From a virus (lineage: Duplodnaviria; Caudoviricetes): DNA of 64,000 nt. Both the position numbers and the translations under genes were made by a program. Shown piece after piece: positions 1 to 64,000 of the stretch (within the stretch, counting starts at the first letter, position 1; each line of letters opens with the position of its first letter). The stretch is taken from the IMG/VR virus record IMGVR_UViG_3300021387_000484, positions 36,089-100,088 of that record; one strand, written 5' to 3'. The notes under the pieces are model-generated. The model did not search any database. It was given only the letters and a program-made list of their open reading frames with translations, and was not told where the DNA came from.

Positions 1-3000
1 TTTTTTCCTCGGTTTTTGCCTCAGAAAAGTCCTTGCCTTTGGCCCAGCCGCCTGCGCCGCCCAGTGCCTTCCCGTTCTCATCCAGCGGGATATGCGCACC
101 CTTCTCAGTGGTTATCCACTCAGCAGGCTCCTCGTCGCAATGTACTATGTCCCTCGCTACAATGATTGTAACATTGCCGCAGACAGAGTCAAGTAATTTC
201 TCGGAAATATATTTGTTTCCGCATAACCACAACTTGCTCATCAAGCCATTTCGGGTCATAGGCGCATGTTTTTTCGCTTTGTAGGCTTTTCCTCCGATTA
301 CGCCGTCACTGCGGTTCGGTCTCCCGATGATGAGCACCGGTATCGTTTCAATCCCGGCTTTGTACGCGGCTACGGCCCTGTGCCGCCCTTCCTGTCCCAT
401 GTCCTTGTAGTTCAGGTATGGAAGGTCGAACTTCACGCCCTTCTTCATCTGCTCGGCATACTTGTCCGTGGTCTTTTCATCAACTGCACCCATGGTGCTT
501 TCCATAGTGCCGTTGTGGAAAATCTCATAGGCGCACCGCTCAAGGTACTCCCTCGGAGACATCTCTACAATCCTGCCTTTGCCGTTCTCAAGGTATTCGT
601 CTCCGAAAGAATTGCTGGTCTTGTCAAGCGTGAAGCCCTCATAATCCTCCTGCTTGGCGTCTTTAAGCTTGTTTGGCTTATAGGCCGCGACCTGACGCTT
701 GTGTTCTTGCTCTTTCATCTTGTCGAGCTTTTCCGACGCCTCATCCCTAGCTTTTCTCTGCTTATGCCAATCTTCTTCGACCTTTGATAATTCTTCTTTG
801 AGCCTTTCCCCTTTCTTGGTGTATATCCTCGGCTTTTTCCCTATCAGTGACTGGTACTCATCTTCCTCGTCCCACTCATCTTTGGGCTTCGGCCTGCTCT
901 CAGCCTTTATGGCTTCTTCAAGTACTTCGCGCTTAGCCCACAGCTCATCGGCTTTTTCCCATGATTCTTTATGGGCGGCGGCTACGTCCTTAAACGCTTT
1001 CGTATCCCTGTATGAATGTACCGGCAAAAAGTCGGTTAACTTCCTTTTCCCGACTTCTGGCGTGGGACGGTGTTCAATGGTGGGTTCGCTCTTCGCATGA
1101 GAAAAGTCCTCTCCCTCAAGGTCGCCGCCGTTCACCGCCTTGCCTTCTTCATTCAGGAGTATATGCGTGCCGTTTACGGTTATCCAATCCTCGTCATAAT
1201 CACCGATGTCAAAGTCATCAATGAGTTCATCAATGGGTTCGTCTTCAAAAGAAGCATCAGTCCTGTTGCGCCTGCGGATGTCCTCAAGCCTGCTAAGCTT
1301 TGACTCAAGCTGTAAATCAAACTCGCCTTCGCTGTCCGCTTTAGTCTCCTGAACGTCATTGGTCAATACCCAGCCGACGACCTTGCCGTCCTGTATGGCT
1401 TCAACCTTACCGTCTTTTGCCGGGCGGAAAGTGATAATCCCTTCTTCAGCAGAATCCTTGTTCTGCCTGCCGTCAAGGATGATGGTCTTGGTCCTGTTCA
1501 GGATAATAGTGTAGGAAATCTCATCAGGATTTGTGGCGTATTCGGTGTTATACCTTATCGCATCGTACCCCATCGCCGCCGCATATACGCCGATGTTCAT
1601 GAACTTTTGCCTGATAGCCATGGAAGACTTGTCCAGCTGGTCCAGCGCTTCGGCAAGTTTCCCGTCTGCCTTTTCTTTTATGCCCTTGCCGATAGCTTCC
1701 AGTTTGTCCAGCGTACTATCGTCAAAGGATTCTGCGGCCTCTGCCATTTCGCTAAATGACACACCGCTTCCAGCCGGGTCCGTATTATACTTTGTGTATG
1801 TATACGCCTTTTCGCCGTACTGCTCCTTTACCTTGTCAAGTTCCCCGTCTATGCAGTTCTGGCTAATCTTCCTTCTCTTCTCAACGCTCATTGTCCCCCA
1901 GTACTGACTCTCGGCCTCTTTATAGTCGACAATCTTTGCACTCGGGTCCAGCGTCATTGTCTCGGTATAGGAAACAGGGCTCTTTGTACCTTCCTGCTTA
2001 AAGCTGTCTTCGTACTTATCATGGTAGCCCTGTATTTCTTTTTTGACACCGTCGGTCATCTGCCCCGTATAGCTTGAGGCTGTATACATGCCCTGCCCCA
2101 GAGCCTGCCCGCCGTAACACTCCACGTAAAACTCGCCGCCGTACAGGGCGTCCCTGTAGGCATCCAGTGTCTTCTGGTCAGACGCCATGTATATACGTTG
2201 TGCTACCATGCCGCTTGCCTTCACGGCTTCGTCAAACTCTTTCTGAGATACAACCTTGGGAAGACCGTCGAACCCCTGCTTATGGATAACGGTAACTATA
2301 TCAGGGTCACCCCTGTAGTTCTTTGAAATATCCTTTCCGTTTACGACCTTGTGGCCACCCGGCTTTGATGCAGTGCTCTTAGGTGCCCGCTTCTGGCTCT
2401 TCGCTTCCTTGAACGACTTGCCTTTTAGCTTTCCGCCGCTCATGGCCTCGCCGTTCTCGTTCAACAGGACGTGCGTGCCTTTGATGGTCACCCAGTCATC
2501 GTCGTCTTCTCTGGCAGGGGATTGATAATCGTCAGTATAAACGTGCCCGATGGCGCGTCCTTCCCTTATGGCGTCTATCTTCCCGTTCTTGCCGGGCCTG
2601 AATGTAATGGTGCCCCTATCCTCCTCATCCTTGTGGTTTCTGCTGTCTTTGATGATGGTCTTTGTACGATTGAGAATGACTGTGTAGGTGGCATGTTCCT
2701 TGTCACTTCCAACCCTGACCGCATCATACCCTAGCGCGGCGGCGTAAGCGTTGATGTCACCAAACCGTGCCCGTAACTTCATGGAACGTTCTTTAAGCAG
2801 GTCTTCATACCTGTCCAATAGGTCATAGGTTATATCATCAATCATTTCTGCCATGTCTTCACCTATGGCAGATTCGGCCTTGCGGCTTTCGCGTTCAGAG
2901 ACTGCCGGGTCACCGCACATGCTCCTCGCATACAAAGCCGCATCGGGTCCGTATTCTTCCTCAATCTCACGGATGCCATCCGCGACCATGCCCTTATCAA

Positions 3001-4726
3001 AGTCAATGCTTTTAGAGTTAAACTTTCCGAACCACTTTTCCCCAATGTCTTTGAAGTCTGCTATCTTTGCGCCGGGGGCAAGCGTCATGTCCTCAATGAC
3101 ATAATACGGGTCAGTTGCGGCATGCCGTCTTGCATAGCCGTTCACTTCGGTTTCAACCTCTTCTGTGCCCTTTCCCGTGTAATCAGTGACAGTGTACATG
3201 CCTTTTCCGAACAGTGCCCCGCCTTCGCATTCCACGTACCAATCGCCGTTGTAGAGTGCGTCCTGATACGCGTCAAGGACTTCCTGAGAAGAAGCTGAAT
3301 AGGCTCTCTTCGCAACGACGCCGCTCTCTTTCACCGCCCTGTCAAACTCTTCGTCTGAGACGACCTGAGGCAAGCCGTCAAAGCCCTGCGCACGCATGAC
3401 AGACTTGATATCACCGTCACCATCGTATGAGTCAAGGATGTTATTTCCACTTACCGGCCTTCGTGTTTTTGGCTCTTCCCTTTTGGGAGTATTCCCGGCT
3501 TCTCCTTCCTCAGCCCCTTTCATCAGCTCAGCAAAAGGGTCGAACTCGTCGGGGTCGCCGCCTTTCATCGCATTGACCACATGTGGGTTTCCCTTATCCG
3601 GTTCACCCTCTTCATTGATATGAACTTTATGTCCATTCTTCGTAGTTATCCAGCGGTCTTCACCAGCGTCTCTTCGCCCTCTGCCGTCACCGTCTTTCCG
3701 AAGCGTGTCTGCGAACTGGCCCTCATCACCGTTTATCCATGCAACCTTTGACAGCGGTATCTTCTTGGAGTAGACCTTGCCGCCTTCACCGCCCGCGTAC
3801 TGCTGTGCCTGAATCCTGCTTGTTGAGACGAACACGCCCTGCCGAATCGGATATGAGGAATAGACCGTAATCTTGCCGGTCTTCTGCGCCTTTTCTGCAT
3901 CAGCCTTTGAAAAATCACCCCATGCAAAGCTGTCACCGTCGTCTTCGGTCAAAACCTCATCCCACGTCTTTATGTCGGATGGCTTCCTGATACCGACGTG
4001 ATAATCGTCAAGCATCGGATTGTTTTCCTGAATAATCTTATACTGCGCGACCTTCTCTTTTGGCTGGGTCCTCAGCTCGTGCTCAAGTTGTATTCTTTCT
4101 CTCTGAGCCTTGGCTTCTTTTTCCGCTTTTCCCCTGACCTGCCGCTCTCTGCTTTTTCTGGAAGCCTCTTCCTGCTTCTGCTTTTTGTGGGCAAGCCATT
4201 CTTCCTTCGTGCCCTGCCAGTCGGCCTTCAGCATCTCAATCTGGGTCTTTATCTTCGACTTTGCCATCAGGCCCTTGGTGCCTTCAAGCTCTGTCTCAAG
4301 CTGTTTTATCTTGGCCTCTTTATCTGGGCCCGATATCCCGCTACCGGCGGTTTTGTCAACCATCGACTCAATGACTTTCGAGTTACCTTTGTCGGGCACG
4401 CCCTCTTCATTTATATGGACTTTGTGATTGTTCTTGGTCGTTACCCAGCGGCCCTCTTCGTCTGCGCCATCTTTTCTCTGTCCGCTGTATTCAGCCCACA
4501 TGGCTTCGACCTTCTCAACATCGTCACAGTCTCTGGGCTTTACCCCCTCACTGTTCTTCCACTGAGCAAAGTCCCTCTCGGAGTCGTCGTCCTCGAACTT
4601 GTCAAGGTTCTCTTCCAGCCACTCATCGTAGGCATTGTCCATATGGACGGAGTCGGCTCTTTTGTCTTCAGCACGGTAAGCGAACACGAATGCCATTACC
4701 GCCTTATTGAATTCCTGCGTGGTCAT
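1..4726 (-). CDS. Giant (>1575 aa, 3'-truncated by window edge) modular head-region polyprotein: ART-like, 2x PARP/ART-like, ParB/Srx-like domains, each behind a WxTxxGxH module
   Basis: Manual translation from ATG at 4726 (RBS AAGGAGG just upstream) stays open to position 2. Motifs: ITVYSS..FVSTS..DEG; GFDGLP..G.GMY..GYDA..Y..ILNRT (twice); QEGRHRA..AG...IPV. Absent from the ORF track because no stop lies inside the window. Confidence 0.9.
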   Translation of the reverse strand, partial: MTTQEFNKAVMAFVFAYRAEDKRADSVHMDNAYDEWLEENLDKFEDDDSERDFAQWKNSEGVKPRDCDDVEKVEAMWAEYSGQRKDGADEEGRWVTTKNNHKVHINEEGVPDKGNSKVIESMVDKTAGSGISGPDKEAKIKQLETELEGTKGLMAKSKIKTQIEMLKADWQGTKEEWLAHKKQKQEEASRKSRERQVRGKAEKEAKAQRERIQLEHELRTQPKEKVAQYKIIQENNPMLDDYHVGIRKPSDIKTWDEVLTEDDGDSFAWGDFSKADAEKAQKTGKITVYSSYPIRQGVFVSTSRIQAQQYAGGEGGKVYSKKIPLSKVAWINGDEGQFADTLRKDGDGRGRRDAGEDRWITTKNGHKVHINEEGEPDKGNPHVVNAMKGGDPDEFDPFAELMKGAEEGEAGNTPKREEPKTRRPVSGNNILDSYDGDGDIKSVMRAQGFDGLPQVVSDEEFDRAVKESGVVAKRAYSASSQEVLDAYQDALYNGDWYVECEGGALFGKGMYTVTDYTGKGTEEVETEVNGYARRHAATDPYYVIEDMTLAPGAKIADFKDIGEKWFGKFNSKSIDFDKGMVADGIREIEEEYGPDAALYARSMCGDPAVSERESRKAESAIGEDMAEMIDDITYDLLDRYEDLLKERSMKLRARFGDINAYAAALGYDAVRVGSDKEHATYTVILNRTKTIIKDSRNHKDEEDRGTITFRPGKNGKIDAIREGRAIGHVYTDDYQSPAREDDDDWVTIKGTHVLLNENGEAMSGGKLKGKSFKEAKSQKRAPKSTASKPGGHKVVNGKDISKNYRGDPDIVTVIHKQGFDGLPKVVSQKEFDEAVKASGMVAQRIYMASDQKTLDAYRDALYGGEFYVECYGGQALGQGMYTASSYTGQMTDGVKKEIQGYHDKYEDSFKQEGTKSPVSYTETMTLDPSAKIVDYKEAESQYWGTMSVEKRRKISQNCIDGELDKVKEQYGEKAYTYTKYNTDPAGSGVSFSEMAEAAESFDDSTLDKLEAIGKGIKEKADGKLAEALDQLDKSSMAIRQKFMNIGVYAAAMGYDAIRYNTEYATNPDEISYTIILNRTKTIILDGRQNKDSAEEGIITFRPAKDGKVEAIQDGKVVGWVLTNDVQETKADSEGEFDLQLESKLSRLEDIRRRNRTDASFEDEPIDELIDDFDIGDYDEDWITVNGTHILLNEEGKAVNGGDLEGEDFSHAKSEPTIEHRPTPEVGKRKLTDFLPVHSYRDTKAFKDVAAAHKESWEKADELWAKREVLEEAIKAESRPKPKDEWDEEDEYQSLIGKKPRIYTKKGERLKEELSKVEEDWHKQRKARDEASEKLDKMKEQEHKRQVAAYKPNKLKDAKQEDYEGFTLDKTSNSFGDEYLENGKGRIVEMSPREYLERCAYEIFHNGTMESTMGAVDEKTTDKYAEQMKKGVKFDLPYLNYKDMGQEGRHRAVAAYKAGIETIPVLIIGRPNRSDGVIGGKAYKAKKHAPMTRNGLMSKLWLCGNKYISEKLLDSVCGNVTIIVARDIVHCDEEPAEWITTEKGAHIPLDENGKALGGAGGWAKGKDFSEAKTEEK
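165..192 (-). promoter_or_regulatory. Sigma-A-like promoter embedded in the coding linker of the giant ORF
   Basis: TTGACT-16nt-TACAAT with extended -10 TG. Confidence 0.5.
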
Positions 4727-4807
4727 CCGCGCCTCCTTTTGCCAAACAACTGACAGGTATCTGTACAAATAAAAATCAGCCCTGTGACAGGCCGATTTTC
4801 CCCATAA

Positions 4808-4834
4808 AAAAAGCAGGGTGTTTGCCCTGCTTTT
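4808..4834. terminator. Probable bidirectional intrinsic terminator
   Basis: AAAAAGCAGGG-tgtttg-CCCTGCTTTT hairpin flanked by A and T runs. Confidence 0.7.
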
Positions 4835-4856
4835 AAATCAACGTATGTTTCTGCTC

Positions 4857-5156
4857 TTACATAAGCCTTCTATCCCGTGGTGTCTTCTTCACAACGGGAA
4901 TCTTACGGCCTTTGAGGGAACTGCGTTCCACAACCTTTCCCTCCCACGTGTAGTAGGGGTCTTCCATTTCAGGATGCATCTTCCCCATAAAGTAGTTGCC
5001 GCCCATAAAAACCATCGCATAAGACTCAAAATCGTGCTTCTCGTCATCACTTGCTGTGGACTTGAGCCTGTGGTTGAACACGCTTTCCTTGTTCCCATTA
5101 GGGTCGACCAGAACGTACTTGTCCCCCCACATTGTCTCCGGTGCCGGTCCTATCAT
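4857..5156 (-). CDS. Hypothetical protein
   Basis: 99-aa ORF co-oriented with operon, overlaps upstream gene. Confidence 0.55.
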   Translation of the reverse strand: MIGPAPETMWGDKYVLVDPNGNKESVFNHRLKSTASDDEKHDFESYAMVFMGGNYFMGKMHPEMEDPYYTWEGKVVERSSLKGRKIPVVKKTPRDRRLM

Positions 5157-5292
5157 CGTTTTTCTTCCTGCCTTTTATAACATAGTTATTGGTGTACACG
5201 TAGCCAACCACCTTCCCATCGCGGACGGCTTCCATCCTGCCGTCTCCGGGGCGGAAAGTAATATCATCCTTCGCCATACGTTTTGTACTCAT
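5098..5292 (-). CDS. Small protein consisting of the ITFRP module also found twice inside the giant ORF
   Basis: DDITFRPGDGRMEAVRDGKVVGYVYT vs GTITFRPGKNGKIDAIREGRAIGHVYT and GIITFRPAKDGKVEAIQDGKVVGWVLT. Confidence 0.7.
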   Translation of the reverse strand: MSTKRMAKDDITFRPGDGRMEAVRDGKVVGYVYTNNYVIKGRKKNDDRTGTGDNVGGQVRSGRP

Positions 5293-5306
5293 GAGAAATT
5301 CTTCGC

Positions 5307-5555
5307 TTACTCCACAATATACCTAGGAAATCTATAAGGCTTCCCGCCGTTGAGTTTTTTCTTGTATTCAAACTCGGACTTGTACGCGTCATAATACTCT
5401 CTGTCGTCTGGGTTTATTTCAAACCCTCCGTCTTCCAGTCGCTTCCCTGCTTCGACCAAATCCATAATTTTATGCATCTTCTTTGTGAACCCGTATTTGT
5501 CAGGTTTATCCGCCTTGCCAAAATTAACTGTCCTAGCGCAATTATCCCAATCCAT
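5307..5555 (-). CDS. Small protein downstream of zeta-like kinase; candidate antitoxin/immunity protein
   Basis: 82-aa ORF with strong RBS (AAGGAGG) and its own promoter. Confidence 0.65.
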   Translation of the reverse strand: MDWDNCARTVNFGKADKPDKYGFTKKMHKIMDLVEAGKRLEDGGFEINPDDREYYDAYKSEFEYKKKLNGGKPYRFPRYIVE

Positions 5556-5578
5556 TTCGTCTACCTCCTTCCAAAATT

Positions 5579-5606
5579 ATTATAACATAAGAAGTGTTAG
5601 CGTCAA
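5579..5606 (-). promoter_or_regulatory. Sigma-A promoter for the 82-aa gene
   Basis: TTGACG-16nt-TATAAT with TGn extension. Confidence 0.75.
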
Positions 5607-5629
5607 TTTCCCCTCGTCGTCTTTGCTGT

Positions 5630-6817
5630 TCACGAAGCTTTTTCCCCTTTTTTCTTCTTCTGCGCTTCGGGCAAACTCTTGAGCTCTTCTATTCGTTTCG
5701 GGTCGTATTTGTAATTGGCATTGTCTAGGAACATTTGATAAAGCTCTTGATTGTGTATTGTGAGTCCTTTCCCACCACCACCGCTGGCAATAAGAACCGG
5801 GGGTTCACCCTTCTTCATGTTTGCATACAGCTTCACATCGTCGAAATCTTTGGCGATTTCAGGAAGTATTTTAGATATCTCTTTATGTGTGTGTATCAAA
5901 AGGCCATCTTTAACGCTTCTCTCTCTTGCGGTATTTGCTATAATGGCATCTTCTATTGGCTTAAACACATAAACGCCATTAACAGTATGCCCCGCCTCTT
6001 TGGCCTCTTTGATTTTCTTCCTCATTTTCTCGACGCTTCCGTCGCCTGTACCATCTACCAAGACATTATAGCCATTCTCCTGTGCTATTTTTGTAATACG
6101 CTTTGCAAGAGCGCTCGATTCTTCGTGCACCGGTGAAGGATGGTCAGGGTCATATTCTGGCATAGGCTTCTTGCAAGCATCCGGGTCAACAAGAATGCGT
6201 TCGTCTTTGCCCGGCATATTTAGGTTTTCCGCTTCGTTCTCGACAACATAAGATTTGCCGCTTGCTGGACCGCCCCCCATAAAAGTAGTGACAGGCTTCC
6301 CTTTAGCTTTCTTAACCCCTCTAAACGTATTGTCTATAATCTTGCTATGAAGGGCCTCCCTTTCTTCGGTCCATTCTCCATTGTCATTTGTGTGCATGCG
6401 CATGGTTTCGCCCGAATCGGAAGCTTTATCTTTTGGGTCGACATGCGTCACCCCATAACCGTTTTTAAATGTATGCTCTCGCTTATAACCACCTATCACT
6501 TTCGCCTTAGAAGAAACAGAACTGGACACATACTTTTTTGCACTGGACGCGCCTTTTGTGGCCTTGGACGAAGAAGAACCAGTCTCCTTTTCTGAGCCTT
6601 CACCCAAGGCTTTGAGCTGGCCTCCAATAGGCTTCTTGTTCTCATCAACCGGGATGTGATTTCCTTTGACCGTAATCCATGAATCAGGTTCTTTTTTATC
6701 CATACGCCTGTGCTTGACGTGCTTCCTGACTCTGCTTATCACATACCCATCTTCCCTGCGCTGTTTGAGGGACCGGCGTATCCGACCAAGCTTCGTATCT
6801 AAAGTTGTTCTCTTCAT
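5630..6817 (-). CDS. Zeta-toxin-like P-loop kinase with N-terminal cargo module
   Basis: GGGPASGKS Walker A, VDPD, HEESS, VLVDGT; N-terminal RMD..WITVKGNHIPVDE. Confidence 0.85.
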   Translation of the reverse strand: MKRTTLDTKLGRIRRSLKQRREDGYVISRVRKHVKHRRMDKKEPDSWITVKGNHIPVDENKKPIGGQLKALGEGSEKETGSSSSKATKGASSAKKYVSSSVSSKAKVIGGYKREHTFKNGYGVTHVDPKDKASDSGETMRMHTNDNGEWTEEREALHSKIIDNTFRGVKKAKGKPVTTFMGGGPASGKSYVVENEAENLNMPGKDERILVDPDACKKPMPEYDPDHPSPVHEESSALAKRITKIAQENGYNVLVDGTGDGSVEKMRKKIKEAKEAGHTVNGVYVFKPIEDAIIANTARERSVKDGLLIHTHKEISKILPEIAKDFDDVKLYANMKKGEPPVLIASGGGGKGLTIHNQELYQMFLDNANYKYDPKRIEELKSLPEAQKKKKGEKAS

Positions 6818-6841
6818 GGTTTCCTCCGTTTCACCGCCCCT

Positions 6842-7375
6842 TCAAAACACGGCGTCACTGAATTCTATCTGTTTTTGCAATAACCTGTGACAGACATATA
6901 TGCTCTGGAAGTTCGGGCTGTTTAAAAGCCCCTTGTCTTTGTGATAAAACTTCATCCTGCCTGACGGGATAAGCAACTGGACCCCGTGGTCTCGAAACAG
7001 CTCCACCCGCTTCTTGCTGTCAAACAAACCATTGAAATTCATGACGAGCGCGAACGGAACATCCATTTCAAACAGCCTCTCAAAAATCGCATTCCTCTTG
7101 CTAAAAGGCGGATTACTCACCACTATGTCCCCGGCAGGCACTGAGTACTCGAAGAAGTCCTGTCCCGTGGCTATATGCCCGTATCTCACGTCAATCCCAA
7201 GTTTATTGAATGTCTGAACAAACCTGCTTTCCTCTGTATCGAAGGGGCACCATATGTTTTTGTACCCCCCCCTCAAAATGTACGGCACAATCATGTCCAC
7301 AACGTTCTGCGGGGAATAGTATTCGTCACCGTTAATACTCTGTTTGATTTGAGTTGAAATACTCTTTGTATCCAA
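6842..7375 (-). CDS. Small phage DNA amino (N6A/N4C) methyltransferase
   Basis: DEYYSP, IWCPFD, DFF, VSNPPFS catalytic motif. Confidence 0.8.
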   Translation of the reverse strand: MDTKSISTQIKQSINGDEYYSPQNVVDMIVPYILRGGYKNIWCPFDTEESRFVQTFNKLGIDVRYGHIATGQDFFEYSVPAGDIVVSNPPFSKRNAIFERLFEMDVPFALVMNFNGLFDSKKRVELFRDHGVQLLIPSGRMKFYHKDKGLLNSPNFQSIYVCHRLLQKQIEFSDAVF

Positions 7376-7378
7376 CGG

Positions 7379-9460
7379 TCACCCCTTTCTTTTGAGCAGT
7401 GCGTCTCTGATACGTGCCACTTTGTCTTCGATACGCAAGGTGCCTGAAGGTCCTTCTTCGGCGCTGTCCCGGTTCTTATTCGGCGCTATCATGCCCGGCA
7501 CAAGTATCTCCGACTCGCCATTCGTAAACACACTCCCGTAGGTATCTATGGGCCTTATCTCCGCCTCGTAGACCACCCCGTTCGGGTCGAACTTTGCCCC
7601 CTGTCCGACATCGCTTCCTGTAAAGCTCTCCGCCACCTTCCTGCTGAATGTGTAGGATGAAAAAGGGGAAACTCCGTCATATTCCTTGCCTGTCCCGCCC
7701 CTGTACATCTTGATTGGCGTAACCAAGAATTCGTCATACGGAAGCGGCTCGGTACCCTGTTCCTTGCAGAAATATTTGTAGTTGCCGTACATGATGTTCA
7801 GTGCGGCATTATGCACCTCAGGGCTTTTGGTCATCTGTGCTACAAGGGCTTCTTTGACTTCGTGGTTGTATTCCGTAAACCACTGGTGGACAGTGCCGCT
7901 GTACAGGTTGTCGGCCAGTGTCTCATCAGCCTCGTCCCTGCTCACCTCTTTGAAGTCCTTGGAGCAAAGGGCAAGTCTTGTCTTGTTGTATTCTTCTTTG
8001 CACGCCTCGTACCCGTCACCGCCCTCATCCTCTATCTTGTGATAAAAGCCGTAGAGCATCTTTGGGTTCCGCTTGTTGCCTATGTTCTTCTTCACAAAAT
8101 CATCGAAGCTGTCTTCAAGGGTTACATCGTACCCAGTCTGCGCTGGCTTTAATGCGTCTGTGAGGCTATCCGCGCTTGGCGGCCCACTACGCAAAAGAGC
8201 AGGTCCTTTCGAACCCGCTCCCGTCTTTACGCTCTTGGCGCGTGAAAATGTCTTGCCCGTAAGCTTGCCGCCCGACTGTGCCACACCCTGTTCATTGAGA
8301 AGCACATGCGTCCCTTTGACTGTTATCCAATCCTCTTCATCAGCCCTTTCCTTTATGGACTGGCGAATCCGATTAATCCTGTCCTCGATTGAAAGGCTAT
8401 CCTTGTCATCCACCCCTTTCAAAGAATCGCTGTTCTTACGCTTCCTCTTTTTTCTCGGTGTAAATGTATATGTAAACCCAAACTTCGCGGCGTTCTTCTT
8501 GTAAAACTCATGGAACGGTTCCGTTTCCAGCCTGCGGGCTTCCTCTTTCACCTTTGCCTTGTACGATTCATTGTAATCGTTATATCCTGATTCCTTCGTA
8601 TAGGCATTGAGTTCGTCATTGGTGGCACCGGAATTTTTCATCTCCATCCACTTGTTTTGTATCTTATGCATTTCCCGCATCTCATGGCAGTTCTCAAGGT
8701 TTTCCCTCGCCTGCTGAAGAAGAGCGAATGCACTTACGTCCCTTGGCATTTCAGCTTCAAGAGCATCCCGCATGTCATGCCATCCCCTTGCCTGTTCTTT
8801 CGTACCGTACTTGTCGTTGACAAGGGAATATGTGCCCTCAGGGCAGGCAATGACCATCTCTCTCGCACCAAATCCAAAATCGTCAAGGTCTTCGGGGGAG
8901 AATGTCCCGCCCTCCGGGTGGTTGTGAATGGAAATGTTGCCTTCCATGTGTTGGCGCTTCTCACCGACCTTGGCGTATACTGAGCCGTGTTCGCCCCTCT
9001 TTTCCAGAACGATGTTCCCGTCCGTGTCTACGATTCTGAGCTGTTCCTTCCTGAGGTTTGCCGTCTTGCTGATTATCTGCCTGATAGTCTTGTCCTGCGC
9101 GGCGGGTCTTTGATAAGGCTTTGCTTTTCTGGTGCTCTTTGCTTTCGTAAAGGACATCCCTGCAAGTTTTCCGCCCGACTGAGCCACGCCTTCTTCGTTT
9201 AAGAGAACGTGAGTGCCCTTTATGGTCACCCAGTCCTCTTCGTCTTTGTTCTCGTTCTTCGTATCTGTGTAATCAGCAAGGTCTATGACCTCGCCGTCCC
9301 ACCGCATGTATGGAACAGACATCTGCGGATAGAGCGACCTGTAAAACTGCGTCCAGCCATATGTGTTACGGCTCTTTTCGAACCTTCCCTTTTCTATCGC
9401 GGTCGCCTGCTTTGTCATGCAGTCCGCTCTTTCGTCATAGTGCGGTATCTTCATGTCCAT
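7379..9460 (-). CDS. Two-module cargo protein: JAB/MPN-like domain plus R-S-E ADP-ribosyltransferase-like domain
   Basis: HNHPEGGTFSPED (HxHP..S..D); MYRG..FSSYT..ESEILV; two W[VI]T[IV]KGTHVLLNE modules. Confidence 0.75.
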   Translation of the reverse strand: MDMKIPHYDERADCMTKQATAIEKGRFEKSRNTYGWTQFYRSLYPQMSVPYMRWDGEVIDLADYTDTKNENKDEEDWVTIKGTHVLLNEEGVAQSGGKLAGMSFTKAKSTRKAKPYQRPAAQDKTIRQIISKTANLRKEQLRIVDTDGNIVLEKRGEHGSVYAKVGEKRQHMEGNISIHNHPEGGTFSPEDLDDFGFGAREMVIACPEGTYSLVNDKYGTKEQARGWHDMRDALEAEMPRDVSAFALLQQARENLENCHEMREMHKIQNKWMEMKNSGATNDELNAYTKESGYNDYNESYKAKVKEEARRLETEPFHEFYKKNAAKFGFTYTFTPRKKRKRKNSDSLKGVDDKDSLSIEDRINRIRQSIKERADEEDWITVKGTHVLLNEQGVAQSGGKLTGKTFSRAKSVKTGAGSKGPALLRSGPPSADSLTDALKPAQTGYDVTLEDSFDDFVKKNIGNKRNPKMLYGFYHKIEDEGGDGYEACKEEYNKTRLALCSKDFKEVSRDEADETLADNLYSGTVHQWFTEYNHEVKEALVAQMTKSPEVHNAALNIMYGNYKYFCKEQGTEPLPYDEFLVTPIKMYRGGTGKEYDGVSPFSSYTFSRKVAESFTGSDVGQGAKFDPNGVVYEAEIRPIDTYGSVFTNGESEILVPGMIAPNKNRDSAEEGPSGTLRIEDKVARIRDALLKRKG

Positions 9461-9468
9461 CTCCGTTA

Positions 9469-9687
9469 TCAGAGCATAATACCCTCTTTAGGCGGGTCAA
9501 CGTAATAGTCCCACGGATGCTTTTCATCGACGCATCGCTTGTAGAAAGCCTCCGTCTTTTCGTCTGGCTTTCTAAACCACGGGTTCATGTTCCCCGCGCC
9601 GAACATCCCGATATAATCAGCTGTGTGCGGAAAGCCCTGTTCCCTCATCAAATCAGCTATGGCCTTATCCCTCTGTGTCAGTTTCAC
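9469..9687 (-). CDS. Small protein coupled to portal fusion stop codon; possible immunity protein
   Basis: 72-aa ORF with 4-nt overlap. Confidence 0.55.
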   Translation of the reverse strand: MKLTQRDKAIADLMREQGFPHTADYIGMFGAGNMNPWFRKPDEKTEAFYKRCVDEKHPWDYYVDPPKEGIML

Positions 9688-12600
9688 TTCTTGAAAGCCT
9701 CCTTGTAAGTAGCTTCCGCCGCCGCATACATATTGGGCGTTATCGCCTTGAGCAGTTCCAACTCACTCTCATGCCCGAAAGCCTTGAGCTCACAATAGTT
9801 TGCCCAATACTCTAAACATTTTGCGGACGCTCTCCCGCCCCCAGATGGGGTCAGCCAATAATCACGGCTATGACCACCGTAAAACATCAACCCACCACTG
9901 TATTCCTCTGTCAGTGCACTCACCGCATCACTGACCGCGCTGAGGTCCTGAACTATCTGCTGATGCCCCCATTCCATAAACTTTTTAAAGGCGTTGTCGC
10001 GTTCCTCGTCGTTTGCGAACCACCCATCACCGTTTGTCTTAAAACCGATGACTTTTGCCATCGCTTCAAAGTCTTCCTTTGCCCTCTTTCCACCATATGG
10101 CACAAGGTGTTCAAGGTTCATCGAAGCAGATGTTATTCTGATTTTCTGTCCGTCCATTGTGTCGTATTCTATGTCCACAGCACCGTCGTCAAGAGCATGC
10201 CCCATCTCATGGATGAATGTCTCTGCCCCTCGTATTGAACCGAAATAGACTTTTCCGTCCATTGGGTCAAAGTATGACGTTTGTCCCTCTTGCAACTTCT
10301 CGATATCCGTTTTTCTGAGGGTTTTTTCATAGACTGCCCTGACTTCATCAGGCATCGCCTTATAAGCTTCCCTCAGGCGCTGGACCTCATGCTGGCTTGC
10401 ACCGTTGAGTCCGAAATTGATATCAAAGAAATCACCTTCTACCTTCTGCCCGGACAGCATGGTCATGTTATCGCACAGGTCTCCGTCTTCAGATTCCCAG
10501 TCATTGTTGCCGCAATACCGGTAATTCCTGCCGTCCTTGCCAACTATGACGGTGCCTTCGCCGACCTCGGACAGGTCTTCTTTCTGCATGGTCACCTGTG
10601 CTTTTTCAAGGAGCGGTTTGTCTGCCTCCCAAGGGGAATCTTGGTTCCTGAAGTTCTTTGCGGCGTGCTTCCTTTGCGCCTCCTCTTTTTCCTCCTCTGA
10701 TTTAGCGGACTTGCTTATGTATGCCCGCGTTTCAGCTTCTCTGTCAAGAAAGATGTCCGTGATATCCCCGGACTTCCACGAACCGCTCTCGCCAGTCCCG
10801 TACTCGCGCCACCTTCCTGAGTCCGTCTTGATGTATCTATAGGATTCATCCCCGTCGGATGATTCAGGTACAGTGATAATCGAGCCTGTTTCTAAGGTAT
10901 CAAGCAGTTCTGCCACCTTCCTCTGGTCATCCCTGCGGGACTCGCTGGTAGATTTTTCCGCAATATCAGACAGTTCCTTGTTCAGTTTGCTCTTGGAGGG
11001 TTGGAAGAGCGGCATCTTCGTTTTTCCCACCTTTTTGGTGGTATTCTCACTTTCCGCATCCGGGAAAGACATGCCCTTCAGGTCGCCGCCGTTCTGAGCG
11101 GTCCCCTCATCGTCTATCAGGATGTGTGTCCCGTTGACGGTAATCCACTGCTCATCGTCGGCATGGATGTTCTTTCCAGTAATCGTCTGCACCAGCTTCT
11201 GGAAGCCGACCTCGAAAGGTCTGAACAGCCGCCCTGAGTGTTCTATCTCCTCAATGGCGGTAAACCTCGCCTGATGCATTTCCTCTTCGTCGCACTTTGG
11301 CGTCCCCTCATACCTGACACATAAGAACAGGTCGGGGCACAGGCCGTTCGTCTGCTTCTCGCCCTTGCCAAATGGTATCAGCTCCATGGGCGTTATGCCG
11401 AATTCTTCCTGTGTCTCACGGATGGCCGCCTGCCCCGGTGTCTCACCTTCTTCGATATGGCCGCCCGGACCGCAGATAAGGTGTTCGCCGTCGCCCGCGC
11501 CACGGACGCCTGTGAGTACCATGCCGTCCTTTATCACGTATACGCCGACTGCGCCCTGAGCGCCTGCGTCCATGCACGCCTCTTCCCTGACGCTGTCGCC
11601 GTAGGCTTTATACCCGGCCCCCGTGAAGGCTTTGTAGCGCTTGCCGTCCCTGCCGACTATCTCCTCGGTGTAAAGGTCGCTAATAGCCGGTTTTTGGCCG
11701 TCCTCGTCCTCTCTGGATGCCGTTCTGTAATCCCTTATAGAGATATCCCCCTTGCGGGTTCGGACCAGCCTAGAGCCGTGTGGCGGCCTTACAGGCACAT
11801 TGCCAAGCCATGCGCTCCTGAGTGTGTCTTCAGGTTCCTCTGTGCCGTGCCATGCTCTCTTTAAGGTGTCGTCTTCTGGCTTAACCCCAAACCACGCATT
11901 GCGCAGGGTATCAGCCGGGTCCTTCTTTACCTCGGGCTCTTCTTTTGGCTCTTCCTTGGGGGTGTTCCCAAGCCACGCGTTCCTGAGGGTGTCGCCGGGC
12001 AGGGGAGCCTTAGAGGGATTGATAATCCTCTCTGCCCCTTCCTGCTCGCCGCCCTGTGCTGTGATTCCAAGCCATGCGTTGCGCAGGGTATCCTCAGGCT
12101 CCGCGTCCTGATTCTTCTCTTCCTGTGGCTTTTCGGCCTCAGGCTTCTTTGCCGCAGGCTCCTTAGGCAGTGCCTTTGACCCTTCTGGCTTTATCATTTC
12201 AGACTTACCGGCAAGCTGTTGTTTCGCTTCATTTGCCTTTGCCTGTTCCTTGCCGCTCATATCTACCGGCAGTTTCGTGGCCGCTGGCGCCGCCGCAGGT
12301 GCGTTCCCGCCAAGGTCTGTATCCTTAGGTTTGCCGCCCTGTGCAAGCTCTGGCTTTACGCCCGCTTTCTTCGGGTCTGCCTTGGGCTGTACCTTGCCAG
12401 ACGGAACTCCGCCCATAGGGTCTTTTTCACCCGCTGGCATCCCCTCTGGCTGTTGTGCTTTTGGCTTTTCTCCGCTCTCTGGCGCGCCCTCAGCAGATGC
12501 TCCTTCAGGCGGCATCATACCCGGCATACCGCCCGGTGCTCCGCCTTCTGCGCCCGGCATACCGCCGCCCATACCCGGCATTCCTTCCATGCCCGGCATA

Positions 12601-14048
12601 CCGCCGCCCTCTGCCTGCTTCTTCATGGGGTCGTTCTCTTCCAACTCTTCCTCGGTATACTCGTCAAGCATGGTCTCGACATCGAATTCCTCGGAATCAG
12701 CAAGCTTCTTTCTGACCTCGGACGGGTCAAGGGCCTGCATCTGGACGTATACCATAGCGGTATTTGCCTTGGTGTTCTCCACCTGTGCCCGCATCTGGTC
12801 AAGGGATACTTCCTCCTGCTCAGACAAGGACCACAGTGGGTTAAATTCCACCTTTATCGGCGGGACTTCGTCTATCTCACCGGACAAAACCCCCGCCTGA
12901 AAGATGATGGAAAGAAGATACCTCAGGTTCTTCTTGAGCATCCGCTTCTGGATGCGCTCCACGTAGTTGTACCAGTTCTCAAGGTCGCCCATGCCTGTAG
13001 AGTTCATCCCCGCCGGTGACCTGCCGAACAGGATGGTCTGCGGAATGGATGTCAGTGCCGACAGGAAGTTGCATGTCGTGTCGATGACCTCGGAAACGCC
13101 CGTGAATGAAAATTGCCTGAAGCTGTAATCCTCTCCCTCGCTGTCAATGGTGATGGAGTTCAAAAGCCCCCTCGCCATGTCGATGGTCTGAAGGCGCCTC
13201 AGCACTCTGTCCTCGCCTTCTTCGGTAGCAAGCTCAGCAGACAGGTCCTTCATGGAGTAGACCGCCTGTATGGACCTGTCGAGCATCTTCGGTGCAGTGC
13301 CGTGGGCTATCTCCGCATCCCTTATCGCTTTTTTGAGACGCACGTACTCGGGCATGCCCCAAAGCTGATAATAGGAATTGGACGTGTTCTCGGGCAGTAT
13401 CCCGTTCTGGAATACAAGGCATCTGGAATCGTGCACCCTGAAATTCCCGTACTTGCTGAACACGTCATAGTATTCAGGCATCCCCAGCCTGCTACCTCTG
13501 GTCCCGAACGGGTCATCCGGGTCATAGGAGAACATAGTGCTGTAGTCTGGCTGTATCAGGGACCGGTCATACACCCGTATATCGTCTATGGACTTGATGT
13601 TCCTCCAGTCAAGGGGCTCGTCAACGCCCCTGCCGTCATTAATCATCAGAACGGCTATGGAACCTCCAAAGAGCCTTGCCCACTTGATGCAGGTCATGGC
13701 CGTCTCTTCCCAGTCCAGTTCGTCAAGGGCCTCCATGTAGAAGTCCTCTATCTCTTGGTCTTTTACGTCCTTGAGCTCAAACCCGTGCTTTATCGCCTCC
13801 TCTGCGGGAGCGTCAATGATTTTTGAAAAAAGCCCGTTCCCCTCGTAGAACATGGTCAGTTCGTCGTCGGGAATCGGCGGCTCCTGCTTGAATTCATACC
13901 GTTCCGAAGAATCTCTCGAAGTGCCGTACTTTGTGAGCAGGTTGACGTAACCGTCCATCCGGTAGGGCCTGACGACTCTGCCGGTCTGCTTCCGTATTAA
14001 ATCTGTATAGCGTCTCAGTGAGTCTATCTTTTCCTGCCTGCTTGCCAT
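9684..14048 (-). CDS. Portal protein (DUF1073-like) fused to low-complexity/repeat linker, NUDIX hydrolase and HExxH metallopeptidase
   Basis: Follows TerL; KIIDAPAEEA, WARLFGG, IPQTILFGRSPAGMNSTG..DLENWY, FNPLW; NUDIX box GGHIEEGETPGQAAIRETQEEFG; FIHEMGHALD. Confidence 0.9.
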   Translation of the reverse strand: MASRQEKIDSLRRYTDLIRKQTGRVVRPYRMDGYVNLLTKYGTSRDSSERYEFKQEPPIPDDELTMFYEGNGLFSKIIDAPAEEAIKHGFELKDVKDQEIEDFYMEALDELDWEETAMTCIKWARLFGGSIAVLMINDGRGVDEPLDWRNIKSIDDIRVYDRSLIQPDYSTMFSYDPDDPFGTRGSRLGMPEYYDVFSKYGNFRVHDSRCLVFQNGILPENTSNSYYQLWGMPEYVRLKKAIRDAEIAHGTAPKMLDRSIQAVYSMKDLSAELATEEGEDRVLRRLQTIDMARGLLNSITIDSEGEDYSFRQFSFTGVSEVIDTTCNFLSALTSIPQTILFGRSPAGMNSTGMGDLENWYNYVERIQKRMLKKNLRYLLSIIFQAGVLSGEIDEVPPIKVEFNPLWSLSEQEEVSLDQMRAQVENTKANTAMVYVQMQALDPSEVRKKLADSEEFDVETMLDEYTEEELEENDPMKKQAEGGGMPGMEGMPGMGGGMPGAEGGAPGGMPGMMPPEGASAEGAPESGEKPKAQQPEGMPAGEKDPMGGVPSGKVQPKADPKKAGVKPELAQGGKPKDTDLGGNAPAAAPAATKLPVDMSGKEQAKANEAKQQLAGKSEMIKPEGSKALPKEPAAKKPEAEKPQEEKNQDAEPEDTLRNAWLGITAQGGEQEGAERIINPSKAPLPGDTLRNAWLGNTPKEEPKEEPEVKKDPADTLRNAWFGVKPEDDTLKRAWHGTEEPEDTLRSAWLGNVPVRPPHGSRLVRTRKGDISIRDYRTASREDEDGQKPAISDLYTEEIVGRDGKRYKAFTGAGYKAYGDSVREEACMDAGAQGAVGVYVIKDGMVLTGVRGAGDGEHLICGPGGHIEEGETPGQAAIRETQEEFGITPMELIPFGKGEKQTNGLCPDLFLCVRYEGTPKCDEEEMHQARFTAIEEIEHSGRLFRPFEVGFQKLVQTITGKNIHADDEQWITVNGTHILIDDEGTAQNGGDLKGMSFPDAESENTTKKVGKTKMPLFQPSKSKLNKELSDIAEKSTSESRRDDQRKVAELLDTLETGSIITVPESSDGDESYRYIKTDSGRWREYGTGESGSWKSGDITDIFLDREAETRAYISKSAKSEEEKEEAQRKHAAKNFRNQDSPWEADKPLLEKAQVTMQKEDLSEVGEGTVIVGKDGRNYRYCGNNDWESEDGDLCDNMTMLSGQKVEGDFFDINFGLNGASQHEVQRLREAYKAMPDEVRAVYEKTLRKTDIEKLQEGQTSYFDPMDGKVYFGSIRGAETFIHEMGHALDDGAVDIEYDTMDGQKIRITSASMNLEHLVPYGGKRAKEDFEAMAKVIGFKTNGDGWFANDEERDNAFKKFMEWGHQQIVQDLSAVSDAVSALTEEYSGGLMFYGGHSRDYWLTPSGGGRASAKCLEYWANYCELKAFGHESELELLKAITPNMYAAAEATYKEAFKK
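11790..12095 (-). repeat. Five DTL[RK]xAWxG peptide repeats in portal linker
   Basis: EDTLRNAWLG, GDTLRNAWLG, ADTLRNAWFG, DDTLKRAWHG, EDTLRSAWLG. Confidence 0.85.
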
Positions 14049-14069
14049 GCTCTCTCCTTACGGCGCATG

Positions 14070-14098
14070 AAAAAAGGAGGCTGTGCGCCTCCCTCTTT
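14070..14098 (-). terminator. Intrinsic terminator upstream of portal
   Basis: GGAGGC..GCCTCC hairpin followed by a T run on the minus strand. Confidence 0.6.
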
Positions 14099-14137
14099 CC
14101 CGTATCTTATGTATGTGCCCTCGCGGGCCGTTCCGTG

Positions 14138-14449
14138 TTACTCCAAATCATCCTCGTCATCGTCATCGTCTTCCCGTTCGGGAAGGTCGTCGTAGACCTC
14201 GTTCATGCAATCAAGCATGTACTCAAGCCTCTGCTGTGCGTCCAGCGCCGCCCTGACGTTCTCTGTGACCTTCACGTCGTCATGCCCGCCGAAGTGCTTG
14301 TTCAGCTCCTCGACGGAGTTGTCCTCGAAGAATCCCTCAGGGAGCGTGTCCAGATAGTCGACGATAGCGTCGAAGACTTCCAGTTCCGCATCCGACAGCG
14401 CGTTCACTTTCTTCTTGGCTTCAGCCGCCAGCTTCGTAAGTTCACCCAT
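14138..14449 (-). CDS. Highly acidic small protein
   Basis: 103 aa, D/E-rich tail, GGAGG RBS. Confidence 0.7.
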   Translation of the reverse strand: MGELTKLAAEAKKKVNALSDAELEVFDAIVDYLDTLPEGFFEDNSVEELNKHFGGHDDVKVTENVRAALDAQQRLEYMLDCMNEVYDDLPEREDDDDDEDDLE

Positions 14450-14464
14450 ATAAACCTCCTCCTC

Positions 14465-15010
14465 TTATAACTTGGACCTTCTCTCGGCGGTCTTTCCACC
14501 CCTGCTCTTGTTGCCGCCCCTCGTGGTGCGGTTGGGGAAAGCATACTGGATAGCCGCCCTTGTACCGGAGATTTTGGATACGCTGGACTCTCTCGCCCTC
14601 TTGCCGCGTCCCTTGACATCCTTGAGGATGTTCGCGCTTGCATGCTCATCAATCTGCCTTACGACCTGATAGCCCTTCTTCCCGGCGTTCTTCACATTAG
14701 CGGACTTGACGTTCATGTTTACCTTGCCCATGCGCTTCTGCGCGCGGGCAAGTGCCTTCGGGCTCCGCATCTGCATGGCAAGGGAATGAGCCTCTTTCAT
14801 TTCGCGCCTCACCTTTGCCTGAGAAGTGTACGTTTTTGAAACAGTCTTCAGCATGCGGAAGCCCCTGCCGCCTCCGGGAGCCGACCCGCCTTTATGTCCG
14901 GGTACGCCGACGTGTCCCCAGTTGCCGCTTCCTTCACCGCCATCTTCACGCCTGCGTCTTTTCAGGCTCTTCCTTATCGTTTCCACTTTCCTGAGAGTCC
15001 TTGTTTCCAT
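14465..15010 (-). CDS. Highly basic head-region protein with GGxGSGNxGH motif
   Basis: Start METR after AGGAGG; RRED-GGEGSGNWGHVGVPGHKGGSAPGGG, K/R-rich. Confidence 0.75.
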   Translation of the reverse strand: METRTLRKVETIRKSLKRRRREDGGEGSGNWGHVGVPGHKGGSAPGGGRGFRMLKTVSKTYTSQAKVRREMKEAHSLAMQMRSPKALARAQKRMGKVNMNVKSANVKNAGKKGYQVVRQIDEHASANILKDVKGRGKRARESSVSKISGTRAAIQYAFPNRTTRGGNKSRGGKTAERRSKL

Positions 15011-15091
15011 CGCTCCTCCTTTTGTAGTATAGCGCATAAAGCGCACGTGCCAATTCAATTTCGCGCGTTTTGCCGATTTTTTTAAAACTTT

Positions 15092-17272
15092 TTACAACAT
15101 ATTTCTGAGGCTGAACGTGGGCTTCGCAAGTTCATTGAACGCATCAGAGCTGGCATCTACCATGTCATCATGCGCGCCCTGCGGAAAGCTCTCAAGCTGG
15201 TTGAAGAACATCTCATTCCAGTCCGCCGCAAGAACATACACGTTGCCGACCTGCCACTGCGCCGCAAAAGGGGTCGCCCTCTGTTCCTTGCTACCCGATA
15301 CGGGGTACGCCTTTACCGGGAACCCTGACAGCATCTTGATAAAGTTCTGCGCAAGAATCTTCCCCGCCGCGCCCGGGTCCTGAGGAATGCGAATCTTGCA
15401 CTTTAGTCCGTATTTCTTCCTGTCTGAGACAGCTGTGTTGTATATCAGCTTTTCCACTTCTGCGGCAGGCAGTCTCTTGTTGATAACGTCCATGACCACG
15501 ACCGACTTGTCTTTCCTGAGCCCCAAGAGGGCGCCAGCCGTGTAGTCGGGGTCGCCGCTCTCCTTGTCTGCCGTAGCCGCTATATCCCATGCCCGGCAGT
15601 ACAGCTCTAAATCGGATGGAAGGTCTAGGAGCACCTGAACCTGAGTCCTCTTGAAATACCTTCCTGCGGCAGACTTAATCTTCCAGTTGCCCTTTAAGAG
15701 CCGTTCGCGCTCGACCTCTGGAAGAGACTTTAAGGACGCCAGATACTGCGGGTTGACCTTTAAGAGCTCCTTATTGTCGTAGATACTCGACATGATGAAG
15801 GTCACTGACCTCGGCTCATCCTTTTCCTCTTCGGTCTTTAAGTCGAACCGTTCCCACAGCTCTTCCTTCGTATCAGCCCAGTTGATAATCCCGTCACGCC
15901 TGACGAACCACCGAATCTTCCCGCTCCGTTCTGGTATCGGATACCCTGTATCTTGGTCTATCCACCACTCGATGAACTTGGCTACCCACGAGTCCGCATC
16001 CGGGTTGCAGGTCGCCCTTATAAAAGGCTTTACGCCGCACGTGGAACGGTTACGGGACATCATGTAGAAGAATGTTGCTTCATCAAAATGAGTTAATTCA
16101 TCGAATCCTATTTCGCAAAGTTGTGAGCCCTGCCAGTCGTCGACACCGCTGTAATTCTCTATATGAGCAAAGGTCACCTTCGATATGGGGAGTCCGTCAT
16201 TATCATTGAATTCCCACGATGTGTTTACCTTCTTCATCTGAGCATTCGGTATCAAGCCGTAGATAGATTGCGCAGTGTCCCAGAGACCGCCGGGTGAGAA
16301 GACCTGTTTGAACGTTCTTCGGAAAATCGTGCAGTTGAACCCCTGTACACCCTTATACATAAGGGGTGTCAAGAGAAGCCCATGCGTGTTGTGGGTGACT
16401 ACAAAGTCCTTGGTCACATACAGCCCGTCAGGCTCGTCCACTCTGATGCACTGGCACTCCTCTTCCCCACAGGGTTTGATTGATAGGATTCTTCTATTTA
16501 GGTTTCCCCGGGTCCTGTCCTTCAGAACTGCCTTCATCCGTGGGAACAGCTCGGAATCATCCTTTGTCAGGATGTCGACCAGAAAGCCCCCTGAGGCTTC
16601 CCGCTTTATATAGGCCATGCCGCCTATCGACCAGACCAGCCACTGCATGTCTTTTGCAAGCTTTTCTGAACTGGTGTATAGCCCGCATCTGCCTTCTTCG
16701 GATATCCGCCCGCCCTTATCCATCAGTCCCTGTATGAGCGATACACGGTCTTGTGGCGGGGCGTATTTGTACCGGACAGGAATGTGCTTTGCCTTGTCCT
16801 CAACGCACTCATCCGCAAGATATGTCCCTAGGGCGTATGGTATCAATGAACCCGCCGGTCCCCTGTTTTCGAACTGAACAGCCCCGCAAAGGGGGGTTTG
16901 ATAATCTTTACCCTGAGCCAGCCCGTCGATGATGGCACTTGTGGTCATCACCTTTCCGTTTACGAACCACAGGTGGTCTTTTGTACACCTCGTCTGCGCC
17001 CCGTCCTCGAACAGCACTCTGTAGACAGCCTTTTTGCCCTGAGGGAAGGTCTGCACGACCGTGGTCTGCCTTCCCGTCGCCGATATGACCTTGTCACCGG
17101 CCTTTATGGACCCCATCGGCCTGAATCCAAACGGTGTAAGAACGGGTTCGCTAAGCGGCTGTGCCTTTCCCCCGCCCGCCGAACCGCCGAATATGCAGAT
17201 ATCAGCCTCTGTCGCAAGGAAGTCCCACTGTGGTCCCGGCTGTGGCCTAATGGTAATCTTATTCTTCGCCAT
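15092..17272 (-). CDS. terL: Terminase large subunit containing an intein
   Basis: GGSAGGGK(T) Walker A, IGFDELTHF Walker B, RATCNP, RAWDIAA, HDDMVDA nuclease motifs. Confidence 0.95.
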   Translation of the reverse strand: MAKNKITIRPQPGPQWDFLATEADICIFGGSAGGGKAQPLSEPVLTPFGFRPMGSIKAGDKVISATGRQTTVVQTFPQGKKAVYRVLFEDGAQTRCTKDHLWFVNGKVMTTSAIIDGLAQGKDYQTPLCGAVQFENRGPAGSLIPYALGTYLADECVEDKAKHIPVRYKYAPPQDRVSLIQGLMDKGGRISEEGRCGLYTSSEKLAKDMQWLVWSIGGMAYIKREASGGFLVDILTKDDSELFPRMKAVLKDRTRGNLNRRILSIKPCGEEECQCIRVDEPDGLYVTKDFVVTHNTHGLLLTPLMYKGVQGFNCTIFRRTFKQVFSPGGLWDTAQSIYGLIPNAQMKKVNTSWEFNDNDGLPISKVTFAHIENYSGVDDWQGSQLCEIGFDELTHFDEATFFYMMSRNRSTCGVKPFIRATCNPDADSWVAKFIEWWIDQDTGYPIPERSGKIRWFVRRDGIINWADTKEELWERFDLKTEEEKDEPRSVTFIMSSIYDNKELLKVNPQYLASLKSLPEVERERLLKGNWKIKSAAGRYFKRTQVQVLLDLPSDLELYCRAWDIAATADKESGDPDYTAGALLGLRKDKSVVVMDVINKRLPAAEVEKLIYNTAVSDRKKYGLKCKIRIPQDPGAAGKILAQNFIKMLSGFPVKAYPVSGSKEQRATPFAAQWQVGNVYVLAADWNEMFFNQLESFPQGAHDDMVDASSDAFNELAKPTFSLRNML
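16388..17164 (-). mobile_element. Class-3-type intein (259 aa) with degenerate LAGLIDADG, inserted in TerL Walker A
   Basis: Begins AQPL, block B TKDHLW, block F CQCI, ends VVTHN|T; LAGLIDADG motifs degraded (YLADEC, LMDKGG). Confidence 0.9.
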
Positions 17273-17792
17273 GGTATTCTTCGGCTTCTACGACCCTTGT
17301 CCCTTCTATTCTCTCCTGCCTCTTGTTGTGGGGCAGTACGATGACCACGTCCGTATCCGACTCGTTGTGTGCCTCAAGCTGTACTTCCTGCCTCTGCGTC
17401 CATACTCCGCGCTTTCTGTTGTTGAGCCAGTACATGATAGCCGTAGTATCGGGCGGCACCTGCTTGACCTTTGTCTTATGCCCGACCACTTTGGTGTTGC
17501 CATCGTCGTCAACGGCATAGACAAACTCCGTCTCCTCGGTAGTGCATCCCAGTGCCCTCTGGTACAGGCTCTTCTCTACGTTCGCGTCGGCCTTGGCTTT
17601 AGCGTCTTCTATCGCCTCCCGAAGCTCAGGAAACGTGCTCTTCCACCTGTGGAGGGTCCACCGTGCGATTCCGAAAGCCTCGGCTATCTCTTCGTCTGTA
17701 GCCCCCTTTACCGCCAATGACCATGCCCAGTCAACGTGGTACTCCGGGTTGTATTTGGATTTGTTGCCTGACCTGCCAGCGACACCTGACAT
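17259..17792 (-). CDS. terS: Terminase small subunit
   Basis: N-terminal HTH (EIAEAFGIARWTLHRW), VEKSLYQRALG, PPDTTAIMYWLNNR; overlaps terL. Confidence 0.88.
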   Translation of the reverse strand: MSGVAGRSGNKSKYNPEYHVDWAWSLAVKGATDEEIAEAFGIARWTLHRWKSTFPELREAIEDAKAKADANVEKSLYQRALGCTTEETEFVYAVDDDGNTKVVGHKTKVKQVPPDTTAIMYWLNNRKRGVWTQRQEVQLEAHNESDTDVVIVLPHNKRQERIEGTRVVEAEEYHGEE

Positions 17793-17825
17793 GATTCCAC
17801 CTTCCTCCTATGCTTTTGAGCACAT

Positions 17826-17854
17826 AAAAAAACAGGGTTTTCAGCCCTGTTTTT
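17826..17854. terminator. Bidirectional intrinsic terminator upstream of terS
   Basis: AAAAAACAGGG-ttttcag-CCCTGTTTTT. Confidence 0.7.
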
Positions 17855-18072
17855 CCTCGCAAATATCATTTTTCTGAATCAATTCATAATTGGTGTCACT
17901 AAAAATGAATTAGTGAACACATATGGATTATAAGAGCAGGTGTGAGCCTGCCCTTTCACTTTCCTTTTTATGCCTTTAAATGGCCCCGAAGTAAAAATTT
18001 TCCCGGGCCTGTATAAGACTCACTTTCCTTTTTTTGTCATTTATAGAATGCCAGCCAGAATCAGCAGTAGCG

Positions 18073-18318
18073 TCATCCCCCGCAGTATCCAACGTCTGCG
18101 GCGGCGTCGTCAGCCGGGACCTTGTCCTTGAAATACCTCTCGATAAAGAGCTTCCTCTCCTCACACTGTTCCCTTGCCTGCTGTTCTGTGTAGTTCCAAG
18201 AGCTGTAGACAAGGCATGTGACGATATCCTCTATATATTCGGAGATATCTTTGTAGTCAAGGAAAGTGCATCTTTCCTCACAGAACCTATCGGCCTCTTC
18301 CTCTGTCATTTTCCGCAT
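18073..18318 (-). CDS. Small acidic protein downstream of GNAT-like gene
   Basis: 81-aa ORF directly after stop of 18320..19159. Confidence 0.65.
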   Translation of the reverse strand: MRKMTEEEADRFCEERCTFLDYKDISEYIEDIVTCLVYSSWNYTEQQAREQCEERKLFIERYFKDKVPADDAAADVGYCGG

Positions 18319-18319
18319 A

Positions 18320-19159
18320 TCATTTTCCCCTCTTCACCGTCTTATCCCTAAGGGCGTATGCCTCATCGTAGTCCTTTGACACGGGTGTGTTCTTATAGAA
18401 CTCTCTGAGGTTGACGTTTTTAACCTTTCCGACCCCCACGTACCGGTAAAAGACGATGCTTTCCTTTTTATCACGTTTGGGGTCCCAGCCCTGCTTCATG
18501 GCTTCTTCTTCAAAAGCCGGGTCCCACTTGCACCAGCTCACCGGTTCAAACCCGCATTTCACATAGAACTTGTGGTTGCCCTCATATGAGTCCAGCTTTA
18601 TGCCGCCGTTTTTAACGGCATGCGCAAGAAGCGTTTTTCCCGATATCAGGCCCTTTTTGCCGTCGCCCCGTCCTACACAGACGCCCACTATATCGCCGCT
18701 CTTGTCAACGGCAATAGTGCTTCCCCCGTCTGATACATGGAGCTTAGCCCCTTTATGCCAGTCCAGAAACTCCTTCTTGGTCATTCCCGTGACACGCCAT
18801 CCCTTTTCGGGGTCCTGTGACTGCTTTGCCTTGGCAAGAGTCTGGACATATTTTTGGGGGTCTGTATTTCCGAAGCGTATCTTGTCGCTCCCTTTTTCCC
18901 CGCTGGAATGATAAAAGTCCTCGGCGCCCTTGCCGGTCTTCTCCTTCAGGGCTTCCCATGCTTCTTTGGGTCCTGCGCCGTCTGGAAGGTCTATCCCGTA
19001 CTTCTTGCAAAGTCCGAACGCCAGCCTTGCGCTTGCATCCATCCTGACGGGCTTCCTCAGTGGAATGAAAAAGCCGTCCAGACGGACATAGGCCCCGGAC
19101 CTGTCCCTTTTGCAGGTGATTCCCCTCTTCTCCAGTTCACGTCTTAGTGTGCTTCTCAT
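18320..19159 (-). CDS. GNAT-like acetyltransferase with N-terminal RMD + LAFGLCKKYGIDLP module
   Basis: GKTLLAHAVKNGG..LD.Y..FYVKCGFEPV matches GNAT motif A/B spacing. Confidence 0.65.
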   Translation of the reverse strand: MRSTLRRELEKRGITCKRDRSGAYVRLDGFFIPLRKPVRMDASARLAFGLCKKYGIDLPDGAGPKEAWEALKEKTGKGAEDFYHSSGEKGSDKIRFGNTDPQKYVQTLAKAKQSQDPEKGWRVTGMTKKEFLDWHKGAKLHVSDGGSTIAVDKSGDIVGVCVGRGDGKKGLISGKTLLAHAVKNGGIKLDSYEGNHKFYVKCGFEPVSWCKWDPAFEEEAMKQGWDPKRDKKESIVFYRYVGVGKVKNVNLREFYKNTPVSKDYDEAYALRDKTVKRGK

Positions 19160-19487
19160 CTGTGTCCCCCTTATCGGTCAGGGGACCCAGCTCTGACGCC
19201 ATCTTCCGCGACAGGTCATCGTAGTCCGCATTTTTGCGGACGCTGTCCCTGTCTATCTCAAGGATACCTTTGAGGTCATCCCACCCGGCCTCCTCCTTAT
19301 TGGCGATGTCAAGGGCCTTCTTTGCCATGAGCACCGCCTTTGTGAGGTGGTAGGGGGAAAAGTCAAGGATGTCTGTCTTGCCGTCATCCTCGACTCTCAC
19401 CTGATACCCTTTCCCGAACCTTGCGTTCATCTCGATATAAGCCTTCAACCTTTTCCTCCTCCCTGTTGTATAATCGAGTTTTCCCAT
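19137..19487 (-). CDS. Hypothetical protein, probably leaderless mRNA
   Basis: TTGACC-16-TATAAT promoter (19494-19521) ends 7 nt before ATG at 19487; no RBS. Confidence 0.6.
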   Translation of the reverse strand: MGKLDYTTGRRKRLKAYIEMNARFGKGYQVRVEDDGKTDILDFSPYHLTKAVLMAKKALDIANKEEAGWDDLKGILEIDRDSVRKNADYDDLSRKMASELGPLTDKGDTDEKHTKT

Positions 19488-19530
19488 ACCAGAATTATAC
19501 AACAGGGAAGGGCAAGGTCAATTATCCCCT

Positions 19531-19884
19531 TTATACGGCTTTCTTTTTTTTGCGGTACTCTGCCTGCTGGAGGCGGATGCGCTCCCGGTTCTTCTTGTAC
19601 CACTCCTGTTTTCTTTTTCTCTCGGCTTCCTTGTCCTTCTTGGCGTAGTCAGCTTTGCGCTTGGCCTTGAGCTCTTCAGGGTCCTTATTGGCCACCTGCC
19701 TTCTGTACTTCTCAACCATCTTCTTGTGCTCTTTTACCTTCTCGGGAAAGAGCAGTTCTTCAACCATATCCTCGATGAGGTAGTCCTCGTAGGTGAGGCC
19801 AGCCTTGTCAACTTCTTCGTCAAAACGGCGAAGCTCCTCAAGTTCTTCAGCTGTAAATCTTCCCATTCCAAACCTCCGCATCAT
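19531..19884 (-). CDS. Basic coiled-coil hypothetical protein
   Basis: 117-aa ORF; promoter TTGCAT-17-TATACT at 19912-19940. Confidence 0.65.
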   Translation of the reverse strand: MMRRFGMGRFTAEELEELRRFDEEVDKAGLTYEDYLIEDMVEELLFPEKVKEHKKMVEKYRRQVANKDPEELKAKRKADYAKKDKEAERKRKQEWYKKNRERIRLQQAEYRKKKKAV

Positions 19885-20004
19885 CTAACAATCGCCTCAT
19901 CCGACTATTAGAGTATAGCATACATTGGTTCGAAATGCAAGGGTAATATATGCGTTTCTAAATGCGTTACAATATATTGTTACGCTGTTTAAATTCGTTT
20001 CCGT

Positions 20005-21075
20005 TTATTTTAGGTTGTTTTCTGTCATCCCGCCGGGGCACCTTCTGAGCGTGAAATCGCGCCCTATATACGCCCCTTCACAGCCGTCAACAAGGAAGGT
20101 TGTGTACTCGCAGATGCCGTTGTCGACGACCGCCGCAACCTTCTTTGCCGGGTGGAAGCCGTCGCTCACGACCTTCTTTGCAAGGCACCTGTCCTTTTTT
20201 CTGGGGATGTTGAACAGCTGAGCCGTGTCGGCTATGCGGATATCCACCACGTAGGCCCTGCGGCACTTCTTCCTTGTGCCGTCCTTGAACGTACAGTAGG
20301 GGATATAGCTCCGTATCTTGGCTATCCCGCCTATGGACCGGATGAGCCACTGGACATCCCTCGCAAGGCGTCTCGAAGTGGACGTGTAGGTGCAGTGCCC
20401 TGACTGCCCGACATAGCCGTCCGTATCCATGAGCCCCTGTATGAGCTCCATGCGGTCCTTTAAGGAAGCGTGCTTGTATTCAGTCGGCACGTACTTTTTG
20501 TGGGACCTGCAAAGGAGCCCCTTTTCGGAGAGCCACGCCTTTTCCTTTGAAAACTGCCTGAGCCCAAAGACGGGCGTCCTGCTGTCGTTTGCCTGATACC
20601 GCGTCAGGGTGTAGCCGTCCTGACGCACCCTTCCAAAGAGCTCCATATCCCTCTTTATGAGCCGTATGGTCTCTTTTCTCAGGCACCCGTCACCAAGGAG
20701 CGCTCCAAGGGTATAGGGCTTTATGGTAAGCTCATATTCCCGGTCGAACTCCACCTGTCCGCCCTGCTGAACGGTAATGGATTTTCCCCGTGCCATCACT
20801 TCCTGTATCTGCTGAGTGGTCCTGACCTTCAGCACGGGATTTTTGCCCATGGTGCGCGACAGCCACGGCTCGTCGGCAGTGCATACCACGTAGGAGCCGT
20901 CCGTAAATTCCATCCTGTAGGTCTGAAGTGTCTGCGCATGGACGCCGACCGCTTTTGCCGTTTGACCGTCCGGGGTCCGAAGCACAGTGCCTTCGCGGAC
21001 CTTGCCCCTCTTGATAAAGCCTGTCGGCGTCAGCACAGGCTCTCTTTCGGGCATGATGTTTTTTCTGGTGCTCAC
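20005..21075 (-). CDS. Free-standing intein-derived LAGLIDADG homing endonuclease with degenerate Hint domain
   Basis: PVLTPTGF Hint start, LGALLGDG and LIQGLMDTDG intact; block B lacks His (TADEPW); no terminal HN. Confidence 0.85.
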   Translation of the reverse strand: MSTRKNIMPEREPVLTPTGFIKRGKVREGTVLRTPDGQTAKAVGVHAQTLQTYRMEFTDGSYVVCTADEPWLSRTMGKNPVLKVRTTQQIQEVMARGKSITVQQGGQVEFDREYELTIKPYTLGALLGDGCLRKETIRLIKRDMELFGRVRQDGYTLTRYQANDSRTPVFGLRQFSKEKAWLSEKGLLCRSHKKYVPTEYKHASLKDRMELIQGLMDTDGYVGQSGHCTYTSTSRRLARDVQWLIRSIGGIAKIRSYIPYCTFKDGTRKKCRRAYVVDIRIADTAQLFNIPRKKDRCLAKKVVSDGFHPAKKVAAVVDNGICEYTTFLVDGCEGAYIGRDFTLRRCPGGMTENNLK

Positions 21076-22517
21076 TTCTTCACCAGTTCTCCCGCGCCGT
21101 ATTTGGAGAGATAGGCCTTCATGGCAGTGATAAAGTCGGGCATTTTCTCGTGCCAGAAGCCGTTCACGGCCTCCTGCACCTGCCCGTTCTTATCGCCCAG
21201 CGCTTTCTCCCTCTCCTTGTTGTTCCCATAGACGCCGAACATGGTCTCTATCGCAAGGTCAGAAACGGACTTTGCGGGGGCCTTCTTTTCATGAGCTGTA
21301 AATCCGTCATCCCTGTCTGAATCAGAAGTCGTGCCGTCCTCTTCAATGACGAAGGCTATCTCCTCATTGATGCACTGGAGTATCCCATCCCACGGGTAGT
21401 CGTAGTAGAGCTTTAAGTGGCTCTCTCCCCTTCCGTAGGTCTCGTCGTACTCGCCTTTTTGCTTCTGGTCGCCGACCTTGCCGCCAAGCGCCGTGCCCTT
21501 CTCGTTGATTGAAAATTCCATCAGGACATCGGGTTCGGCAGACAGACACATAGCGGTGTGCCCGTTGCCAGTCTTGTTATCATGGTACAGGTAACTGTCC
21601 CCCATCTGGGCGATGAACTTCATGCTCCGCCAGACGAAGTTGCCGGTCCCGACCATGCACTTCTTCATGTTGCCCGTGTAAGTCGCGCCGCCACAGGAGA
21701 TGCCAGCCGCCTCGTAAGCGTTGATGATGGCAGAAGAACAGTCCCTGTCCCCGCCTTTGATAATGTACTTCCTGCCGTAGATATCTATCTCTTCCGTACC
21801 GGTCCCCTGCCTGCCCGCCATGTCCTGCGTATACCCGTGCGCATTGTGGATGCACAGGTGCTTCATGATAAGGGCGGCCACTTCCTTTTTGGTGACGACC
21901 CTGCGCCCGGGCTTGGGGCTTACGGGTATCGAACTGCCAAAGTCCGTGTACCACTCGTTCTCATCTACATACCCGCTTATGCCGGGACATGTGGCGCGGC
22001 TTGTGAACTGCCAGCCGTCGGTCCATATTGTGGGCTTGTAGGCCATGTCGGGCTTTCCGTCGTTTTTCCCGTAGGCGGCAATCCACCTGCCTACGGTCAT
22101 CCCCTTCAACTGCTGTTCAAAGGCCCACTGCCACGAATAAACACCGCCGTTCGGGAAGGCTTCCTGCCACATCTGTGCGGCCTTCTTCCAAAAGGCGGTG
22201 TTCTTTCTCTCTTCAAGGTCAAGCCAGAAGCGCTCCACCTTGTAGCCCGCGCACATGCGCTTTACATGGGCTATCTCCGACTTTATCTGCTTCTCGCTGT
22301 TGGCGTGGGAGTAGATATAGACTTCAAAGTAGATGCCAAGCCTTGTGCACTCCCTCATGTTGTAGGCGGCATACAGGTCATCCTGAGACTTTATATCGTC
22401 ACCGTACCCTATGCGGATAATGGCGCCCGATATATACTCCTTGACCTTTTCCCAGTATATCTTGCCCTGATGCTCAGAGACATCGAGCACCCTCTTTATA
22501 TCAGCCATCCTCTTCAC
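21072..22517 (-). CDS. Endolysin: GH25 muramidase + CHAP/NlpC-like amidase + CW_7-like repeat
   Basis: LDVSEHQG, WLDLE, WQFTS..VDEN; DRDCSS..GHTAM; GVYGNNKEREKALG. Confidence 0.88.
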   Translation of the reverse strand: MKRMADIKRVLDVSEHQGKIYWEKVKEYISGAIIRIGYGDDIKSQDDLYAAYNMRECTRLGIYFEVYIYSHANSEKQIKSEIAHVKRMCAGYKVERFWLDLEERKNTAFWKKAAQMWQEAFPNGGVYSWQWAFEQQLKGMTVGRWIAAYGKNDGKPDMAYKPTIWTDGWQFTSRATCPGISGYVDENEWYTDFGSSIPVSPKPGRRVVTKKEVAALIMKHLCIHNAHGYTQDMAGRQGTGTEEIDIYGRKYIIKGGDRDCSSAIINAYEAAGISCGGATYTGNMKKCMVGTGNFVWRSMKFIAQMGDSYLYHDNKTGNGHTAMCLSAEPDVLMEFSINEKGTALGGKVGDQKQKGEYDETYGRGESHLKLYYDYPWDGILQCINEEIAFVIEEDGTTSDSDRDDGFTAHEKKAPAKSVSDLAIETMFGVYGNNKEREKALGDKNGQVQEAVNGFWHEKMPDFITAMKAYLSKYGAGELVKK

Positions 22518-22899
22518 CCCCGTTGTCGGACAGGTTGTCGGACAGGGTATCCATCGTGATGACCGCCGCCTCTATGAGGGCTTCCAGCTCTTCCTTTGTG
22601 ATTTTCACTCCCTTGGCGGCACAGATGCGCATGATAAAGTTGTAGACGTATTTCTTCCGCTGGCTTCCGTCCGGGTCAATCTTCCTTGCGCGGTTGTACA
22701 TCTGCTCTGCCGCATACACAGCGGAATAGACCCACTCCCTGACCTTCTCCATCTGTTCATTTTCCGTCTTAGTCTCAATCCACTTCCTGAGTGCGGGAAC
22801 CACGAAGCCCGCCATAAAGAGAATCGCTATTTTCACAGCAAGTTCAAGTATCTGCATCCTTATCATATCTTTTTCCACCCCTGTTTTCGCTATAAACAA
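22501..22899 (-). CDS. Holin (LL-H-like)
   Basis: One N-terminal TM helix, AVYAAEQ..LIEAAV; adjacent to lysin. Confidence 0.75.
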   Translation of the reverse strand: MFIAKTGVEKDMIRMQILELAVKIAILFMAGFVVPALRKWIETKTENEQMEKVREWVYSAVYAAEQMYNRARKIDPDGSQRKKYVYNFIMRICAAKGVKITKEELEALIEAAVITMDTLSDNLSDNGGEEDG

Positions 22900-22923
22900 A
22901 GCTTTCTTCTCTATAAGTTCTCT

Positions 22924-23328
22924 TTAAATGAACTTGTTCTCCGCTTTCACCCGCTGGTAAGTATCCTTGATATGGGCTATCGCGGCGGTCGCCTTGTTGT
23001 TCTCGTATTTCGGGTTGTCCTTGCAGTAACGCGAGTAGTAGTTCATGTCGTCGAGCACCTGATTGAAGGATTCCTCAGAATGGTCAATCCCGCGCCTAAG
23101 CTCATCGTCGAATGATAAAATGTTCCGCCTAGCGTCGTCGGCATTCTCCTTGTCGAGCCGAAGCTCAATGCCCAGTATCCTCTCGCCGATAGTCTTTAGC
23201 GCGCGTGATATCTCGTTGTTCTTTTCTTCTTTTGCATCCTTTCTGGTTATCAGGAACTGGACAAACCCGATAAGCCCGCCGCCGATAAGCCCGCCTATTA
23301 TCGTTTCAAAAATCTCCAGTCCTCTCAC
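22924..23328 (-). CDS. Membrane-anchored lysis-module protein (holin-associated)
   Basis: N-terminal TM helix plus coiled coil; position in lysis cassette. Confidence 0.6.
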   Translation of the reverse strand: MRGLEIFETIIGGLIGGGLIGFVQFLITRKDAKEEKNNEISRALKTIGERILGIELRLDKENADDARRNILSFDDELRRGIDHSEESFNQVLDDMNYYSRYCKDNPKYENNKATAAIAHIKDTYQRVKAENKFI

Positions 23329-23342
23329 ATCCCATCACCCCC

Positions 23343-25121
23343 TTATGCGTTTATGACCTTGTGCAGGTTCCCCTTGGAACAGGACAGCTCCATGACCCCG
23401 TTCTTACAGTCAATGAAAATGTCCCCGTTCTCGGCGTTCCTTGCCACGACCGCGCCGACCGCTTCCAGCCGCTTTCTGGTCGTGCCCCTGCCAGACCGTT
23501 CAAGGTGGTGGTAGTTGGAGAAAGCTATCTTGGGACGGGTGGCCGCACAGATAGTGGCGTTGCAGGCGTTCGCGTCCCCGTGCCACTGCGTCTTGAAGAT
23601 ATCCGCCCTGAGATTCGTGACTGCTTTAATGAGCAGGTTGTTGCCCTCATTTTGGAGGTCGCCCGCCGAATGAAAAACGACGGAGCCGTCAAGCGTAAAC
23701 CTCGTCACGATGGACTGGTTGTTGACGAAGTGGTGGTCGTCGTGCTCTGAGAGCGCGGACGCCGGTGCCTGCCAGATGCAGTCGCACCGTATCTTACCCG
23801 CTGTAAATCCCTTTCCCGCCTTGAGGTAGGTACATGCCGCCCCGTACTTTGCCGCCTTCTTTTCCTGAGACCTTATGGCGTTGCCGTAGGTCTTTTGGTA
23901 CTTGTCAAGCTGTTCAGTGTCGGGAAGGTAAATGGCTTTTACCTTGAACGTCTCAAACACATCTGTGAGCGCCCCGTAGTGGTCGCCGTGGGCGTGGGAT
24001 ATGACGACTGCGTCTATGGTCTTCACCCCGGCTTCTTTGAGCTTCTTTACGGTCTTACCGGCCTTCTTTGCCGTGTCGATAAGGACCACGTGCTCAATCG
24101 TCTTGTCATCAGCTCCGTACTGGATGATTGCCGTGGCGTCCCCGAACTGTGTCTCGTCGCCCTCAAAGAACCAGATGCCCCATACACGGATGCGGGGATG
24201 GTCGGAAGGCTTGCTGTCCTCTTTATTAGTCAGGATATCGTTTACACGCCCCTGTACCTTGGCTGGGTCGTAGCCGTTGAACGTGAGCAGAAGCTCCCTG
24301 ACCTCCCCGTTTCCGTACTTTGCGTTTATCACGTCATTCGCGGCTTCCGTAAGGCTCTTCCCAGAGAGCTTTGCGATTGCGTTTATCTCTGCCTGAACCT
24401 CCACGCTCCATGCCCCCAAGCGTTCCTTCCGGTAGTCATCCTTACCGGCAAAGCCCGCTATCGTCATGACAGCCATGTCCCGTATGACCGCCTTCTGGTC
24501 CCCCCAGACGCGGTCTACCTCGTTCTGGATAGATGTACGGTTATCGCTCCCAAAGACGCTCAGACACTTCGTGCGCGCCGTTCCTGAGCCGTATACACTC
24601 AGCATGCAGTCGGACGCCGCGATAACGACCTGAAGGTCGTCCATCTTCACCATCTTTTCGTACTTGGGGCGCACCCTGCCGATGATGGTCCTGCCAGAGC
24701 GTTTCCTTCTCTTGCAGGTATCCTTTGATACCTGCTTGTAGTTGCCGCACAGGTTCACGTTTGAACCCAAGGCAAGCTCCGTGTGGTTGGGCTTCTTGTT
24801 CTTGTCCCCGTAGACGACAATGTCGCCGGGAAGGATGTCCCCGGAGCCGCTCTTCCAGATGCCGAGCTTTTCGGCATTCTTTTTCAATGTCCCGGACGCC
24901 TGCGCGTAACCGCCGACAAGGTCGATGCCCCCTGCGTCATACAGGATGGCCATGACCGTTTCCGTGCACCACTCGTCTGTCATCTTTGCGCCGTGCCCCT
25001 TGGCATTTAAGGTGGCGATGACATCTTTGTGGGCAGTAGGCGACCCGTCATATCTGGCGGCGGCTTTGAGCACGTTCCATACTGTGCATTTTGATGCCAT
25101 GTTTTCCTCCTTAATCGCCAC
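23343..25121 (-). CDS. CHAP-like + CW_7-like repeats + metallo-beta-lactamase-fold hydrolase (ComEC/Pce-like)
   Basis: WCTETV..HTEL; YGNGEVR; LIDT, SHAHGDH, NNQSIV, AGD, WHG. Confidence 0.8.
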   Translation of the reverse strand: MAIKEENMASKCTVWNVLKAAARYDGSPTAHKDVIATLNAKGHGAKMTDEWCTETVMAILYDAGGIDLVGGYAQASGTLKKNAEKLGIWKSGSGDILPGDIVVYGDKNKKPNHTELALGSNVNLCGNYKQVSKDTCKRRKRSGRTIIGRVRPKYEKMVKMDDLQVVIAASDCMLSVYGSGTARTKCLSVFGSDNRTSIQNEVDRVWGDQKAVIRDMAVMTIAGFAGKDDYRKERLGAWSVEVQAEINAIAKLSGKSLTEAANDVINAKYGNGEVRELLLTFNGYDPAKVQGRVNDILTNKEDSKPSDHPRIRVWGIWFFEGDETQFGDATAIIQYGADDKTIEHVVLIDTAKKAGKTVKKLKEAGVKTIDAVVISHAHGDHYGALTDVFETFKVKAIYLPDTEQLDKYQKTYGNAIRSQEKKAAKYGAACTYLKAGKGFTAGKIRCDCIWQAPASALSEHDDHHFVNNQSIVTRFTLDGSVVFHSAGDLQNEGNNLLIKAVTNLRADIFKTQWHGDANACNATICAATRPKIAFSNYHHLERSGRGTTRKRLEAVGAVVARNAENGDIFIDCKNGVMELSCSKGNLHKVINA

Positions 25122-25896
25122 AAAGGTCCGTGTGCTTTGATATGTAGAGCCCCTGCCAGCCGTGGAGCTTGTAGTAGGCCTTGGCCTTCACGATGCCAGA
25201 CGCGGATTTCACGTACTCGATACCCCGGACATACAGGCCATTCTTTTTCGCCCAGTCCATGTAGGCGGTCCGGTACTTCCTCTCCCCTGAGGACTGAGCA
25301 CAGAAGTCCTCGTACAGGCACCCTTCCTGATTGATAGTCTTGATATATGGCTTTCCGATGCCGTCCTTGAACATCTTCTGGACAAGAAGGTCCGCGCCGT
25401 TTGGCATGACGATAAGCCCCACGTCCTGCACGATGCGGCGGATGACATCAGTCATGGCAAGGTAGACTGCTGTGGCGGAAGGAGGCTTTTTCATCAGTTC
25501 CCCCTTCTTCTGCTTCTCAGCAAAGCCCTCCTTTGCCATCCAGTAGATATCACCGTTGTCGAAGTAGAGTCCGATAGCCCCCTTTGCCTTCTTGGCTTTT
25601 GCCTCGTCGATAAGGTGCTGTTTCCACTTATCGGAAGTCGGGTCTATCCAGTACTCGCCGGGCCAGACGTCGTATTCGCACACCCTCAGGCTTTTGAAGG
25701 TGTTATAGTAGGGCCTCTCCCTCTCAAGCGCGCCCGCGTTCAGGTAGTCGTAGACAAAGACGCCACGGTCCACCGCCGCCCTGACTGTCGCGGACGCTAT
25801 GCCTTCGGAGTCTATGACCGCAAGTCCCTGTTTTTTTATGTTCTTGAGGACTTTTGCAACGTATTCCTGTTCAAAGCAGTATTTAAGTTCTCCCAT
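25111..25896 (-). CDS. GH114-like endo-alpha-1,4-polygalactosaminidase
   Basis: YLNAGALE, WPGEYWID, GLYFDNGDIY, MPNG, NQE motifs. Confidence 0.7.
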   Translation of the reverse strand: MGELKYCFEQEYVAKVLKNIKKQGLAVIDSEGIASATVRAAVDRGVFVYDYLNAGALERERPYYNTFKSLRVCEYDVWPGEYWIDPTSDKWKQHLIDEAKAKKAKGAIGLYFDNGDIYWMAKEGFAEKQKKGELMKKPPSATAVYLAMTDVIRRIVQDVGLIVMPNGADLLVQKMFKDGIGKPYIKTINQEGCLYEDFCAQSSGERKYRTAYMDWAKKNGLYVRGIEYVKSASGIVKAKAYYKLHGWQGLYISKHTDLCGD

Positions 25897-25924
25897 GGTG
25901 TCTTTCCTCCTTTCCCTGCGCATA

Positions 25925-25955
25925 TAAAAAAGACACCCGGTTAGGGTGCCTTTTG
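25925..25955. terminator. Hairpin/terminator at the start of the late (lysis) block
   Basis: AAAAGACACCC..GGGTGCCTTTT. Confidence 0.55.
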
Positions 25956-26060
25956 TGTCTTTTGATTTTTTCCGACAGCATACCTTGTACCACCGTTTTG
26001 GTGGGACTTACAAGGAATCTTACGGAAATCTATAGAATTTTATGGAACAATTCGAGCGTT

Positions 26061-26804
26061 TTATTCGCTTTTATCTATGAGTTTCAGATATCTCCACCTC
26101 ACTGACCCCGGGGTCCTGCCGATTTCCAGACCTATGGAAGAGAAAGTCCCTCCGTCCCCCATCTTCTCAAGTATGAGAGAATCCTCGCTTTCGGTATACG
26201 GCTCCCCCGCTTCCTTCCACTCCCCGCGATACATCTTAAAGCGCAGAACGTCCTCATATGGCGTAGCTACCTTCTCCTTCCGTTTCTTTCCAGACGCGGG
26301 CAGTATTGGCTTTGCCAGCCTCCTTGCATCCACCTTCAGCTTTGCGCTCACGGGCTTTTGTGCCGCCCCCATGTCCCCAATGGGAATCCATCCAGAGCTC
26401 CACCCCTCTGCCAATGGGGTCGCCACGACTGAGCCCTCTACCTGCGGCCCCCTGTACCAGTTTCCGCTCGTGTACTGGCCATAGGTGAGCCCCGAATCCT
26501 TTACGGCCCGCATCTTCTCCCTTTTCGCGTCGTCAGTCTCCCTGCGCCTCTCCACGGCGTACTTTTTTTCATTTGCCTTTTCCTTCACGCGGCAGTCCTC
26601 ACACAGGGTGCGGTTGCTGTTGACGCTCACGCGGTAGACCCTTCCGCACTTTAAGCACATGATTTCCTTGGTCCTTATATGGTGGTCCTTCGAGTGATAC
26701 TGCCTCATGCATTGCCGTGAACAGAATTTTTTGTTCGGCACCGTCCGCACGAACTCTGCGCCACAACACAGACACTTCGCTGTCTCCTTCCCTTCTTTAT
26801 CCAT
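26061..26804 (-). CDS. Zinc-ribbon protein with C-terminal Myb-like HTH
   Basis: Several CxxC pairs; YTESED..IGRTPGSVRWR. Confidence 0.6.
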   Translation of the reverse strand: MDKEGKETAKCLCCGAEFVRTVPNKKFCSRQCMRQYHSKDHHIRTKEIMCLKCGRVYRVSVNSNRTLCEDCRVKEKANEKKYAVERRRETDDAKREKMRAVKDSGLTYGQYTSGNWYRGPQVEGSVVATPLAEGWSSGWIPIGDMGAAQKPVSAKLKVDARRLAKPILPASGKKRKEKVATPYEDVLRFKMYRGEWKEAGEPYTESEDSLILEKMGDGGTFSSIGLEIGRTPGSVRWRYLKLIDKSE

Positions 26805-27028
26805 CGCTCACTCTCCGCTTACAAGGCGCAGTCCGCACCCAGAGCAGACCGTCCCCTTCTCCACTGCTTCATCCAGTTCCCACGGGAACGCGTAGTTCAA
26901 GAAGCAGTGATAATAGACCCCTTCGTCCTCCAAGAACCTGCAATCCGCGCACCTGTCTGGCTTCTCCATGACATAGATATCTTTCGGCATCACTTTCCGC
27001 ATAGTTTTTACCCCCTTTTTGGTGGGAA

Positions 27029-27415
27029 TCACAAAAAAGCCTCTCCCCACTCCTCTTCCCCGACAAGGCTCTTTAAGTGATTGAAAATCCTCTCCTTCGT
27101 CCCTGCGTCCATCGGCAGTTCGTAGGCTTCTCCCACGTCCTGCTCGGTCCCCCACGGCTCAAGCATGACACCTAAAAGCCGGTCCTTTACGCACACGGCC
27201 AAGTAGGCGTACCATCCGCTGAGGTCACAGTCAGGGCTCCTGTCATAGAAGGGCGCAAAGCCCAGACGCTTTAAGATATCGTCGGCCTCCGCGTCAAACT
27301 CTACCGTCGGTTCTATCACCAAGCACAATACCCCCTCCTGCGCCTTCAGTGTGGCAGGAGGGGTGTACTGACTTATAAATATGTTGTCCTCTATATACTC
27401 TTGTGAAAGCTCCAT
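27029..27415 (-). CDS. Hypothetical protein
   Basis: ORF with GGGGG RBS in early operon. Confidence 0.55.
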   Translation of the reverse strand: MELSQEYIEDNIFISQYTPPATLKAQEGVLCLVIEPTVEFDAEADDILKRLGFAPFYDRSPDCDLSGWYAYLAVCVKDRLLGVMLEPWGTEQDVGEAYELPMDAGTKERIFNHLKSLVGEEEWGEAFL

Positions 27416-27645
27416 GTGACCCCCTTTACAGGAACTCAAGCAGGTAGTCGGGTTCCAGACCCAGCTCCTGCTCAAGGACCTCCTCGGGGTCCAGACAGCT
27501 TGTGCCCATAAGGGCGTCGCAGACCTCTGAGCGCGCGCTCTGGAACGCTCTTGAAGCCTCGTCGCGTGATAATCCGTCGCGCGCCATCAAAATCTCGATA
27601 ACCTTACTGCCTCTCTTCACGTCCGCTCCTTCCCGGGTCCTCCCC

Positions 27646-28071
27646 TTATCTGTAGTCATACGAAATCACCATGGGCGGTTCCTTGCCGCCTCCCACGTAC
27701 CGGACCACTCTCCCTCCTGCTTCCTTCACATACAGCTCCGGGGCAAAGAACATGTCCATGTACTTCTTTGCAAGGTCGTCAGGGATGTCCTCGAAATCCT
27801 CCGCGCCGACCCCGCAGATGAAGAAGGTCCCGTAGATAATGTCGTAGATGCGCCCGTCCTTGGTCTTTAAGGCGCGGTTCGGCATCTTATAGAACTTCCC
27901 CTCGTCGTCGCATACAAGCGCGACCCTGTCCTCGAAAGGATAGACCGCCTGAATGCAGTCACAGCCGATAAGTCCGTAGTAACCCTCCAGAGACTTCTCG
28001 ATATCGCACACGACCGGTATCTCCATTGGCTTTATCGCAAGAACTCGCATTTTATCCCCCTTTGGAATCAT
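27646..28071 (-). CDS. DUF3846-like protein
   Basis: LVCDDEGK..PNR..IYGTFFICG. Confidence 0.7.
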   Translation of the reverse strand: MIPKGDKMRVLAIKPMEIPVVCDIEKSLEGYYGLIGCDCIQAVYPFEDRVALVCDDEGKFYKMPNRALKTKDGRIYDIIYGTFFICGVGAEDFEDIPDDLAKKYMDMFFAPELYVKEAGGRVVRYVGGGKEPPMVISYDYR

Positions 28072-28074
28072 TAA

Positions 28075-28091
28075 GTTATCCGTTTGGCAAC
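28075..28091. promoter_or_regulatory. Putative repressor operator downstream of a TTGACA promoter
   Basis: GTTATCCGTTTGGCAAC; matches TCC-N4-GGCAAC sites at the cI/cro switch. Confidence 0.65.
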
Positions 28092-28159
28092 CTCTACAAC
28101 TATAGTACCACCCTGGGCGGCGATGTCAATCCGCTTAAAACCCAGCCGGTATCCCCGGC

Positions 28160-28429
28160 CTACTTCTCTTTGTCCAGTGCCCCCACAAGGGCCTCCAGCG
28201 CCCCGTACTCCTTCGACACAAAAACCATCATGTCTTCGTAGCTAAGCCAGTTTACAATGGTGTACAGGGCCTCACAGAGCTCTTTATAGGCGTCTGTGTA
28301 AATGTTGCAGGCCTCTGTCCGCGCGTCCCACGTATTCAGAGACATGTTCTTCCGATACTCCTCGTCAGCCACCAGCATGGCTTCTTTCGCACTGCTGTAC
28401 TTAGCCATAAGCTCTTTGAGCTTTTCCAT
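28160..28429 (-). CDS. Hypothetical protein
   Basis: 89-aa ORF with RBS. Confidence 0.55.
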   Translation of the reverse strand: MEKLKELMAKYSSAKEAMLVADEEYRKNMSLNTWDARTEACNIYTDAYKELCEALYTIVNWLSYEDMMVFVSKEYGALEALVGALDKEK

Positions 28430-28489
28430 AGGCCCCCTCTCTGCCTGCCTTTTGCCCGACAGGCGGGGCGTCGTCAGGTGGCACCCGCG

Positions 28490-29671
28490 TCAGCAGGCGC
28501 ACTTGCATCTGGTCAGCTCTGTCTGCTTTGTGCCTCTGTACTCGTTGTGTGCCTTAACCGTCCCGGTAATCTTCTTAACGTTGTCGGAGATTCCCTTTGT
28601 GGTCTTCCATGTGTAGATATTCCCCGCCTCGTCCACAATCTTGTAGATGCAGGTGTATCCCCACTGAGTCTCCCACCCGGTCACGCAGACAACTTCGACG
28701 GGTTTAAGCTCGATGCGCTTGCCAACCTCGCCGACCCACTCGGACTTCTTTTCCGCCTCCTCTTTGCGTCTGCGGGTCTCCACACGCTCCAGCTCCCTGT
28801 TGAAGGCGGGGAACAGGCTTGCCACAAGCCCAAGGTTCGCACCTGTCACATAGTCCAGCGCGCATGCAGTCTTCAGGTTATGCATGTAGTTGCTGGTCTC
28901 TGCCTGCGTTTCAAGCCACTCAATGGCCTTGGCCGTCATATTGGCGGCCTCAGGGCTCTTTGCGTTGAAGCCGACCGCATCCATCTGGGCGCGGTACTTC
29001 ATGCCCACTTCGGCCATAATCCCCTTGTATCCGCCGTGCTCAACCTCGTAGTAGGCAAGCGCGCGGTCGCGGGTAGACCAGTCGTCACGGTTCGCGGTCT
29101 TTACATAGCCAAAGTGGCGGATGGTCTCCCACGCGTATCTGAGGTACTCCTCAGTGTCGTAGTACCACTCATGGTGGCACCCGGGAGCCGGGGCTTCGCC
29201 CTCGATAAGCTCCTCGAAGGCAGACATGTACTGTGCGACTCCTGCCGCGCTCATGCCGTGGGTAAAATCGCACAGGCAGTTGCGCCCGACCTGCTTAAAT
29301 TCGCCGGTCTCCTCGTTGTACACGATGTACGCGTACTTCAGGTTCTTGTTGCCGCAGTGCTCACAGTAAGGGGCCCCGGTGTAGTAGCGCTCAGGCACTT
29401 CGACCTCGACCGCCTTGCTGAGGATGTTCCCCTTCTTAGTATGCTCGATAGAGGCCGCGAACTGCCACCCGTTCACGCGGGCGATGCCTTCCGCTTCGAC
29501 AAGGACGAAACGGGCGGTATAGGCCCTGCCATCCTCGTCCTTCAGCTCGCGGAACTCCTCGCCGACCTCGTTGAAGGTGAATGCGCACCCGTACTTTTTG
29601 CACTTGTTCTGGATACGGGTCATCTTCTTGGTGAGCCTTTCCATGTTGCCCTCAAAAATCGCATATCTCAT
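28490..29671 (-). CDS. Phage protein with Zn-ribbon and C-terminal OB-fold-like domain
   Basis: CEHC..VGRNCL; C-terminal ITGTVKAHNEYRGTKQTELTR. Confidence 0.65.
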   Translation of the reverse strand: MRYAIFEGNMERLTKKMTRIQNKCKKYGCAFTFNEVGEEFRELKDEDGRAYTARFVLVEAEGIARVNGWQFAASIEHTKKGNILSKAVEVEVPERYYTGAPYCEHCGNKNLKYAYIVYNEETGEFKQVGRNCLCDFTHGMSAAGVAQYMSAFEELIEGEAPAPGCHHEWYYDTEEYLRYAWETIRHFGYVKTANRDDWSTRDRALAYYEVEHGGYKGIMAEVGMKYRAQMDAVGFNAKSPEAANMTAKAIEWLETQAETSNYMHNLKTACALDYVTGANLGLVASLFPAFNRELERVETRRRKEEAEKKSEWVGEVGKRIELKPVEVVCVTGWETQWGYTCIYKIVDEAGNIYTWKTTKGISDNVKKITGTVKAHNEYRGTKQTELTRCKCAC

Positions 29672-29689
29672 CGCGCGTCCCCTTTCTCT

Positions 29690-30037
29690 TTAAGCCACAA
29701 CCTCAACCGCCTCAATCGCCTCGACCTGAGAGGCCCCGAAGAAGGAAGCCTTGTAGGTCTTCCCGTCTCCCTTGGCGCCCCAGATGAGCTCGACCTGAAA
29801 CAGGTTTTTGGAACCATGGCGGACCATGAAGCCTGCCTGCTTCCAGCCGAACCATGTCTTAATCTCTTCCTCGACGCCAGCCGCCTTCTTGGCCGCCTCG
29901 ATGCGAAGCGCATTCACAGGCTCTGCCTTGGCGGACAGCCATGCGCGGTGCAGGGCTTCTCCGAAGGCGATGTTCTTCTCCTTCCTGAAGATAACCCATG
30001 CATTGGTCATAACCGCTCTCTTGCTGAATCTCTTCAT
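29690..30037 (-). CDS. Paralog A of ArdC-N-like small protein
   Basis: MTNAWVIFRK..TWFGWKQAGFMVRHGSK..FFGASQV; highly similar to 47318..47644. Confidence 0.7.
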   Translation of the reverse strand: MKRFSKRAVMTNAWVIFRKEKNIAFGEALHRAWLSAKAEPVNALRIEAAKKAAGVEEEIKTWFGWKQAGFMVRHGSKNLFQVELIWGAKGDGKTYKASFFGASQVEAIEAVEVVA

Positions 30038-30481
30038 ATCAAAGCCCTCCTTTGGGGAACTGCCGTCAACTCCTCACCACAAGTATATACTACAGCATAG
30101 GGGTCTATAAGTCAATACATTTGTGGCTTTTATGCGCGATTTAATAATTTGTTAATATTTATATACAGATGTTTTTCTAGGGTGCATATGTAATATAGAA
30201 ACAGCCCCCAAGGGTCATCCCCCTGAGGGCTTTTCTCTACTCGCTGTCTGGCTGTAACACTTCCATCACATGGTGGTAAGATTCCCGGACCCTGAAGGGC
30301 GGCTTGATGCCGCAGACATAGATGTCCGCGCCCACGTCGTCGTCCCAGTCCTTGACAACGGCTGTGACCATGCCGATGTTTATGGATAAAGGTTCCCCTG
30401 TCGAGTCGTGAAACTCCGCAAACCTCTCCATATACCCCCTCCTTCCCGCCGGGCCCCCGCCCGGGACCGATTGATAATCCA

Positions 30482-30811
30482 TCACCCCGGTATGCGCACG
30501 TACCTTGCCACCCTTTCCATGTCGAACTCGACCAGCGGATACTCGCAATACCCGCTCCTTTCCACTACCCCTGTGGGTGTGCCAAGCTTATACTCCTCGA
30601 TGAACCGCATGGCGCACGGCAGGTCGTGTACGTTCACATACGCGCAGTTATCCCCTGTCCACGACGGCTTCCCGCCAAGGCAGACAGTCAGGTCCGCGAT
30701 GCTTCCAACTTCCTCATTCCAGACGCATAGATACACAGAGTCGTCAACCGTGTACCTGTCAAATCCAAGGAAGCACCCCTCATAGACACTTAGCCCTGTG
30801 TCTAATACCAT
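30482..30811 (-). CDS. DUF4313-like protein
   Basis: LTVCL..AYVN..GYCEYPLVEFD. Confidence 0.6.
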   Translation of the reverse strand: MVLDTGLSVYEGCFLGFDRYTVDDSVYLCVWNEEVGSIADLTVCLGGKPSWTGDNCAYVNVHDLPCAMRFIEEYKLGTPTGVVERSGYCEYPLVEFDMERVARYVRIPG

Positions 30812-30823
30812 GCCCGCCTCCTT

Positions 30824-31192
30824 TCAGTAGCCGTAGTGCAGGACTACCAGCTTGTGCCACTTGGCAGGGTCAAACCCTTTGAGTAGCTGGATGCACGGGT
30901 CAAACCGCCTGTATGTCTCGCCCTTCGCGGCCTCTTCAAGGATGCGGATTGCATCCTCAAGCGGGACCTCGCAAAGCGCGTCACCGTACTTGTCTTCCAG
31001 AATCGTGGTGTTCCCGTCGTCAGAAATGATAAACGCGTCTGTAGGTTCGTACTGACGCATCTTGTAGGAAACGTCGGGCGCGACACACATGTTGAACATG
31101 GCCACGACCTCGCCGTACTTCCTCTTCTTGCCGTCAAAACCGCCCCACCAGTCATTTTTTTCCACTACATAAAGTCTGCTCTCGTATCCCAT
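30824..31192 (-). CDS. Hypothetical phage protein
   Basis: 122-aa ORF with AGGAGG RBS. Confidence 0.65.
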   Translation of the reverse strand: MGYESRLYVVEKNDWWGGFDGKKRKYGEVVAMFNMCVAPDVSYKMRQYEPTDAFIISDDGNTTILEDKYGDALCEVPLEDAIRILEEAAKGETYRRFDPCIQLLKGFDPAKWHKLVVLHYGY

Positions 31193-31239
31193 ACGCCTCC
31201 TTTTTGACGGTCTCGCCCTCCTGCCGACAGGGTCTTTGT

Positions 31240-31602
31240 TTACTCTTCCGTATACAGCTCAATGACGATGTCATCGAACGCCTGAGCCACTGCGGGAACG
31301 ATGTCCTTCCAGTAGCGGCACTTCGCCTTGTTCAGGCGGAACTTCGTAATCCTGCTCCACTTGTTGTTGTGGATGTTGGTCTTTCCCTTCACGAGCCCAA
31401 GACAGGCCTTCATGTGCTCTTTGTCTGCCCAGAAGCTTTCCATTGAGTACTTCTCCACCCCGTCTTCCTCAAACTCCATGAGCATGATGAGATGGCAGTT
31501 GCCGGTATACAGGCTCAGGGTGAACTCCTTTTCCACCCCGCCCACTTCCTGAAGAAGGGTCGCTTCCCCGCACTTCTCGTCCCACTTCCACTGTACCGCC
31601 AT
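31240..31602 (-). CDS. Hypothetical phage protein
   Basis: 120-aa ORF with RBS. Confidence 0.65.
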   Translation of the reverse strand: MAVQWKWDEKCGEATLLQEVGGVEKEFTLSLYTGNCHLIMLMEFEEDGVEKYSMESFWADKEHMKACLGLVKGKTNIHNNKWSRITKFRLNKAKCRYWKDIVPAVAQAFDDIVIELYTEE

Positions 31603-31614
31603 GCTTTTCCTCCT

Positions 31615-31929
31615 TTACGCTGTCAGCTTTTTGTGGATATCGTATGCCGCAAGGAATTTCTCCTTCCAGCCAAGGTCCTTGGTCTGGAGCCCGTAGGCTA
31701 TGGCATTGACCATGTAGTAGGTCATCCACTCTATAGCCTCCCACTTCTCGCAGTCCATAATCTTTTCAAGGAACCACTCCTTGGCGTCCTGATATCCGTC
31801 CTTATCCCTGAGTATGTCCCCGTCGCGGCTTAGCAAAACCTGTTGCGCCACCTTCTCCCTGTTGTATCCCTGCGCCTTGTACTGATACGGGGAGTCAGCT
31901 TCAAAGCGCATAAACTCATATCCTGTCAT
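31615..31929 (-). CDS. Hypothetical phage protein
   Basis: 104-aa ORF with RBS. Confidence 0.6.
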   Translation of the reverse strand: MTGYEFMRFEADSPYQYKAQGYNREKVAQQVLLSRDGDILRDKDGYQDAKEWFLEKIMDCEKWEAIEWMTYYMVNAIAYGLQTKDLGWKEKFLAAYDIHKKLTA

Positions 31930-31951
31930 TTCCGCCTCCTCCCCGTGATAA

Positions 31952-32821
31952 TCACGCCACGATGTAGAGCTTTCCGCCCTCTACCTCATACAGGCGGTCG
32001 CTCAAGACCTCGTCGTCATCAACGCAGGTCTTGTTCACCCCCTTTATGATTCTTGCAATCCCCAGAGCGTCCAGCCCCTCTTCCTTTCTGCACAGAAGCA
32101 CTTCGTGGACGCTGGATGGAATGATAAAGTACTCACCCCCCAGCTTCTTAATGCAGTCCTCGATGCTCTCGGGACGCCCCAGCGCCGCCGCCCCGTACAG
32201 GGTCTCGTCATTGGTCAGGATGTGGAGCACCCCCTTGCTGTCCTTGGAATCGTCGATAAAGTCTCGCATGGGGATAAGGGTCATGTGGTCCCTTGTCCAC
32301 TTGCGTGCTCTCTCAAACAGCTCCTCCGCGTTGATACCCAGCGCCTCAATGAGCATGTTGTCCACGGTGAAAAATCCGCGTCCGCCCCTATCATCGACCG
32401 GCGTAGGCACGATGACCAGTTCCGCAAGGTCGCAGAAGAGCCGGTAGGGGCGCTCTGCCAGCTCCTCAATGTTCATCCTCGCAGACACCACCTTCGTGCG
32501 GCAGTTCTTCAGCACATAGTCCCGGTCGATGCCTTTGAGCAGGCCCTCGCTCACATACAGCCACCCGGCGATATGCGAAGCGGCGTCCTCTACAGACATC
32601 CTCTTCAGGGATATGTCCTTGAGCATCCAGTCAATGTCGAAGGACGGAAGGGCCCTAATGCCCATGGTCTTGTCATCGACCCGGAGTATGCAGGTCTTCT
32701 CTGTCCCGTTGTTTCCCCTCATAACCGTGCACCTAAGGCCATCCCGTGAGAGCCCCACCCGGTCTGCCGCCATCTGTGCAATCTTAGTTCCCAGTTCCTT
32801 CTTATCCATGCGCTCCTCCAT
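31952..32821 (-). CDS. DUF5688-like protein
   Basis: LTN..YGAAAL..FIIPSSVHEVLL..VN..LSDRLY. Confidence 0.75.
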   Translation of the reverse strand: MEERMDKKELGTKIAQMAADRVGLSRDGLRCTVMRGNNGTEKTCILRVDDKTMGIRALPSFDIDWMLKDISLKRMSVEDAASHIAGWLYVSEGLLKGIDRDYVLKNCRTKVVSARMNIEELAERPYRLFCDLAELVIVPTPVDDRGGRGFFTVDNMLIEALGINAEELFERARKWTRDHMTLIPMRDFIDDSKDSKGVLHILTNDETLYGAAALGRPESIEDCIKKLGGEYFIIPSSVHEVLLCRKEEGLDALGIARIIKGVNKTCVDDDEVLSDRLYEVEGGKLYIVA

Positions 32822-33365
32822 TCGGCTTACTTATGGTTTCTTTTCAGCAACACACCCTTAAAAAAATTTGCCTCACAACTTCATCTAAAGCATAACACAC
32901 CAAAAGGCAGTGCCAATTCAAGTGAGAATGTGGTCGTATACTTCATCCGCGCACGCGGACGCATAGGCATGTGCCTCCCGGATTGAGGCAAACTTCGGCA
33001 CTTCCCAGAAGGCGTCGTGTACCACCCGGTAGATGCCCTTATACATCACGGTCAGGTAGTACTTGTCCTTCGGCGTCTTCATGTCCTTCAAGAAGCAGTT
33101 CTGCACGTAGAAACTGCACCCCTTTTTTCTGAACTGCCTGTTGTACGAGCCCATAGCACCCCCTTATATCAGAGCGGATATCTCCGCAAGAACCTTCTGG
33201 AGCCTCTTCTGTTTCTTGGCAATCCTGTCTTTGTACCTGTCATCCCCGCAAAGGACGGACAGCGCATCCTCAAGGTCGTCCCTCTCATTGCACAGCCTCC
33301 GTAGTCGCCTTATGCGCTTTGCATACTGCTCAGGGGTCTCACCTCTCTCAATCGCTTCCAGTGCC

Positions 33366-33827
33366 TCAGTAATCGTCATCTTCATCCCAGTCGTCCTCCG
33401 CCAAGTAATCATCGTCCGAAAACTCGAACGGCCCGTCGCACTTGTAGACACTGCCCTCTGCGGGCCACTTATCTGCCTTTTCCAGCGTCTCCTCGTCGAA
33501 GCACATGTCCGCAAGGTCGGCAAGGAGCTTTTCATAGTCTTCCGCGTCGTAACAGTCATACACCCTCTCAAGGATGGGACGCGTATAGGACCGGTACTCA
33601 TAGAGCCAGTTCGCATAGGAAGACAGGTCGTTGAACCACCCCCTCATGCCACTGTGGACGTTGTCGAAAACGTCGCCGTCGTTGTACCACTTGTATACAA
33701 GCTTGCAGACGGCGGTCACGGTCTGAGTGGCAAGAGTCTTCCCTTCGCCAACAGGAGGAAGGTACTTATCGCACAGCGCGTCAAATTTGTCGAAGTATCC
33801 CCAATCCATACCCGTCTCCTTTCTCAT
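33366..33827 (-). CDS. Hypothetical phage protein
   Basis: YLPPVGEG..YKWYNDGD; overlaps neighbours. Confidence 0.6.
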   Translation of the reverse strand: MRKETGMDWGYFDKFDALCDKYLPPVGEGKTLATQTVTAVCKLVYKWYNDGDVFDNVHSGMRGWFNDLSSYANWLYEYRSYTRPILERVYDCYDAEDYEKLLADLADMCFDEETLEKADKWPAEGSVYKCDGPFEFSDDDYLAEDDWDEDDDY

Positions 33828-34246
33828 TTATACCAGTAGCCGTACACACACCTTGAACCGTCTCGGGTGCAGTCGTATGTGTCATGGATAACCCCGTCAA
33901 TCACGGCGACATAGTGGCGGGACACGTTGCAGATAATCCTGCCCTTGGGCAGTTCCTCCGCTCGAAGGTGGACCTTGCACCCCGACCCAATCTGCATGGT
34001 GGCCTTCCACTTCCAGCCAAGGTCCGCCATAATCTTCTTGCAGGTCGCCGTGTAGACGCCCGTGCGTGCATTCGATTTATGCTTCTTGTTCTTGCCGGTA
34101 CGCTCCTTCTTGGCGTACTCATTAATGAGGTCGTAGACCTCCTTGTAGTCCTTCCCGGTCGCAATGGATATAGCCCTGCAACAGCAGTCACCTGTATGTC
34201 CCTTGTAACCAGCGTCAGCCCTGCCACCGTCATCATATACCCACAT
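33824..34246 (-). CDS. Putative papain-like (C-H-D) small protein
   Basis: GDCCCRAISIA..HYVAVIDG..DTYD. Confidence 0.55.
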   Translation of the reverse strand: MWVYDDGGRADAGYKGHTGDCCCRAISIATGKDYKEVYDLINEYAKKERTGKNKKHKSNARTGVYTATCKKIMADLGWKWKATMQIGSGCKVHLRAEELPKGRIICNVSRHYVAVIDGVIHDTYDCTRDGSRCVYGYWYK

Positions 34247-34503
34247 AAAATTCCTCCTCTTTCAATACGGCAGTTCTGCCACCCTGTCTCCACCTCGGGT
34301 CCATCACGTAGTCGATATAGGAGTCGAAGTGGGACAGCTTTGCCAGCTTCTCCTGAAGCTCATCAATGAGCGCGCACATGGCCTCGCAAGTTTCAGCAGG
34401 CAGGCATCCCAAACCAAGCCTTCTGTCGAGCTCGGCTATCCTGCGGATTACCTCCTTCTTTTCCCTAGTCATGCCACCTCCCTTCCGCCCACCGGGGGCA
34501 TTT

Positions 34504-34561
34504 GTTATCCGTTCGGCAACACCCTACACTCTTATTATAGCACCCTATGGGGCAGTGTCAA
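34504..34561 (-). promoter_or_regulatory. Early promoter (TTGACA..TATAAT) with downstream operator
   Basis: -35 at 34556-34561, -10 at 34534-34539; operator GTTATCCGTTCGGCAAC at 34504-34520. Confidence 0.7.
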
Positions 34562-34680
34562 TTCTTTTCTGCATATTTTTTGCGTTGCATTAAGGCATAT
34601 AGGTTTGCAAGTGCATATAAAATAGGAAATAAGGGCACAAAGAAGGACCAGCCTCACAGCCGGTCCCTGATTGATAATCC

Positions 34681-35163
34681 TTATTTGTGTCCCTCTATCC
34701 ACTCAGCCATCTGCACCAGTGCCCTGCCGTGGACGTTTGTCGTCCGCCTCAGGTAGGAGTCTTTCCGCTCTTCATAGTCGTCTTTGTTCCCGTAAAGGAG
34801 CATGGACACCTTCGACCAGCTCTCCATGTCGATATACCGCATCTGGATGCAGGCTCTTTCGTCTGCCTTAATGTGAGTGATAATCCCTTCTATCCACCGC
34901 CTCTCTGACTCTTGGATGTCCATCAGGTCTTTGACCTCATGCTCAATCTCGTCCTTTCTGGCTATCATCTTCCCGATTCGGTCATGTGACGAAAATTGGG
35001 CATGAGGCATCCCAGACAGCTCAGGCGATTGCAGGCTGACCATCTTTTCAGAAAGGTTGTCGATGCGTTCGAGCTGGTTGTCTATATCCCTCTCCCTCTC
35101 CCGATATTCCATAAGCCGTGTCTTCACGGCGCTTATGTCACAGTGCAACTCTTTGCTATCCAT
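34681..35163 (-). CDS. ArpU/RinA-like late transcriptional activator
   Basis: Coiled coil + ER..IQMRYID..WSKV..HGRAL sigma4-like HTH at end of replication block. Confidence 0.75.
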   Translation of the reverse strand: MDSKELHCDISAVKTRLMEYRERERDIDNQLERIDNLSEKMVSLQSPELSGMPHAQFSSHDRIGKMIARKDEIEHEVKDLMDIQESERRWIEGIITHIKADERACIQMRYIDMESWSKVSMLLYGNKDDYEERKDSYLRRTTNVHGRALVQMAEWIEGHK

Positions 35164-35215
35164 TTAACAGAGCATCTCCACAGCAGTCATCCTCCGGTCG
35201 CCCGGATTTATCGGG

Positions 35216-35773
35216 TTACGTGAATGGAAGTTCCTCGTCAATGCCGTCGGGGATACTCATGAATCCGTCCAGTCCCCCTTGGCTATAGGTACCCTGTCCG
35301 CCGGGCTGGCTGTACTGGCCTCCCCCGCCAGAAGGTGCGCCCCCGTACTGTCCGTACTGCTGGTTGTACTGCGCACCCTGTCCATACTGTGCCCCGCCGT
35401 ACTGGCTCTGGCCATTCTGAGCGCTCATGGGAGCGCCCTGACCCTGACTCTCGCGCCTGCCACCTGCGAAGTTGAAGCCTGTCGCGATGACCTCTGTCAC
35501 CTTGCGCTTGTTGCCGTTCTTGTCCTCATAGGTCCTTGTCTGGAGTCTGCCGCTTACGATAATCGTGTCGCCCTTGCGGAAGTACTTGCTGACAAACTCG
35601 GCGCTTTTGTTCCACGCCACGATGTCAATCCAGTCCGTCTCCCTTGTGCCGTCCTTGGCCGCGTAGTCCCTGTCGCATGCGATTGTAAAAGACGCAACGG
35701 GCATTTGGGACGCTGTGTACCGGAGCTCCACATCCCTTGCAAGCCTGCCTTGTCCGCACCAACTATTCAGCAT
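35216..35773 (-). CDS. ssb: Single-stranded DNA-binding protein
   Basis: GRLARDVELRYT..GRLQTR; acidic tail DEELPF. Confidence 0.95.
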   Translation of the reverse strand: MLNSWCGQGRLARDVELRYTASQMPVASFTIACDRDYAAKDGTRETDWIDIVAWNKSAEFVSKYFRKGDTIIVSGRLQTRTYEDKNGNKRKVTEVIATGFNFAGGRRESQGQGAPMSAQNGQSQYGGAQYGQGAQYNQQYGQYGGAPSGGGGQYSQPGGQGTYSQGGLDGFMSIPDGIDEELPFT

Positions 35774-36467
35774 TTTTCAATCCTCCTTTTGTTTTCGTAT
35801 TCAATCCGTACACCTTAGCTATCACCTTGTCTATCTTCACAGGCTTCAAATGATAATGTGCATCAAACTCTTCCTGAGGCTTTGTGTGGCACTCCGTATG
35901 GTGCTCAAAGCAAAGGGGCTCCGCGCGCAGACCTAAGTGATTTATGGTCTTTCTGTCATTGCCCGCACCGACCCGGTCCACATGGTGCAGGTATGCGGGC
36001 TTTCCGCACACACAGCACTTCTTGTGAACAAGACAGCTGTAGACGTAGTGCTCTACGTCGTCGACCAGACTGATAAGCGGCACGTTTGTCGGGATATCCC
36101 ATGAGAGTATAAAGTCAATCAGAAAAGACTGGAACTGACACACAAGGCTCATGCTTGCGTTCGCAAGTGAAAATATCTTTTCCGCCATCCCGTCAAAGTC
36201 TTCCGACAAGAACTTCAGCTTCATCCACTGCTTGCTCTCCTCGGTCCCCATGCCCGTATAATCCGCTATCTCGCGGATAAGGGCATAGCACGCGCGCCGT
36301 TGCTTATCCGACAGATGTCTGCTGTCCACCATCTGCACAAGGCACTCTTTATATTCTCTTTTTGCCATAGTAGGCCAGTCGGTATAACTGGCCTTTATGG
36401 TCACTTCCCCCGTCTTGGGGTCGTATCCCACGATACGCCCCTTGACGGTATCTGCTGAGGTCTTCAT
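35763..36467 (-). CDS. Putative HNH-like nuclease (DUF968-type)
   Basis: CCVCGK..HH..LCFEHHTECH. Confidence 0.7.
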   Translation of the reverse strand: MKTSADTVKGRIVGYDPKTGEVTIKASYTDWPTMAKREYKECLVQMVDSRHLSDKQRRACYALIREIADYTGMGTEESKQWMKLKFLSEDFDGMAEKIFSLANASMSLVCQFQSFLIDFILSWDIPTNVPLISLVDDVEHYVYSCLVHKKCCVCGKPAYLHHVDRVGAGNDRKTINHLGLRAEPLCFEHHTECHTKPQEEFDAHYHLKPVKIDKVIAKVYGLNTKTKGGLKNAE

Positions 36468-37198
36468 GCGATAACTACCACGTCCTTGCCTTTCAGCTCA
36501 TCCTGTAAAAACCGGCGGATATTGTCCTTCGCCTCGTTCTTCCACGCGCCGCCGTCTGCTTCGAACAGCGCGGAATCCACCCTGTCCCCGTGCTCTCTCA
36601 TGCGGAAGATGAACTGTGAGGCTGGCTGTTCCACCTCGGGGAAAGTCCGGTAGGGTCTCAGGACACACGGGGAGGGCACGATAGCCTCCGCCTTGGAGGC
36701 CACCCCGTTCTTGATGGTCGCCTTCTGGGTCACGCCGTCATCCCCGTACTCCTTGATGCTCCCTGCGGTCACCGTGCCCGCAAATTTCAGGACCGCCGCT
36801 CTGTCTGTTTCCGCGTCGTCAACGAACATCGCCTGAATGGTAATCAGCATCTTCTCGTTGTCGATATACTCCCCGAAGGGTATCCTCGGTAGCTCGGCGC
36901 CTACCGTCATCAGGACCTCGCGCTTTCTGTCTGCGTCAAGCGCTGTCATGAGGGCCACTGAGGTGGGGCTTATGACATGGACAAGGAGCGGGATTCCTTT
37001 CCATGTCTCTTTGAACTCACAGATGTACTGGATAAGGCTGGAAAGCGTGCTTACCTTGATGGGCTCCGCCCTCTGCTCATTGTCTATCCGGTACAGGTGG
37101 TCCGTGCTGTAATTCTCCCCTTCCACGACCACCACGGGGGGCTGTGCGATTGATAAAATCTTGTCGATTGCAGTTGCTATCATGCCTTCCTCCTTCAC
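36464..37198 (-). CDS. Conserved phage protein
   Basis: DDGVTQ..LRPYRTFPEVEQPAS.F..LFEADGGAW. Confidence 0.7.
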   Translation of the reverse strand: MKEEGMIATAIDKILSIAQPPVVVVEGENYSTDHLYRIDNEQRAEPIKVSTLSSLIQYICEFKETWKGIPLLVHVISPTSVALMTALDADRKREVLMTVGAELPRIPFGEYIDNEKMLITIQAMFVDDAETDRAAVLKFAGTVTAGSIKEYGDDGVTQKATIKNGVASKAEAIVPSPCVLRPYRTFPEVEQPASQFIFRMREHGDRVDSALFEADGGAWKNEAKDNIRRFLQDELKGKDVVVIA

Positions 37199-37473
37199 TT
37201 CATCAGGACTAACCCCTGACCTGCATACTCCATCACCATCTGCCTGAAATGTTCTAAATTTGCCCTGTATTTCTCGGCAAGTTTTTCATCCTCTTCGGAC
37301 ACCTCGCCATATATGCCGCTCTCCACGAACTCATATCCCCCGCCTGTGCCGTCGCCGTTTTGCAGGTTGTGGTAGCAGACCACCCCGTTCATGACATACA
37401 GGCAGTCATGCGGGTCATCCCCCACCCTGTGGACGGAGCCTGTCTCTTTGTCCCTTACATACAGCTTTATCAT

Positions 37474-37905
37474 TTACCCCTGCCTTCTGCGGAAGTCCAG
37501 TACCTCGGCAGGCTCTTCTGCGGGCGCTTCCTCCTCTTCATCATCCATGTCTTCCAGCGACACCGGCTCAAGGCCAAGGTCGGAAAAATCGAGCTGTCCG
37601 CGTATCTCTCCCCTCTTGTGCTCCATGACGGTGACTTTGCCGTTCGTCAGGTCCTTATTTACAAAGAACTGGGTCTGGACGCCCGTCTCTGCGGCAAGCG
37701 TATAGGTCACGTCCGCCGACACGTCAACGTCCTCCCTGTCGTCGTCATCGGGCTTGAAGGTTATCTTCAGGGTGATAGACCTTTTCTTCCCCGCGTCGGT
37801 GTTTGGGTCAAGGATGTTGACCGCCACCTTTTCCAGTGCCCTGTTGACCTTCTCCTGCACGGCACCGCCGCATATGTTTGCCAGTGTCAGTATCTCGTTG
37901 TGCAT
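37474..37905 (-). CDS. Conserved phage protein (usual partner of 36464..37198 type)
   Basis: GGAVQE..NILDPNT..RSITLKITFKP. Confidence 0.65.
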   Translation of the reverse strand: MHNEILTLANICGGAVQEKVNRALEKVAVNILDPNTDAGKKRSITLKITFKPDDDDREDVDVSADVTYTLAAETGVQTQFFVNKDLTNGKVTVMEHKRGEIRGQLDFSDLGLEPVSLEDMDDEEEEAPAEEPAEVLDFRRRQG

Positions 37906-38218
37906 CGCCTTGCTCCTTATCCTTTCTTGATTGGTTTGGTTTCATTCTTGACGACCGAATAGCTCCCGGCGTCAGCACTCTTGTACTCCTCCTTGAACAG
38001 CTTCCACAGCCTCTTTTTTTCTACGCCGTCCTTCTCCGCGATATTGTCAAAGAACGAGTACAGGGTATGCGCCACACCCGTTATGAGTTCAATAGTATTT
38101 GACTTGCCCATAATGGACATCGTCACGTCCCCGCCGTCTTCGGGCTCTATGAGCACGGCATATGCCGCCTTTGCCTCCCACTCGTAGTTACTGCCGTCAT
38201 CAGCTTTCATAATCAGCT

Positions 38219-38695
38219 TCACTTCTCAATTTCTCCTTTCCACACAGTTTCCCTTATCACTACTTCCACTCTTGGTGTTTCACTATAAAATCTGCTTATA
38301 GCTGAATCCACTATCTGCGAGTCGTCATGGTAGGCGACGCCATTAATCGAATCCTCGATTGCCTTTAGCACGTTTGTCGAGTCAGGCCGTTTTGTTGGCC
38401 TTATCGCGCCCTCCCGCATCATGCCAGCCTTTTTCTTGCTCGCACTCTTTGGTATCTGGTAATAGGCCGTAACTTCCATGGTGAGCGGGACGCCCTTTTC
38501 GAAGAAGATGCCCCCGCACTGGCGCTTATACTCAGTCCTCACAGCCTCTTCATAAGCCATGGTCTCTACCGGAGTCCACACGGACACGAAAGATTTTTTG
38601 TTCCTCCTGCGCCTTACGGAAAACCGGGGTCTCCCCTTTGGCTTTGGTTCCCCTAAGACGATAAATCTTGCTTCTTTTGCCATCACTTCCACCAA
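38219..38695 (-). CDS. rusA: RusA-family Holliday junction resolvase
   Basis: GEPKPKGRPRF, RPDSTNVLKAIEDSINGVAYHDDSQIV. Confidence 0.9.
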   Translation of the reverse strand: MVEVMAKEARFIVLGEPKPKGRPRFSVRRRRNKKSFVSVWTPVETMAYEEAVRTEYKRQCGGIFFEKGVPLTMEVTAYYQIPKSASKKKAGMMREGAIRPTKRPDSTNVLKAIEDSINGVAYHDDSQIVDSAISRFYSETPRVEVVIRETVWKGEIEK

Positions 38696-38740
38696 TATTG
38701 ACCCGTTTGGTCAGTTTGCAGTTTCTCAGGTTTGATAATC

Positions 38741-39442
38741 CTATGCACCTAGCCTCCTGCGCAGTTCTGCAAGGTCTTCCGCCCTTGACCTGCCAGATGG
38801 CTTTGCCGGTTTCCTGACCTGTTTTTCATCGGGCGTCCTATACTCAACTCTTGCAGTGCCCGTTTTCAGGGTTCCATCATATGCCCCGATTTTTTCGGGT
38901 TCAGGTCTTCTTGTTTCCAGCTCCTGACGGATACTGTCTTTTGCACCGATGACAGAGTTGCTTATGCGCTGTTCTGTCGCTTCCCGCTTCTGGGCGGCGT
39001 CATACATCCGAAGGAAGTTGGACTGTGCCACTGTCTCAAATGTCTGAATATCCATCTGGGCAAGCTCCTTGAGCGATGCGGCACTCCCGACAGCCTTTTG
39101 AACGATTTTAGGCAGTGTATTGAACGAAGCCTCCATCTGGTCCCACGGGCAGTTTACAGCACGTCTTACCAGCGCCCACGCTTCTGTTCCGCTTGTATCG
39201 GCAGGTTTGCCGACCATGTGGATATAACTTATTACCTGCCCCGTTGTCGGGGGGAAGCCACTGCTGTCCGCTGTCCTGTAGGCTTTCAGTCCCGCCATGA
39301 CAACGGCTTGAGAGTATTCCCCCAAATCCTCATGCCACATCACCACCTGCCGTTCCGCGCTTTCCCTTGTGACATTTGAAAAATACTTTGGGAAAGACGC
39401 CGTCATGGTGGCAAGCACCTCTTTTGTTTCCTGAATCGTCAT
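38741..39442 (-). CDS. Helicase loader/inhibitor (G39P-like)
   Basis: W..LGEY..FPPT; EAW; directly downstream of initiator. Confidence 0.7.
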   Translation of the reverse strand: MTIQETKEVLATMTASFPKYFSNVTRESAERQVVMWHEDLGEYSQAVVMAGLKAYRTADSSGFPPTTGQVISYIHMVGKPADTSGTEAWALVRRAVNCPWDQMEASFNTLPKIVQKAVGSAASLKELAQMDIQTFETVAQSNFLRMYDAAQKREATEQRISNSVIGAKDSIRQELETRRPEPEKIGAYDGTLKTGTARVEYRTPDEKQVRKPAKPSGRSRAEDLAELRRRLGA

Positions 39443-40305
39443 GTTCGTCGGCCCTCCATTGCCATTTCGAAGTAAACATCCGCGCCTGTCGGCTGTACAT
39501 GTCTGCTATCTATCCTGTCCCACAGGATGCCTTTATATCCTTGCGCCATCGAAAAGTCGATAACATCTATCACTGCCGTTCCGCCTGACTGCTTTTCATG
39601 CTTCCCCACTTGGGTTATCAGGCTTTTTAGTCCCATAGGCTTATAATCCTCTCTCCTCTCCCGCTTGTACTGAAGCCATTCGTTGACCTTGTCTTTTACC
39701 GGGGTTGATAAATCAGAATCCAAAACAGCCTTGGAATTGGTTTTTTCCCCCCGTACCCCCCTTTTTCCAGTATCTATAGATACTATTTTTTGAGTAGATT
39801 TATCATTTTCAGGTAAATAGTTAGAATCAGGTAAAGGTTCAATATCAGTATTAGTAACAGTAACAGATGTATCCATACCGTATGGATACGGTATGGATAC
39901 GGTATCGGTACCGTATCCATCTGTCCCATTTGCGACTTTTGCCAGATATTCTCTGAATTCTTTGTTTTTTACGTTGCTGATTTCTGATAAAAGTGGTTTC
40001 CTGAACTTCTCGGACTTTGTCCAATTGTACTTGTACCAGTTCAGAAGCAGGATTTCCTTTGTCTCGGGCGAGTAGCGTATGACATTGTGGTATGCCTCAA
40101 ATCGCTTTATAAGCTTATCGACCACATCCCTGCTGTATCCTGTTTCAAGAGCGACCTGCTTTGTGCTGATTTCATAGCACCCGCACAGGTTTGTATGCGG
40201 ATTGGTGAACAGGTACAGGTAAAAGTACCTGTCCTCCGGGGTAAAATCGTCCACAACTTTGCTGTCTGTCCAAAAACTCATTGATATAGTCCTGTATAGT
40301 GCCAT
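39439..40305 (-). CDS. Phage replication initiator (replisome organiser)
   Basis: FWTDSKV..TPEDRYFYLYLFTNPHTN..G.Y wHTH; central low-complexity region. Confidence 0.85.
   Translation of the reverse strand: MALYRTISMSFWTDSKVVDDFTPEDRYFYLYLFTNPHTNLCGCYEISTKQVALETGYSRDVVDKLIKRFEAYHNVIRYSPETKEILLLNWYKYNWTKSEKFRKPLLSEISNVKNKEFREYLAKVANGTDGYGTDTVSIPYPYGMDTSVTVTNTDIEPLPDSNYLPENDKSTQKIVSIDTGKRGVRGEKTNSKAVLDSDLSTPVKDKVNEWLQYKRERREDYKPMGLKSLITQVGKHEKQSGGTAVIDVIDFSMAQGYKGILWDRIDSRHVQPTGADVYFEMAMEGRRT
39770..39921. repeat. Candidate replication origin: 11-bp ATGGATACGGT direct/inverted iterons beside an AT-rich tract
   Basis: atccataccgtATGGATACGGTATGGATACGGTatcggtaccgtatccat within initiator gene; AT-rich 39770-39865. 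Confidence 0.7.
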
Positions 40306-40388
40306 TGCCACTTTCCTCCCGAAAACCACAGCCACGGAATCTCACGCACCCGTGGCTGTGAAACCCTATAGTATCGTCAGGATGACTT

Positions 40389-41309
40389 TTATTCTTCCTG
40401 AGTTTCCTCTGCGACTATCCGTCCCTCTTCGGGAGCCTTGGCCTCTTCGTCACTGACTTCCCGATTCTTTTCTTCCGCCATGCTGGCGACCATCTCCATG
40501 GCCTGACCAAGCTGTCCCACGGTCATCGCCTCAGAAGTGCGCAGGCCAAGCTGTGTCAGGATATCCTTGTAGACCGCATTTCTCTCGTTGTTCTCCTTAA
40601 AGCCCTCAGCAATCGCGTTCATGAACATCTTCCGCTCTTCCTGAGTAATCTTCCTGTCATCCTCGGACAGGGGAGCCTGCATAGGGGCCACGGGCGCCGC
40701 GTTCCCGCCGACGGGGTCTTCGAAGGCGTCCACGACCTCTTCCTGAGAGTAGATGCCCATAATCATGTCCGGGCAGTTGAGGCGCCCGAAGAAGGACGCC
40801 GCACGGTAGCGAATCATAACCTCAGGCATGGTCGCCCACTTGGAGCCGTTCTTTTTTGTCCACCCTTCCGCGTTTGCCATCTCCATGGTGATGAGGGGAC
40901 CTGTGACCTTGTTGCCGTTGTAGTCCTCAGCCCACGCCCTGCAACTGAGCGGCTTTCCGCTGTTGTCGTACTCCATGTCAAACTTCAACTCGGTCTTGTA
41001 GCGGCGGCTGTTGTTAATCATGGCGATAATCCACTGGGAGGACCACGCGGGATTTCCGTGCACGATGTACAGGTTCTGCATGACCATCATGGGGCTCGTG
41101 TTGATGCGGGATGCCATCTCAATGGCAATCAGGCAGTTGGACGGGTTACCCTGATAGGTCGCGGGCACGATGGTAGACCTCGCCAGCGCATCTGCCATCC
41201 TGCACGCAAGCCCGAAACTCTCTGCGCTTGAAAAAACGCTCAGCCCAGCCCCTGCGGATGCCCTCTGGATAAGTCCCTCGTTTGCTCCGACAATCATCTC
41301 GTTTGCCAT
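40389..41309 (-). CDS. Single-strand annealing protein (RecT/Redbeta-like)
   Basis: IVP..YQGNP.NC..MQNLY.VHG.P; W..MP..M..YRA. Confidence 0.75.
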   Translation of the reverse strand: MANEMIVGANEGLIQRASAGAGLSVFSSAESFGLACRMADALARSTIVPATYQGNPSNCLIAIEMASRINTSPMMVMQNLYIVHGNPAWSSQWIIAMINNSRRYKTELKFDMEYDNSGKPLSCRAWAEDYNGNKVTGPLITMEMANAEGWTKKNGSKWATMPEVMIRYRAASFFGRLNCPDMIMGIYSQEEVVDAFEDPVGGNAAPVAPMQAPLSEDDRKITQEERKMFMNAIAEGFKENNERNAVYKDILTQLGLRTSEAMTVGQLGQAMEMVASMAEEKNREVSDEEAKAPEEGRIVAEETQEE

Positions 41310-41346
41310 ACTTCAATCCTCCTCTCGATACTTCAATCCTTGTCGG

Positions 41347-42045
41347 TCAAGATACCTTAACTGCAAAGCTCACCGTCTCCTCGTACTCGACGCCGGGGAT
41401 TTTGATGGTCCCCTTGGACGCCCTGATAAGGCGCATGATGGCCTTCTCATCGGCTGGCCTAATCATCACGCCCGCAAACTCGCACGGGAGTATGGACAGG
41501 TCGATGCTCTTTACGGCCCACGCCTTCTTCTGAGCGATGCCGTCCACCTTTGCCTCAGGAACGGCCACATGGACTGTATCCGCCATGGCGCCTAAGGCCT
41601 CAGCCTCTGCCAGCGCATAGTCGGCAGAAAACTCGTCTCCGCTTGCCTTGGCCTCTTTGGCCTCGTCAAGCTTCCTTCTGGCCTCCTCCATGGCAAGCCT
41701 CCTGAGCTCTTCTTCCTTCTCCCTGCGCTGTCTCTCCTTCAGGGCCTGATACTCGCCCATCTTGGTCTTGAGGATGCCCTCTGCCTTTTTGAGCGGGTCA
41801 GTCATGGCCTTCTTGTGGTCGGTCACGGCCTTGTAGGCGCTGTAGGTGGATGCCCGCATGGGCTCCCAGTACTCCTCGACCCTTTTCTGGGCGGCCTTGA
41901 CCGCCTTGACAGCGTCCCCCGCAAGGGCGAAGTCCGCATCAGTGCTGATGGTCAGCTCCATGGCGTCACGCTCGATTTTGCTGACCTCAGTACCAAGCTT
42001 CTTTTCCTCAACCGGCACGATGCCGGTCTCCATATCTTTTCCCAT
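41347..42045 (-). CDS. Coiled-coil recombination-module protein
   Basis: Long coiled coil ending IPGV; lies between nuclease and SSAP. Confidence 0.55.
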   Translation of the reverse strand: MGKDMETGIVPVEEKKLGTEVSKIERDAMELTISTDADFALAGDAVKAVKAAQKRVEEYWEPMRASTYSAYKAVTDHKKAMTDPLKKAEGILKTKMGEYQALKERQRREKEEELRRLAMEEARRKLDEAKEAKASGDEFSADYALAEAEALGAMADTVHVAVPEAKVDGIAQKKAWAVKSIDLSILPCEFAGVMIRPADEKAIMRLIRASKGTIKIPGVEYEETVSFAVKVS

Positions 42046-42068
42046 ATAGTCTCCTTTGCGCTATTAAG

Positions 42069-42150
42069 TGTTTCCGTTTGGCTACCTTACGCTCAAATTT
42101 TAGCATGCGGAAGGTCAGTGTCAATTCTTACTTGTTGCCGACCGGATGCA
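42069..42150 (-). promoter_or_regulatory. TTGACA promoter bracketed by two operator copies
   Basis: TGTTTCCGTTTGGCTAC (42069-85) and inverted GTTGCCGACCGGATGCA (42134-50). Confidence 0.6.
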
Positions 42151-42258
42151 TGCTGTTGCTTTTGACCTTGTATTTTCCCCTGAGAGCCATTTTGTTGCCT
42201 TTGTGGTACATTCTCCCACAGTGGCCTCTAAAACGCCTTACAGAGGACGTGGGGCGCC

Positions 42259-42870
42259 TTATTTGGCAAGATAGTCGCACAGGCACTTGCAGGAGTTGAA
42301 GACTCGGAGTGCTTCCGCGTCCATGGGGAGGTATTCGGGGGCGCTCCACTTGCCGTCCTTATGCAGGTGCAGGACCATCTTCCGCTCGATGATAATCCCA
42401 TGGCTCCTTAGTGCCTGCGCATAGGCTTCCAGCTGTACCCTCACGTTTTTGTCCATGAGCTTGTAGGTGGTCTTGTAGTCGATGAGGGTGAGCTTTCCGT
42501 CTATCATGGCGACAAGGTCTATCGTGCCCGCATACCTGTACAGCTTGTGGTAGGTCCGTAGTTCGCTCCCGACCGCCTCAGGACCGGTAAGCCCCCACCA
42601 CTCAAGGAATGCGTCCATGTATCCCCTGTGCTCTTCCGGGCAGTCGTCTATGCCGAACTTGATGTAGTTCTCTATGGCGTTGTGGACCATAGTCCCCCTG
42701 TCCGCCGCGCGCATCAGGGTCTGTTCGTCCACCCTCGTGTACTCATGCTGACTTAAAGGCTCCATCACCTGCGTCACGGACGGAATCTCCACCCCGTCCA
42801 GAAGATACTTGTGCCCTTCCTCCGAAAACACCAGCTCCGGTGTCTCGGGGATTGATAATCTTTTCTCCAT
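42259..42870 (-). CDS. PD-(D/E)XK exonuclease
   Basis: PSVT, RGTMVH, YAGTID, IDYKT, QLEAY. Confidence 0.85.
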   Translation of the reverse strand: MEKRLSIPETPELVFSEEGHKYLLDGVEIPSVTQVMEPLSQHEYTRVDEQTLMRAADRGTMVHNAIENYIKFGIDDCPEEHRGYMDAFLEWWGLTGPEAVGSELRTYHKLYRYAGTIDLVAMIDGKLTLIDYKTTYKLMDKNVRVQLEAYAQALRSHGIIIERKMVLHLHKDGKWSAPEYLPMDAEALRVFNSCKCLCDYLAK

Positions 42871-42986
42871 CCACTGCTCCTTTGCAAAAAACCGCTATGT
42901 CCATGCGCCGTATGGCGGCGTCAAGCTCCGCCTCGGTCCGTATACCGTACTCATCCCTGAGCAGGTCCGCCAGTGCCCCGCCCATC

Positions 42987-43475
42987 TCACACACCCGCCT
43001 TTTTAGCAATCGTGCGGAGCTGGCTTATGGACTTGGATATGCTGTCAAGATAGTCCAGCACCTTCCTGAATTCCTTCGCTTCATTGGGCGTGATATCCCC
43101 GTCTTCGGCGATATCCACAAGGCGCTCCGTGATGCCCATAAGCTGTGACACCCGAAGCCCTTTCAACAGCTTCAAAGTGACCATCTCGATGGACGACGCC
43201 TCATCCGACACGGCACTGTTCTTGCCGATAGGGCACTCGTGCAGGCAGAAGTAGTTCAAAAGCTGTGGGGCGTTGTAAAGGTCTGCCAGTATGACCGCCT
43301 TCTCGACGGGCATCTGCTTTTCAAGACCTAGCTCCGTGTTCTTTATGGCGTCCTCGCTCATCCCGGCTTCGTCTGCCGCGCCGAAGCGGCTCCGTAGCTT
43401 CTCATTCACCTTTGAAGCCTCTATCCGTGCCTCGTACCATACATTTCCAGAGGCTACCGTGGCTTTGCGACCCAT
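42987..43475 (-). CDS. HTH regulator (CII-like position)
   Basis: HTH-like N-terminus, C..ECPIG, DIAEDG.I; downstream of cro. Confidence 0.65.
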   Translation of the reverse strand: MGRKATVASGNVWYEARIEASKVNEKLRSRFGAADEAGMSEDAIKNTELGLEKQMPVEKAVILADLYNAPQLLNYFCLHECPIGKNSAVSDEASSIEMVTLKLLKGLRVSQLMGITERLVDIAEDGDITPNEAKEFRKVLDYLDSISKSISQLRTIAKKAGV

Positions 43476-43532
43476 TTTTTCCTTCCTTCCCGTATGCTAT
43501 ACTGTTTTGCAAGTCAAGCATGACCATTGTAG

Positions 43533-43769
43533 TCAACCAGATTTTTTACGTCGTCCGATTGGCAACTTCTTGTCAAAAAAAATGGAGTTGAGCATATCCG
43601 CAGACAAGTCGAGCTCACGTGTCACGACGATTATCTGGTCCGGGGTAAAACCCACTTCGCCCTTCTCCTTTTTGTAGTAAGCGTCCTCGGTTATCCCCAT
43701 AGCACTCGACAGGTCGCGAGCCTTTTTCCCCTTGCGGACGCGCTCCGCTTTCAGCTCTCTCGGATTCAT
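43533..43769 (-). CDS. Cro-like XRE HTH protein
   Basis: LKAERVRKG..MGIT..AYYKKEKG; divergent from repressor. Confidence 0.8.
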   Translation of the reverse strand: MNPRELKAERVRKGKKARDLSSAMGITEDAYYKKEKGEVGFTPDQIIVVTRELDLSADMLNSIFFDKKLPIGRRKKSG

Positions 43770-43792
43770 CCATACCTCCTTTCTCTAGCATT

Positions 43793-43882
43793 GTTTCCAC
43801 ACGGATATTATATCGTTCCTATAGGCAACAGTCAATTATTTTTTTCAACTTTTTGGAGCTAATTTCTTGTCCGAAAAGCAAC
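43793..43882. promoter_or_regulatory. Genetic switch: divergent promoters with three operator copies
   Basis: GTTTCCACACGGATA, TCGTTCCTATAGGCAAC, CTTGTCCGAAAAGCAAC; leftward TTGACT..TATAAT. Confidence 0.7.
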
Positions 43883-43928
43883 ATCTGGGTATACTTTACA
43901 TGTGGCGAGCCACAGAAAGGACGTTCAT

Positions 43929-44279
43929 ATGGAAAAGCACGAAAACAATCTGGACCCGGCAAACTTCAAGAACAACCTCATGGCTTTGATGAAGGCAAGG
44001 GGCATCAATCAGAACCGCCTTGCTCAGGAACTCGGTTCCCCTCGGTCGACTGTCTCCCGCTACTTTATCACCGACAGGATTCCCGACCCCAACTACCTGT
44101 ATAAGATGGCAAAATTTTTCGGCGTGACGGTAGACTTCCTCTTGGGGGTGAGTGACGAAAAGAACACGAACCTTAACCCCGACGCCCTCAGGATAGCGGA
44201 GCTCTACACGCTTGCAAGCGACAGCGACAAGGCTGTCATACAGACACTCCTTGGCAAGTATGAGGGCCTTGGAAGATGA
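43929..44279 (+). CDS. CI-like XRE repressor (no S24 peptidase domain)
   Basis: INQNRLAQELG..STVSRY..P..LYKMAKFFGVTVDFLLG. Confidence 0.85.
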   Translation: MEKHENNLDPANFKNNLMALMKARGINQNRLAQELGSPRSTVSRYFITDRIPDPNYLYKMAKFFGVTVDFLLGVSDEKNTNLNPDALRIAELYTLASDSDKAVIQTLLGKYEGLGR

Positions 44280-44644
44280 AGGCGCATCATACCCCGATAT
44301 CTGACAGCATCCTGCGCCGCAGTGTGCACTTGGCAGACGTAGACATACGCGGGGAGATTGTCGATTTCCGCATGACCCCGGCAGGCGTCCCGGTCCTAGT
44401 TTTCTCGTGGACCCCCATAGGTGTCGGAGAAATCCATCTTCCTGAATTCAGCAGGCTGGATGAACTGTGCGCAGAGCAGTCATACTGCCTGACCGGGAAG
44501 GTGTCCAGAGTCTCGGACATCATTGTGGAAGCGGGCCTGTGCGCGGGCAACTCCAACTGCGTCCTGTGCGGGAAGCTCATGGAAAACATCGAAAAAGGAA
44601 TTTTTGTTGCAGTTGCAAAAGACGGGATGCCACTGGATATGTGA
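44276..44644 (+). CDS. Hypothetical protein in lysogeny module
   Basis: ATGA overlap with repressor. Confidence 0.6.
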   Translation: MKAHHTPISDSILRRSVHLADVDIRGEIVDFRMTPAGVPVLVFSWTPIGVGEIHLPEFSRLDELCAEQSYCLTGKVSRVSDIIVEAGLCAGNSNCVLCGKLMENIEKGIFVAVAKDGMPLDM

Positions 44645-44679
44645 CATCCCGTCATCTTTAACAGAAAGCGGAGGACCTA

Positions 44680-46371
44680 TTGCCTGATATCGAAAGAACC
44701 CCCTTGCAGAACAGAGCGGCAATCTACATAAGGGTATCCACCCAGCTCCAGATTGATAAAGACTCCCTCCATGTCCAGAGGCGCGAGCTTGCGGCCTACG
44801 CGGAGCTCGTCCTTGGAATCCATGAATATGAAGTGTTTGAGGACCCCGGCTACTCTGGGAAGGACACTTCCCGCCCCGCCTATCAGCAGATGATGACAAG
44901 GATAAGGATGGGGGAATTCTCCCACCTTCTCGTCTGGAAGATAGACCGCATAAGCCGAAATCTTCTCGACTTCGCCGCCATGTATGCGGAGCTAAAGCAC
45001 ATCGGCGTGACCTTCGTCTCTAAGAACGAGCAGTTTGACACGTCCACCGCGATAGGTGAAGCCATGCTCAAAATCATCCTTGTCTTCGCCGAACTGGAAA
45101 GGAAGATGACAGCTGAGCGCGTGACGGCGGTCATGCTCTCCCGCGCCAACAATGGCCAGTGGAACGGCGGGCGCGTCCCCTTCGGCTACGACTGGGACTC
45201 GGAGAACAAGCAGTTCCTCATAAATGAAAAAGAAGCCGACCAGTACCGCTACATGTGCTCCCTGTACGAAGAGAAGCACTCCATCACGAAGGTCTGCGCG
45301 GAAATGAACCGCAGGGGCATTCCAACAAAAACAGGAGGGAAATGGAACACGGTCGGCATACACAAGATACTGACCAGCGTCTTCTACCTTGGCACCTACC
45401 GCTATAACGTCCACTCGGACGGCAAGGGCATCAGAAAGCGCGACGCCTCAGAGTGGATAGACATAGAGGGGCACCACCCAGCCCTCATCACGCAGGACCG
45501 ATTCCGCCATATCGGATATATCCTGAAGAAGAACGCAAAGCTCTCACCAAGAAACCGGACCACATATCAGGACAAGGCCGTGCACATCTTCGCAGGGCTC
45601 CTAACTTGCGGGGTATGCGGAAAGAACATGACCGCCACGCAGGGAAGGCGCAGGGCAAGCGGCTACCGCCCATCCATATACGGATGCGCCTCAAGGCGCA
45701 GGAACGCCTCATCCTGCACGAACAAGTACACGACCGACCTGTACATCGCCCCGGACGTTTTCGCCGTCATATCAGGGGTCCTGACCGTAAGGGACAGGCT
45801 GGGGACCAAGGCGGGTGCTCTGGATATTGAAAAAGAGATTTTGTCCCGCATCCCGTCCGCCTGTAGCATAGAGGGGCTTTCCGGGCTGGCGGACAGCATA
45901 CAAAACGGCGTGACCGGCATGGAATATACCCCGCCCACCGCAACAGCCGCAAAGCCCCCGGACGACATGCAGGACCTGATTGCCCGAAAGAAGAAATGCG
46001 AGGCCTCCCTCAAGAGGCTCCAGACTCTGTTCATATACGGTGAAGAAGGCATTGCGGAAAAGGACTATATCATTGAGCGCAAAAGGATTCAGGATGAGAT
46101 ATCCCGGATAGACGACCTGCTCGAAGAGACGGGCGACACAGAAGAAACTCTCTCAGAGCAGGAGTTCAGAACGAAGGCGAGCTACTTCCTCATGATAAAC
46201 CAGCTCCTTGGAGATAAGCCGAAGGACACCGAAGAAATGCTAAGGCTCATCGACCCGAAGATACCAAAGGACTTCGTGAACACCGTGATAGATAACATCA
46301 CCGTCACGGACGGCACCGTTGAAACAATCCGCTTTAAGAGCGGTGTTTCCGTAAGGATACATCGCCGATGA
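44680..46371 (+). CDS. Large serine recombinase (integrase)
   Basis: YIRVST catalytic Ser, DRISR, recombinase domain, CGVCG zinc ribbon, coiled coil. Confidence 0.95.
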   Translation: MPDIERTPLQNRAAIYIRVSTQLQIDKDSLHVQRRELAAYAELVLGIHEYEVFEDPGYSGKDTSRPAYQQMMTRIRMGEFSHLLVWKIDRISRNLLDFAAMYAELKHIGVTFVSKNEQFDTSTAIGEAMLKIILVFAELERKMTAERVTAVMLSRANNGQWNGGRVPFGYDWDSENKQFLINEKEADQYRYMCSLYEEKHSITKVCAEMNRRGIPTKTGGKWNTVGIHKILTSVFYLGTYRYNVHSDGKGIRKRDASEWIDIEGHHPALITQDRFRHIGYILKKNAKLSPRNRTTYQDKAVHIFAGLLTCGVCGKNMTATQGRRRASGYRPSIYGCASRRRNASSCTNKYTTDLYIAPDVFAVISGVLTVRDRLGTKAGALDIEKEILSRIPSACSIEGLSGLADSIQNGVTGMEYTPPTATAAKPPDDMQDLIARKKKCEASLKRLQTLFIYGEEGIAEKDYIIERKRIQDEISRIDDLLEETGDTEETLSEQEFRTKASYFLMINQLLGDKPKDTEEMLRLIDPKIPKDFVNTVIDNITVTDGTVETIRFKSGVSVRIHRR

Positions 46372-46414
46372 TGCAAAACACCCCCGGGCGCTTGGCTCCG
46401 GGGGTGTTTTGCAT
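46370..46414. terminator. Long hairpin/terminator after integrase
   Basis: ATGCAAAACACCCCCGG..CCGGGGGTGTTTTGCAT. Confidence 0.75.
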
Positions 46415-46810
46415 AGCAAAAGGAAAAACTATTCTGGGTTGGTATGCATAATTATACAGTCGTGATGTATAGGGTATTTTTATTAGCATCGGGTAGCTAA
46501 CTTATTGGAAGAGCAGTATATAGTATACTCCATGGCAACAGTTGTTGTCAATCGGTTTTTGACGAATCCTTGTTTTCTGGCGGTTCAGAGGGGGTTTTTC
46601 CGTCTTCCTCATGATTATATACCACGAACATGGCGTCCCCTATGTTTACGATATATAATCATTTTCGGAATATTCATGAAATATGCACGAAATATACACG
46701 ATTTACGAGGCATTAAAAAGCGGTGCATGCACGCATGATGCCGCACCGCTTTTCATGGAAAATCTTTCCGATTGGATACATCCCCAGTATACAATTCGCC
46801 TATTCAGTTG

Positions 46811-47041
46811 TCAATGTAAAAGGGAATCGGTCCCTATCTTTTCAACCTCATCGCACAGTTTTTCCGCCTGCTCGATTAGAACCATCATCAGGTTCTGGAT
46901 GGTATCAAGGGACTCTCTCTGCCACTCCGCCGGGTACAGACTTACGAGTTTGTCGTCAATCACCCTTGCGAGGTCCAGTACCTTCCTGCTGTCAACGACC
47001 GCTTTTTCCGTCAGTTCTATCATGGGTAAATCTCCTTTCAC
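46811..47041 (-). CDS. Small hypothetical protein
   Basis: ORF with AAAGGAG RBS. Confidence 0.5.
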   Translation of the reverse strand: MKGDLPMIELTEKAVVDSRKVLDLARVIDDKLVSLYPAEWQRESLDTIQNLMMVLIEQAEKLCDEVEKIGTDSLLH

Positions 47042-47317
47042 GATGCTTTAACTACTTCTCGCATGGAAAGGCTCCTGTCTCCTACATGTTTCAGGGCGTC
47101 GGGGACTTGCGGTCCATGTGCGAGGCTGTCTCGGAGTCCGCCACAGCACATTGTACAGCGGCGTCGAAGCAAAAACACCCACATATGCCCGTCAGACCGT
47201 CCAGAATCCCGCAGGAGAGGTTTTAGCGGCGCAGGCGCAGAATCTTCCGCCCTGTCCCCTAAAGCCCCTCACAGGGGCTCCTGAGCGGTCACAAGTTTTC
47301 CGGTCGGCAACATCAGG

Positions 47318-47644
47318 TCATGCGATGGCAGAGACCTGAGACCGCCCGAAGAAGCGCGCCTTGTAGACCGCGCCGTCACCCTTGGACCCCCAGATAAGGT
47401 CAACGCCGAAAAGGGCCTTGGAGCCGTGGTTCACGAGGAAGCCCGCCTTCTTCCAGTCCGCCCACGTCTTGACCTCTTCGGTGATACCGGCCATGGCCTT
47501 GGCGTCTGCGATTCGCTTTGCGTTCTCGGGAGCCGCTTTGGCGGAAATCCACGCGCGGTGCAGGCACTCGGCGAAGGTGTTCCCACCCTTGCGGAACAAA
47601 ACCCAAGCGTTGGTCATAATCTTCTTCAGATTGTATCTCTTCAT
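47318..47644 (-). CDS. Paralog B of ArdC-N-like small protein
   Basis: MTNAWVLFRK..TWADWKKAGFLVNHGSK..FFGRSQV. Confidence 0.7.
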   Translation of the reverse strand: MKRYNLKKIMTNAWVLFRKGGNTFAECLHRAWISAKAAPENAKRIADAKAMAGITEEVKTWADWKKAGFLVNHGSKALFGVDLIWGSKGDGAVYKARFFGRSQVSAIA

Positions 47645-47865
47645 CCTGTGCCCCTTTCCGCCGTATCGGCTCTTCAAACACGTCATCCCCCTACAATGGT
47701 AGTATAGCACTATAGGGCTCTATAATCCACTGGCAGAGTGCTGATTATAGACCTCTATATTTGTGTATTTTGACTATTGCCCCCTATATTGTAATCCGGT
47801 ATAATATTACCGTAAGGTGGAGTGGAGGCTCCGCCTGACTATTAATTACGAAAGGAGTATCTATT

Positions 47866-48120
47866 ATGGCTGAGGAAATGACCCCAAAAAAGAAAAGCCG
47901 GTACAAGGGGTACACCCCTGAGGTGGGAAAGGCCACCCAGAAGTATATGAAGGAAAACCTTGACGACATCAAATTCCGTGTCCGCAAGGGCAAGAAGGAC
48001 TACTACAAGACCTGCGCGGAAAACGCCGGTCTGTCCTTCACACAGTTCATCATCACAGCTATGGACGAAAAGATAGAACGGGAAGACCTTGCCCCGAAAC
48101 CCAGAGTATTTGATATCTGA
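47866..48120 (+). CDS. Ribbon-helix-helix (Arc-like) regulator
   Basis: KATQKY..IKFRVRKG.K..AENAGLS..QFI..A; divergent from paralog B. Confidence 0.75.
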   Translation: MAEEMTPKKKSRYKGYTPEVGKATQKYMKENLDDIKFRVRKGKKDYYKTCAENAGLSFTQFIITAMDEKIEREDLAPKPRVFDI

Positions 48121-48188
48121 GGAGCCTCATGCAAAAAAAGCGCATGCCACCCCCGTAGTGACACGCGCTTTTTTATTATCATTTTGGG

Positions 48189-48455
48189 TCAGACTTCCTC
48201 GATATCCTCATCCGCTTCCTCCGGGACATCCACGTCCACACCTTCCATCAGGTCATCCATGCGGCAGTCCAGTGCCTTCGCCATGGCGTACAGGGTAGGT
48301 GCGCTCGGCACTCTCTTCCCGCTACAGTACCTGCTTATGGACACCTTGGTTATCCCTGCCTTCTCGGCGAGTGCCCTGTGGGTCATCCCCTTCTCTTCAC
48401 ACAGCCTGCGTATGTTCTTTGCAAGCACCAGTGCGCCTTGTTCTATGTCTGTCAT
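48189..48455 (-). CDS. XRE HTH protein
   Basis: LAEKAGITKVSISRY..P. Confidence 0.8.
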   Translation of the reverse strand: MTDIEQGALVLAKNIRRLCEEKGMTHRALAEKAGITKVSISRYCSGKRVPSAPTLYAMAKALDCRMDDLMEGVDVDVPEEADEDIEEV

Positions 48456-48488
48456 CCACTTCTCCTTTTCTTTCTCATCTTCTTTCTC

Positions 48489-49028
48489 CTACGTCGGTAT
48501 GTACGCCGAAGGCAGGGGCATCCATGCGAAGCACTGCTCGCCCGTAACGCCGTCAAAGTGCCAGTGGCCCTTAAACTGCCACCCGACGGCGCACTCCCTG
48601 ACCCTCTTCGGGTAGTCGTCGTCGCCCCAGCTGTCGCGCTCTATCCACCCAAGGACAGGCTTCAGCTCCTCTGGGAGCGCTTTCTCTACGGGTATCCACT
48701 GCCTGACCGGTGTGATTCCCTCTGCCATCGCAATGGCGCGGGGCATGTGGTCCGTGCACCCATCAGGGTCCTCCAAAAGAGCGGTGAAAATCACGGGGAC
48801 CACATCCATCCACCTGAGCAGGTCGTTCTTCTTCGACCTGCTGTGCACATCTTCCCCTAGACCATACCCAAGCTGACTTAATTGGTCAACAGCAGTATCC
48901 CTCTCCTTCTTTATCTGCTCGATAGAACCAAGGGCGCTTATCGCCATATTAATGGCTGTATCCACATCCACCTCGGGCGCGAAGAAGTGCGCGTTTTCCA
49001 GTATCTCTATCGCTTCACCAAATTTCAT
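48489..49028 (-). CDS. DUF551-like protein
   Basis: WIPVEKALPE..AWMPLP. Confidence 0.7.
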   Translation of the reverse strand: MKFGEAIEILENAHFFAPEVDVDTAINMAISALGSIEQIKKERDTAVDQLSQLGYGLGEDVHSRSKKNDLLRWMDVVPVIFTALLEDPDGCTDHMPRAIAMAEGITPVRQWIPVEKALPEELKPVLGWIERDSWGDDDYPKRVRECAVGWQFKGHWHFDGVTGEQCFAWMPLPSAYIPT

Positions 49029-49334
49029 TGTCCCTCCAGAATATCGCCTGCCCGCACTGCGGACATATCCCTTCGTCTTCCAGTTCACAGCCGCACGTGG
49101 GACACCTCGCTTCCCACGCCTCATGCCCCTCCGGGTCATATCCGTCGTATTGATAATCTGGTTCTTTTGGCACCATCTTCCCAAGGGCGTGCATGGCTAA
49201 GTCATATGCCTCGCCGAATTCTCTATCCATCACTACCGCCCCTCGGTTTGACGCCATCAGCTCCAGAGCTCTTGCAGGCGTAGGCGTTGCGTTTTTGGTC
49301 TTGTTCTCACCGTCTTCGTAAGACACCACATATC

Positions 49335-49727
49335 TCACGCCTCGTCTTCCTCCCTGTTGCTTAAATCTACCAGCGGGCACCAGTCTGGCCTGCCATCTTT
49401 CGGAACCTCTTCCGCGCGCTCATCGGCACTGGCACTCCATATCTGCAAGTAGCACAGCCTTGCGCCCTTATATGCGCAATCCCCGCATGATTCTGGCATC
49501 CGTATACCCCTTATCCCTACCATTGGCACCTCTCTTCCAGAGCGTGTGTTCCATGCCGCGATAGCTTCCTCTTCAGAGTGGTACATACCGCTTTCTGCTC
49601 CACATCCGCCCTCGTCGTACCGGCACAGAACAGTGTAGCGGTCACGCCACCCGTCCTTGCCTTTGAAAATCATTACCTTCCCTTCATGCCCACAAAACGG
49701 GCAAGGCAGTATCTCACTCATCTTCAC
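49335..49727 (-). CDS. Lar-like (restriction alleviation) Zn-ribbon protein
   Basis: LPCPFCG..C..EEAIAAWNTR. Confidence 0.65.
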   Translation of the reverse strand: MKMSEILPCPFCGHEGKVMIFKGKDGWRDRYTVLCRYDEGGCGAESGMYHSEEEAIAAWNTRSGREVPMVGIRGIRMPESCGDCAYKGARLCYLQIWSASADERAEEVPKDGRPDWCPLVDLSNREEDEA

Positions 49728-50489
49728 TCCTCTTTATGGCATCCTCTATATCGGACGCTACATCCTGCCAGCTGTCGCCGGGGTCGTGGCTCATTGCCGT
49801 CTCCCACATGGAGTAGAAAGCCTTACCGCCGAACACGAACAGGCCTATGGACCCGACGGCATGGACCAGCCCGTCAGCTTTCCCCTGCTCGTAGTCGTCC
49901 AGTTCCCTCTTTCGCGCCATCTGGAAGCCGCACGCATACATCTCTATCAGGTTTTTCTTCAATTCCTCTTCTGTTGCCCTCATATTTCCTCCTATGCTCT
50001 TAACGATGCACGGCACAGACAGGCATGTATCCTCTCTGCCCCTGTTGGGTGATAATCCTTACTGTGGCTCCTCTTCTGGCTCTTCCTCGCCAAAGGATAT
50101 CCTGTACTCTATCTCCGCCCCGCAATTCGTACAGTGGCAGGCATGGACAATCCCTTCGCCGAACAGGCCGTAATCCTCGAAGTCGAAGTCCGCGTCCCAT
50201 ATAACGGCCCTTTCACCACAATGGAAACATTCATACATCACTATGTCTGCCTCCTTACTTGTTTTTCTTCAGTGACTTCTCATAATCCTCCCACTTCCGA
50301 AGGAGCTTGCTATAGTAGGTTCTCTCCGCACCGCTGGACTCTTTGACGCACTCCCTGATGAAATTGCACGGGACCGCTTCCACCTCGGGCAGGTCCTTTA
50401 TCTGCCTTGCAAAGTAAGCGGCTGTCCTTACATAATCATAGGGAGAAATAAAAGTAAGTCCTGAGTAGTCCAGCGAAAGATTTTCCGTA

Positions 50490-50789
50490 TCAACCAGCCG
50501 CATCCACGACCACCTCCTCTGTCACAAGGATGTCATCTACCTTTACATCCAACACCCTCGCCAGTACGACAAGGTTGTCAAGAACGGGCATTGTATAGCC
50601 GTTGAGCCATGCGTATACCGACCCCGGCACCGCAAGCCCCAGTTCCTTCTGGATGTCTTTGACCGACAGCCCCCTCATTTTCCTGAGCTCATTTATGCGC
50701 TCCCCAGTCCTTTTCATATCCACCGTGGGAATAGTCCTCATTTTTCCCGGCTCCCTTCTGTGACCTATCATTTCTTTGCATCGACCCAT
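50490..50789 (-). CDS. XRE HTH protein
   Basis: TGERINELRK..SVYAWLNG..P.LDNL. Confidence 0.75.
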   Translation of the reverse strand: MGRCKEMIGHRREPGKMRTIPTVDMKRTGERINELRKMRGLSVKDIQKELGLAVPGSVYAWLNGYTMPVLDNLVVLARVLDVKVDDILVTEEVVVDAAG

Positions 50790-50800
50790 TCAGTCAATGG

Positions 50801-51016
50801 CTATGGGCTTTTTATAAGGTCGTCGACCGTTATCTCTAACGCGTCTGCGACCTTCACGGCGTTCTTCAGGCTCATGTCCACCTTGCCGCAGACATAGCTT
50901 GAAAATGTCGAGTATGGAATCCCACACATTTGTGCCATTGCTTTAACCGTCATCTCCCTCTCATACATCTCCTTCATGAGTCTTTCCCTGACCGCTTCTC
51001 TTACTGTCATTCTCAT
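50801..51016 (-). CDS. XRE HTH protein
   Basis: MAQMCGIPYSTFSSY..VADALEITVDDL. Confidence 0.75.
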   Translation of the reverse strand: MRMTVREAVRERLMKEMYEREMTVKAMAQMCGIPYSTFSSYVCGKVDMSLKNAVKVADALEITVDDLIKSP

Positions 51017-51335
51017 TCAGCTCCTTTGCCTTTTTGTCTGCCCACAGCATGGTATCGAAGACGTGTAACCACTGCCCGGTGTGGGTGTCCACAACCACGT
51101 ACATAAGCCCGTGATGCCTTGAAAACTCGATTTGAGTCTTATACCTCGGATACTCCCTCTTTGTGGTATCCATGGTTCTCCTTTCCGGGCGGTCACAGCC
51201 AAACCGCCCACTGTTTACAGTTACGTGTGGTTATCCATGTCTTTGTGTTTCCAGTACAAAGATGACTATCTACGATTTACTTTTTGCCCGCTCGCTTTTT
51301 ATGGTTGCTATATATATGGCTGTGCATTTATACAT

Positions 51336-51710
51336 TTAAACATCTGCCTCTTCCCTATGGTTTGCTCTCTCAATGCTGAAGCCATCGGGATAGCGTGTCC
51401 TGAGCTTGTCGATGTTCATCTGTAAAATCTCATCCAAATCCCAGCCGAAAGAATGCGCCATGCAGGCGACGTACCAAGTTATATCACCTAACTCCTTTTT
51501 GGCGTGAGTGATATCCATGTCTGTCTTGTGGAAAATCCACTTCTTTATCATGTCGTTGAGTTCGCCGACTTCACCGGATAATCCCATGGTTGCCATGACG
51601 ATACCGCCCATGTCATAGTCCATGCGTCCATCCAGTGCCTTATTCAGACGCTCCGTGGAATTTCCGTCATTTGTTCGCATTGCTAAATACTGATAATCCG
51701 CTCCTGTCAT
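51336..51710 (-). CDS. MazG-like nucleotide pyrophosphohydrolase
   Basis: GLSGEVGE..KK..ELGDITWY..N..KL..RYP. Confidence 0.85.
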   Translation of the reverse strand: MTGADYQYLAMRTNDGNSTERLNKALDGRMDYDMGGIVMATMGLSGEVGELNDMIKKWIFHKTDMDITHAKKELGDITWYVACMAHSFGWDLDEILQMNIDKLRTRYPDGFSIERANHREEADV

Positions 51711-52006
51711 AACTGTCCCTGTCCCTTTCTATGGCTGAAAATCTCGCCGCCGATTGCCCCGTAGCCACACAGGTCTACGAAGCTGTCCCCCGTACCGCCG
51801 CCGTTCTTGATGCGTGCGACCTTGAGCAGGCACATCATCATAGCCACGTCCAATGGGTATACCTCTGTGTCCAGATACTCTGACCAGAGCCGCGCGATAG
51901 TCCCTAAATTGTTCTCCGGGGACCCGTAGTCCAGTTCTCTCTGCCCGCATATCGCGGCCTCTGCTTTTCTCAGTACTTCAGCCCTTATACTTCCTGCGCT
52001 TTCCAT
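51707..52006 (-). CDS. DUF6378-like protein
   Basis: R..YGSPENN..IA.LWS..LKVAR..DSFVD.CGY. Confidence 0.7.
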   Translation of the reverse strand: MESAGSIRAEVLRKAEAAICGQRELDYGSPENNLGTIARLWSEYLDTEVYPLDVAMMMCLLKVARIKNGGGTGDSFVDLCGYGAIGGEIFSHRKGQGQL

Positions 52007-52306
52007 TTTATTAAACCTTCCTTCAGACATATCCCTTGAGGGCGTACCACCGCCTTCGTACAGCCTCTTCGGACCTGCCAATCTCTTCAGCAATGTCAGC
52101 ATACGTCCTGTTCTCCTTCCGCATCTGTATGATAACCGCGTCCTGCGCAGGCGTGTAGGCGAACGACCTCCTGTATACAGCACTGCTTTCAATCTCTGTT
52201 TCTTCAACGGGATTAGCCTCCCCATCCACCGTCTCGTACTTCGGCGGTTCGGGGAGGCTGTTCACGTTGCATTTGATTCTTGCCAACAGTCATCACCTCT
52301 GAGTAG

Positions 52307-52864
52307 TCATTTTTGATAATCCACAAAGTCGGGGACGCTCTGCATGCTCTCCACAGTGCGCCACCTGCCGTTTGCTTCCTTGTACTGCCAGCGCAGTTCA
52401 TAGGTGCTGTAGCGCATCGTGCAGGGCAAGGTTGAGATATCGTATATATAGGCCACTGTATTGTCCTTGCGGAGCTCAACCTCCAGAACCCACTCGCCGT
52501 TCCTCTTGCAGTACACACTCTCGGTGTCCATGTGCCCGTCATGGGAGTAAGAGTACCACCTGTTTCCGCCTTCTATACGCATCTGCGCCCGGACCATAGA
52601 GCCCTTCGGATAATCCTTTGAACCCGTCTCGTGGCAGTAATACCACCTTCCGCCATGCCTCACCTTTCCAGTAAGCATGGTGCCATGGTCATAGATGAAG
52701 TAATGACCACGGTCTTCTACGATACCGTCTTTTGGGCGTCCAAGCGCCATCTGTTCAAACGTCACCCCGCATCTGTCAGCCGCCACGGCACTGATTGATA
52801 ATGTGCAAAGCGCCATGACCAGACAGAGCACCCAAACCAGAATCCTTCTTGTTTTTCCTCTCAT
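52307..52864 (-). CDS. Exported protein with cell-wall-binding-like aromatic repeats
   Basis: Signal peptide; WYY/WYS..GxM repeats. Confidence 0.6.
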   Translation of the reverse strand: MRGKTRRILVWVLCLVMALCTLSISAVAADRCGVTFEQMALGRPKDGIVEDRGHYFIYDHGTMLTGKVRHGGRWYYCHETGSKDYPKGSMVRAQMRIEGGNRWYSYSHDGHMDTESVYCKRNGEWVLEVELRKDNTVAYIYDISTLPCTMRYSTYELRWQYKEANGRWRTVESMQSVPDFVDYQK

Positions 52865-53561
52865 CTCTTCCCCCCTGCTACAAATCCTGAAAGCATTATC
52901 GTCATGAGTTGCATGTACTGGAAGTCGGGGAGTATCACCCCGAACTTTGCCATCAGCAGTATCATCCCGAAGAATGCCGCAAACCCCAGCACAGCCCTGA
53001 CTTCACCCTCGGTTATCTTCTTCATGTGATTTTCCTGTCACCTTTTCCATAACTTCCTGTGCCCGCCTTTCCCCTATGCCCTTTACGGACAACAGGATTT
53101 TAAGCAGGTCTTCGGCGTCAAGGACCACCGCATCTACCTCATTGTTGATGTTTACTTTTCCTCGTGCATTCTTGAAGGCGTCGACCGCCTCATTCCAGCC
53201 TTCGTCGTATGCAGTCTTGTGTATCGACCGGACCCACAATATGAAGTTATTCAGGCTCATCGCCTTGACCTTCCTAAAGTCTCCTTGGAACTGTTTGTAT
53301 GAGTCGGTTGGTATGGTTACCTTGGACATATGACCGCCCCTTTTTACGGATTATCATCCTCGTCCTGAAAGCCTGCAATAAGTTTGCCAGCCACCATGGC
53401 AAGCCCTTTTTGCACGGCGTCCATAGAGATGTCAGCCAGTTTATCTGCAAGTGCTTCAGGCACGTCCAGTTCATCCATTATGGCTTCTTTTACCTTCTTC
53501 TTGTTCTCAGGCTTCATGATTTCTCCTTTTTGCATATGTCATCAGGACTGACTATGCACCC

Positions 53562-53633
53562 GTAATACTCGCATTTATACTGCGGCGGGTAAGAGCTGTA
53601 ATACTCGCACTTATACTGCGGCGGGTAAGAACT
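53562..53633. repeat. 36-bp tandem duplication (YSSYPPQYKCEY x2) in ORF 53514..53903
   Basis: Two copies with 2 mismatches. Confidence 0.9.
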
Positions 53634-54485
53634 GTATATAGACGAGTAATCCAGATGCTCACATTCGCCACAGCGCTTTGGGTTTTTGATATAAAGCTCT
53701 CCCTCTGTAAGCCCCTTCGCAAGAAGCTTTCTGCACTCACCGCACAGACACAGGCTCCCGCCGTTTGTGTACATACCCGTAGAGTGGATAAGTGTAGCCC
53801 TGACCATCTCGGGGTCCTCTGAAGCGTCCTTGCCGCACCCAAGGCATGTGCCGAACCTGCTTTCTTCTTCACACAGGTTTATCTTCTTCACCCTTATCAT
53901 CATTTTGTTTCCTCAGAGCCTCCAAAACGTGCTTCAGTCCCGTAAAGTTGCTTCCTGTCCTTACGATATCATCGTTTATCGTGTCCACCACCAACTGGTC
54001 TCCCTTTAAGCGGAGCAGTTGTTTCAGGCCATTTGGGCGGCCACAGACGAACACCGCCTTCTCATGGGCTGGAAGTATCTCCACCTCATCCCCCAGTTCG
54101 AAGGCCACCTTCTTGTCATACTCGGCCAGAATCCTGACGGCGTCATAGGGGTCGGTGTTCTTGAAAATCTCGTCGACTAAGAAGGTCCCGAAAAGCTCGG
54201 TGTTCTCGTCATTGGTAAGCCCGCCGCATTCCTCAATGCAGGCTATCCGCATGGCGGCTTTCCACACCTTATCTACTGCCTGCTTGGTGGCGCCTTGTGC
54301 TTCCACATACCCCCTGTGATACTCGTTTCTGAGCGCAGAGCAGTTGTCGCACTCGCCTTCCTCAGGCCCCTCATATTCTTTGGCAGATATTATCCCGAGC
54401 TGAGCAAGCTCCGGGGGGACGACACCCCCGGCAAACACAATCCCCTTTTCTGTCAGAAGGACTACCTTGTCGTCATCACCGGTCT

Positions 54486-54779
54486 CTATGATGTACTTTC
54501 CCATAGTCCCTCTCCTCTCAGCTGAAATGTCTGATAGACAGCGTTGCCAAGCGCCGTGACAAATGTCTCATCCATCGACAGGTCCTCCCTGCCAATATGG
54601 ACCAGTATCCCGTGCATAATCTCATGATGGAGCGTCTCTTCCTTCACTTCGGCAGACATGTCCTTGTTCAGGGTGATAATCGCCTTCCTGTAGTCTATCT
54701 GTCCCAGATGCGAATCCATGTCAAAGGAATCCTCACGCTCTATGACCTCGTGCGGGATACCGCATATCTTAACTTTCAT
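54486..54779 (-). CDS. Small HExxH zincin-like protein
   Basis: G.IDY..I.L..ETLHHEIMHG. Confidence 0.65.
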   Translation of the reverse strand: MKVKICGIPHEVIEREDSFDMDSHLGQIDYRKAIITLNKDMSAEVKEETLHHEIMHGILVHIGREDLSMDETFVTALGNAVYQTFQLRGEGLWESTS

Positions 54780-55198
54780 CTTCCTCCCCCATAGTCCTTT
54801 TGATATGAGAAATTATGGAATGTGTTTTACCCGTATTTCTGCAATCTTTCATGTGTACGCACTGGACTGCGTTATGATATGGGAACATGACCTGCATGTC
54901 ACAGCCTTCCAGAAAATTCCCGAAGCCGACGACCATGCCGCGCTTTCCGTCTTTGATAATCTCATCCCCTACGTGGAATTCCTCTTCTTTTTGGCTTTTG
55001 CTGTCTCGGCACCCATCGTCATATCCCTTCTGATAGTTGAGCTTTGCGACTCTTTCAATATCATGCGCATGCCTGAGCTCTGCCTTGGCATATGATGTCA
55101 GCTTATCCAGACCGTTCTGGTCAAAGACAAGACTCCGAAAGTTCTTTGCCCGATAGAGCTTTTCCCCTTCGCTGTTCACAAAGGGCGAGTCCTCTATC

Positions 55199-55744
55199 TC
55201 AATGATGTACTTCTTCAACCTTCCCCCTCCTTCCACACGGCCTCATCTCATGGCAGACGCCGCCGTTATAATCGCACATAGGCACCAGCAGGTGCTCTAT
55301 CTCGGGTGTGGCCAGAGCGGCACACTCACACATCATGCGGACCGCTTCTCGCGTCTTTGCCGAAGCCTTGCCGCACAGCCTCTTGTTTGCTATCACCATA
55401 AGCTCCTCGGCGTTGACATCCAGTATCATATTGACCGGAGTATCCCGCCTTGCCGCGTCACCATCCATCTTGTCCTGCCGGTCGTTGCGAAGGCTCGACA
55501 CATATGGCTGTGCATGGACATGCCTGCACAGGTGGACCGAAGTGTTGGACGGGATGTCAATAAACATGAAGCTGTATTTGAGATACCTTATGGGGCTGTG
55601 CCTTGCCTCCAGTATGGCCTTTCGCCACTCTGCCTCAGGCAGTCTCACATCGCCCAATCCCTTCCCGTACTCAGTGATAAGTGCGCGCCTCTTGCACTCC
55701 ACCCAGTTCTTTTCTGTCGGTGCTTCCAGTAGTCTTACTTCCAC
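55199..55744 (-). CDS. thyX: FAD-dependent thymidylate synthase
   Basis: ARHSP, HLCRH..S.R, N..EL..R.C motifs. Confidence 0.75.
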   Translation of the reverse strand: MEVRLLEAPTEKNWVECKRRALITEYGKGLGDVRLPEAEWRKAILEARHSPIRYLKYSFMFIDIPSNTSVHLCRHVHAQPYVSSLRNDRQDKMDGDAARRDTPVNMILDVNAEELMVIANKRLCGKASAKTREAVRMMCECAALATPEIEHLLVPMCDYNGGVCHEMRPCGRRGKVEEVHH

Positions 55745-55986
55745 CGTCTCCCCCTTTCTTCTTTTACGACCTGTCCTATAACCTTCAGCTTCTCGGAATC
55801 ACTCTTCAATGTTCCAAGTACTGCGCGGACAGCGGATAGCTGTGTCTCCAGCATTACCATTTCCTCAACACGCCTTTGGCTCTCATCCTCGATAATGGTC
55901 AGCAGAGCGACAATGGCGTTGTAGCTCCTTCCGCTTTCGGAGATTTTTTTTATAGCCTCGTTGAATTCTGTTGCGTTCATATGACC

Positions 55987-56379
55987 TCACTTCTCATCAA
56001 TGATGACCGTTCCGGTCGGGTAGTAGATGACATGGCGCTTGCCGTTTTCATCGTCAAAGATGATTCGGTCGTTGTCGTAGTCCACATCGAACCTGCCCTC
56101 ATAATGTTTTATCGGCTCACCGGTCATGGAGTAGACAGTGACCTCGCGTTCTATCCCGTTCGTGAAGTTGGACTCCTGTGACTTTATGGCACGGAGCCCG
56201 GAGGCGGTACTTGAGTAGTACCACCTAAACACTGCATACATGATTAGGACTGCAATAACCGCAACCATCACGGAAATGGTTTTTGCCATGGTCGATTTTT
56301 GATTTGATGCAAGTACCAATCCTACTGCCAAGACGCATATGGCCAGAAATATAAATAGTGCCCATCCGCCTACAGTCAT
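55987..56379 (-). CDS. Membrane protein (2 TM helices)
   Basis: Two hydrophobic helices followed by a beta-rich domain. Confidence 0.65.
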   Translation of the reverse strand: MTVGGWALFIFLAICVLAVGLVLASNQKSTMAKTISVMVAVIAVLIMYAVFRWYYSSTASGLRAIKSQESNFTNGIEREVTVYSMTGEPIKHYEGRFDVDYDNDRIIFDDENGKRHVIYYPTGTVIIDEK

Positions 56380-57073
56380 CCATAACTCCTTTCGCGGGCA
56401 TTGCAGAACGCAATCAGGTAGTCCGCTATCTCTCGTATCTCGTCAGTGTCGAACATGTCGGCTTCGAACGTATTATCATCCGGGCTGTCTGTAGCTGTCT
56501 TGGAAAATACCTTTGAAGCCCATATCTGCACATCCGTCTTATTGACCCTCTTTCTCCCTTTTATGAGCTTTTGCGCGACATCAATTGGCATGTCACAGTC
56601 TTCTACAGTAAACATTGTCATGCTCCACTTCTTCCCTCTGAACAAAAGCCATCAGGGTCTACGCCAAACAGCGTCCCGCGCGGGCTGACGCATCTCCTTG
56701 TTGACGGTTTGTAGTACTCACAGCCCTTGCAGTGCAACTCAACGCCCTTTGCCTCATAGAACCGGCATGAACAGACGTTGTCGTTTCCCCTGCCGTCCCC
56801 GAACATAACGTCCTCGAATTTTGCCCCGCACTCGGCGATAGTGAACCTGCACGAGTCGCACAGATTAACCTTGTTATTTATGACCTTCGCCCCTTTTATG
56901 CTCAGTGATAATCCCGCCATCTGATTCTCCCTTCTTCCCTATCCTCGGCCTGAAATCCTCACAGTCTTCAAAATAGGCAAAGCTGTGGGGCCTGAACTTT
57001 TCTATGATGTTCGACGGGTGCCTCATACACGTAACGTTGTCGCACTCCCTCTTGCAGAATGTCATATCGTCAG

Positions 57074-57343
57074 TCATTCCTTCTCCTTCTCAACTATGAC
57101 CACCTCGCCCTCGAAGACGCCAATGTCCTTCGACTGCCTGAACCGGTGCGTCTCGGCATGCTCTCCGTCCCTCATGGGCCTTGTGAGATACCACAGGACG
57201 CTTTTATCCTTCCAAGTTATCTCCTCAAGCTTCTCCCCGGGGTCCAGATTGATAATCGCTTTCCCGCCAAAATCACGGGCCGCCTTCTGGCACCCCGTCA
57301 GAGTAAGTGCCGCGATGAGAACGGCTATGAACGCTTTCCTCAT
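57074..57343 (-). CDS. Lipoprotein
   Basis: MRK-hydrophobic-LTGC lipobox. Confidence 0.7.
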   Translation of the reverse strand: MRKAFIAVLIAALTLTGCQKAARDFGGKAIINLDPGEKLEEITWKDKSVLWYLTRPMRDGEHAETHRFRQSKDIGVFEGEVVIVEKEKE

Positions 57344-57529
57344 ACCTCTTCTTCCGCCTCCTCGAATTCCTCTGAGGGGCAAAACTCCTTTGTGGACCGC
57401 TCATAGCAGGAAGCACACAAATGAAACAAACTCGTCCCATCGCTTCCTTCTGTCCTCACGGCCCAGAACTCGGTCATACCTCTGGAATCCTGAAAGTCCG
57501 TCTTCTTACAGCAGTCGCACATCATCATG

Positions 57530-57931
57530 TTACTCATCGGGTTCCCCTTTCACTTTTGGTCCTATATAGCTTTGGAAGGTACATCCGGTCCCATATAGCT
57601 TTGGAAGATACATCCACGCCACCGGACTGCACTTCTCCAAAAAGTCCTTTCCTGTCCCCCACTCGCCGGTACTCTCGTAGTAGCGCCCGACCGTCACTCT
57701 TTCATCAGGCAGACATATCGCCACTGTAGGGTACTCCATCAAGCTCATATCAGCCTCAGGAAGCCCTTCTTCGACCGGTACCCACACAGATTCTTCCTTC
57801 CCCAATGCTTCTATGGCTGTGTCCAGTGCCTCTACATCAAGTGTGACCGCCTTCCAGTTCCGCGAGTTACGCTTTTGGAATATGTCATCACGTATCCTGC
57901 ACAGCTTGAAAATTGCGTCCCTTGCCCTCAC
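57530..57931 (-). CDS. DUF551-like protein
   Basis: WVPVEEGLPE..VAWMYLP. Confidence 0.65.
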   Translation of the reverse strand: MRARDAIFKLCRIRDDIFQKRNSRNWKAVTLDVEALDTAIEALGKEESVWVPVEEGLPEADMSLMEYPTVAICLPDERVTVGRYYESTGEWGTGKDFLEKCSPVAWMYLPKLYGTGCTFQSYIGPKVKGEPDE

Positions 57932-58828
57932 TTTCCTCCTCCACGCATGTAAGCCTCTTTATGTGCTGTGTGCTGACCACATCACATACCAATCCGTGTT
58001 TTTCACACTCCACAAGCCCTGTATCATAAGGCATGTTTGGGGCGAAGCGGACCTTGAAGGACCCGCACTTGTAGCACTGTTTCACGGCTGTCTCCTTTTC
58101 TTATCCTTCTTGATTGGCTTAATCTCGTAACGCCATTTTCTGGCGTCCTCCCCAATCTTTTGAAAAAGCCTCGCCTCGGCAAGCATGGGAGTCTCCTCCC
58201 TTATGCCGAAAACGAAGCTTTTTTTCTGTCTGTTCCAGATGCCCCACTCAAGTCCGGGAACACCTATATGATAGGTACTTGTCTTCAATCATCACCCTCC
58301 GCGACAGGCTCTGCCATGCTCAATCCTCTTTTTAGTCTGTATGAGCCGTCTTCCCCTATCTCCACGTCTCCCCACCCCGCCTCACAAAGGATAGGGCAGT
58401 GGATTGGCCTTCTAGCGGGGTTTAAGGTCTTACACATGGGCTGATGGACCGGGCATTGGAGACTCCCGTCATCAAACCCCTTTGGCCTTGTCATGCGCCC
58501 TATAAGGCATTCCCCGCAGTTGTTGGGATAGCGGATGTCCAGCACGACCACTTCTTCAGCCCTCCAAGTCCTGACCGTCGGGGTAGAACATGGTGCCGTA
58601 CCTCGTGCCCTCTTCCTCAACAAAGACCCTGCCAACCTTAGTGCCCTTCTTTGCAGTGACAATGATGGTGCCGTCACCAAGCATGTCATGAATCTTTGCC
58701 TGTTCTATCTCCTTGTTGAGCCACACAAGGAACTCCGCTTCTGGCTTTGCCCAGAGCTCCGTGGCGTACATGCCGAATACTCTTTGGAACAGTTCTGCGT
58801 TATTCATCCTCTCCCCCCTTTTTATTTC

Positions 58829-58880
58829 AGGACGCATTTTGCTTTCCCATTTCCTCTATATTATTTGCTGTAAGCGTCCC
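58829..58880 (-). ncRNA. Small CAGCAA-motif stem RNA
   Basis: GGGACGC-TTACAGCAA-...-GCGTCCT terminal stem. Confidence 0.6.
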
Positions 58881-58884
58881 ATAG

Positions 58885-59000
58885 GGCGACCGGCGGGACT
58901 CGAACCCGCGACCTCTCCATTACCAGTGGAAGAAATTTTGCTGTCAGGACCACGGACATGGTCCATTTTCATAGCGCTCTGCCAACTGAGCTACGGTCGC
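58885..59000 (-). tRNA. tRNA-Thr(GGT)-like with 43-nt insertion between D and anticodon arms
   Basis: Acceptor GCGACCG/CGGTCGC, D arm GCTC/GAGC, anticodon TTCCA-CTGGTAA-TGGAG, T arm GCGGG-TTCGAGT-CCCGC; insert 58932-58974. Confidence 0.8.
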
Positions 59001-59011
59001 ACTTTATATTC

Positions 59012-59092
59012 AGGACACTCGGGGGACTTGAACCCCCAAAACAGGGCTTTCGCTCGTTTCTTATCCACAGGTTAGGTTGCTGTGAGTGTCCC
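59012..59092 (-). ncRNA. CAGCAA-motif RNA with T-arm (tRNA half-mimic)
   Basis: GGGACACTC-ACAGCAA...GGGGG-TTCAAGT-CCCCC-GAGTGTCCT. Confidence 0.65.
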
Positions 59093-59095
59093 GAT

Positions 59096-60595
59096 TCAAC
59101 CGACAGTTATCGGCTCATATCTCTTTGAGTTGACCACCTTCATCATGTGGTCTGTAGGTGTCATGCCGACGGAACCAATCAGCTGTCCGAATACCGAAGC
59201 TGACTGTCCGCTCACAAGGATGACTCCCTTGCGGGTATTATCCGCATGGAATACATCGTGGCGGCTGTTGACGTTCCAGAAAATGACGGTTGGTATCTCG
59301 TACCCCGCCACAGCGTACTCGCGCCTTACGGTCTCGTAGAACGTCCACTCGCCGCCGCAGTAATCGAATTCCATGTCGGAAATGATAATCAGGGCTTTGG
59401 GCATCTCCTCAGGGGTGACCCGGTTGCTAATGGCTGTACTCAGGATGAGTGCAAACGCGGCATGGCAGTTGGTACTCGACCCCCAGTTGTTGTAGTCGAT
59501 GTTGTTGAGGACCTGCTTCAGGGTCTTGCCCCTTATCTGCTGAAAAGAAGGCGCGGATGAAAAATTCATCCAAAGCCCCTTGTAGGCACCGGTGTTCCTC
59601 TGAGCGAAGTAGATGGCAAGCCCGACAGCTGTGTCCATGGGCCGTCCCATCATACTTCCCGAAGTATCGGCAATGACGATGGCGTTTGTCCCCGGCTCAA
59701 CGTAGTTGGGAAGCTGGTCCCACTGGGCCTGAAGTATCTGCTCCTGAACAGCGGAAAGGTTGCTCCCTGTGTAATAGCCCCTGAAGCTACCACGCCCGTA
59801 CTCGCCTATGATGTCGTAGGGGAACAGGGTAGCGGAGTTTATCTTTTCCTCGCCGCTTGCGGCCTTCTCTGCGAACTTTGAAAACCTCTTGGCGTCATGC
59901 TTCATAAAGGCGTTGCGGTAAATGAGCATTGCCCTCGAAGGGACTTCAGAGTACTTGACTTTGTCCCACTGCTTTGTGGACATGAGCCCTTCGACCACGC
60001 CGATATGCTTTCTCATGGCGCGGATGATGCGCTTGAAGTTGTAGACGGGAAATCCCATCTTCTTTGCAGTCAGGATACCCAGCTTCCTCGTATTCTTGGA
60101 AGAAGCGTCTGCCGACTTTATCCACTTGGCAAGAAGAGAAATGGCTTCCCCCTTTGACATGCCCTCAAGGTCGTCGTAAAGCTGTTTCCTCATGGCGTCC
60201 CACATGTCTTCCTCAAGGGGCGTCCCCACAAGCTCATACAGGTCGTCATACCGGCCATATGCGCCGATAAGGTCAAGGTTCGGCCTTATCGCTTCAGGGT
60301 GATGGAAGGCGCAGTACCTGAGGATTGTGCGGAACGTCTTGCGCTCCCCAAGCCCCGCCGTCTCGCCGTCACCACGGATGTCCCTTGCATGGAACAGAAT
60401 CTTTGTCGCGATGAGCGGGTTTTCCTTGTAGGCCTCCTCGAACAGGGTAGTCACCCTTGTTGCTTTCGCTTCGCGCAGGGCGCCGACCGTCCCGAAGAAA
60501 TCCAGAAGGCCTTCGCCTGTGGTCCTAAGGGCAAGGGCCCCGTTCTCGGTGCGCGTCCAGCGCTGTTCCTGCTTCATTGCCTGTGCAAAATCCAT
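59096..60595 (-). CDS. DUF2828-like protein (TROVE/Ro60-like helical domain + vWA)
   Basis: Start MDF after AAAGGAGG; TENGA, RDIRG..GLGER, YGRYDDL, LAKW, vWA MIDAS DTSGSM, ISDMEFD, FWNV. Confidence 0.85.
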   Translation of the reverse strand: MDFAQAMKQEQRWTRTENGALALRTTGEGLLDFFGTVGALREAKATRVTTLFEEAYKENPLIATKILFHARDIRGDGETAGLGERKTFRTILRYCAFHHPEAIRPNLDLIGAYGRYDDLYELVGTPLEEDMWDAMRKQLYDDLEGMSKGEAISLLAKWIKSADASSKNTRKLGILTAKKMGFPVYNFKRIIRAMRKHIGVVEGLMSTKQWDKVKYSEVPSRAMLIYRNAFMKHDAKRFSKFAEKAASGEEKINSATLFPYDIIGEYGRGSFRGYYTGSNLSAVQEQILQAQWDQLPNYVEPGTNAIVIADTSGSMMGRPMDTAVGLAIYFAQRNTGAYKGLWMNFSSAPSFQQIRGKTLKQVLNNIDYNNWGSSTNCHAAFALILSTAISNRVTPEEMPKALIIISDMEFDYCGGEWTFYETVRREYAVAGYEIPTVIFWNVNSRHDVFHADNTRKGVILVSGQSASVFGQLIGSVGMTPTDHMMKVVNSKRYEPITVG

Positions 60596-60616
60596 AAAAA
60601 CCTCCTTTGATAAAAA

Positions 60617-60729
60617 AGGGGACGGCAGGATTCGAACCTGCATCTTCCGTTTTTGAGACGAATTTTGGTGGTTGCTGAATAGGTCACGGACATGACCCTT
60701 TATACATGCTACCGTTGCACCACGTCCCC
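60617..60729 (-). tRNA. tRNA-like RNA (anticodon CAA, short variable loop) with about 42-nt insertion
   Basis: Acceptor GGGGACG/CGTCCCC; TTCGT-CTCAAAA-ACGGA; GCAGG-TTCGAAT-CCTGC; insert GGTCA-TGTCCG-TGACC..TTCAGCAA. Confidence 0.75.
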
Positions 60730-60856
60730 GCATGCGCCGCCTTCATCCTGCTCCCCAGATTCCATATCCGGGAAATTTCGCCTCGCGTATGCATCCGCTT
60801 CGGCTTACAGGGCCATTCTTCCGTAGGCGCGGCCTACCCACATCATTTGCGCAAAA

Positions 60857-60969
60857 CAGTGACGGCGGGAATCGAACCCGCGCTACCCGCGCCCATAGCG
60901 AAAAAAAGTTGCAGTCAAGGTCACGGACATGACCCATAAAATGGCGTGCTACCACTACACTACGTCACT
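60857..60969 (-). tRNA. tRNA-Pro(TGG)-like with about 42-nt insertion
   Basis: Acceptor AGTGACG/CGTCACT; loop TATGGGC; T arm GCGGG-TTCGATT-CCCGC; insert GGTCA-TGTCCG-TGACC-TTGACTGCAA. Confidence 0.7.
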
Positions 60970-60974
60970 GATAC

Positions 60975-61046
60975 CAGCCCCAGCAGGAATCGGACCTGCG
61001 CATGTGGGAATCAAAATCCCATGCCTTACCGCTTGGCTATAGGGCC
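60975..61046 (-). tRNA. tRNA-Gln(TTG)
   Basis: Canonical cloverleaf, TGGGA-TTTTGAT-TCCCA; variant T loop TCCGATT. Confidence 0.85.
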
Positions 61047-61146
61047 GTGCGTGCCGGTGAATACGGTTTTTAAACCGCCCTCTCACACCGGCACTTTATA
61101 AAGAGAAAGAGGTAATAAAATGAACTGCCGGGCGCCGGACCCGGCA

Positions 61147-61267
61147 ACGGAACGGCAGGACTCGAACCTGCAATCTTGTTGTCAGCAAGTAAGCCGTTCA
61201 AACCATATAGGGATGGTGACTAGCCAATTACATCTTCGCCCATGTTTACCGATTTCATCACATTCCG
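61147..61267 (-). tRNA. tRNA-like RNA (loop CTGACAA, Val GAC?) with about 50-nt insertion
   Basis: Acceptor CGGAATG/CGTTCCG, D arm ATG/CAT, T arm GCAGG-TTCGAGT-CCTGC. Confidence 0.6.
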
Positions 61268-61533
61268 ATATGCACCGTATCCTCAAAGGTGCGTCCTACT
61301 TGCGCACGCCAGACCGCGCGCTTTTGGGTTTTCCATGCCAACAGTTTTCTGGTTACTGAACAGGGGAGGATTCGTTTTGCCGTTCTCGTGCCCCGCTATC
61401 CGGTAGCGTGTTTAATCGGTGTGACCACAGCCGTAGAACGGTTTTCGGGATGACTGCAAACCCATCTGGTTTAACGTGGGAAGACACCACGGCTTTTTTG
61501 ATAAAGGTCAGACAGGAAGAACTTTGCAATGCC

Positions 61534-61758
61534 TTAACGAATTTTCTGGTATACCCTCCACGCCTTATCGACAAAATCTGTCTCCTCTGCTGACGTTATG
61601 TCTATGTTATCCACCTCGGCATCGGGATATGCCATGGCGATTGCGCTCTTGGCGTTTCCTAAAGCCTCGTAAATCCTCGGTGCCGGTCCATAAGCCGACA
61701 CTTTGACTCGCTCCTCCTTCCTGTTAAAAGAGGCGTCAACATGCCAGTATCTTTCCAT
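61534..61758 (-). CDS. Small hypothetical protein within tRNA cluster
   Basis: 74-aa ORF with AAGGAG RBS. Confidence 0.55.
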   Translation of the reverse strand: MERYWHVDASFNRKEERVKVSAYGPAPRIYEALGNAKSAIAMAYPDAEVDNIDITSAEETDFVDKAWRVYQKIR

Positions 61759-61794
61759 AGAACTCCTTTATGCGAATGATAATCGACCTGCAAG

Positions 61795-61867
61795 AGGGAA
61801 CGGCGGGACTTGAACCCGCAACAACACGGTTAACAGCCGTGCGCTCTGCCGATTGAGCTACGAACCC
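61795..61867 (-). tRNA. tRNA-Asn(GTT)
   Basis: Cloverleaf CACGG-CTGTTAA-CCGTG; two T-T mismatches in acceptor stem. Confidence 0.8.
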
Positions 61868-61883
61868 ATGTCTGTTTTCATAG

Positions 61884-62010
61884 AGCCGGGGGTGGGATTT
61901 GAACCCACATGTCTGCGTATACTTGTTCAGATTGGCCATGTTTGAACCCCATGGAACAGAACTGACACAGATTAAGAGTCTGCCGCTCTATCCTATTGAG
62001 CTACCCCGGC
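61884..62010 (-). tRNA. tRNA-Lys(CTT) with about 58-nt structured variable region
   Basis: GCCGGGG/CCCCGGC acceptor, GCAGA-CTCTTAA-TCTGT, GTGGG-TTCAAAT-CCCAC. Confidence 0.75.
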
Positions 62011-62017
62011 GAAAAAA

Positions 62018-62103
62018 ATGTGTTGAAGTCTGTGGGGCTCGAACCCACGCTTAGTCGTTGTTAGCGACCCGGTGTCTCCCTCTAACCTATCGCTTCAACA
62101 CAT
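62018..62103 (-). ncRNA. tRNA-like RNA (loop CTAACAA) with 11-bp terminal stem
   Basis: ATGTGTTGAAG/CTTCAACACAT; GGTCG-CTAACAA-CGACT; GTGGG-TTCGAGC-CCCAC. Confidence 0.55.
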
Positions 62104-62106
62104 AAC

Positions 62107-62195
62107 CGCCCCCACCGGGAATCGAACCCGGACCACTGTCGGAGACAGCGACGTGCGCTACATGCTTAAATCGACTTCCATTACGCTATAGGGGC
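62107..62195 (-). tRNA. tRNA-Gly(TCC)-like with expanded D-loop
   Basis: GCCCCTA/TGGGGGC acceptor; 24-nt D loop; CGCTG-TCTCCGA-CAGTG; CCGGG-TTCGATT-CCCGG. Confidence 0.55.
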
Positions 62196-62340
62196 AATCA
62201 TATAGACTATTCGGTCTCCACCGGGCGTCACCCCAAGAAGCTCACTCTCGCAGAGCTTTCTCATCATTTTCCCCGGCAGGATACCACCACCTCTAAGCAA
62301 AGCGTAGGTGGCGGGAGGAATGCCGGCCTTTTGACCGACA

Positions 62341-63606
62341 CTAACCTGCCAACCTCCTTTCTGTCAGTGTTGTGTGTCTCGTTTCCAGAAACTCCAGTTT
62401 CTTGCATGAAATTCCAGCGTGTACTTTTGTCCCATCCAACATACGAATATCAAAATATCCACTGCCGCGTCTTCCGAAGATGAAGCATTCCCGCCCCTTG
62501 TACCGCACCTTATCGAAAAGCCTGAAGCCCTTTACGAGATATGGTGCTTGATTTCTTTTCCTTACACCGCCTTTGTATATCTTTGCCTTATAAATCTGTC
62601 TGTTATGGCAACGCACTTTCTTCTGGTAGAAAACCCCGCCGTTTGATACTGCGTCTGGGTGGCCGCTGATACATCTGGCGTCTATGTGATGTTCTTTCGG
62701 CAATCCTTTTTGTATCTGTGTGTTTTTTGTGATATAGCCAAAGGTCATGCTGACCATATCCAGTCCGTATTCTTCTCTCAGCCGTTTATAGACCGTCCAC
62801 CGCATAATCCCCATAAAGGCGGCGTCATTGTAACGGTTTCCGCGCTTAATGTCGTCAGGGAGTTTTACCATGCCTTTGTGATACCCTTCATGGCAGGTTC
62901 TGCACAGGGTTACCAGATTGTTCGGTGAATCTCCGCCAATCTTTCTGCTTTGTATATGGTGCACTTCCAGTACAGGGTCTTTTGACTTTCCCTTGCAACA
63001 ACGGCAAGTATGCCCATCTCTAAAGAGGACGTATTCCCGCGTGTTCCAGAAACTAAGCTGTTCTCCGTTCTGGTAGTCTTTCCCTTCTGGCAGTGGAGTC
63101 CCATTCTCCTGTGCCTTGAGAAGCTGTGTATCAAATGATGCCGTCTCAATGATGATTTTTGAAACTGGTAGTATCTTACAGACCCTTCTGATTGCTGTAA
63201 GATGTGTCTGTATCTTCTGCTCTACAGATGGTGCAAGCCATCCCTTGTTCTTTGACTTTGTACGGTTTAGAAATCTTGGTTTCCTGTACCTTGTTTTTCT
63301 GCTACGCCTTGCGCGTCTGTACTGTCTCCTTGTTGAAAGCAGTTCTACGATGTCATTCCTCAGTTCCACGTCCGCCTCATAGAGGACAGACTTTTCTGTT
63401 GTTGCTGATATGCCGACATGCTTTGACCCGGCATCAACGCCTAAAGATACCGGCTGTGTACAGGTCTTCCCTTTATACATCAGTTGTATCGTAAAAGGCG
63501 TACGCCTTATGACTCTTGCCCTTCCGTCACGAAGCATGCGCCTTACATGCCCGTAACGCTTTGTCGGCATGAGTGGCTTCCCCTCCATGCTTAATACATA
63601 GACCAT
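62341..63606 (-). CDS. iscB: RNA-guided endonuclease IscB
   Basis: PLMP, RuvC-I LGVDAGSK, bridge helix RRQYRRARRSRKTRYR, RuvC-II IIE, HNH EVHH..NLVTLC..CH, RuvC-III HHIDA. Confidence 0.95.
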   Translation of the reverse strand: MVYVLSMEGKPLMPTKRYGHVRRMLRDGRARVIRRTPFTIQLMYKGKTCTQPVSLGVDAGSKHVGISATTEKSVLYEADVELRNDIVELLSTRRQYRRARRSRKTRYRKPRFLNRTKSKNKGWLAPSVEQKIQTHLTAIRRVCKILPVSKIIIETASFDTQLLKAQENGTPLPEGKDYQNGEQLSFWNTREYVLFRDGHTCRCCKGKSKDPVLEVHHIQSRKIGGDSPNNLVTLCRTCHEGYHKGMVKLPDDIKRGNRYNDAAFMGIMRWTVYKRLREEYGLDMVSMTFGYITKNTQIQKGLPKEHHIDARCISGHPDAVSNGGVFYQKKVRCHNRQIYKAKIYKGGVRKRNQAPYLVKGFRLFDKVRYKGRECFIFGRRGSGYFDIRMLDGTKVHAGISCKKLEFLETRHTTLTERRLAG

Positions 63607-63611
63607 TATTT

Positions 63612-63893
63612 CTCCTTTGACCGGACTATACCGGTAATTCAGCTTTCGCTGTTGTGCGGCCTTCGCCAATGTTAAGAGGGCTTGTCATGTCCGCGGCACT
63701 GTCCCTTCCCATAAGGACTGTTTAACCACGGACGGCAGGGCCGTAGGTTAGGCCGTACGCCCACGGGTGCCGTGACCCTCTTAACGTAGTGCCCAAAAGC
63801 ACTGAGGCTTGTCAACCGGGCATGCAAAAAGACGAATCCTTTCGCAAGCCCCCGCTTCAAGGCGCTTCAGCGCCTAAGCGGTGGGTAGTTGAC
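63612..63893 (-). ncRNA. omega-RNA (HEARO-like) scaffold
   Basis: GTCAACTACCC..GTTGACAAGCCT..CTACGTT..AACATTGGCGAAG upstream of iscB. Confidence 0.85.
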
Positions 63894-64000
63894 TCAGGAC
63901 AGACTCTCATCTAATCCAGCGCCGATTACACAGTTTAGCATCGGGAACTTAGAAGGCTTAGGTTTTCCTTCATTCCTCTACAGCGTGAGTTGCGCCGTAT

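Follow-up and report, generated by a model that had tools for sequence, protein, structure and literature searches.

Arg-rich leaders, a putative Asp-ending processing site and a hairpin tag in the head-module cargo array of an uncultivated tailed phage

The head module of the phage genome IMGVR_UViG_3300021387_000484 (Caudoviricetes; 100,088 bp) appears to apply a T4-like logic of leader and protease site, together with a widespread hairpin of head-interior proteins, to cargo of the polyvalent type, a reading to which we give somewhat better than even credence and in which the cleavage, packaging and injection steps are predicted. The window analyzed is the 64,000-nt stretch from position 36,089 to 100,088 of that record; coordinates below are in window numbering and all features lie on the minus strand. 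The names of homologues point to an uncultivated myophage of ~100 kb from gut Lachnospiraceae. Packaged and co-injected phage proteins are rarely predictable from sequence, and to our knowledge the selection of such proteins is not understood outside T4, P22, phiKZ and a few other phages. If the reading is correct, a short head-interior motif common to many uncultivated phages would permit the systematic finding of anti-defence and host-takeover effectors in metagenomes, and the hairpin would offer an engineering handle for loading proteins into capsids.

A preliminary description of this DNA had noted nine copies of the motif W-x-T-x-x-G-x-H in four head-region genes, and all nine were found. 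Their coordinates are given here from five residues before the Trp to 34 after it. Five copies are in a giant polyvalent cargo ORF (1..4768, which runs 703 bases past the left window edge), as follows: Trp 108 (4343..4462; 59 bits), a variant with K-V-H after the His and with R-K-D seven residues upstream; Trp 373 (3548..3667; 57 bits), with R-R-D five residues upstream; Trp 759 (2390..2509; 74 bits), with R-E-D three residues upstream; Trp 1195 (1082..1201; 70 bits), for which the nearest R-x-D is R-T-D, 23 residues upstream and beyond a leader-like helix; and Trp 1551 (14..133; 54 bits), with H-C-D five residues upstream. One copy is in a 395-aa zeta kinase protein (6575..6694; 55 bits), two, located by profile, are in a 693-aa protein (9128..9247 and 8225..8344) and one is in the portal fusion (11043..11162; 70 bits). 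A profile of the nine copies was searched against the six-frame translation of the 100,088-bp genome and recovered each of them at 54-74 bits (domain E 1e-15 to 1e-22), along with four additional hairpins left of the window in ORFs of 538, 114, 591 and 270 aa, bringing the genome total to 13. The tagged genes had been taken for a head-module cargo array, and consistent with this, all 13 hairpins are located between the portal and the DUF2213/capsid genes; outside that interval the six-frame search gave nothing above 4 bits and the remaining 70 kb has none, so that within this genome the tag is confined to the head module. The gene order is terminase, portal fusion, cargo, MuF, ARTs, DUF2213 and capsid protein. 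The large (726 aa) and small (177 aa) terminase genes (15092..17792; Pfam Terminase_6N and Terminase_6C) form the start of the head module and are outside the cargo system.

The hairpin is a mini-domain of ~36-40 aa, with a conserved stretch of ~16-40 residues and four invariant residues (Trp, Thr, Gly and His) that are conserved across very divergent phages with different portal families and divergent DNA. AF2 modeled the tag as a three-stranded meander with moderate confidence (pLDDT 71-80), and a Foldseek search with this model gave no structural match. When the tags and short tag proteins were scanned, no Pfam, NCBIfam or PHROGs model was found for the core hairpin, the leader or the Gly-rich tag (both described below); none of the Pfam models scanned, including the LPD families from the study of phage-type polyvalent proteins (Iyer, Burroughs, Anand, de Souza and Aravind 2017; PMC5512222), covers the tag, and a full-text literature search with the motif strings returned nothing relevant. 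A Hint/intein-like self-cleaving tag, in which the T-x-x-H strand would resemble intein block B, was considered and rejected based on the length of the conserved stretch, which is not that of a complete Hint domain with its nucleophile at the N-terminus and H-N at the C-terminus, and on the AF2 model, which is a meander only; the tags had no Hint or intein Pfam match at E≤10.

The giant ORF spans 1823 aa from the first TTG (4768), but its start is probably the ATG at 4726, which gives 1809 aa. Its sole match was to the function-less family phrog_13543 and it had no Pfam match; the ESM Atlas clusters nearest to its ~300-aa repeated domain were ART-PolyVal (0.90-0.91), which we treat as a lead only. 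The 395-aa cargo protein (5630..6817) is composed of an Arg-rich leader (34 bits), R-M-D, the hairpin, a Ser-rich linker and a zeta-toxin kinase (Pfam Zeta_toxin, E 1.7e-18). The 693-aa protein (7379..9460), which was recognized by the hairpin profile and had no Pfam match, has two modules, the first payload with an H-x-H-P...S-x-x-D (JAB-like) motif and the second with an R / S-x-S / E-x-E (ART-like) motif, and ends in a leader-like helix at its very C-terminus. The Atlas neighbors of its C-terminal half by structure and features were DRAT/ART clusters (TM 0.39-0.43, score 0.89), again a lead only, and an hhalign comparison of the phage's own ADPrib_exo_Tox paralogs with the ART-like segments was negative (probability 0.3). 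The portal fusion (1454 aa; 9684..14048; Pfam Phage_portal_3 E 7e-71 and NUDIX E 4e-13; phrog_15528 E 5e-187) consists of the portal, a low-complexity linker of ~300 aa with five D-T-L-R-x-A-W-x-G repeats, NUDIX, the hairpin and a C-terminal region that contains H-E-x-x-H and has a weak LPD39 match (E 0.02). Also within the array is a 177-aa methyltransferase-like ORF (6842..7375; phrog_799 'DNA methyltransferase', E 1e-25), in which profile searches identified neither leader nor tag. MuF is here a separate 304-aa gene (Phage_Mu_F) without a toxin domain, and Pfam identified no Phage_Mu_F in the tagged proteins of the window. Among the payload names proposed previously, zeta toxin and NUDIX were borne out by Pfam; the ART-, JAB- and ParB-like and HExxH names had no Pfam match at E≤1, a threshold at which ten payload segments gave nothing, and no GNAT domain was found. 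Most payload names should accordingly be read as motif-level designations.

A separate element, which the preliminary description had not split off, precedes R-x-D in the stand-alone cargo genes, namely an Arg-rich leader helix of ~22 residues. The leader profile identified nine N-terminal copies and three weaker internal or C-terminal copies, all of them in cargo genes. Its match to the C-terminal helix of the 693-aa protein had an E of 0.75, and the scaffold C-terminus went undetected at E≤50, so a likeness between the leader and the scaffold C-terminus is unsupported at this level. We consider the leader a candidate targeting signal at least as good as the hairpin. There is also a second, Gly-rich tag, which was always preceded by x-D-G-G among the copies examined. 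It is present in a small basic protein of 197 aa encoded between terminase and portal (14465..15058; 86 bits with the Gly-rich-tag profile), which carries a leader helix, R-E-D and the tag (G-S-G-N-W-G-H ... G-G-S).

The tripeptides described previously (RKD, RRD, RED, RTD, HCD, RMD, NKD, RAD and HAD) were all present. That every hairpin copy follows [R/H/N]-x-D held for eight of the nine, in which it is 3-7 residues before the Trp; the RTD of copy 4 in the giant ORF is a stretch because of its distance from the Trp. Across 217 tags in 150 database proteins, [RHN]-x-D was found ≤12 residues upstream in 88%, versus 9% of random windows and 37% of composition-matched shuffles of the same windows, making it a boundary element far above chance, with the caveat that the 88% may reflect shared descent and not function because the R-x-D subfamily is mainly one clade. 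By comparison, R-x-E before tags was depleted (2% versus 14% expected), and in head-module proteins R-x-D-G was enriched 4.2-fold and R-R-x-D 4.6-fold, but R-x-E was not enriched. R-x-D is followed by A, D or E and stands 2-8 residues from the hairpin; in the AlphaFold model it lies in coil that separates the leader helix from the hairpin. Co-occurrence of the R-x-D site with DUF2213 was also apparent, DUF2213 being found in nine of ten contigs with R-x-D tags versus three of 15 with tags lacking R-x-D, an association that comes mostly from one clade and is subject to the same caveat of shared descent. The DUF2213 matches in the R-x-D contigs were all near E 1e-35, the single divergent 'R-x-D' contig owes that status to a weak N-x-D match, and three DUF2213 phages have tags without strict R-x-D. 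The pairing of site and tag is not general, as the hairpins of phages without DUF2213 have no R-x-D.

The DUF2213 gene anticipated left of the window is present (Pfam DUF2213, E 7e-33; phrog_530 'head maturation protease', E 7e-83), and its N-domain has the T4 gp21/assemblin protease fold. The AF2 model of residues 1-200 matched T4 gp21 (5jbl) with a Foldseek probability of 1.0 and a Z of 11.7 over 141 residues (rmsd 2.9), with herpesvirus assemblins next (Z 4-6.4), and residues H74, S124 and H154 are invariant. By this modeled fold and the His/Ser/His set, we take the DUF2213 protein to be a serine prohead protease of the T4 gp21 kind that carries the scaffold as a fusion. All 101 distinct N-termini of the capsid protein have [R/H]-F-D-S, which follows ~30 variable residues, and in the scaffold an R-x-D island at residue 203, inside an unconserved linker, is kept in 120 of 120, in alignments that span only 68-100% identity; further scaffold R-x-D islands are at residues 170, 467, 8, 420 and 504. 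At the sequence level, one short site, [R/H/N]-x-D, is common to the capsid protein, the scaffold and the cargo tags. A literature search on DUF2213 and PB1-like capsid processing returned nothing useful. We infer that the phage's own head protease, which is T4-like, probably cuts at R-x-D. The known specificities of the gp21/assemblin family are after Glu, Ala or Lys, and an Asp-specific member would, if real, widen them.

We propose that ~13 internal polyvalent-type cargo proteins, encoded between the portal and the protease-scaffold/capsid genes and including ADP-ribosyltransferases, the zeta kinase, NUDIX, zincin-like peptidases and other domains, would be made of units with four parts: the Arg-rich leader helix where a gene stands alone, its place being taken in polyproteins by the end of the domain before; [R/H/N]-x-D in exposed coil; an acidic spacer with either the hairpin mini-domain or the Gly-rich G-N-W-G-H motif; and the payload. 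The DUF2213 protease would cut after the Asp of [R/H/N]-x-D, with G/S/A/D/E following, and the cut would trim the capsid protein, the scaffold, the cargo and probably the portal N-terminus. Leaders would be removed and polyprotein modules separated inside the procapsid, as with T4 capsid-targeting sequences and L/I-x-E sites. The hairpin would remain on the mature cargo as an older and more widespread element that marks head-interior proteins, and its distribution suggests that it most likely binds a common procapsid-interior partner, or itself, during assembly. Only by analogy do we assume that the cargo enters the host with the DNA.

Alternatively, R-x-D may be no protease site and, with the Arg-rich helix and the acidic run, may constitute a docking element based on charge pattern, with the scaffold, capsid interior or DNA as possible targets, the polyproteins being packaged intact. 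A basic helix and an acidic run invariably border R-x-D, the R-x-D-G of the portal may be structural because a conserved structural motif comes next, and the sections of PMC5512222 considered here describe the N4 virion RNA polymerase and several conjugative polyvalent proteins as travelling uncut. However, we judge docking to be improbable given the strict preference for Asp over Glu (the 2% of R-x-E noted above), the variable spacer to the hairpin and the modeled coil, and given that conserved copies of this tripeptide stand alone within scaffold linkers that otherwise vary, as well as ahead of the core of the mature capsid protein, a pattern to be expected of a cleavage site rather than a charge patch.

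If R-x-D is a cleavage site, the cargo's own zincin-like metallopeptidases might process it instead of DUF2213, an explanation that we find less probable still. The basic residues upstream of R-x-D presumably recall lethal-factor substrates. H-E-x-x-H is present in three array proteins (the portal C-terminus and the 538-aa and 591-aa proteins), a match to phrog_7153 'zinc-finger protease' was obtained (E 1.4e-5), ATLF (anthrax-lethal-factor-type metallopeptidase) domains occur in six of 71 tag proteins, and zincin peptidases are proposed as the processing enzymes of polyvalent proteins in those sections of PMC5512222. Conversely, the capsid protein and scaffold, both typical substrates of prohead proteases, keep the site as well, R-x-D tracks the presence of DUF2213, and the metallopeptidase assignment is motif-level, with no peptidase Pfam match in the proteins of the window.

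Beyond this genome, the hairpin profile identified 434 protein-cluster representatives at E≤1e-3 and upheld 73 of 78 IMG/VR pattern matches; in tblastn, 50,697 phage records from GenBank held no real match to the tags or to the full-length 693-aa protein. The Pfam domains in the 71 tag proteins included ADPrib_exo_Tox (15), ATLF (6), Phage_portal_3 (4) and NUDIX (3). Payloads behind database hairpins are ART, zeta-toxin, NUDIX, ATLF and deamidase, and database relatives mix ART, ATLF, NUDIX, deamidase and HD domains. Pattern scans of IMG/VR and of genome contigs supplied the genomic context; the contig scan, in which counts are among the matches listed, is biased towards Gastranaerophilales and Sulfurovum and is no census. 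Terminase_3, Phage_Mu_F, SPP1_portal, Head-tail_con and SU10_portal were among the genes near hairpin ORFs. The hairpin was found C-terminal to portals of five Pfam families (Phage_portal, SPP1_portal, Phage_portal_3, Portal_Mu and Phage_portal_2), behind DUF2213 domains (2 ORFs) and together with a MuF domain in one of 39 hairpin ORFs examined elsewhere, and in Gastranaerophilales genomes a C-terminal hairpin variant also adjoins terminase and portal genes. In phages without DUF2213 the hairpin is at the extreme N- or C-terminus or behind portals, with no R-x-D. Many hairpins of other phages are internal and without any nearby R-x-D site, which implies that cleavage is dispensable for hairpin function. 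Based on these contexts, we infer that the hairpin marks head-interior proteins in many phages and that these would be packaged.

As doubtful as processing by zincins is the idea that the hairpin acts after injection, as a host-target or DNA-binding handle or as a translocation signal through the portal/tail channel, its head-module location being where ejected proteins are encoded. Such a role would account for a hairpin that stays on the payload after the proposed cut, that precedes every polyprotein module (needless for a one-time packaging signal) and that is found at free N- or C-termini in other phages, but the hairpin is also fused to non-ejected or procapsid-only proteins, namely the portals of five families and two DUF2213 protease-scaffolds. 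That the tags have no biochemical role and are conserved junctions kept by module-shuffling recombination is very improbable, for although payloads have been shuffled to a large extent (no homologue of the 693-aa protein covers more than 48% of its length) and the tag pair in that protein shares 73% identity, Trp, Thr, Gly and His are kept at the protein level where the DNA has diverged and the predicted hairpin fold is consistent.

A broader proposition extends the head-interior reading. The Trp-Thr-Gly-His hairpin might be a portable capsid-interior address in tailed phages with at least five portal families, common to portals, protease-scaffolds, MuF proteins and ejected effectors, and in one large clade might make up, with the leader and an Asp-specific site, a modular code. 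We offer this tentatively and regard it as rather unlikely in its full extent; if true, the injected proteome of a phage would be readable from its sequence, and foreign proteins could be loaded into its virions.

The T4 internal proteins IPI-III and Alt carry an N-terminal capsid-targeting sequence with an L/I-x-E site for the gp21 prohead protease. As in T4, a short leader at the cargo N-terminus runs here up to a candidate site of three residues, the last acidic, that capsid and scaffold proteins also have, the protease fold is the same (Z 11.7 to 5jbl), and ADP-ribosyltransferases would be among the cargo. Unlike in T4, R/H/N-x-D takes the place of L/I-x-E, the predicted leader is an Arg-rich helix of ~22 residues, an extra hairpin or Gly-rich tag would stay on the product, the cargo comes as giant polyproteins and portal fusions, and the protease is fused to the scaffold. 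The MuF-type polymorphic toxins of temperate phages (Jamet et al. 2017) reportedly have variable C-terminal toxin domains and are presumed to be injected. Shared with them are head-module proteins with variable toxin-like domains, but there is here no MuF-toxin fusion and the toxin-like domains would be addressed by leader and tags.

In the sections of PMC5512222 considered here, phage-type polyvalent proteins are multi-effector polypeptides encoded beside or fused to portal/MuF genes, for which head packaging, processing into separate units and delivery together with the DNA are predicted. The array resembles them in its payload repertoire of ART, NUDIX, zincin peptidase, ParB-like and JAB-like domains (here mostly motif-level), in having at least two unrelated domains per polypeptide (portal, NUDIX and H-E-x-x-H in the portal fusion; five tagged modules in the giant ORF) and in belonging to a portal-terminase phage with cargo next to or fused with portal/MuF genes. 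The hairpin, the Gly-rich tag, the Arg-rich leader and R-x-D are not described in those sections.

The gene order of portal, MuF, DUF2213 'scaffolding/maturation protease', decoration protein and capsid protein is shared with Pbunavirus (PB1 and Pa193), whereas no cargo array, hairpin tags or polyproteins were seen in the 16-kb stretch of PB1 examined. The Pa193 homologue of DUF2213 is 9b40_G (E 8e-8), and the PB1 counterpart was identified by annotation. The Pa193 capsid protein is ordered from residue 66 (PMC11042391), and the PB1 capsid protein, also of 382 aa, has Asp64-Ser65 just before that residue, suggesting, from a comparison of Pa193 and PB1 by residue number alone, that the Pbunavirus capsid protein may be trimmed N-terminally next to an Asp.

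A profile built from the nine tag copies in the window was run on the six-frame translation of the whole genome, the window being the right-hand 64 kb of one 100,088-bp virus contig. The preliminary description had claimed nine copies of W-[IV]-T-x-x-G-x-H, and all nine were found in the genes that it named, with profile scores of 54-74 bits. The [R/H/N]-x-D tripeptides that it placed ahead of them were also present as listed, eight of them 3-7 residues before the Trp, but the R-T-D lies 23 residues off. Four further copies were recovered with the profile, in proteins of 538, 114, 591 and 270 aa, giving 13 copies in eight genes, all of the head module; in the rest of the genome, outside the interval from the portal to the DUF2213 gene, this search gave no tag match above 4 bits. 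Conservation of the tag spans ~36-40 residues, among which the Trp, Thr, His and a later Gly are invariant.

The head genes all lie on the minus strand. In order of transcription they begin with the small and large terminases, followed by a 197-aa basic protein (window 14465-15058), a 1454-aa portal fusion, the 693-aa protein, a 177-aa methyltransferase-like ORF, the 395-aa zeta-toxin protein and the giant ORF of 1823 aa, which extends out of the window. To the left of the window the order continues with the 538-aa and 114-aa proteins, a separate MuF protein of 304 aa, four paralogous ADP-ribosyltransferases (ARTs) of 382-406 aa (ADPrib_exo_Tox, E down to 3e-27), the 591-aa and 270-aa proteins, the DUF2213 protein (536 aa), a structural protein of 164 aa and the major capsid protein (PF09950; L001:3738-4817, minus strand, L001 being the locus that holds the phage's own left-of-window genes). 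Homologues bear the names of gut Lachnospiraceae or "Myoviridae sp.", and Lachnospiraceae MAGs contain prophage-like relatives. The phage group is judged abundant and uncultivated from the roughly 2000 database relatives of its capsid protein, many of which come from contigs of 90-150 kb. In the large terminase (window 15092-17272, minus strand; 726 aa) the Terminase_6N match begins at residue 364, at profile position 77, and its relatives align either in two pieces or from residue ~296 only, a pattern that fits a large insert within the ATPase domain, for instance an intein. The 177-aa ORF (window 6842-7375, minus strand) has an N-P-P-F methyltransferase motif (phrog_799, E 1e-25) and lies within the cargo array, yet has neither leader nor tag; the ORF may represent a methyltransferase that has been split or cut short.

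The stand-alone cargo genes open with a feature that the preliminary description did not mention, a conserved, Arg-rich leader helix of ~22 residues that ends in R-x-D and is followed by one of two tags, the hairpin or a Gly-rich one. Every copy that a leader profile identified in this genome lies in a cargo gene: nine are strong, and three weaker ones are internal or C-terminal. The Gly-rich tag, G-S-G-N-W/F-G-H ... G-G-S, follows the leader and x-D in the four ARTs (L001:10500-15671, minus strand) and in the 197-aa protein, and is also seen, both N-terminally and internally, in hairpin-bearing polyproteins from the database; x-D directly precedes it in every case. In an AF2 model of the module the leader is a helix, the R-x-D and an acidic run are coil, and the tag forms three short strands (pLDDT 71-80), for which Foldseek returned no similar solved structure. 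At the C-terminus of the 693-aa protein (window 7379-7480, minus strand) N-R-D-S is followed by a leader-like helix (leader profile E 0.75), as though a gene split had left the start of the next module in place.

Searched against 1.84 billion cluster representatives, the tag profile matched 434 proteins at E<=1e-3 and 95 at E<=1e-10; in many the tag sits at residues ~22-65, while others have 2-7 internal copies. The proposed enrichment of the tripeptide ahead of tags was borne out by the 217 tags from the best 150 of these proteins: [RHN]-x-D occurs within 12 residues upstream in 88%, versus 9% of random windows from the same proteins and 37% of shuffled upstream windows, and R-x-E is depleted (2% versus 14%). 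The Asp is followed by Ala, Asp or Glu and separated from the Trp by a gap of 2-8 residues. Within this genome, R-x-D-G and R-R-x-D are 4.2-fold and 4.6-fold commoner, respectively, in head-module than in the remaining proteins, and R-x-E is not enriched. Candidate sites of the same kind are found in other head proteins. Among 101 distinct homologue N-termini of the capsid protein, [R/H]-F-D-S stands directly ahead of the conserved core and is preceded by 30 variable residues. In the DUF2213-scaffold protein, [R/N]-x-D followed by G, S or A is kept at residue 203 in 120/120 homologues, as an island within an unconserved linker just past the protease domain, and further sites are kept at residues 170 and 467 (both 120/120), 8 (119), 504 (105) and 420 (104). 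Portal N-termini have a conserved [R/N]-x-D-G and then a conserved segment, and this site could equally be structural rather than a cleavage site. Several tag-bearing cargo proteins of related phages (P0014, P0017, P0030, P0039, P0041 and others) have, following an x-x-D, a peptide very similar to the conserved sequence with which the mature capsid protein begins, F-F-x-x-E-L ... Y-P-E; this may be mimicry of the capsid N-arm that offers a further route into the procapsid.

A DUF2213 gene had been predicted to the left of the window, and it is there (Pfam DUF2213, E 7e-33). Its product matched PHROG families annotated "head maturation protease" (E 7e-83) and, in the PDB, the Pa193 gp24 "scaffolding protein" (E 8e-8), and an alignment of 32 diverse DUF2213 homologues has invariant His74, Ser124 and His154. 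With an AF2 model of residues 1-200 (pLDDT 70, pTM 0.68), the first Foldseek match was T4 gp21 (5jbl; probability 1.0), to which the model aligned in VIA-align with a Z of 11.7 over 141 residues at an rmsd of 2.9, far above the next matches, the herpesvirus assemblins (Z 4-6.4). T4 gp21 cleaves after the Glu in L/I-x-E, and a relative cutting after Asp would be a modest step from that specificity. The Pa193 capsid protein, of 382 aa, is ordered from residue 66, the first modelled (PMC11042391), and in the capsid protein of Pseudomonas phage PB1 (L213:7218-7517, plus strand), also of 382 aa, Asp64-Ser65 lies immediately ahead of residue 66; this likeness, which is by residue number and length only, hints that the DUF2213-type proteases of cultured Pbunaviruses cut after Asp too.

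Tag and site go together in a clade-specific manner. Scanning IMG/VR with a degenerate DNA pattern of the hairpin core gave 78 stretches, 73 of them profile-confirmed, and [RHN]-x-D was upstream of 79% of tags neighbouring relatives of the phage's portal, DUF2213 or capsid protein, 37% of those neighbouring only its MuF or terminase relatives, and 26% of those without relatives of its head proteins. Among whole contigs of at least ~30 kb, several of those lacking R-x-D tags being 100% complete, the anticipated co-occurrence with DUF2213 (PF09979) held for 9/10 with R-x-D tags but for only 3/15 with tags lacking R-x-D. Most of the contigs with R-x-D tags belong to a single clade, so that these counts do not represent independent events.

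Compared with the R-x-D grammar, the hairpin is both older and more widespread. Among the matches listed from other phages, hairpins without any R-x-D lie 2-11 residues past the start codon, at the very end of the protein behind a Ser-rich linker, or immediately after portal domains (Phage_portal_3, Phage_portal, SPP1_portal, Portal_Mu and Phage_portal_2), and the payloads include colicin M, zeta toxin, GH108 muramidase, lipase, histidine phosphatase and ART-PolyVal. Such hairpins also occur in ORFs with DUF2213 (at least two) or MuF (at least one); in the DUF2213 protein of an IMG/VR contig of 44,998 bases (L043:429-2177, minus strand), the hairpin directly joins the protease domain to the acidic, coiled-coil scaffold part. 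Neighbouring genes encode terminases, portals (SU10 and T7 types included), MuF and capsid proteins. At least ~90 ORFs from Gastranaerophilales, Sulfurovum and other MAGs, like those at L084:707-1651 and L160:3995-4927 (both plus strand), encode proteins of ~300 aa whose exact end is the hairpin core, behind a Ser-rich linker; these are GH108 muramidases, lipases/alpha-beta hydrolases or of unknown identity. Often their genes lie in tandem pairs and adjoin those for Terminase_3, T7-type or SU10-type portals and integrases, and the loci are small prophages. The tag is a real and broad mark of head-interior proteins. Since it is common to portals and protease-scaffolds, which act in the procapsid and are not injected, a role at the assembly stage is more likely than one in the host, and could consist of binding a common interior partner or of self-association.

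The preliminary description had envisaged an Asp-specific protease that cuts tagged polyproteins into injected effectors. Both sequence and fold lend good support to the DUF2213 protease and the shared Asp-ended site, but a general tie between tag and site did not hold; we infer that the cargo would be cleaved, packaged and injected. T4 has a capsid-targeting sequence with gp21 cleavage, and the cargo array here is of the same overall kind. The same applies to phage polyvalent proteins, which, in the passages of PMC5512222 that deal with them, are beside or fused to portal or MuF and are predicted to be taken up into the head, processed and delivered by injection. The hairpin tag and the Gly-rich tag both appear undescribed, as does a third feature, the Arg-rich leader whose Asp-ended site goes with a DUF2213 protease. 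Neither tag nor the leader is covered by any Pfam, NCBIfam or PHROG annotation, GenBank phage records gave no match to the tags, and the motif strings were not found in print in a full-text literature search.

As for the payloads, only the zeta toxin and NUDIX named within the window and the four ADPrib_exo_Tox paralogs outside it stood at family level. The GNAT domain was not found, and JAB-like, ParB-like and H-E-x-x-H are assignments at the level of readable motifs only. Ten other payload segments had no Pfam match at E<=1 and none to the phage's own ARTs. In the ESM Atlas, the domain repeated in the giant ORF was nearest to ART-PolyVal clusters (0.90-0.91) and the C-terminal half of the 693-aa protein was near DRAT/ART models (TM ~0.4), both of which serve as leads only. 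The portal fusion has a long linker rich in Pro, Gly, Met and Lys between the portal domain and NUDIX, in which five tandem copies of D-T-L-R-x-A-W-x-G (window 11799-12089, minus strand; residues ~654-750) were apparent; phmmer flagged a self-match.

What the first reader, a model, noticed from the sequence alone, without database searches (positions are those of the whole stretch)
20005..21075. Free-standing, splicing-dead relative of the TerL intein with an intact nuclease: possible homing in trans
This ORF closely parallels the intein (PVLTP.GF; KYVPTEYKHAS..LIQGLMDTDG vs KHIPVRYKYAP..LIQGLMDKGG; LARDVQWLIRSIGG vs LAKDMQWLVWSIGG). It lacks exteins, the block-B His and the terminal HN, but keeps both catalytic Asp motifs. 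The complementary losses suggest a division of labour: the free nuclease cuts intein-less terL of competing phages and mobilises the intein about 3 kb away. Domestication, as with yeast HO, is an alternative.
Basis: partly seen in the sequence, partly recalled or inferred. Interest (0 to 1): 0.72.

Follow-up and report, generated by a model that had tools for sequence, protein, structure and literature searches.

The report
Free-standing nuclease derived from terminase intein
An uncultured 100-kb gut phage carries a stand-alone gene that was once a self-splicing intein of the DNA-packaging enzyme TerL: it has lost every splicing residue but kept an intact DNA-cutting domain, which makes it a viral counterpart of the yeast HO/WHO endonucleases.

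Summary
ORF 20005-21075(-) is an extein-less Hint + two-motif LAGLIDADG protein. The AF2 model has pLDDT 92, and its best PDB matches are PI-SceI, TliVMA and PI-PfuI. It lacks the block-B His, the class-3 block-F Cys and the terminal Thr-His-Asn, but keeps both catalytic Asp.

The TerL intein in the same genome (16388-17164) is splice-competent by sequence. Its nuclease has lost a whole subdomain and one catalytic Asp.

New findings:
- The ORF belongs to a rare monophyletic clade of six free-standing clusters nested inside TerL P-loop inteins.
- Its sister is the full-length TerL intein of the closest sampled relative phage, not the resident intein (AU p=0.0007).
- In the free clade, conservation has moved from the splicing blocks to the nuclease.

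Trans-homing or competitor cutting at intein-less terL is the best reading, but it is untested. A near-identical strain very probably pairs the same free gene with an intact intein, so "complementary loss" is not obligatory. The gene lies 2.8 kb from the site.

The scan had noted this same stretch before, in this genome only.

The parts
20005..21075 (-). Free-standing Hint + LAGLIDADG gene (356 aa). The GTG start overlaps the endolysin stop (GTGA). An internal ATG (Met8, 21052-21054) matches the start of relatives P0004 and P0005 and the Met at position 2 of P0113-type inteins.
20761..21051 (-). N-terminal lobe of the Hint fold (res 9-105). The block-B remnant VCTADEPWL lies at 20860-20886: His is replaced by Glu, Trp is kept.
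20176..20733 (-). LAGLIDADG nuclease domain with two subdomains (res 115-300). It is the most conserved part in the free clade (64% mean pairwise identity).
20683..20715 (-). LAGLIDADG motif 1, YTLGALLGDGC, catalytic D129. G128, D129 and G130 are invariant in all six free clusters.
20416..20445 (-). LAGLIDADG motif 2, LIQGLMDTDG, catalytic D219. G214 to G220 (GLMDTDG) are invariant in all six free clusters.
20041..20148 (-). C-terminal lobe of the Hint fold (res 310-345). Blocks F and G are degenerate: F4 Cys is Tyr and T-H-N is R-R-C. It is the least conserved part in the free clade (34%), whereas it is 66-69% conserved in true TerL inteins.
19912..19940 (-). Promoter-like TTGCAT-17-TATACT just downstream of the free gene. 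It is conserved in phage L084. Homology with L084 resumes here, so the free gene is the last gene of a ~7-kb block that L084 lacks at this position.
21072..22517 (-). GH25 + endolysin-like-domain lysin. The free gene is probably co-transcribed and translationally coupled with it.
15092..17272 (-). terL (726 aa): N-extein 17165-17272, intein 16388-17164, C-extein 15092-16387.
16388..17164 (-). Resident class-3-type intein (259 aa) inserted GGGK|A...THN|T in the Walker A loop. The splicing residues are kept and the nuclease is decayed. Motif remnants: LGTYLADEC at 16805-16831 and LIQGLMDKGG at 16709-16738.

Best explanation
The gene encodes a stand-alone LAGLIDADG endonuclease that descends from a class-3 intein of the TerL Walker-A site. 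It cannot splice and has nothing to splice.

Shown by computation here:
- The Hint fold is kept, but its catalytic residues are gone.
- The nuclease is intact and is the most conserved part across a monophyletic free-standing clade.
- All of the clade's nearest relatives are inteins of the same terL site.

Inferred:
- The gene is expressed from the lysis operon, by coupling to the endolysin.
- The protein still recognises the ancestral target, the uninterrupted Walker-A coding stretch of terL.
- The phage's own terL is immune because an intein splits that site.
- In mixed infections the enzyme cuts intein-less terL of related phages. The break is either lethal to the competitor or is repaired from the resident genome.
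- Repair copies in the nuclease-dead intein (homing in trans) together with linked DNA, sometimes including the nuclease gene 2.8-3.9 kb away.
- The intein then doubles as the immunity allele for the nuclease.

Confidence that it is an intein-derived, functional, free-standing nuclease is about 0.85. Confidence in the terL target and trans-homing mechanism is about 0.45, and that is the figure given.
For: - Fold: the AF2 model has pLDDT 92.2 and pTM 0.91. Top PDB matches are PI-SceI, TliVMA, PI-PfuI, I-DmoI and the class-3 DnaB intein.
- Annotation: Pfam hits LAGLIDADG_3 only. The best PHROG hits are the intein segments of 'terminase large subunit' families.
- Relatives: the best longer homologues are all TerL proteins with an intein at GGGK|A (49, 44, 42 and 40% identity). 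Other P-loop ATPase inteins come only after them, at about 30%.
- Trees: the free clade is supported 100/99 and is sister to P0113 (100/100). The quick 75-row tree puts it inside an 18-row TerL-intein clade at SH-aLRT 96.
- Selection shift: within the free clade identity is Hint-N 42, nuclease 64 and Hint-C 34%. Within TerL inteins it is 49, 50 and 66%.
- Target retention is plausible: the putative DNA-binding strands are 59% identical within the free clade and 50% to P0113. They are only 38-40% identical among TerL inteins that all share one site.
- Catalytic Asp are kept 6/6, block-B His and terminal Asn are lost 6/6.
- Self-protection: the window's terL site is occupied by an intein. That intein's nuclease lacks subdomain 1 and one Asp.
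- Targets exist: 32 related IMG/VR loci carry uninterrupted I/V-Y-G-G-[AS]-[AG]-G-[GS]-G-K-[ST] sites.
- Co-occurrence: the free gene and the decayed intein are together in contigs of four runs from four studies. In the 4-7% divergent strain X9 both are at least as conserved as their flanks.
- Precedent: T4 MobE mobilises the defunct I-TevIII intron in trans and depends on upstream transcription (PMC2790892).
Against: - No cleavage or cross data exist. The target is inferred from ancestry alone.
- The free clade is only 49-53% identical to its nearest intein, so its specificity could have moved.
- The gene is separated from the terL site by five genes (2.8 kb to its 3' end, 3.9 kb to its start). 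Known collaborative or trans-homing nucleases sit next to their target, so drive of the nuclease gene itself would be weak.
- P0390 (98.9% identical) very probably lies on the same 127,225-bp contig as P0114, a TerL with a full-length intact intein. The free nuclease is therefore not tied to a decayed intein.
- All observed co-occurrence comes from one phage species.
- The terL status of the genomes holding P0002-P0006 is unknown.
Confidence: 0.45

Rival explanations
1. It is a free-standing homing endonuclease that has acquired a new target close to its own insertion point, at the junction between the lysis block and the downstream operon. It spreads by ordinary intron-less homing and has no functional link to terL or its intein.
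For: - It is the last gene of a ~7-kb block that the closest relative L084 lacks at this position.
- Homology with L084 resumes about 65 nt after its stop codon, at a conserved promoter. This is the kind of exchange boundary where phage nuclease genes are reported to sit (PMC10448857).
- It is absent from 28 related viral records and one Clostridia MAG, and from L084 apart from the intein. The distribution is sporadic, like a mobile gene.
- Typical phage free-standing HEGs cut within a few hundred bases of themselves.
Against: - The flanks resemble the terL target no more than shuffled sequence does, so there is no trace of ectopic homing.
- No empty-site allele with the same lysis block was found, and no contig in four runs skips the gene.
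- The DNA-binding strands stay closer to the P0113 TerL intein than bona fide same-site TerL inteins are to one another.
Confidence: 0.25
2. It is a domesticated nuclease that works for the phage, as HO does for yeast. Possible roles are attack on host or competitor DNA, or a part in late DNA processing. It would be inherited vertically and would no longer home.
For: - The clade is old (48-58% identity among six clusters on ~15-150-kb contigs). That is about as divergent as TerL itself among these phages, and the nuclease is under strong conservation.
- The gene sits inside an operon and is coupled to the endolysin.
- Its DNA-binding strands are relatively more conserved than in selfish inteins.
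Against: - It is rare: six 90% clusters among about 5.8 billion clusters. No further member turned up in IMG/VR, JGI metagenomes or GTDB genomes.
- It is missing from the closest relative and from 28 other related viral records plus one MAG, so it is dispensable.
- It has no added domain comparable to the HO zinc finger.
Confidence: 0.2
3. It is an inert relic of an intein that landed outside a gene, is decaying, and has no activity.
For: All splicing residues have decayed. No promoter of its own was found.
Against: - The reading frame is intact in the window, in all 23 members read from the six clusters, and in the near-identical variants P0389 and P0390.
- Both catalytic Asp and 90-odd other positions are invariant across 48-58% divergent members.
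- The fold is predicted with high confidence.
- In strain X9 it has diverged less (4.2%) than most neighbouring genes (5-6.7%).
Confidence: 0.07

Closest known systems
Yeast HO endonuclease and WHO elements (Coughlan et al. 2020, PMC7282813)
   Same: Both are stand-alone genes derived from a Hint + LAGLIDADG intein. Both have no exteins, have lost motif G, do not splice and keep the nuclease. WHO elements cut an essential host gene nearby and spread by gene conversion, with the resident allele resistant.
   Different: The origin is independent: a bacterial-virus class-3 TerL intein rather than the fungal VMA1 intein. There is no C-terminal zinc-finger domain. Here resistance would come from an intein that splits the target, not from a replaced gene end. 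The gene is 2.8 kb from the presumed target, not adjacent. Activity is untested.
Phage T4 MobE / I-TevIII trans-homing (Wilson & Edgell 2009, PMC2790892), and collaborative homing of free-standing HEGs with HEG-less introns (discussed in PMC10448857)
   Same: A free-standing nuclease gene lies near an essential gene that is interrupted by a self-splicing element with a dead or absent nuclease. The nuclease gene is promoterless and depends on upstream transcription. The stagnant element is proposed to be carried along by repair.
   Different: Those cases involve group I introns and HNH or GIY-YIG type nucleases unrelated to the intron's own enzyme. Here the passenger is an intein and the free nuclease is itself a former intein of the same site. 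The known cases are adjacent to the target, whereas this one is five genes away.
Class-3 LAGLIDADG inteins of phage TerL (actinobacteriophage survey, bioRxiv 10.1101/2025.01.02.630785); PI-SceI as structural model
   Same: The insertion-site family is the same (nucleotide-binding loop of TerL). The Ala1 / Trp-Cys-Thr class-3 signature is present in the resident intein and in the sister intein P0113. The bipartite fold is the same.
   Different: The free gene fails every splicing criterion and is not inserted in any gene. That survey describes mini-inteins and odd nuclease arrangements inside inteins, but no extein-less derivative.

Membership tests
Intein (class 3) | In-frame insertion in a host protein, with N- and C-exteins | tested here: not met
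   The ORF starts in a GTGA overlap with the endolysin stop, in another frame, and ends 11 codons after the Hint fold. Nothing TerL-like flanks it.
Intein (class 3) | Block B T-x-x-H and the class-3 Trp(B12)-Cys(F4)-Thr(G5) triad | tested here: not met
   His is replaced by Glu, F4 Cys by Tyr and G5 Thr by Arg. Only the Trp is kept. The resident intein and P0113 keep all of them.
Intein (class 3) | Terminal His-Asn followed by a Ser/Thr/Cys +1 nucleophile | tested here: not met
   The sequence reads R-R-C-P where inteins have T-H-N-S/T. Asn is lost in 6/6 free clusters.
Intein (class 3) | Hint fold | tested here: met
   The AF2 model has pLDDT above 90 over both lobes. Foldseek hits PI-SceI, TliVMA and the class-3 DnaB intein 6bs8.
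LAGLIDADG homing endonuclease (monomeric, two motifs) | Two LAGLIDADG helices, each ending in a catalytic acidic residue | tested here: met
   LLGDG (D129) and MDTDG (D219), invariant in the clade. Pfam LAGLIDADG_3, E 1e-7.
LAGLIDADG homing endonuclease (monomeric, two motifs) | Two alpha-beta-beta-alpha-beta-beta-alpha subdomains forming a DNA saddle | tested here: met
   DSSP on the model. Structural matches to I-DmoI and to the PI-SceI nuclease domain.
LAGLIDADG homing endonuclease (monomeric, two motifs) | Site-specific double-strand cleavage and super-Mendelian spread | not testable with these tools
   Only the sporadic distribution could be seen.
HO/WHO-type intein-derived free-standing endonucleases | Intein-like region without exteins and without motif G | tested here: met
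HO/WHO-type intein-derived free-standing endonucleases | C-terminal zinc-finger domain fused to the intein-like region | tested here: not met
   There are only 11 residues after the Hint fold and no Cys-x-x-Cys repeats.
HO/WHO-type intein-derived free-standing endonucleases | Descent from the fungal VMA1 (VDE) intein lineage | tested here: not met
   It is nested in phage TerL P-loop inteins. The resemblance is convergent.
Trans-/collaborative homing pair | A free-standing nuclease gene close to a gene interrupted by a splicing element that lacks a working nuclease | tested here: met
   The decayed intein lies 2.8 kb downstream in the same orientation. The separation is larger than in the known pairs.
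Trans-/collaborative homing pair | The free nuclease cuts the empty insertion site of that element | not testable with these tools
   Inferred only from descent from same-site inteins.
Trans-/collaborative homing pair | The two elements are consistently co-inherited | tested here: inconclusive
   They are together in four runs of four studies, but all from one species. A sister strain probably pairs the free gene with an intact intein. Contexts of the other clade members could not be obtained.

The most novel reading that the evidence does not exclude
The free nuclease and the terL intein form a two-part 'poison and immunity' drive in a virus. The extein-less ex-intein cuts any terL whose Walker-A site is uninterrupted. 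An intein in that site, even one whose own nuclease is dead, then becomes a selected immunity allele. Precise intein loss would be punished and competitors converted or killed. This would take the intein out of the usual invade-decay-loss cycle. [quoted passage not shown]
Probability: 0.3. Interest if true: 0.8.

Novelty: new variant of a known kind. Interest (0 to 1): 0.62.

Why it matters
Intein-to-free-gene transitions are documented only for yeast HO/WHO. My full-text searches found no prokaryotic or viral case.

- This clade shows the same transition in phages. The donor lineage (TerL Walker-A inteins), a living sister intein and a resident decayed intein all occur in one small group of related genomes.
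- That makes the direction of evolution and the fate of specificity directly testable with a simple cleavage assay.
- If the enzyme still cuts terL, it would be the first intein example of homing in trans. It would also explain how nuclease-dead inteins persist.
- Practically, PHROG-based annotation would mislabel the gene as a terminase.
- Roughly seven other extein-less Hint-LAGLIDADG ORFs of other lineages in the hit lists suggest an overlooked class.

Tried and rejected
The contigs encoding P0002-P0006, P0389, P0390 and P0114 could not be read. Co-occurrence of the free gene with terL inteins outside this species therefore stayed untested. The same-contig inference for P0390 and P0114 rests only on identical longest-contig length (127,225), sources and contig count.
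They returned only TerL and other P-loop inteins.
- The flanks of the free gene were compared with the two terL target flanks. The best ungapped match was 9/15 in both, no better than shuffles. There is no sign of ectopic homing into a look-alike site.
- Promoter and terminator scans of 19400-22700 gave nothing above the shuffle expectation.
- GC3 is 0.72 for the free gene, 0.74 for the endolysin and 0.64-0.65 for terL. The difference is too small within a 0.62-0.74 range to argue for foreign origin.
- A duplicate of the resident intein was considered and rejected by the tree and the AU test. Caveat: the tested group was named after a first tree had been seen.
- A frameshifted C-terminal Hint extension of the endolysin, with hedgehog-like autoprocessing, was considered and rejected because every nucleophile is missing.
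- A truncated gene call was considered and rejected. The record is 99% complete, and the same ORF is assembled in four independent runs.
- The third protein search, on the centre of the decayed intein, found only P0361 (98% identical, the same phage species). The age of the decayed allele could not be dated.
- In the trees the row called winFREE_P0001 is the cluster representative. It differs from the window's protein by one residue (R149S). P0389 is identical to the window's protein.

Full report
**What is there**

The window is the right-hand 64 kb of a 100,088-bp IMG/VR virus record judged 99% complete. All genes around the finding are on the minus strand. ORF 20005-21075(-) encodes 356 aa. 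Its GTG start overlaps the TGA stop of a GH25 + endolysin-like-domain lysin (21072-22517), and an ATG follows seven codons later.

BLASTP against the 726-aa TerL (15092-17272) gives two collinear matches over the whole intein, E 7e-21 and 3e-15 at 29% identity. Pfam sees only LAGLIDADG_3. The best PHROG hits are the intein-bearing stretches of three 'terminase large subunit' families.

**Anatomy**

An AlphaFold2 model built on 54 homologues has mean pLDDT 92.2 and pTM 0.91. Foldseek against the PDB returns:
- the bipartite intein nucleases PI-SceI, TliVMA, PhoVMA and PI-PfuI;
- then I-DmoI for the nuclease part;
- then the class-3 DnaB intein for the Hint part.

The Hint fold is therefore kept, but its chemistry is gone:
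- Block B reads T-A-D-E-P-W, so the His is lost and the Trp kept.
- The class-3 block-F Cys is Tyr.
- The terminal T-H-N-S/T of the inteins is R-R-C-P.

Both LAGLIDADG helices end in the canonical acidic residue: LLGDG (D129) and MDTDG (D219).

**The resident intein**

TerL is split GGGK|A...V-T-H-N|T in its Walker A loop by a 259-aa intein (16388-17164). The intein has Ala1, T-K-D-H-L-W in block B, C-Q-C-I in block F and T-H-N at the end. That is the class-3 signature, so it should splice. Splicing is inferred; terL is essential.

Its nuclease is wrecked:
- Motif 1 reads ADE.
- Motif 2 reads DKGG, so a catalytic Asp is lost.
- About 59 alignment columns are absent, which is all of subdomain 1 after the first helix.
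- A further 13 columns of the subdomain-2 hairpin are absent.

P0114 is an 816-aa TerL whose exteins are about 99% identical to the window's. The first ~20 and last ~27 intein residues are also identical. P0114 carries a full-length intein with both motifs intact, while the centre is only 45-59% identical to the window's. The decayed centre has no other relative except P0361, the same phage species at 98%.

In strain X9 the intein is no more diverged (43/1055) than its surroundings. The two intein alleles therefore look like old variants reshuffled by recombination inside the intein, not a recent decay.

**Relatives and phylogeny**

Among about 5.8 billion protein clusters, only five other clusters of similar length (328-357 aa, 48-58% identity) resemble the ORF closely. 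All 23 sequences read from the six clusters start at the Hint N-terminus and stop a few residues after it. None has His-Asn.

Among longer proteins the best hits are all TerL with an intein at the same GGGK|A site:
- P0113, 49%;
- P0115, 44%;
- P0114, 42%;
- a large 806-aa group, 40%.

Inteins of PhoH, DnaB, helicases and ClpX follow at about 30%.

P0113 is the TerL of L084, the closest sampled relative phage. Its C-extein is 83% identical to the window's and the record is 98.6 kb. L084 has no free copy anywhere in its record.

The trees:
- The quick IQ-TREE of 75 inteins puts the free clade (SH-aLRT 99) beside P0113 (99), inside an 18-row TerL-intein clade (96). The window's intein pairs with P0114 (98) on a long branch (0.92 against 0.065).
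- The careful tree of 28 rows gives the free clade 100/99 and free + P0113 100/100.
- Forcing the free clade together with the resident intein type costs 67 log-likelihood units (AU p=0.0007). The caveat is that this group was named after the first tree.

So the free gene arose once, from the P0113-type TerL intein lineage, and not by duplication of the resident intein. P0113-type inteins begin A-M-P-L-S-E-P-V-L-T. The Met at intein position 2 coincides with the start of P0004 and P0005 and with Met8 of the window's ORF. This suggests how a relocated intein segment could acquire a start codon.

**Selection**

Mean pairwise identity by region:

| Region | Within free clade | Within TerL inteins |
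|---|---|---|
| Hint N-lobe | 42% | 49-50% |
| Nuclease | 64% | 50-53% |
| Hint C-lobe | 34% | 66-69% |
| Putative DNA-binding strands | 59% | 38-40% |

Constraint has thus moved from the splicing blocks to the nuclease. The DNA-binding strands of the free clade are 50% identical to P0113. The free clade is therefore closer to P0113 in those strands than genuine same-site TerL inteins are to each other. That is the main argument that the terL target may be retained. Both catalytic Asp are invariant. This rules out an inert relic for practical purposes.

**Distribution and population**

- The gene is absent from 28 related viral records and one Clostridia MAG. Only TerL inteins matched there.
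- It is absent from IMG/VR, JGI metagenomes and GTDB genomes apart from the window's own record.
- 32 related loci have an uninterrupted Walker-A site, conserved at the protein level and 63-83% identical at the DNA level in the 30 nt upstream. Potential targets are therefore plentiful.
- Contigs of four runs from four studies of animal gut metagenomes hold this phage with both the free gene and the decayed intein. No contig skips either. In the most divergent strain, X9, the free gene shows 41 differences in 972 nt, against 5-6.7% in neighbouring pieces.
- P0390, a 98.9%-identical copy, has the same longest-contig length (127,225), sources and contig count as P0114. The free gene therefore very probably also lives with an intact intein.

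**Context**

Relative to L084, the window has about 7 kb between the homologues of g27029 and g19531. This block holds a Zn-ribbon protein, a GH114-like enzyme, a CHAP-MBL enzyme, a holin, the lysin and the free gene. Homology resumes about 65 nt after the free gene's stop, at a conserved TTGCAT-17-TATACT promoter-like site. The free gene thus sits at a boundary of genetic exchange, as reported for phage nuclease genes (PMC10448857). It has no detectable promoter of its own, like T4 mobE (PMC2790892).

**Mechanism**

The best reading (confidence 0.45) is a free-standing nuclease that still cuts uninterrupted terL Walker-A DNA. The resident intein provides immunity. The outcome in mixed infections is competitor damage or gene conversion that carries the nuclease-dead intein, and sometimes the nuclease gene, into the other genome.

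Shown by computation here:
- the ancestry;
- the intact and conserved active site;
- the occupied self-site;
- the existence of empty sites in relatives.

Inferred:
- expression;
- target;
- cleavage;
- conversion.

Points against:
- the 2.8-3.9 kb separation;
- 49-53% divergence from the nearest intein;
- the probable coexistence with an intact intein.

Rivals are a re-targeted free-standing HEG homing at its own locus (0.25), domestication (0.2) and a relic (0.07).

**Comparison and novelty**

It works like yeast HO/WHO: intein-derived, no exteins, motif G lost, no splicing (PMC7282813). If the terL target holds, it also works like the T4 MobE/I-TevIII trans-homing pair (PMC2790892). It is not a member of either family. 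It has an independent viral origin, no zinc finger, and its passenger would be an intein rather than an intron. It fails every intein membership test except the fold.

Full-text searches found no described prokaryotic or viral extein-less intein derivative. The recent actinophage intein survey describes class-3 TerL inteins and unusual nuclease arrangements, but not this one. I rate it a new variant of a known kind.

**Limits**

The one computation that could have tested co-occurrence across the clade was therefore not possible.

Noticed in passing
window 16076-16128 (terL C-extein, Walker B 'EIGFDEL'): There is a second, polymorphic insertion site in terL. Run X5 has 526 extra letters here; this corresponds to P0361, an 899-aa TerL with a 173-aa mini-intein and Gly replaced by Cys at +1. 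Run X6 has 1077 extra letters, and X9 has loose ends at 16105 and 16113. The window's allele is empty at this site.
   Followed up: partly
window 16388-17164 versus P0114: The intein is mosaic. The exteins and the first ~20 and last ~27 intein residues are identical to a TerL that carries a full-length intact intein, while the centre is only 45-59% identical and has three deletions. This points to recombination breakpoints inside the intein, with decayed and intact alleles circulating in one phage species.
   Followed up: partly
window 17887/17888: Strain X5 has 1530 extra letters upstream of terS. The relative L084 carries three extra genes at the corresponding place (a 156-aa protein, a 486-aa protein and a 255-aa protein; not annotated here).
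   Followed up: no
window 19965-27000 versus L084 3234-3489: A ~7-kb block (Zn-ribbon protein, GH114-like enzyme, CHAP-MBL enzyme, holin, GH25 lysin, free nuclease) lies between genes that are adjacent in L084. L084 has no homologue of the window's lysin anywhere in its record.
   Followed up: partly
proteins P0063, P0070, P0073, P0098, P0108, P0335, P0353: These are other Hint + LAGLIDADG proteins of 346-398 aa from different lineages (25-33% identity). They also start at the Hint N-terminus and end just after it, mostly without His-Asn. They may be independent extein-less derivatives, though some could be truncated gene calls.
   Followed up: no
proteins P0116, P0122, P0126, P0132, P0137, P0145 (1013-1183 aa): TerL proteins of the '806-aa' group occur in longer forms with an extra Hom_end_hint domain, meaning two or three inteins in one terL. 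TerL is an intein hot spot in these gut phages.
   Followed up: no
window 20005-21075: PHROG scanning labels the free gene 'terminase large subunit', because the family profiles include intein segments. Automatic annotation would give this phage a false second terminase.
   Followed up: yes
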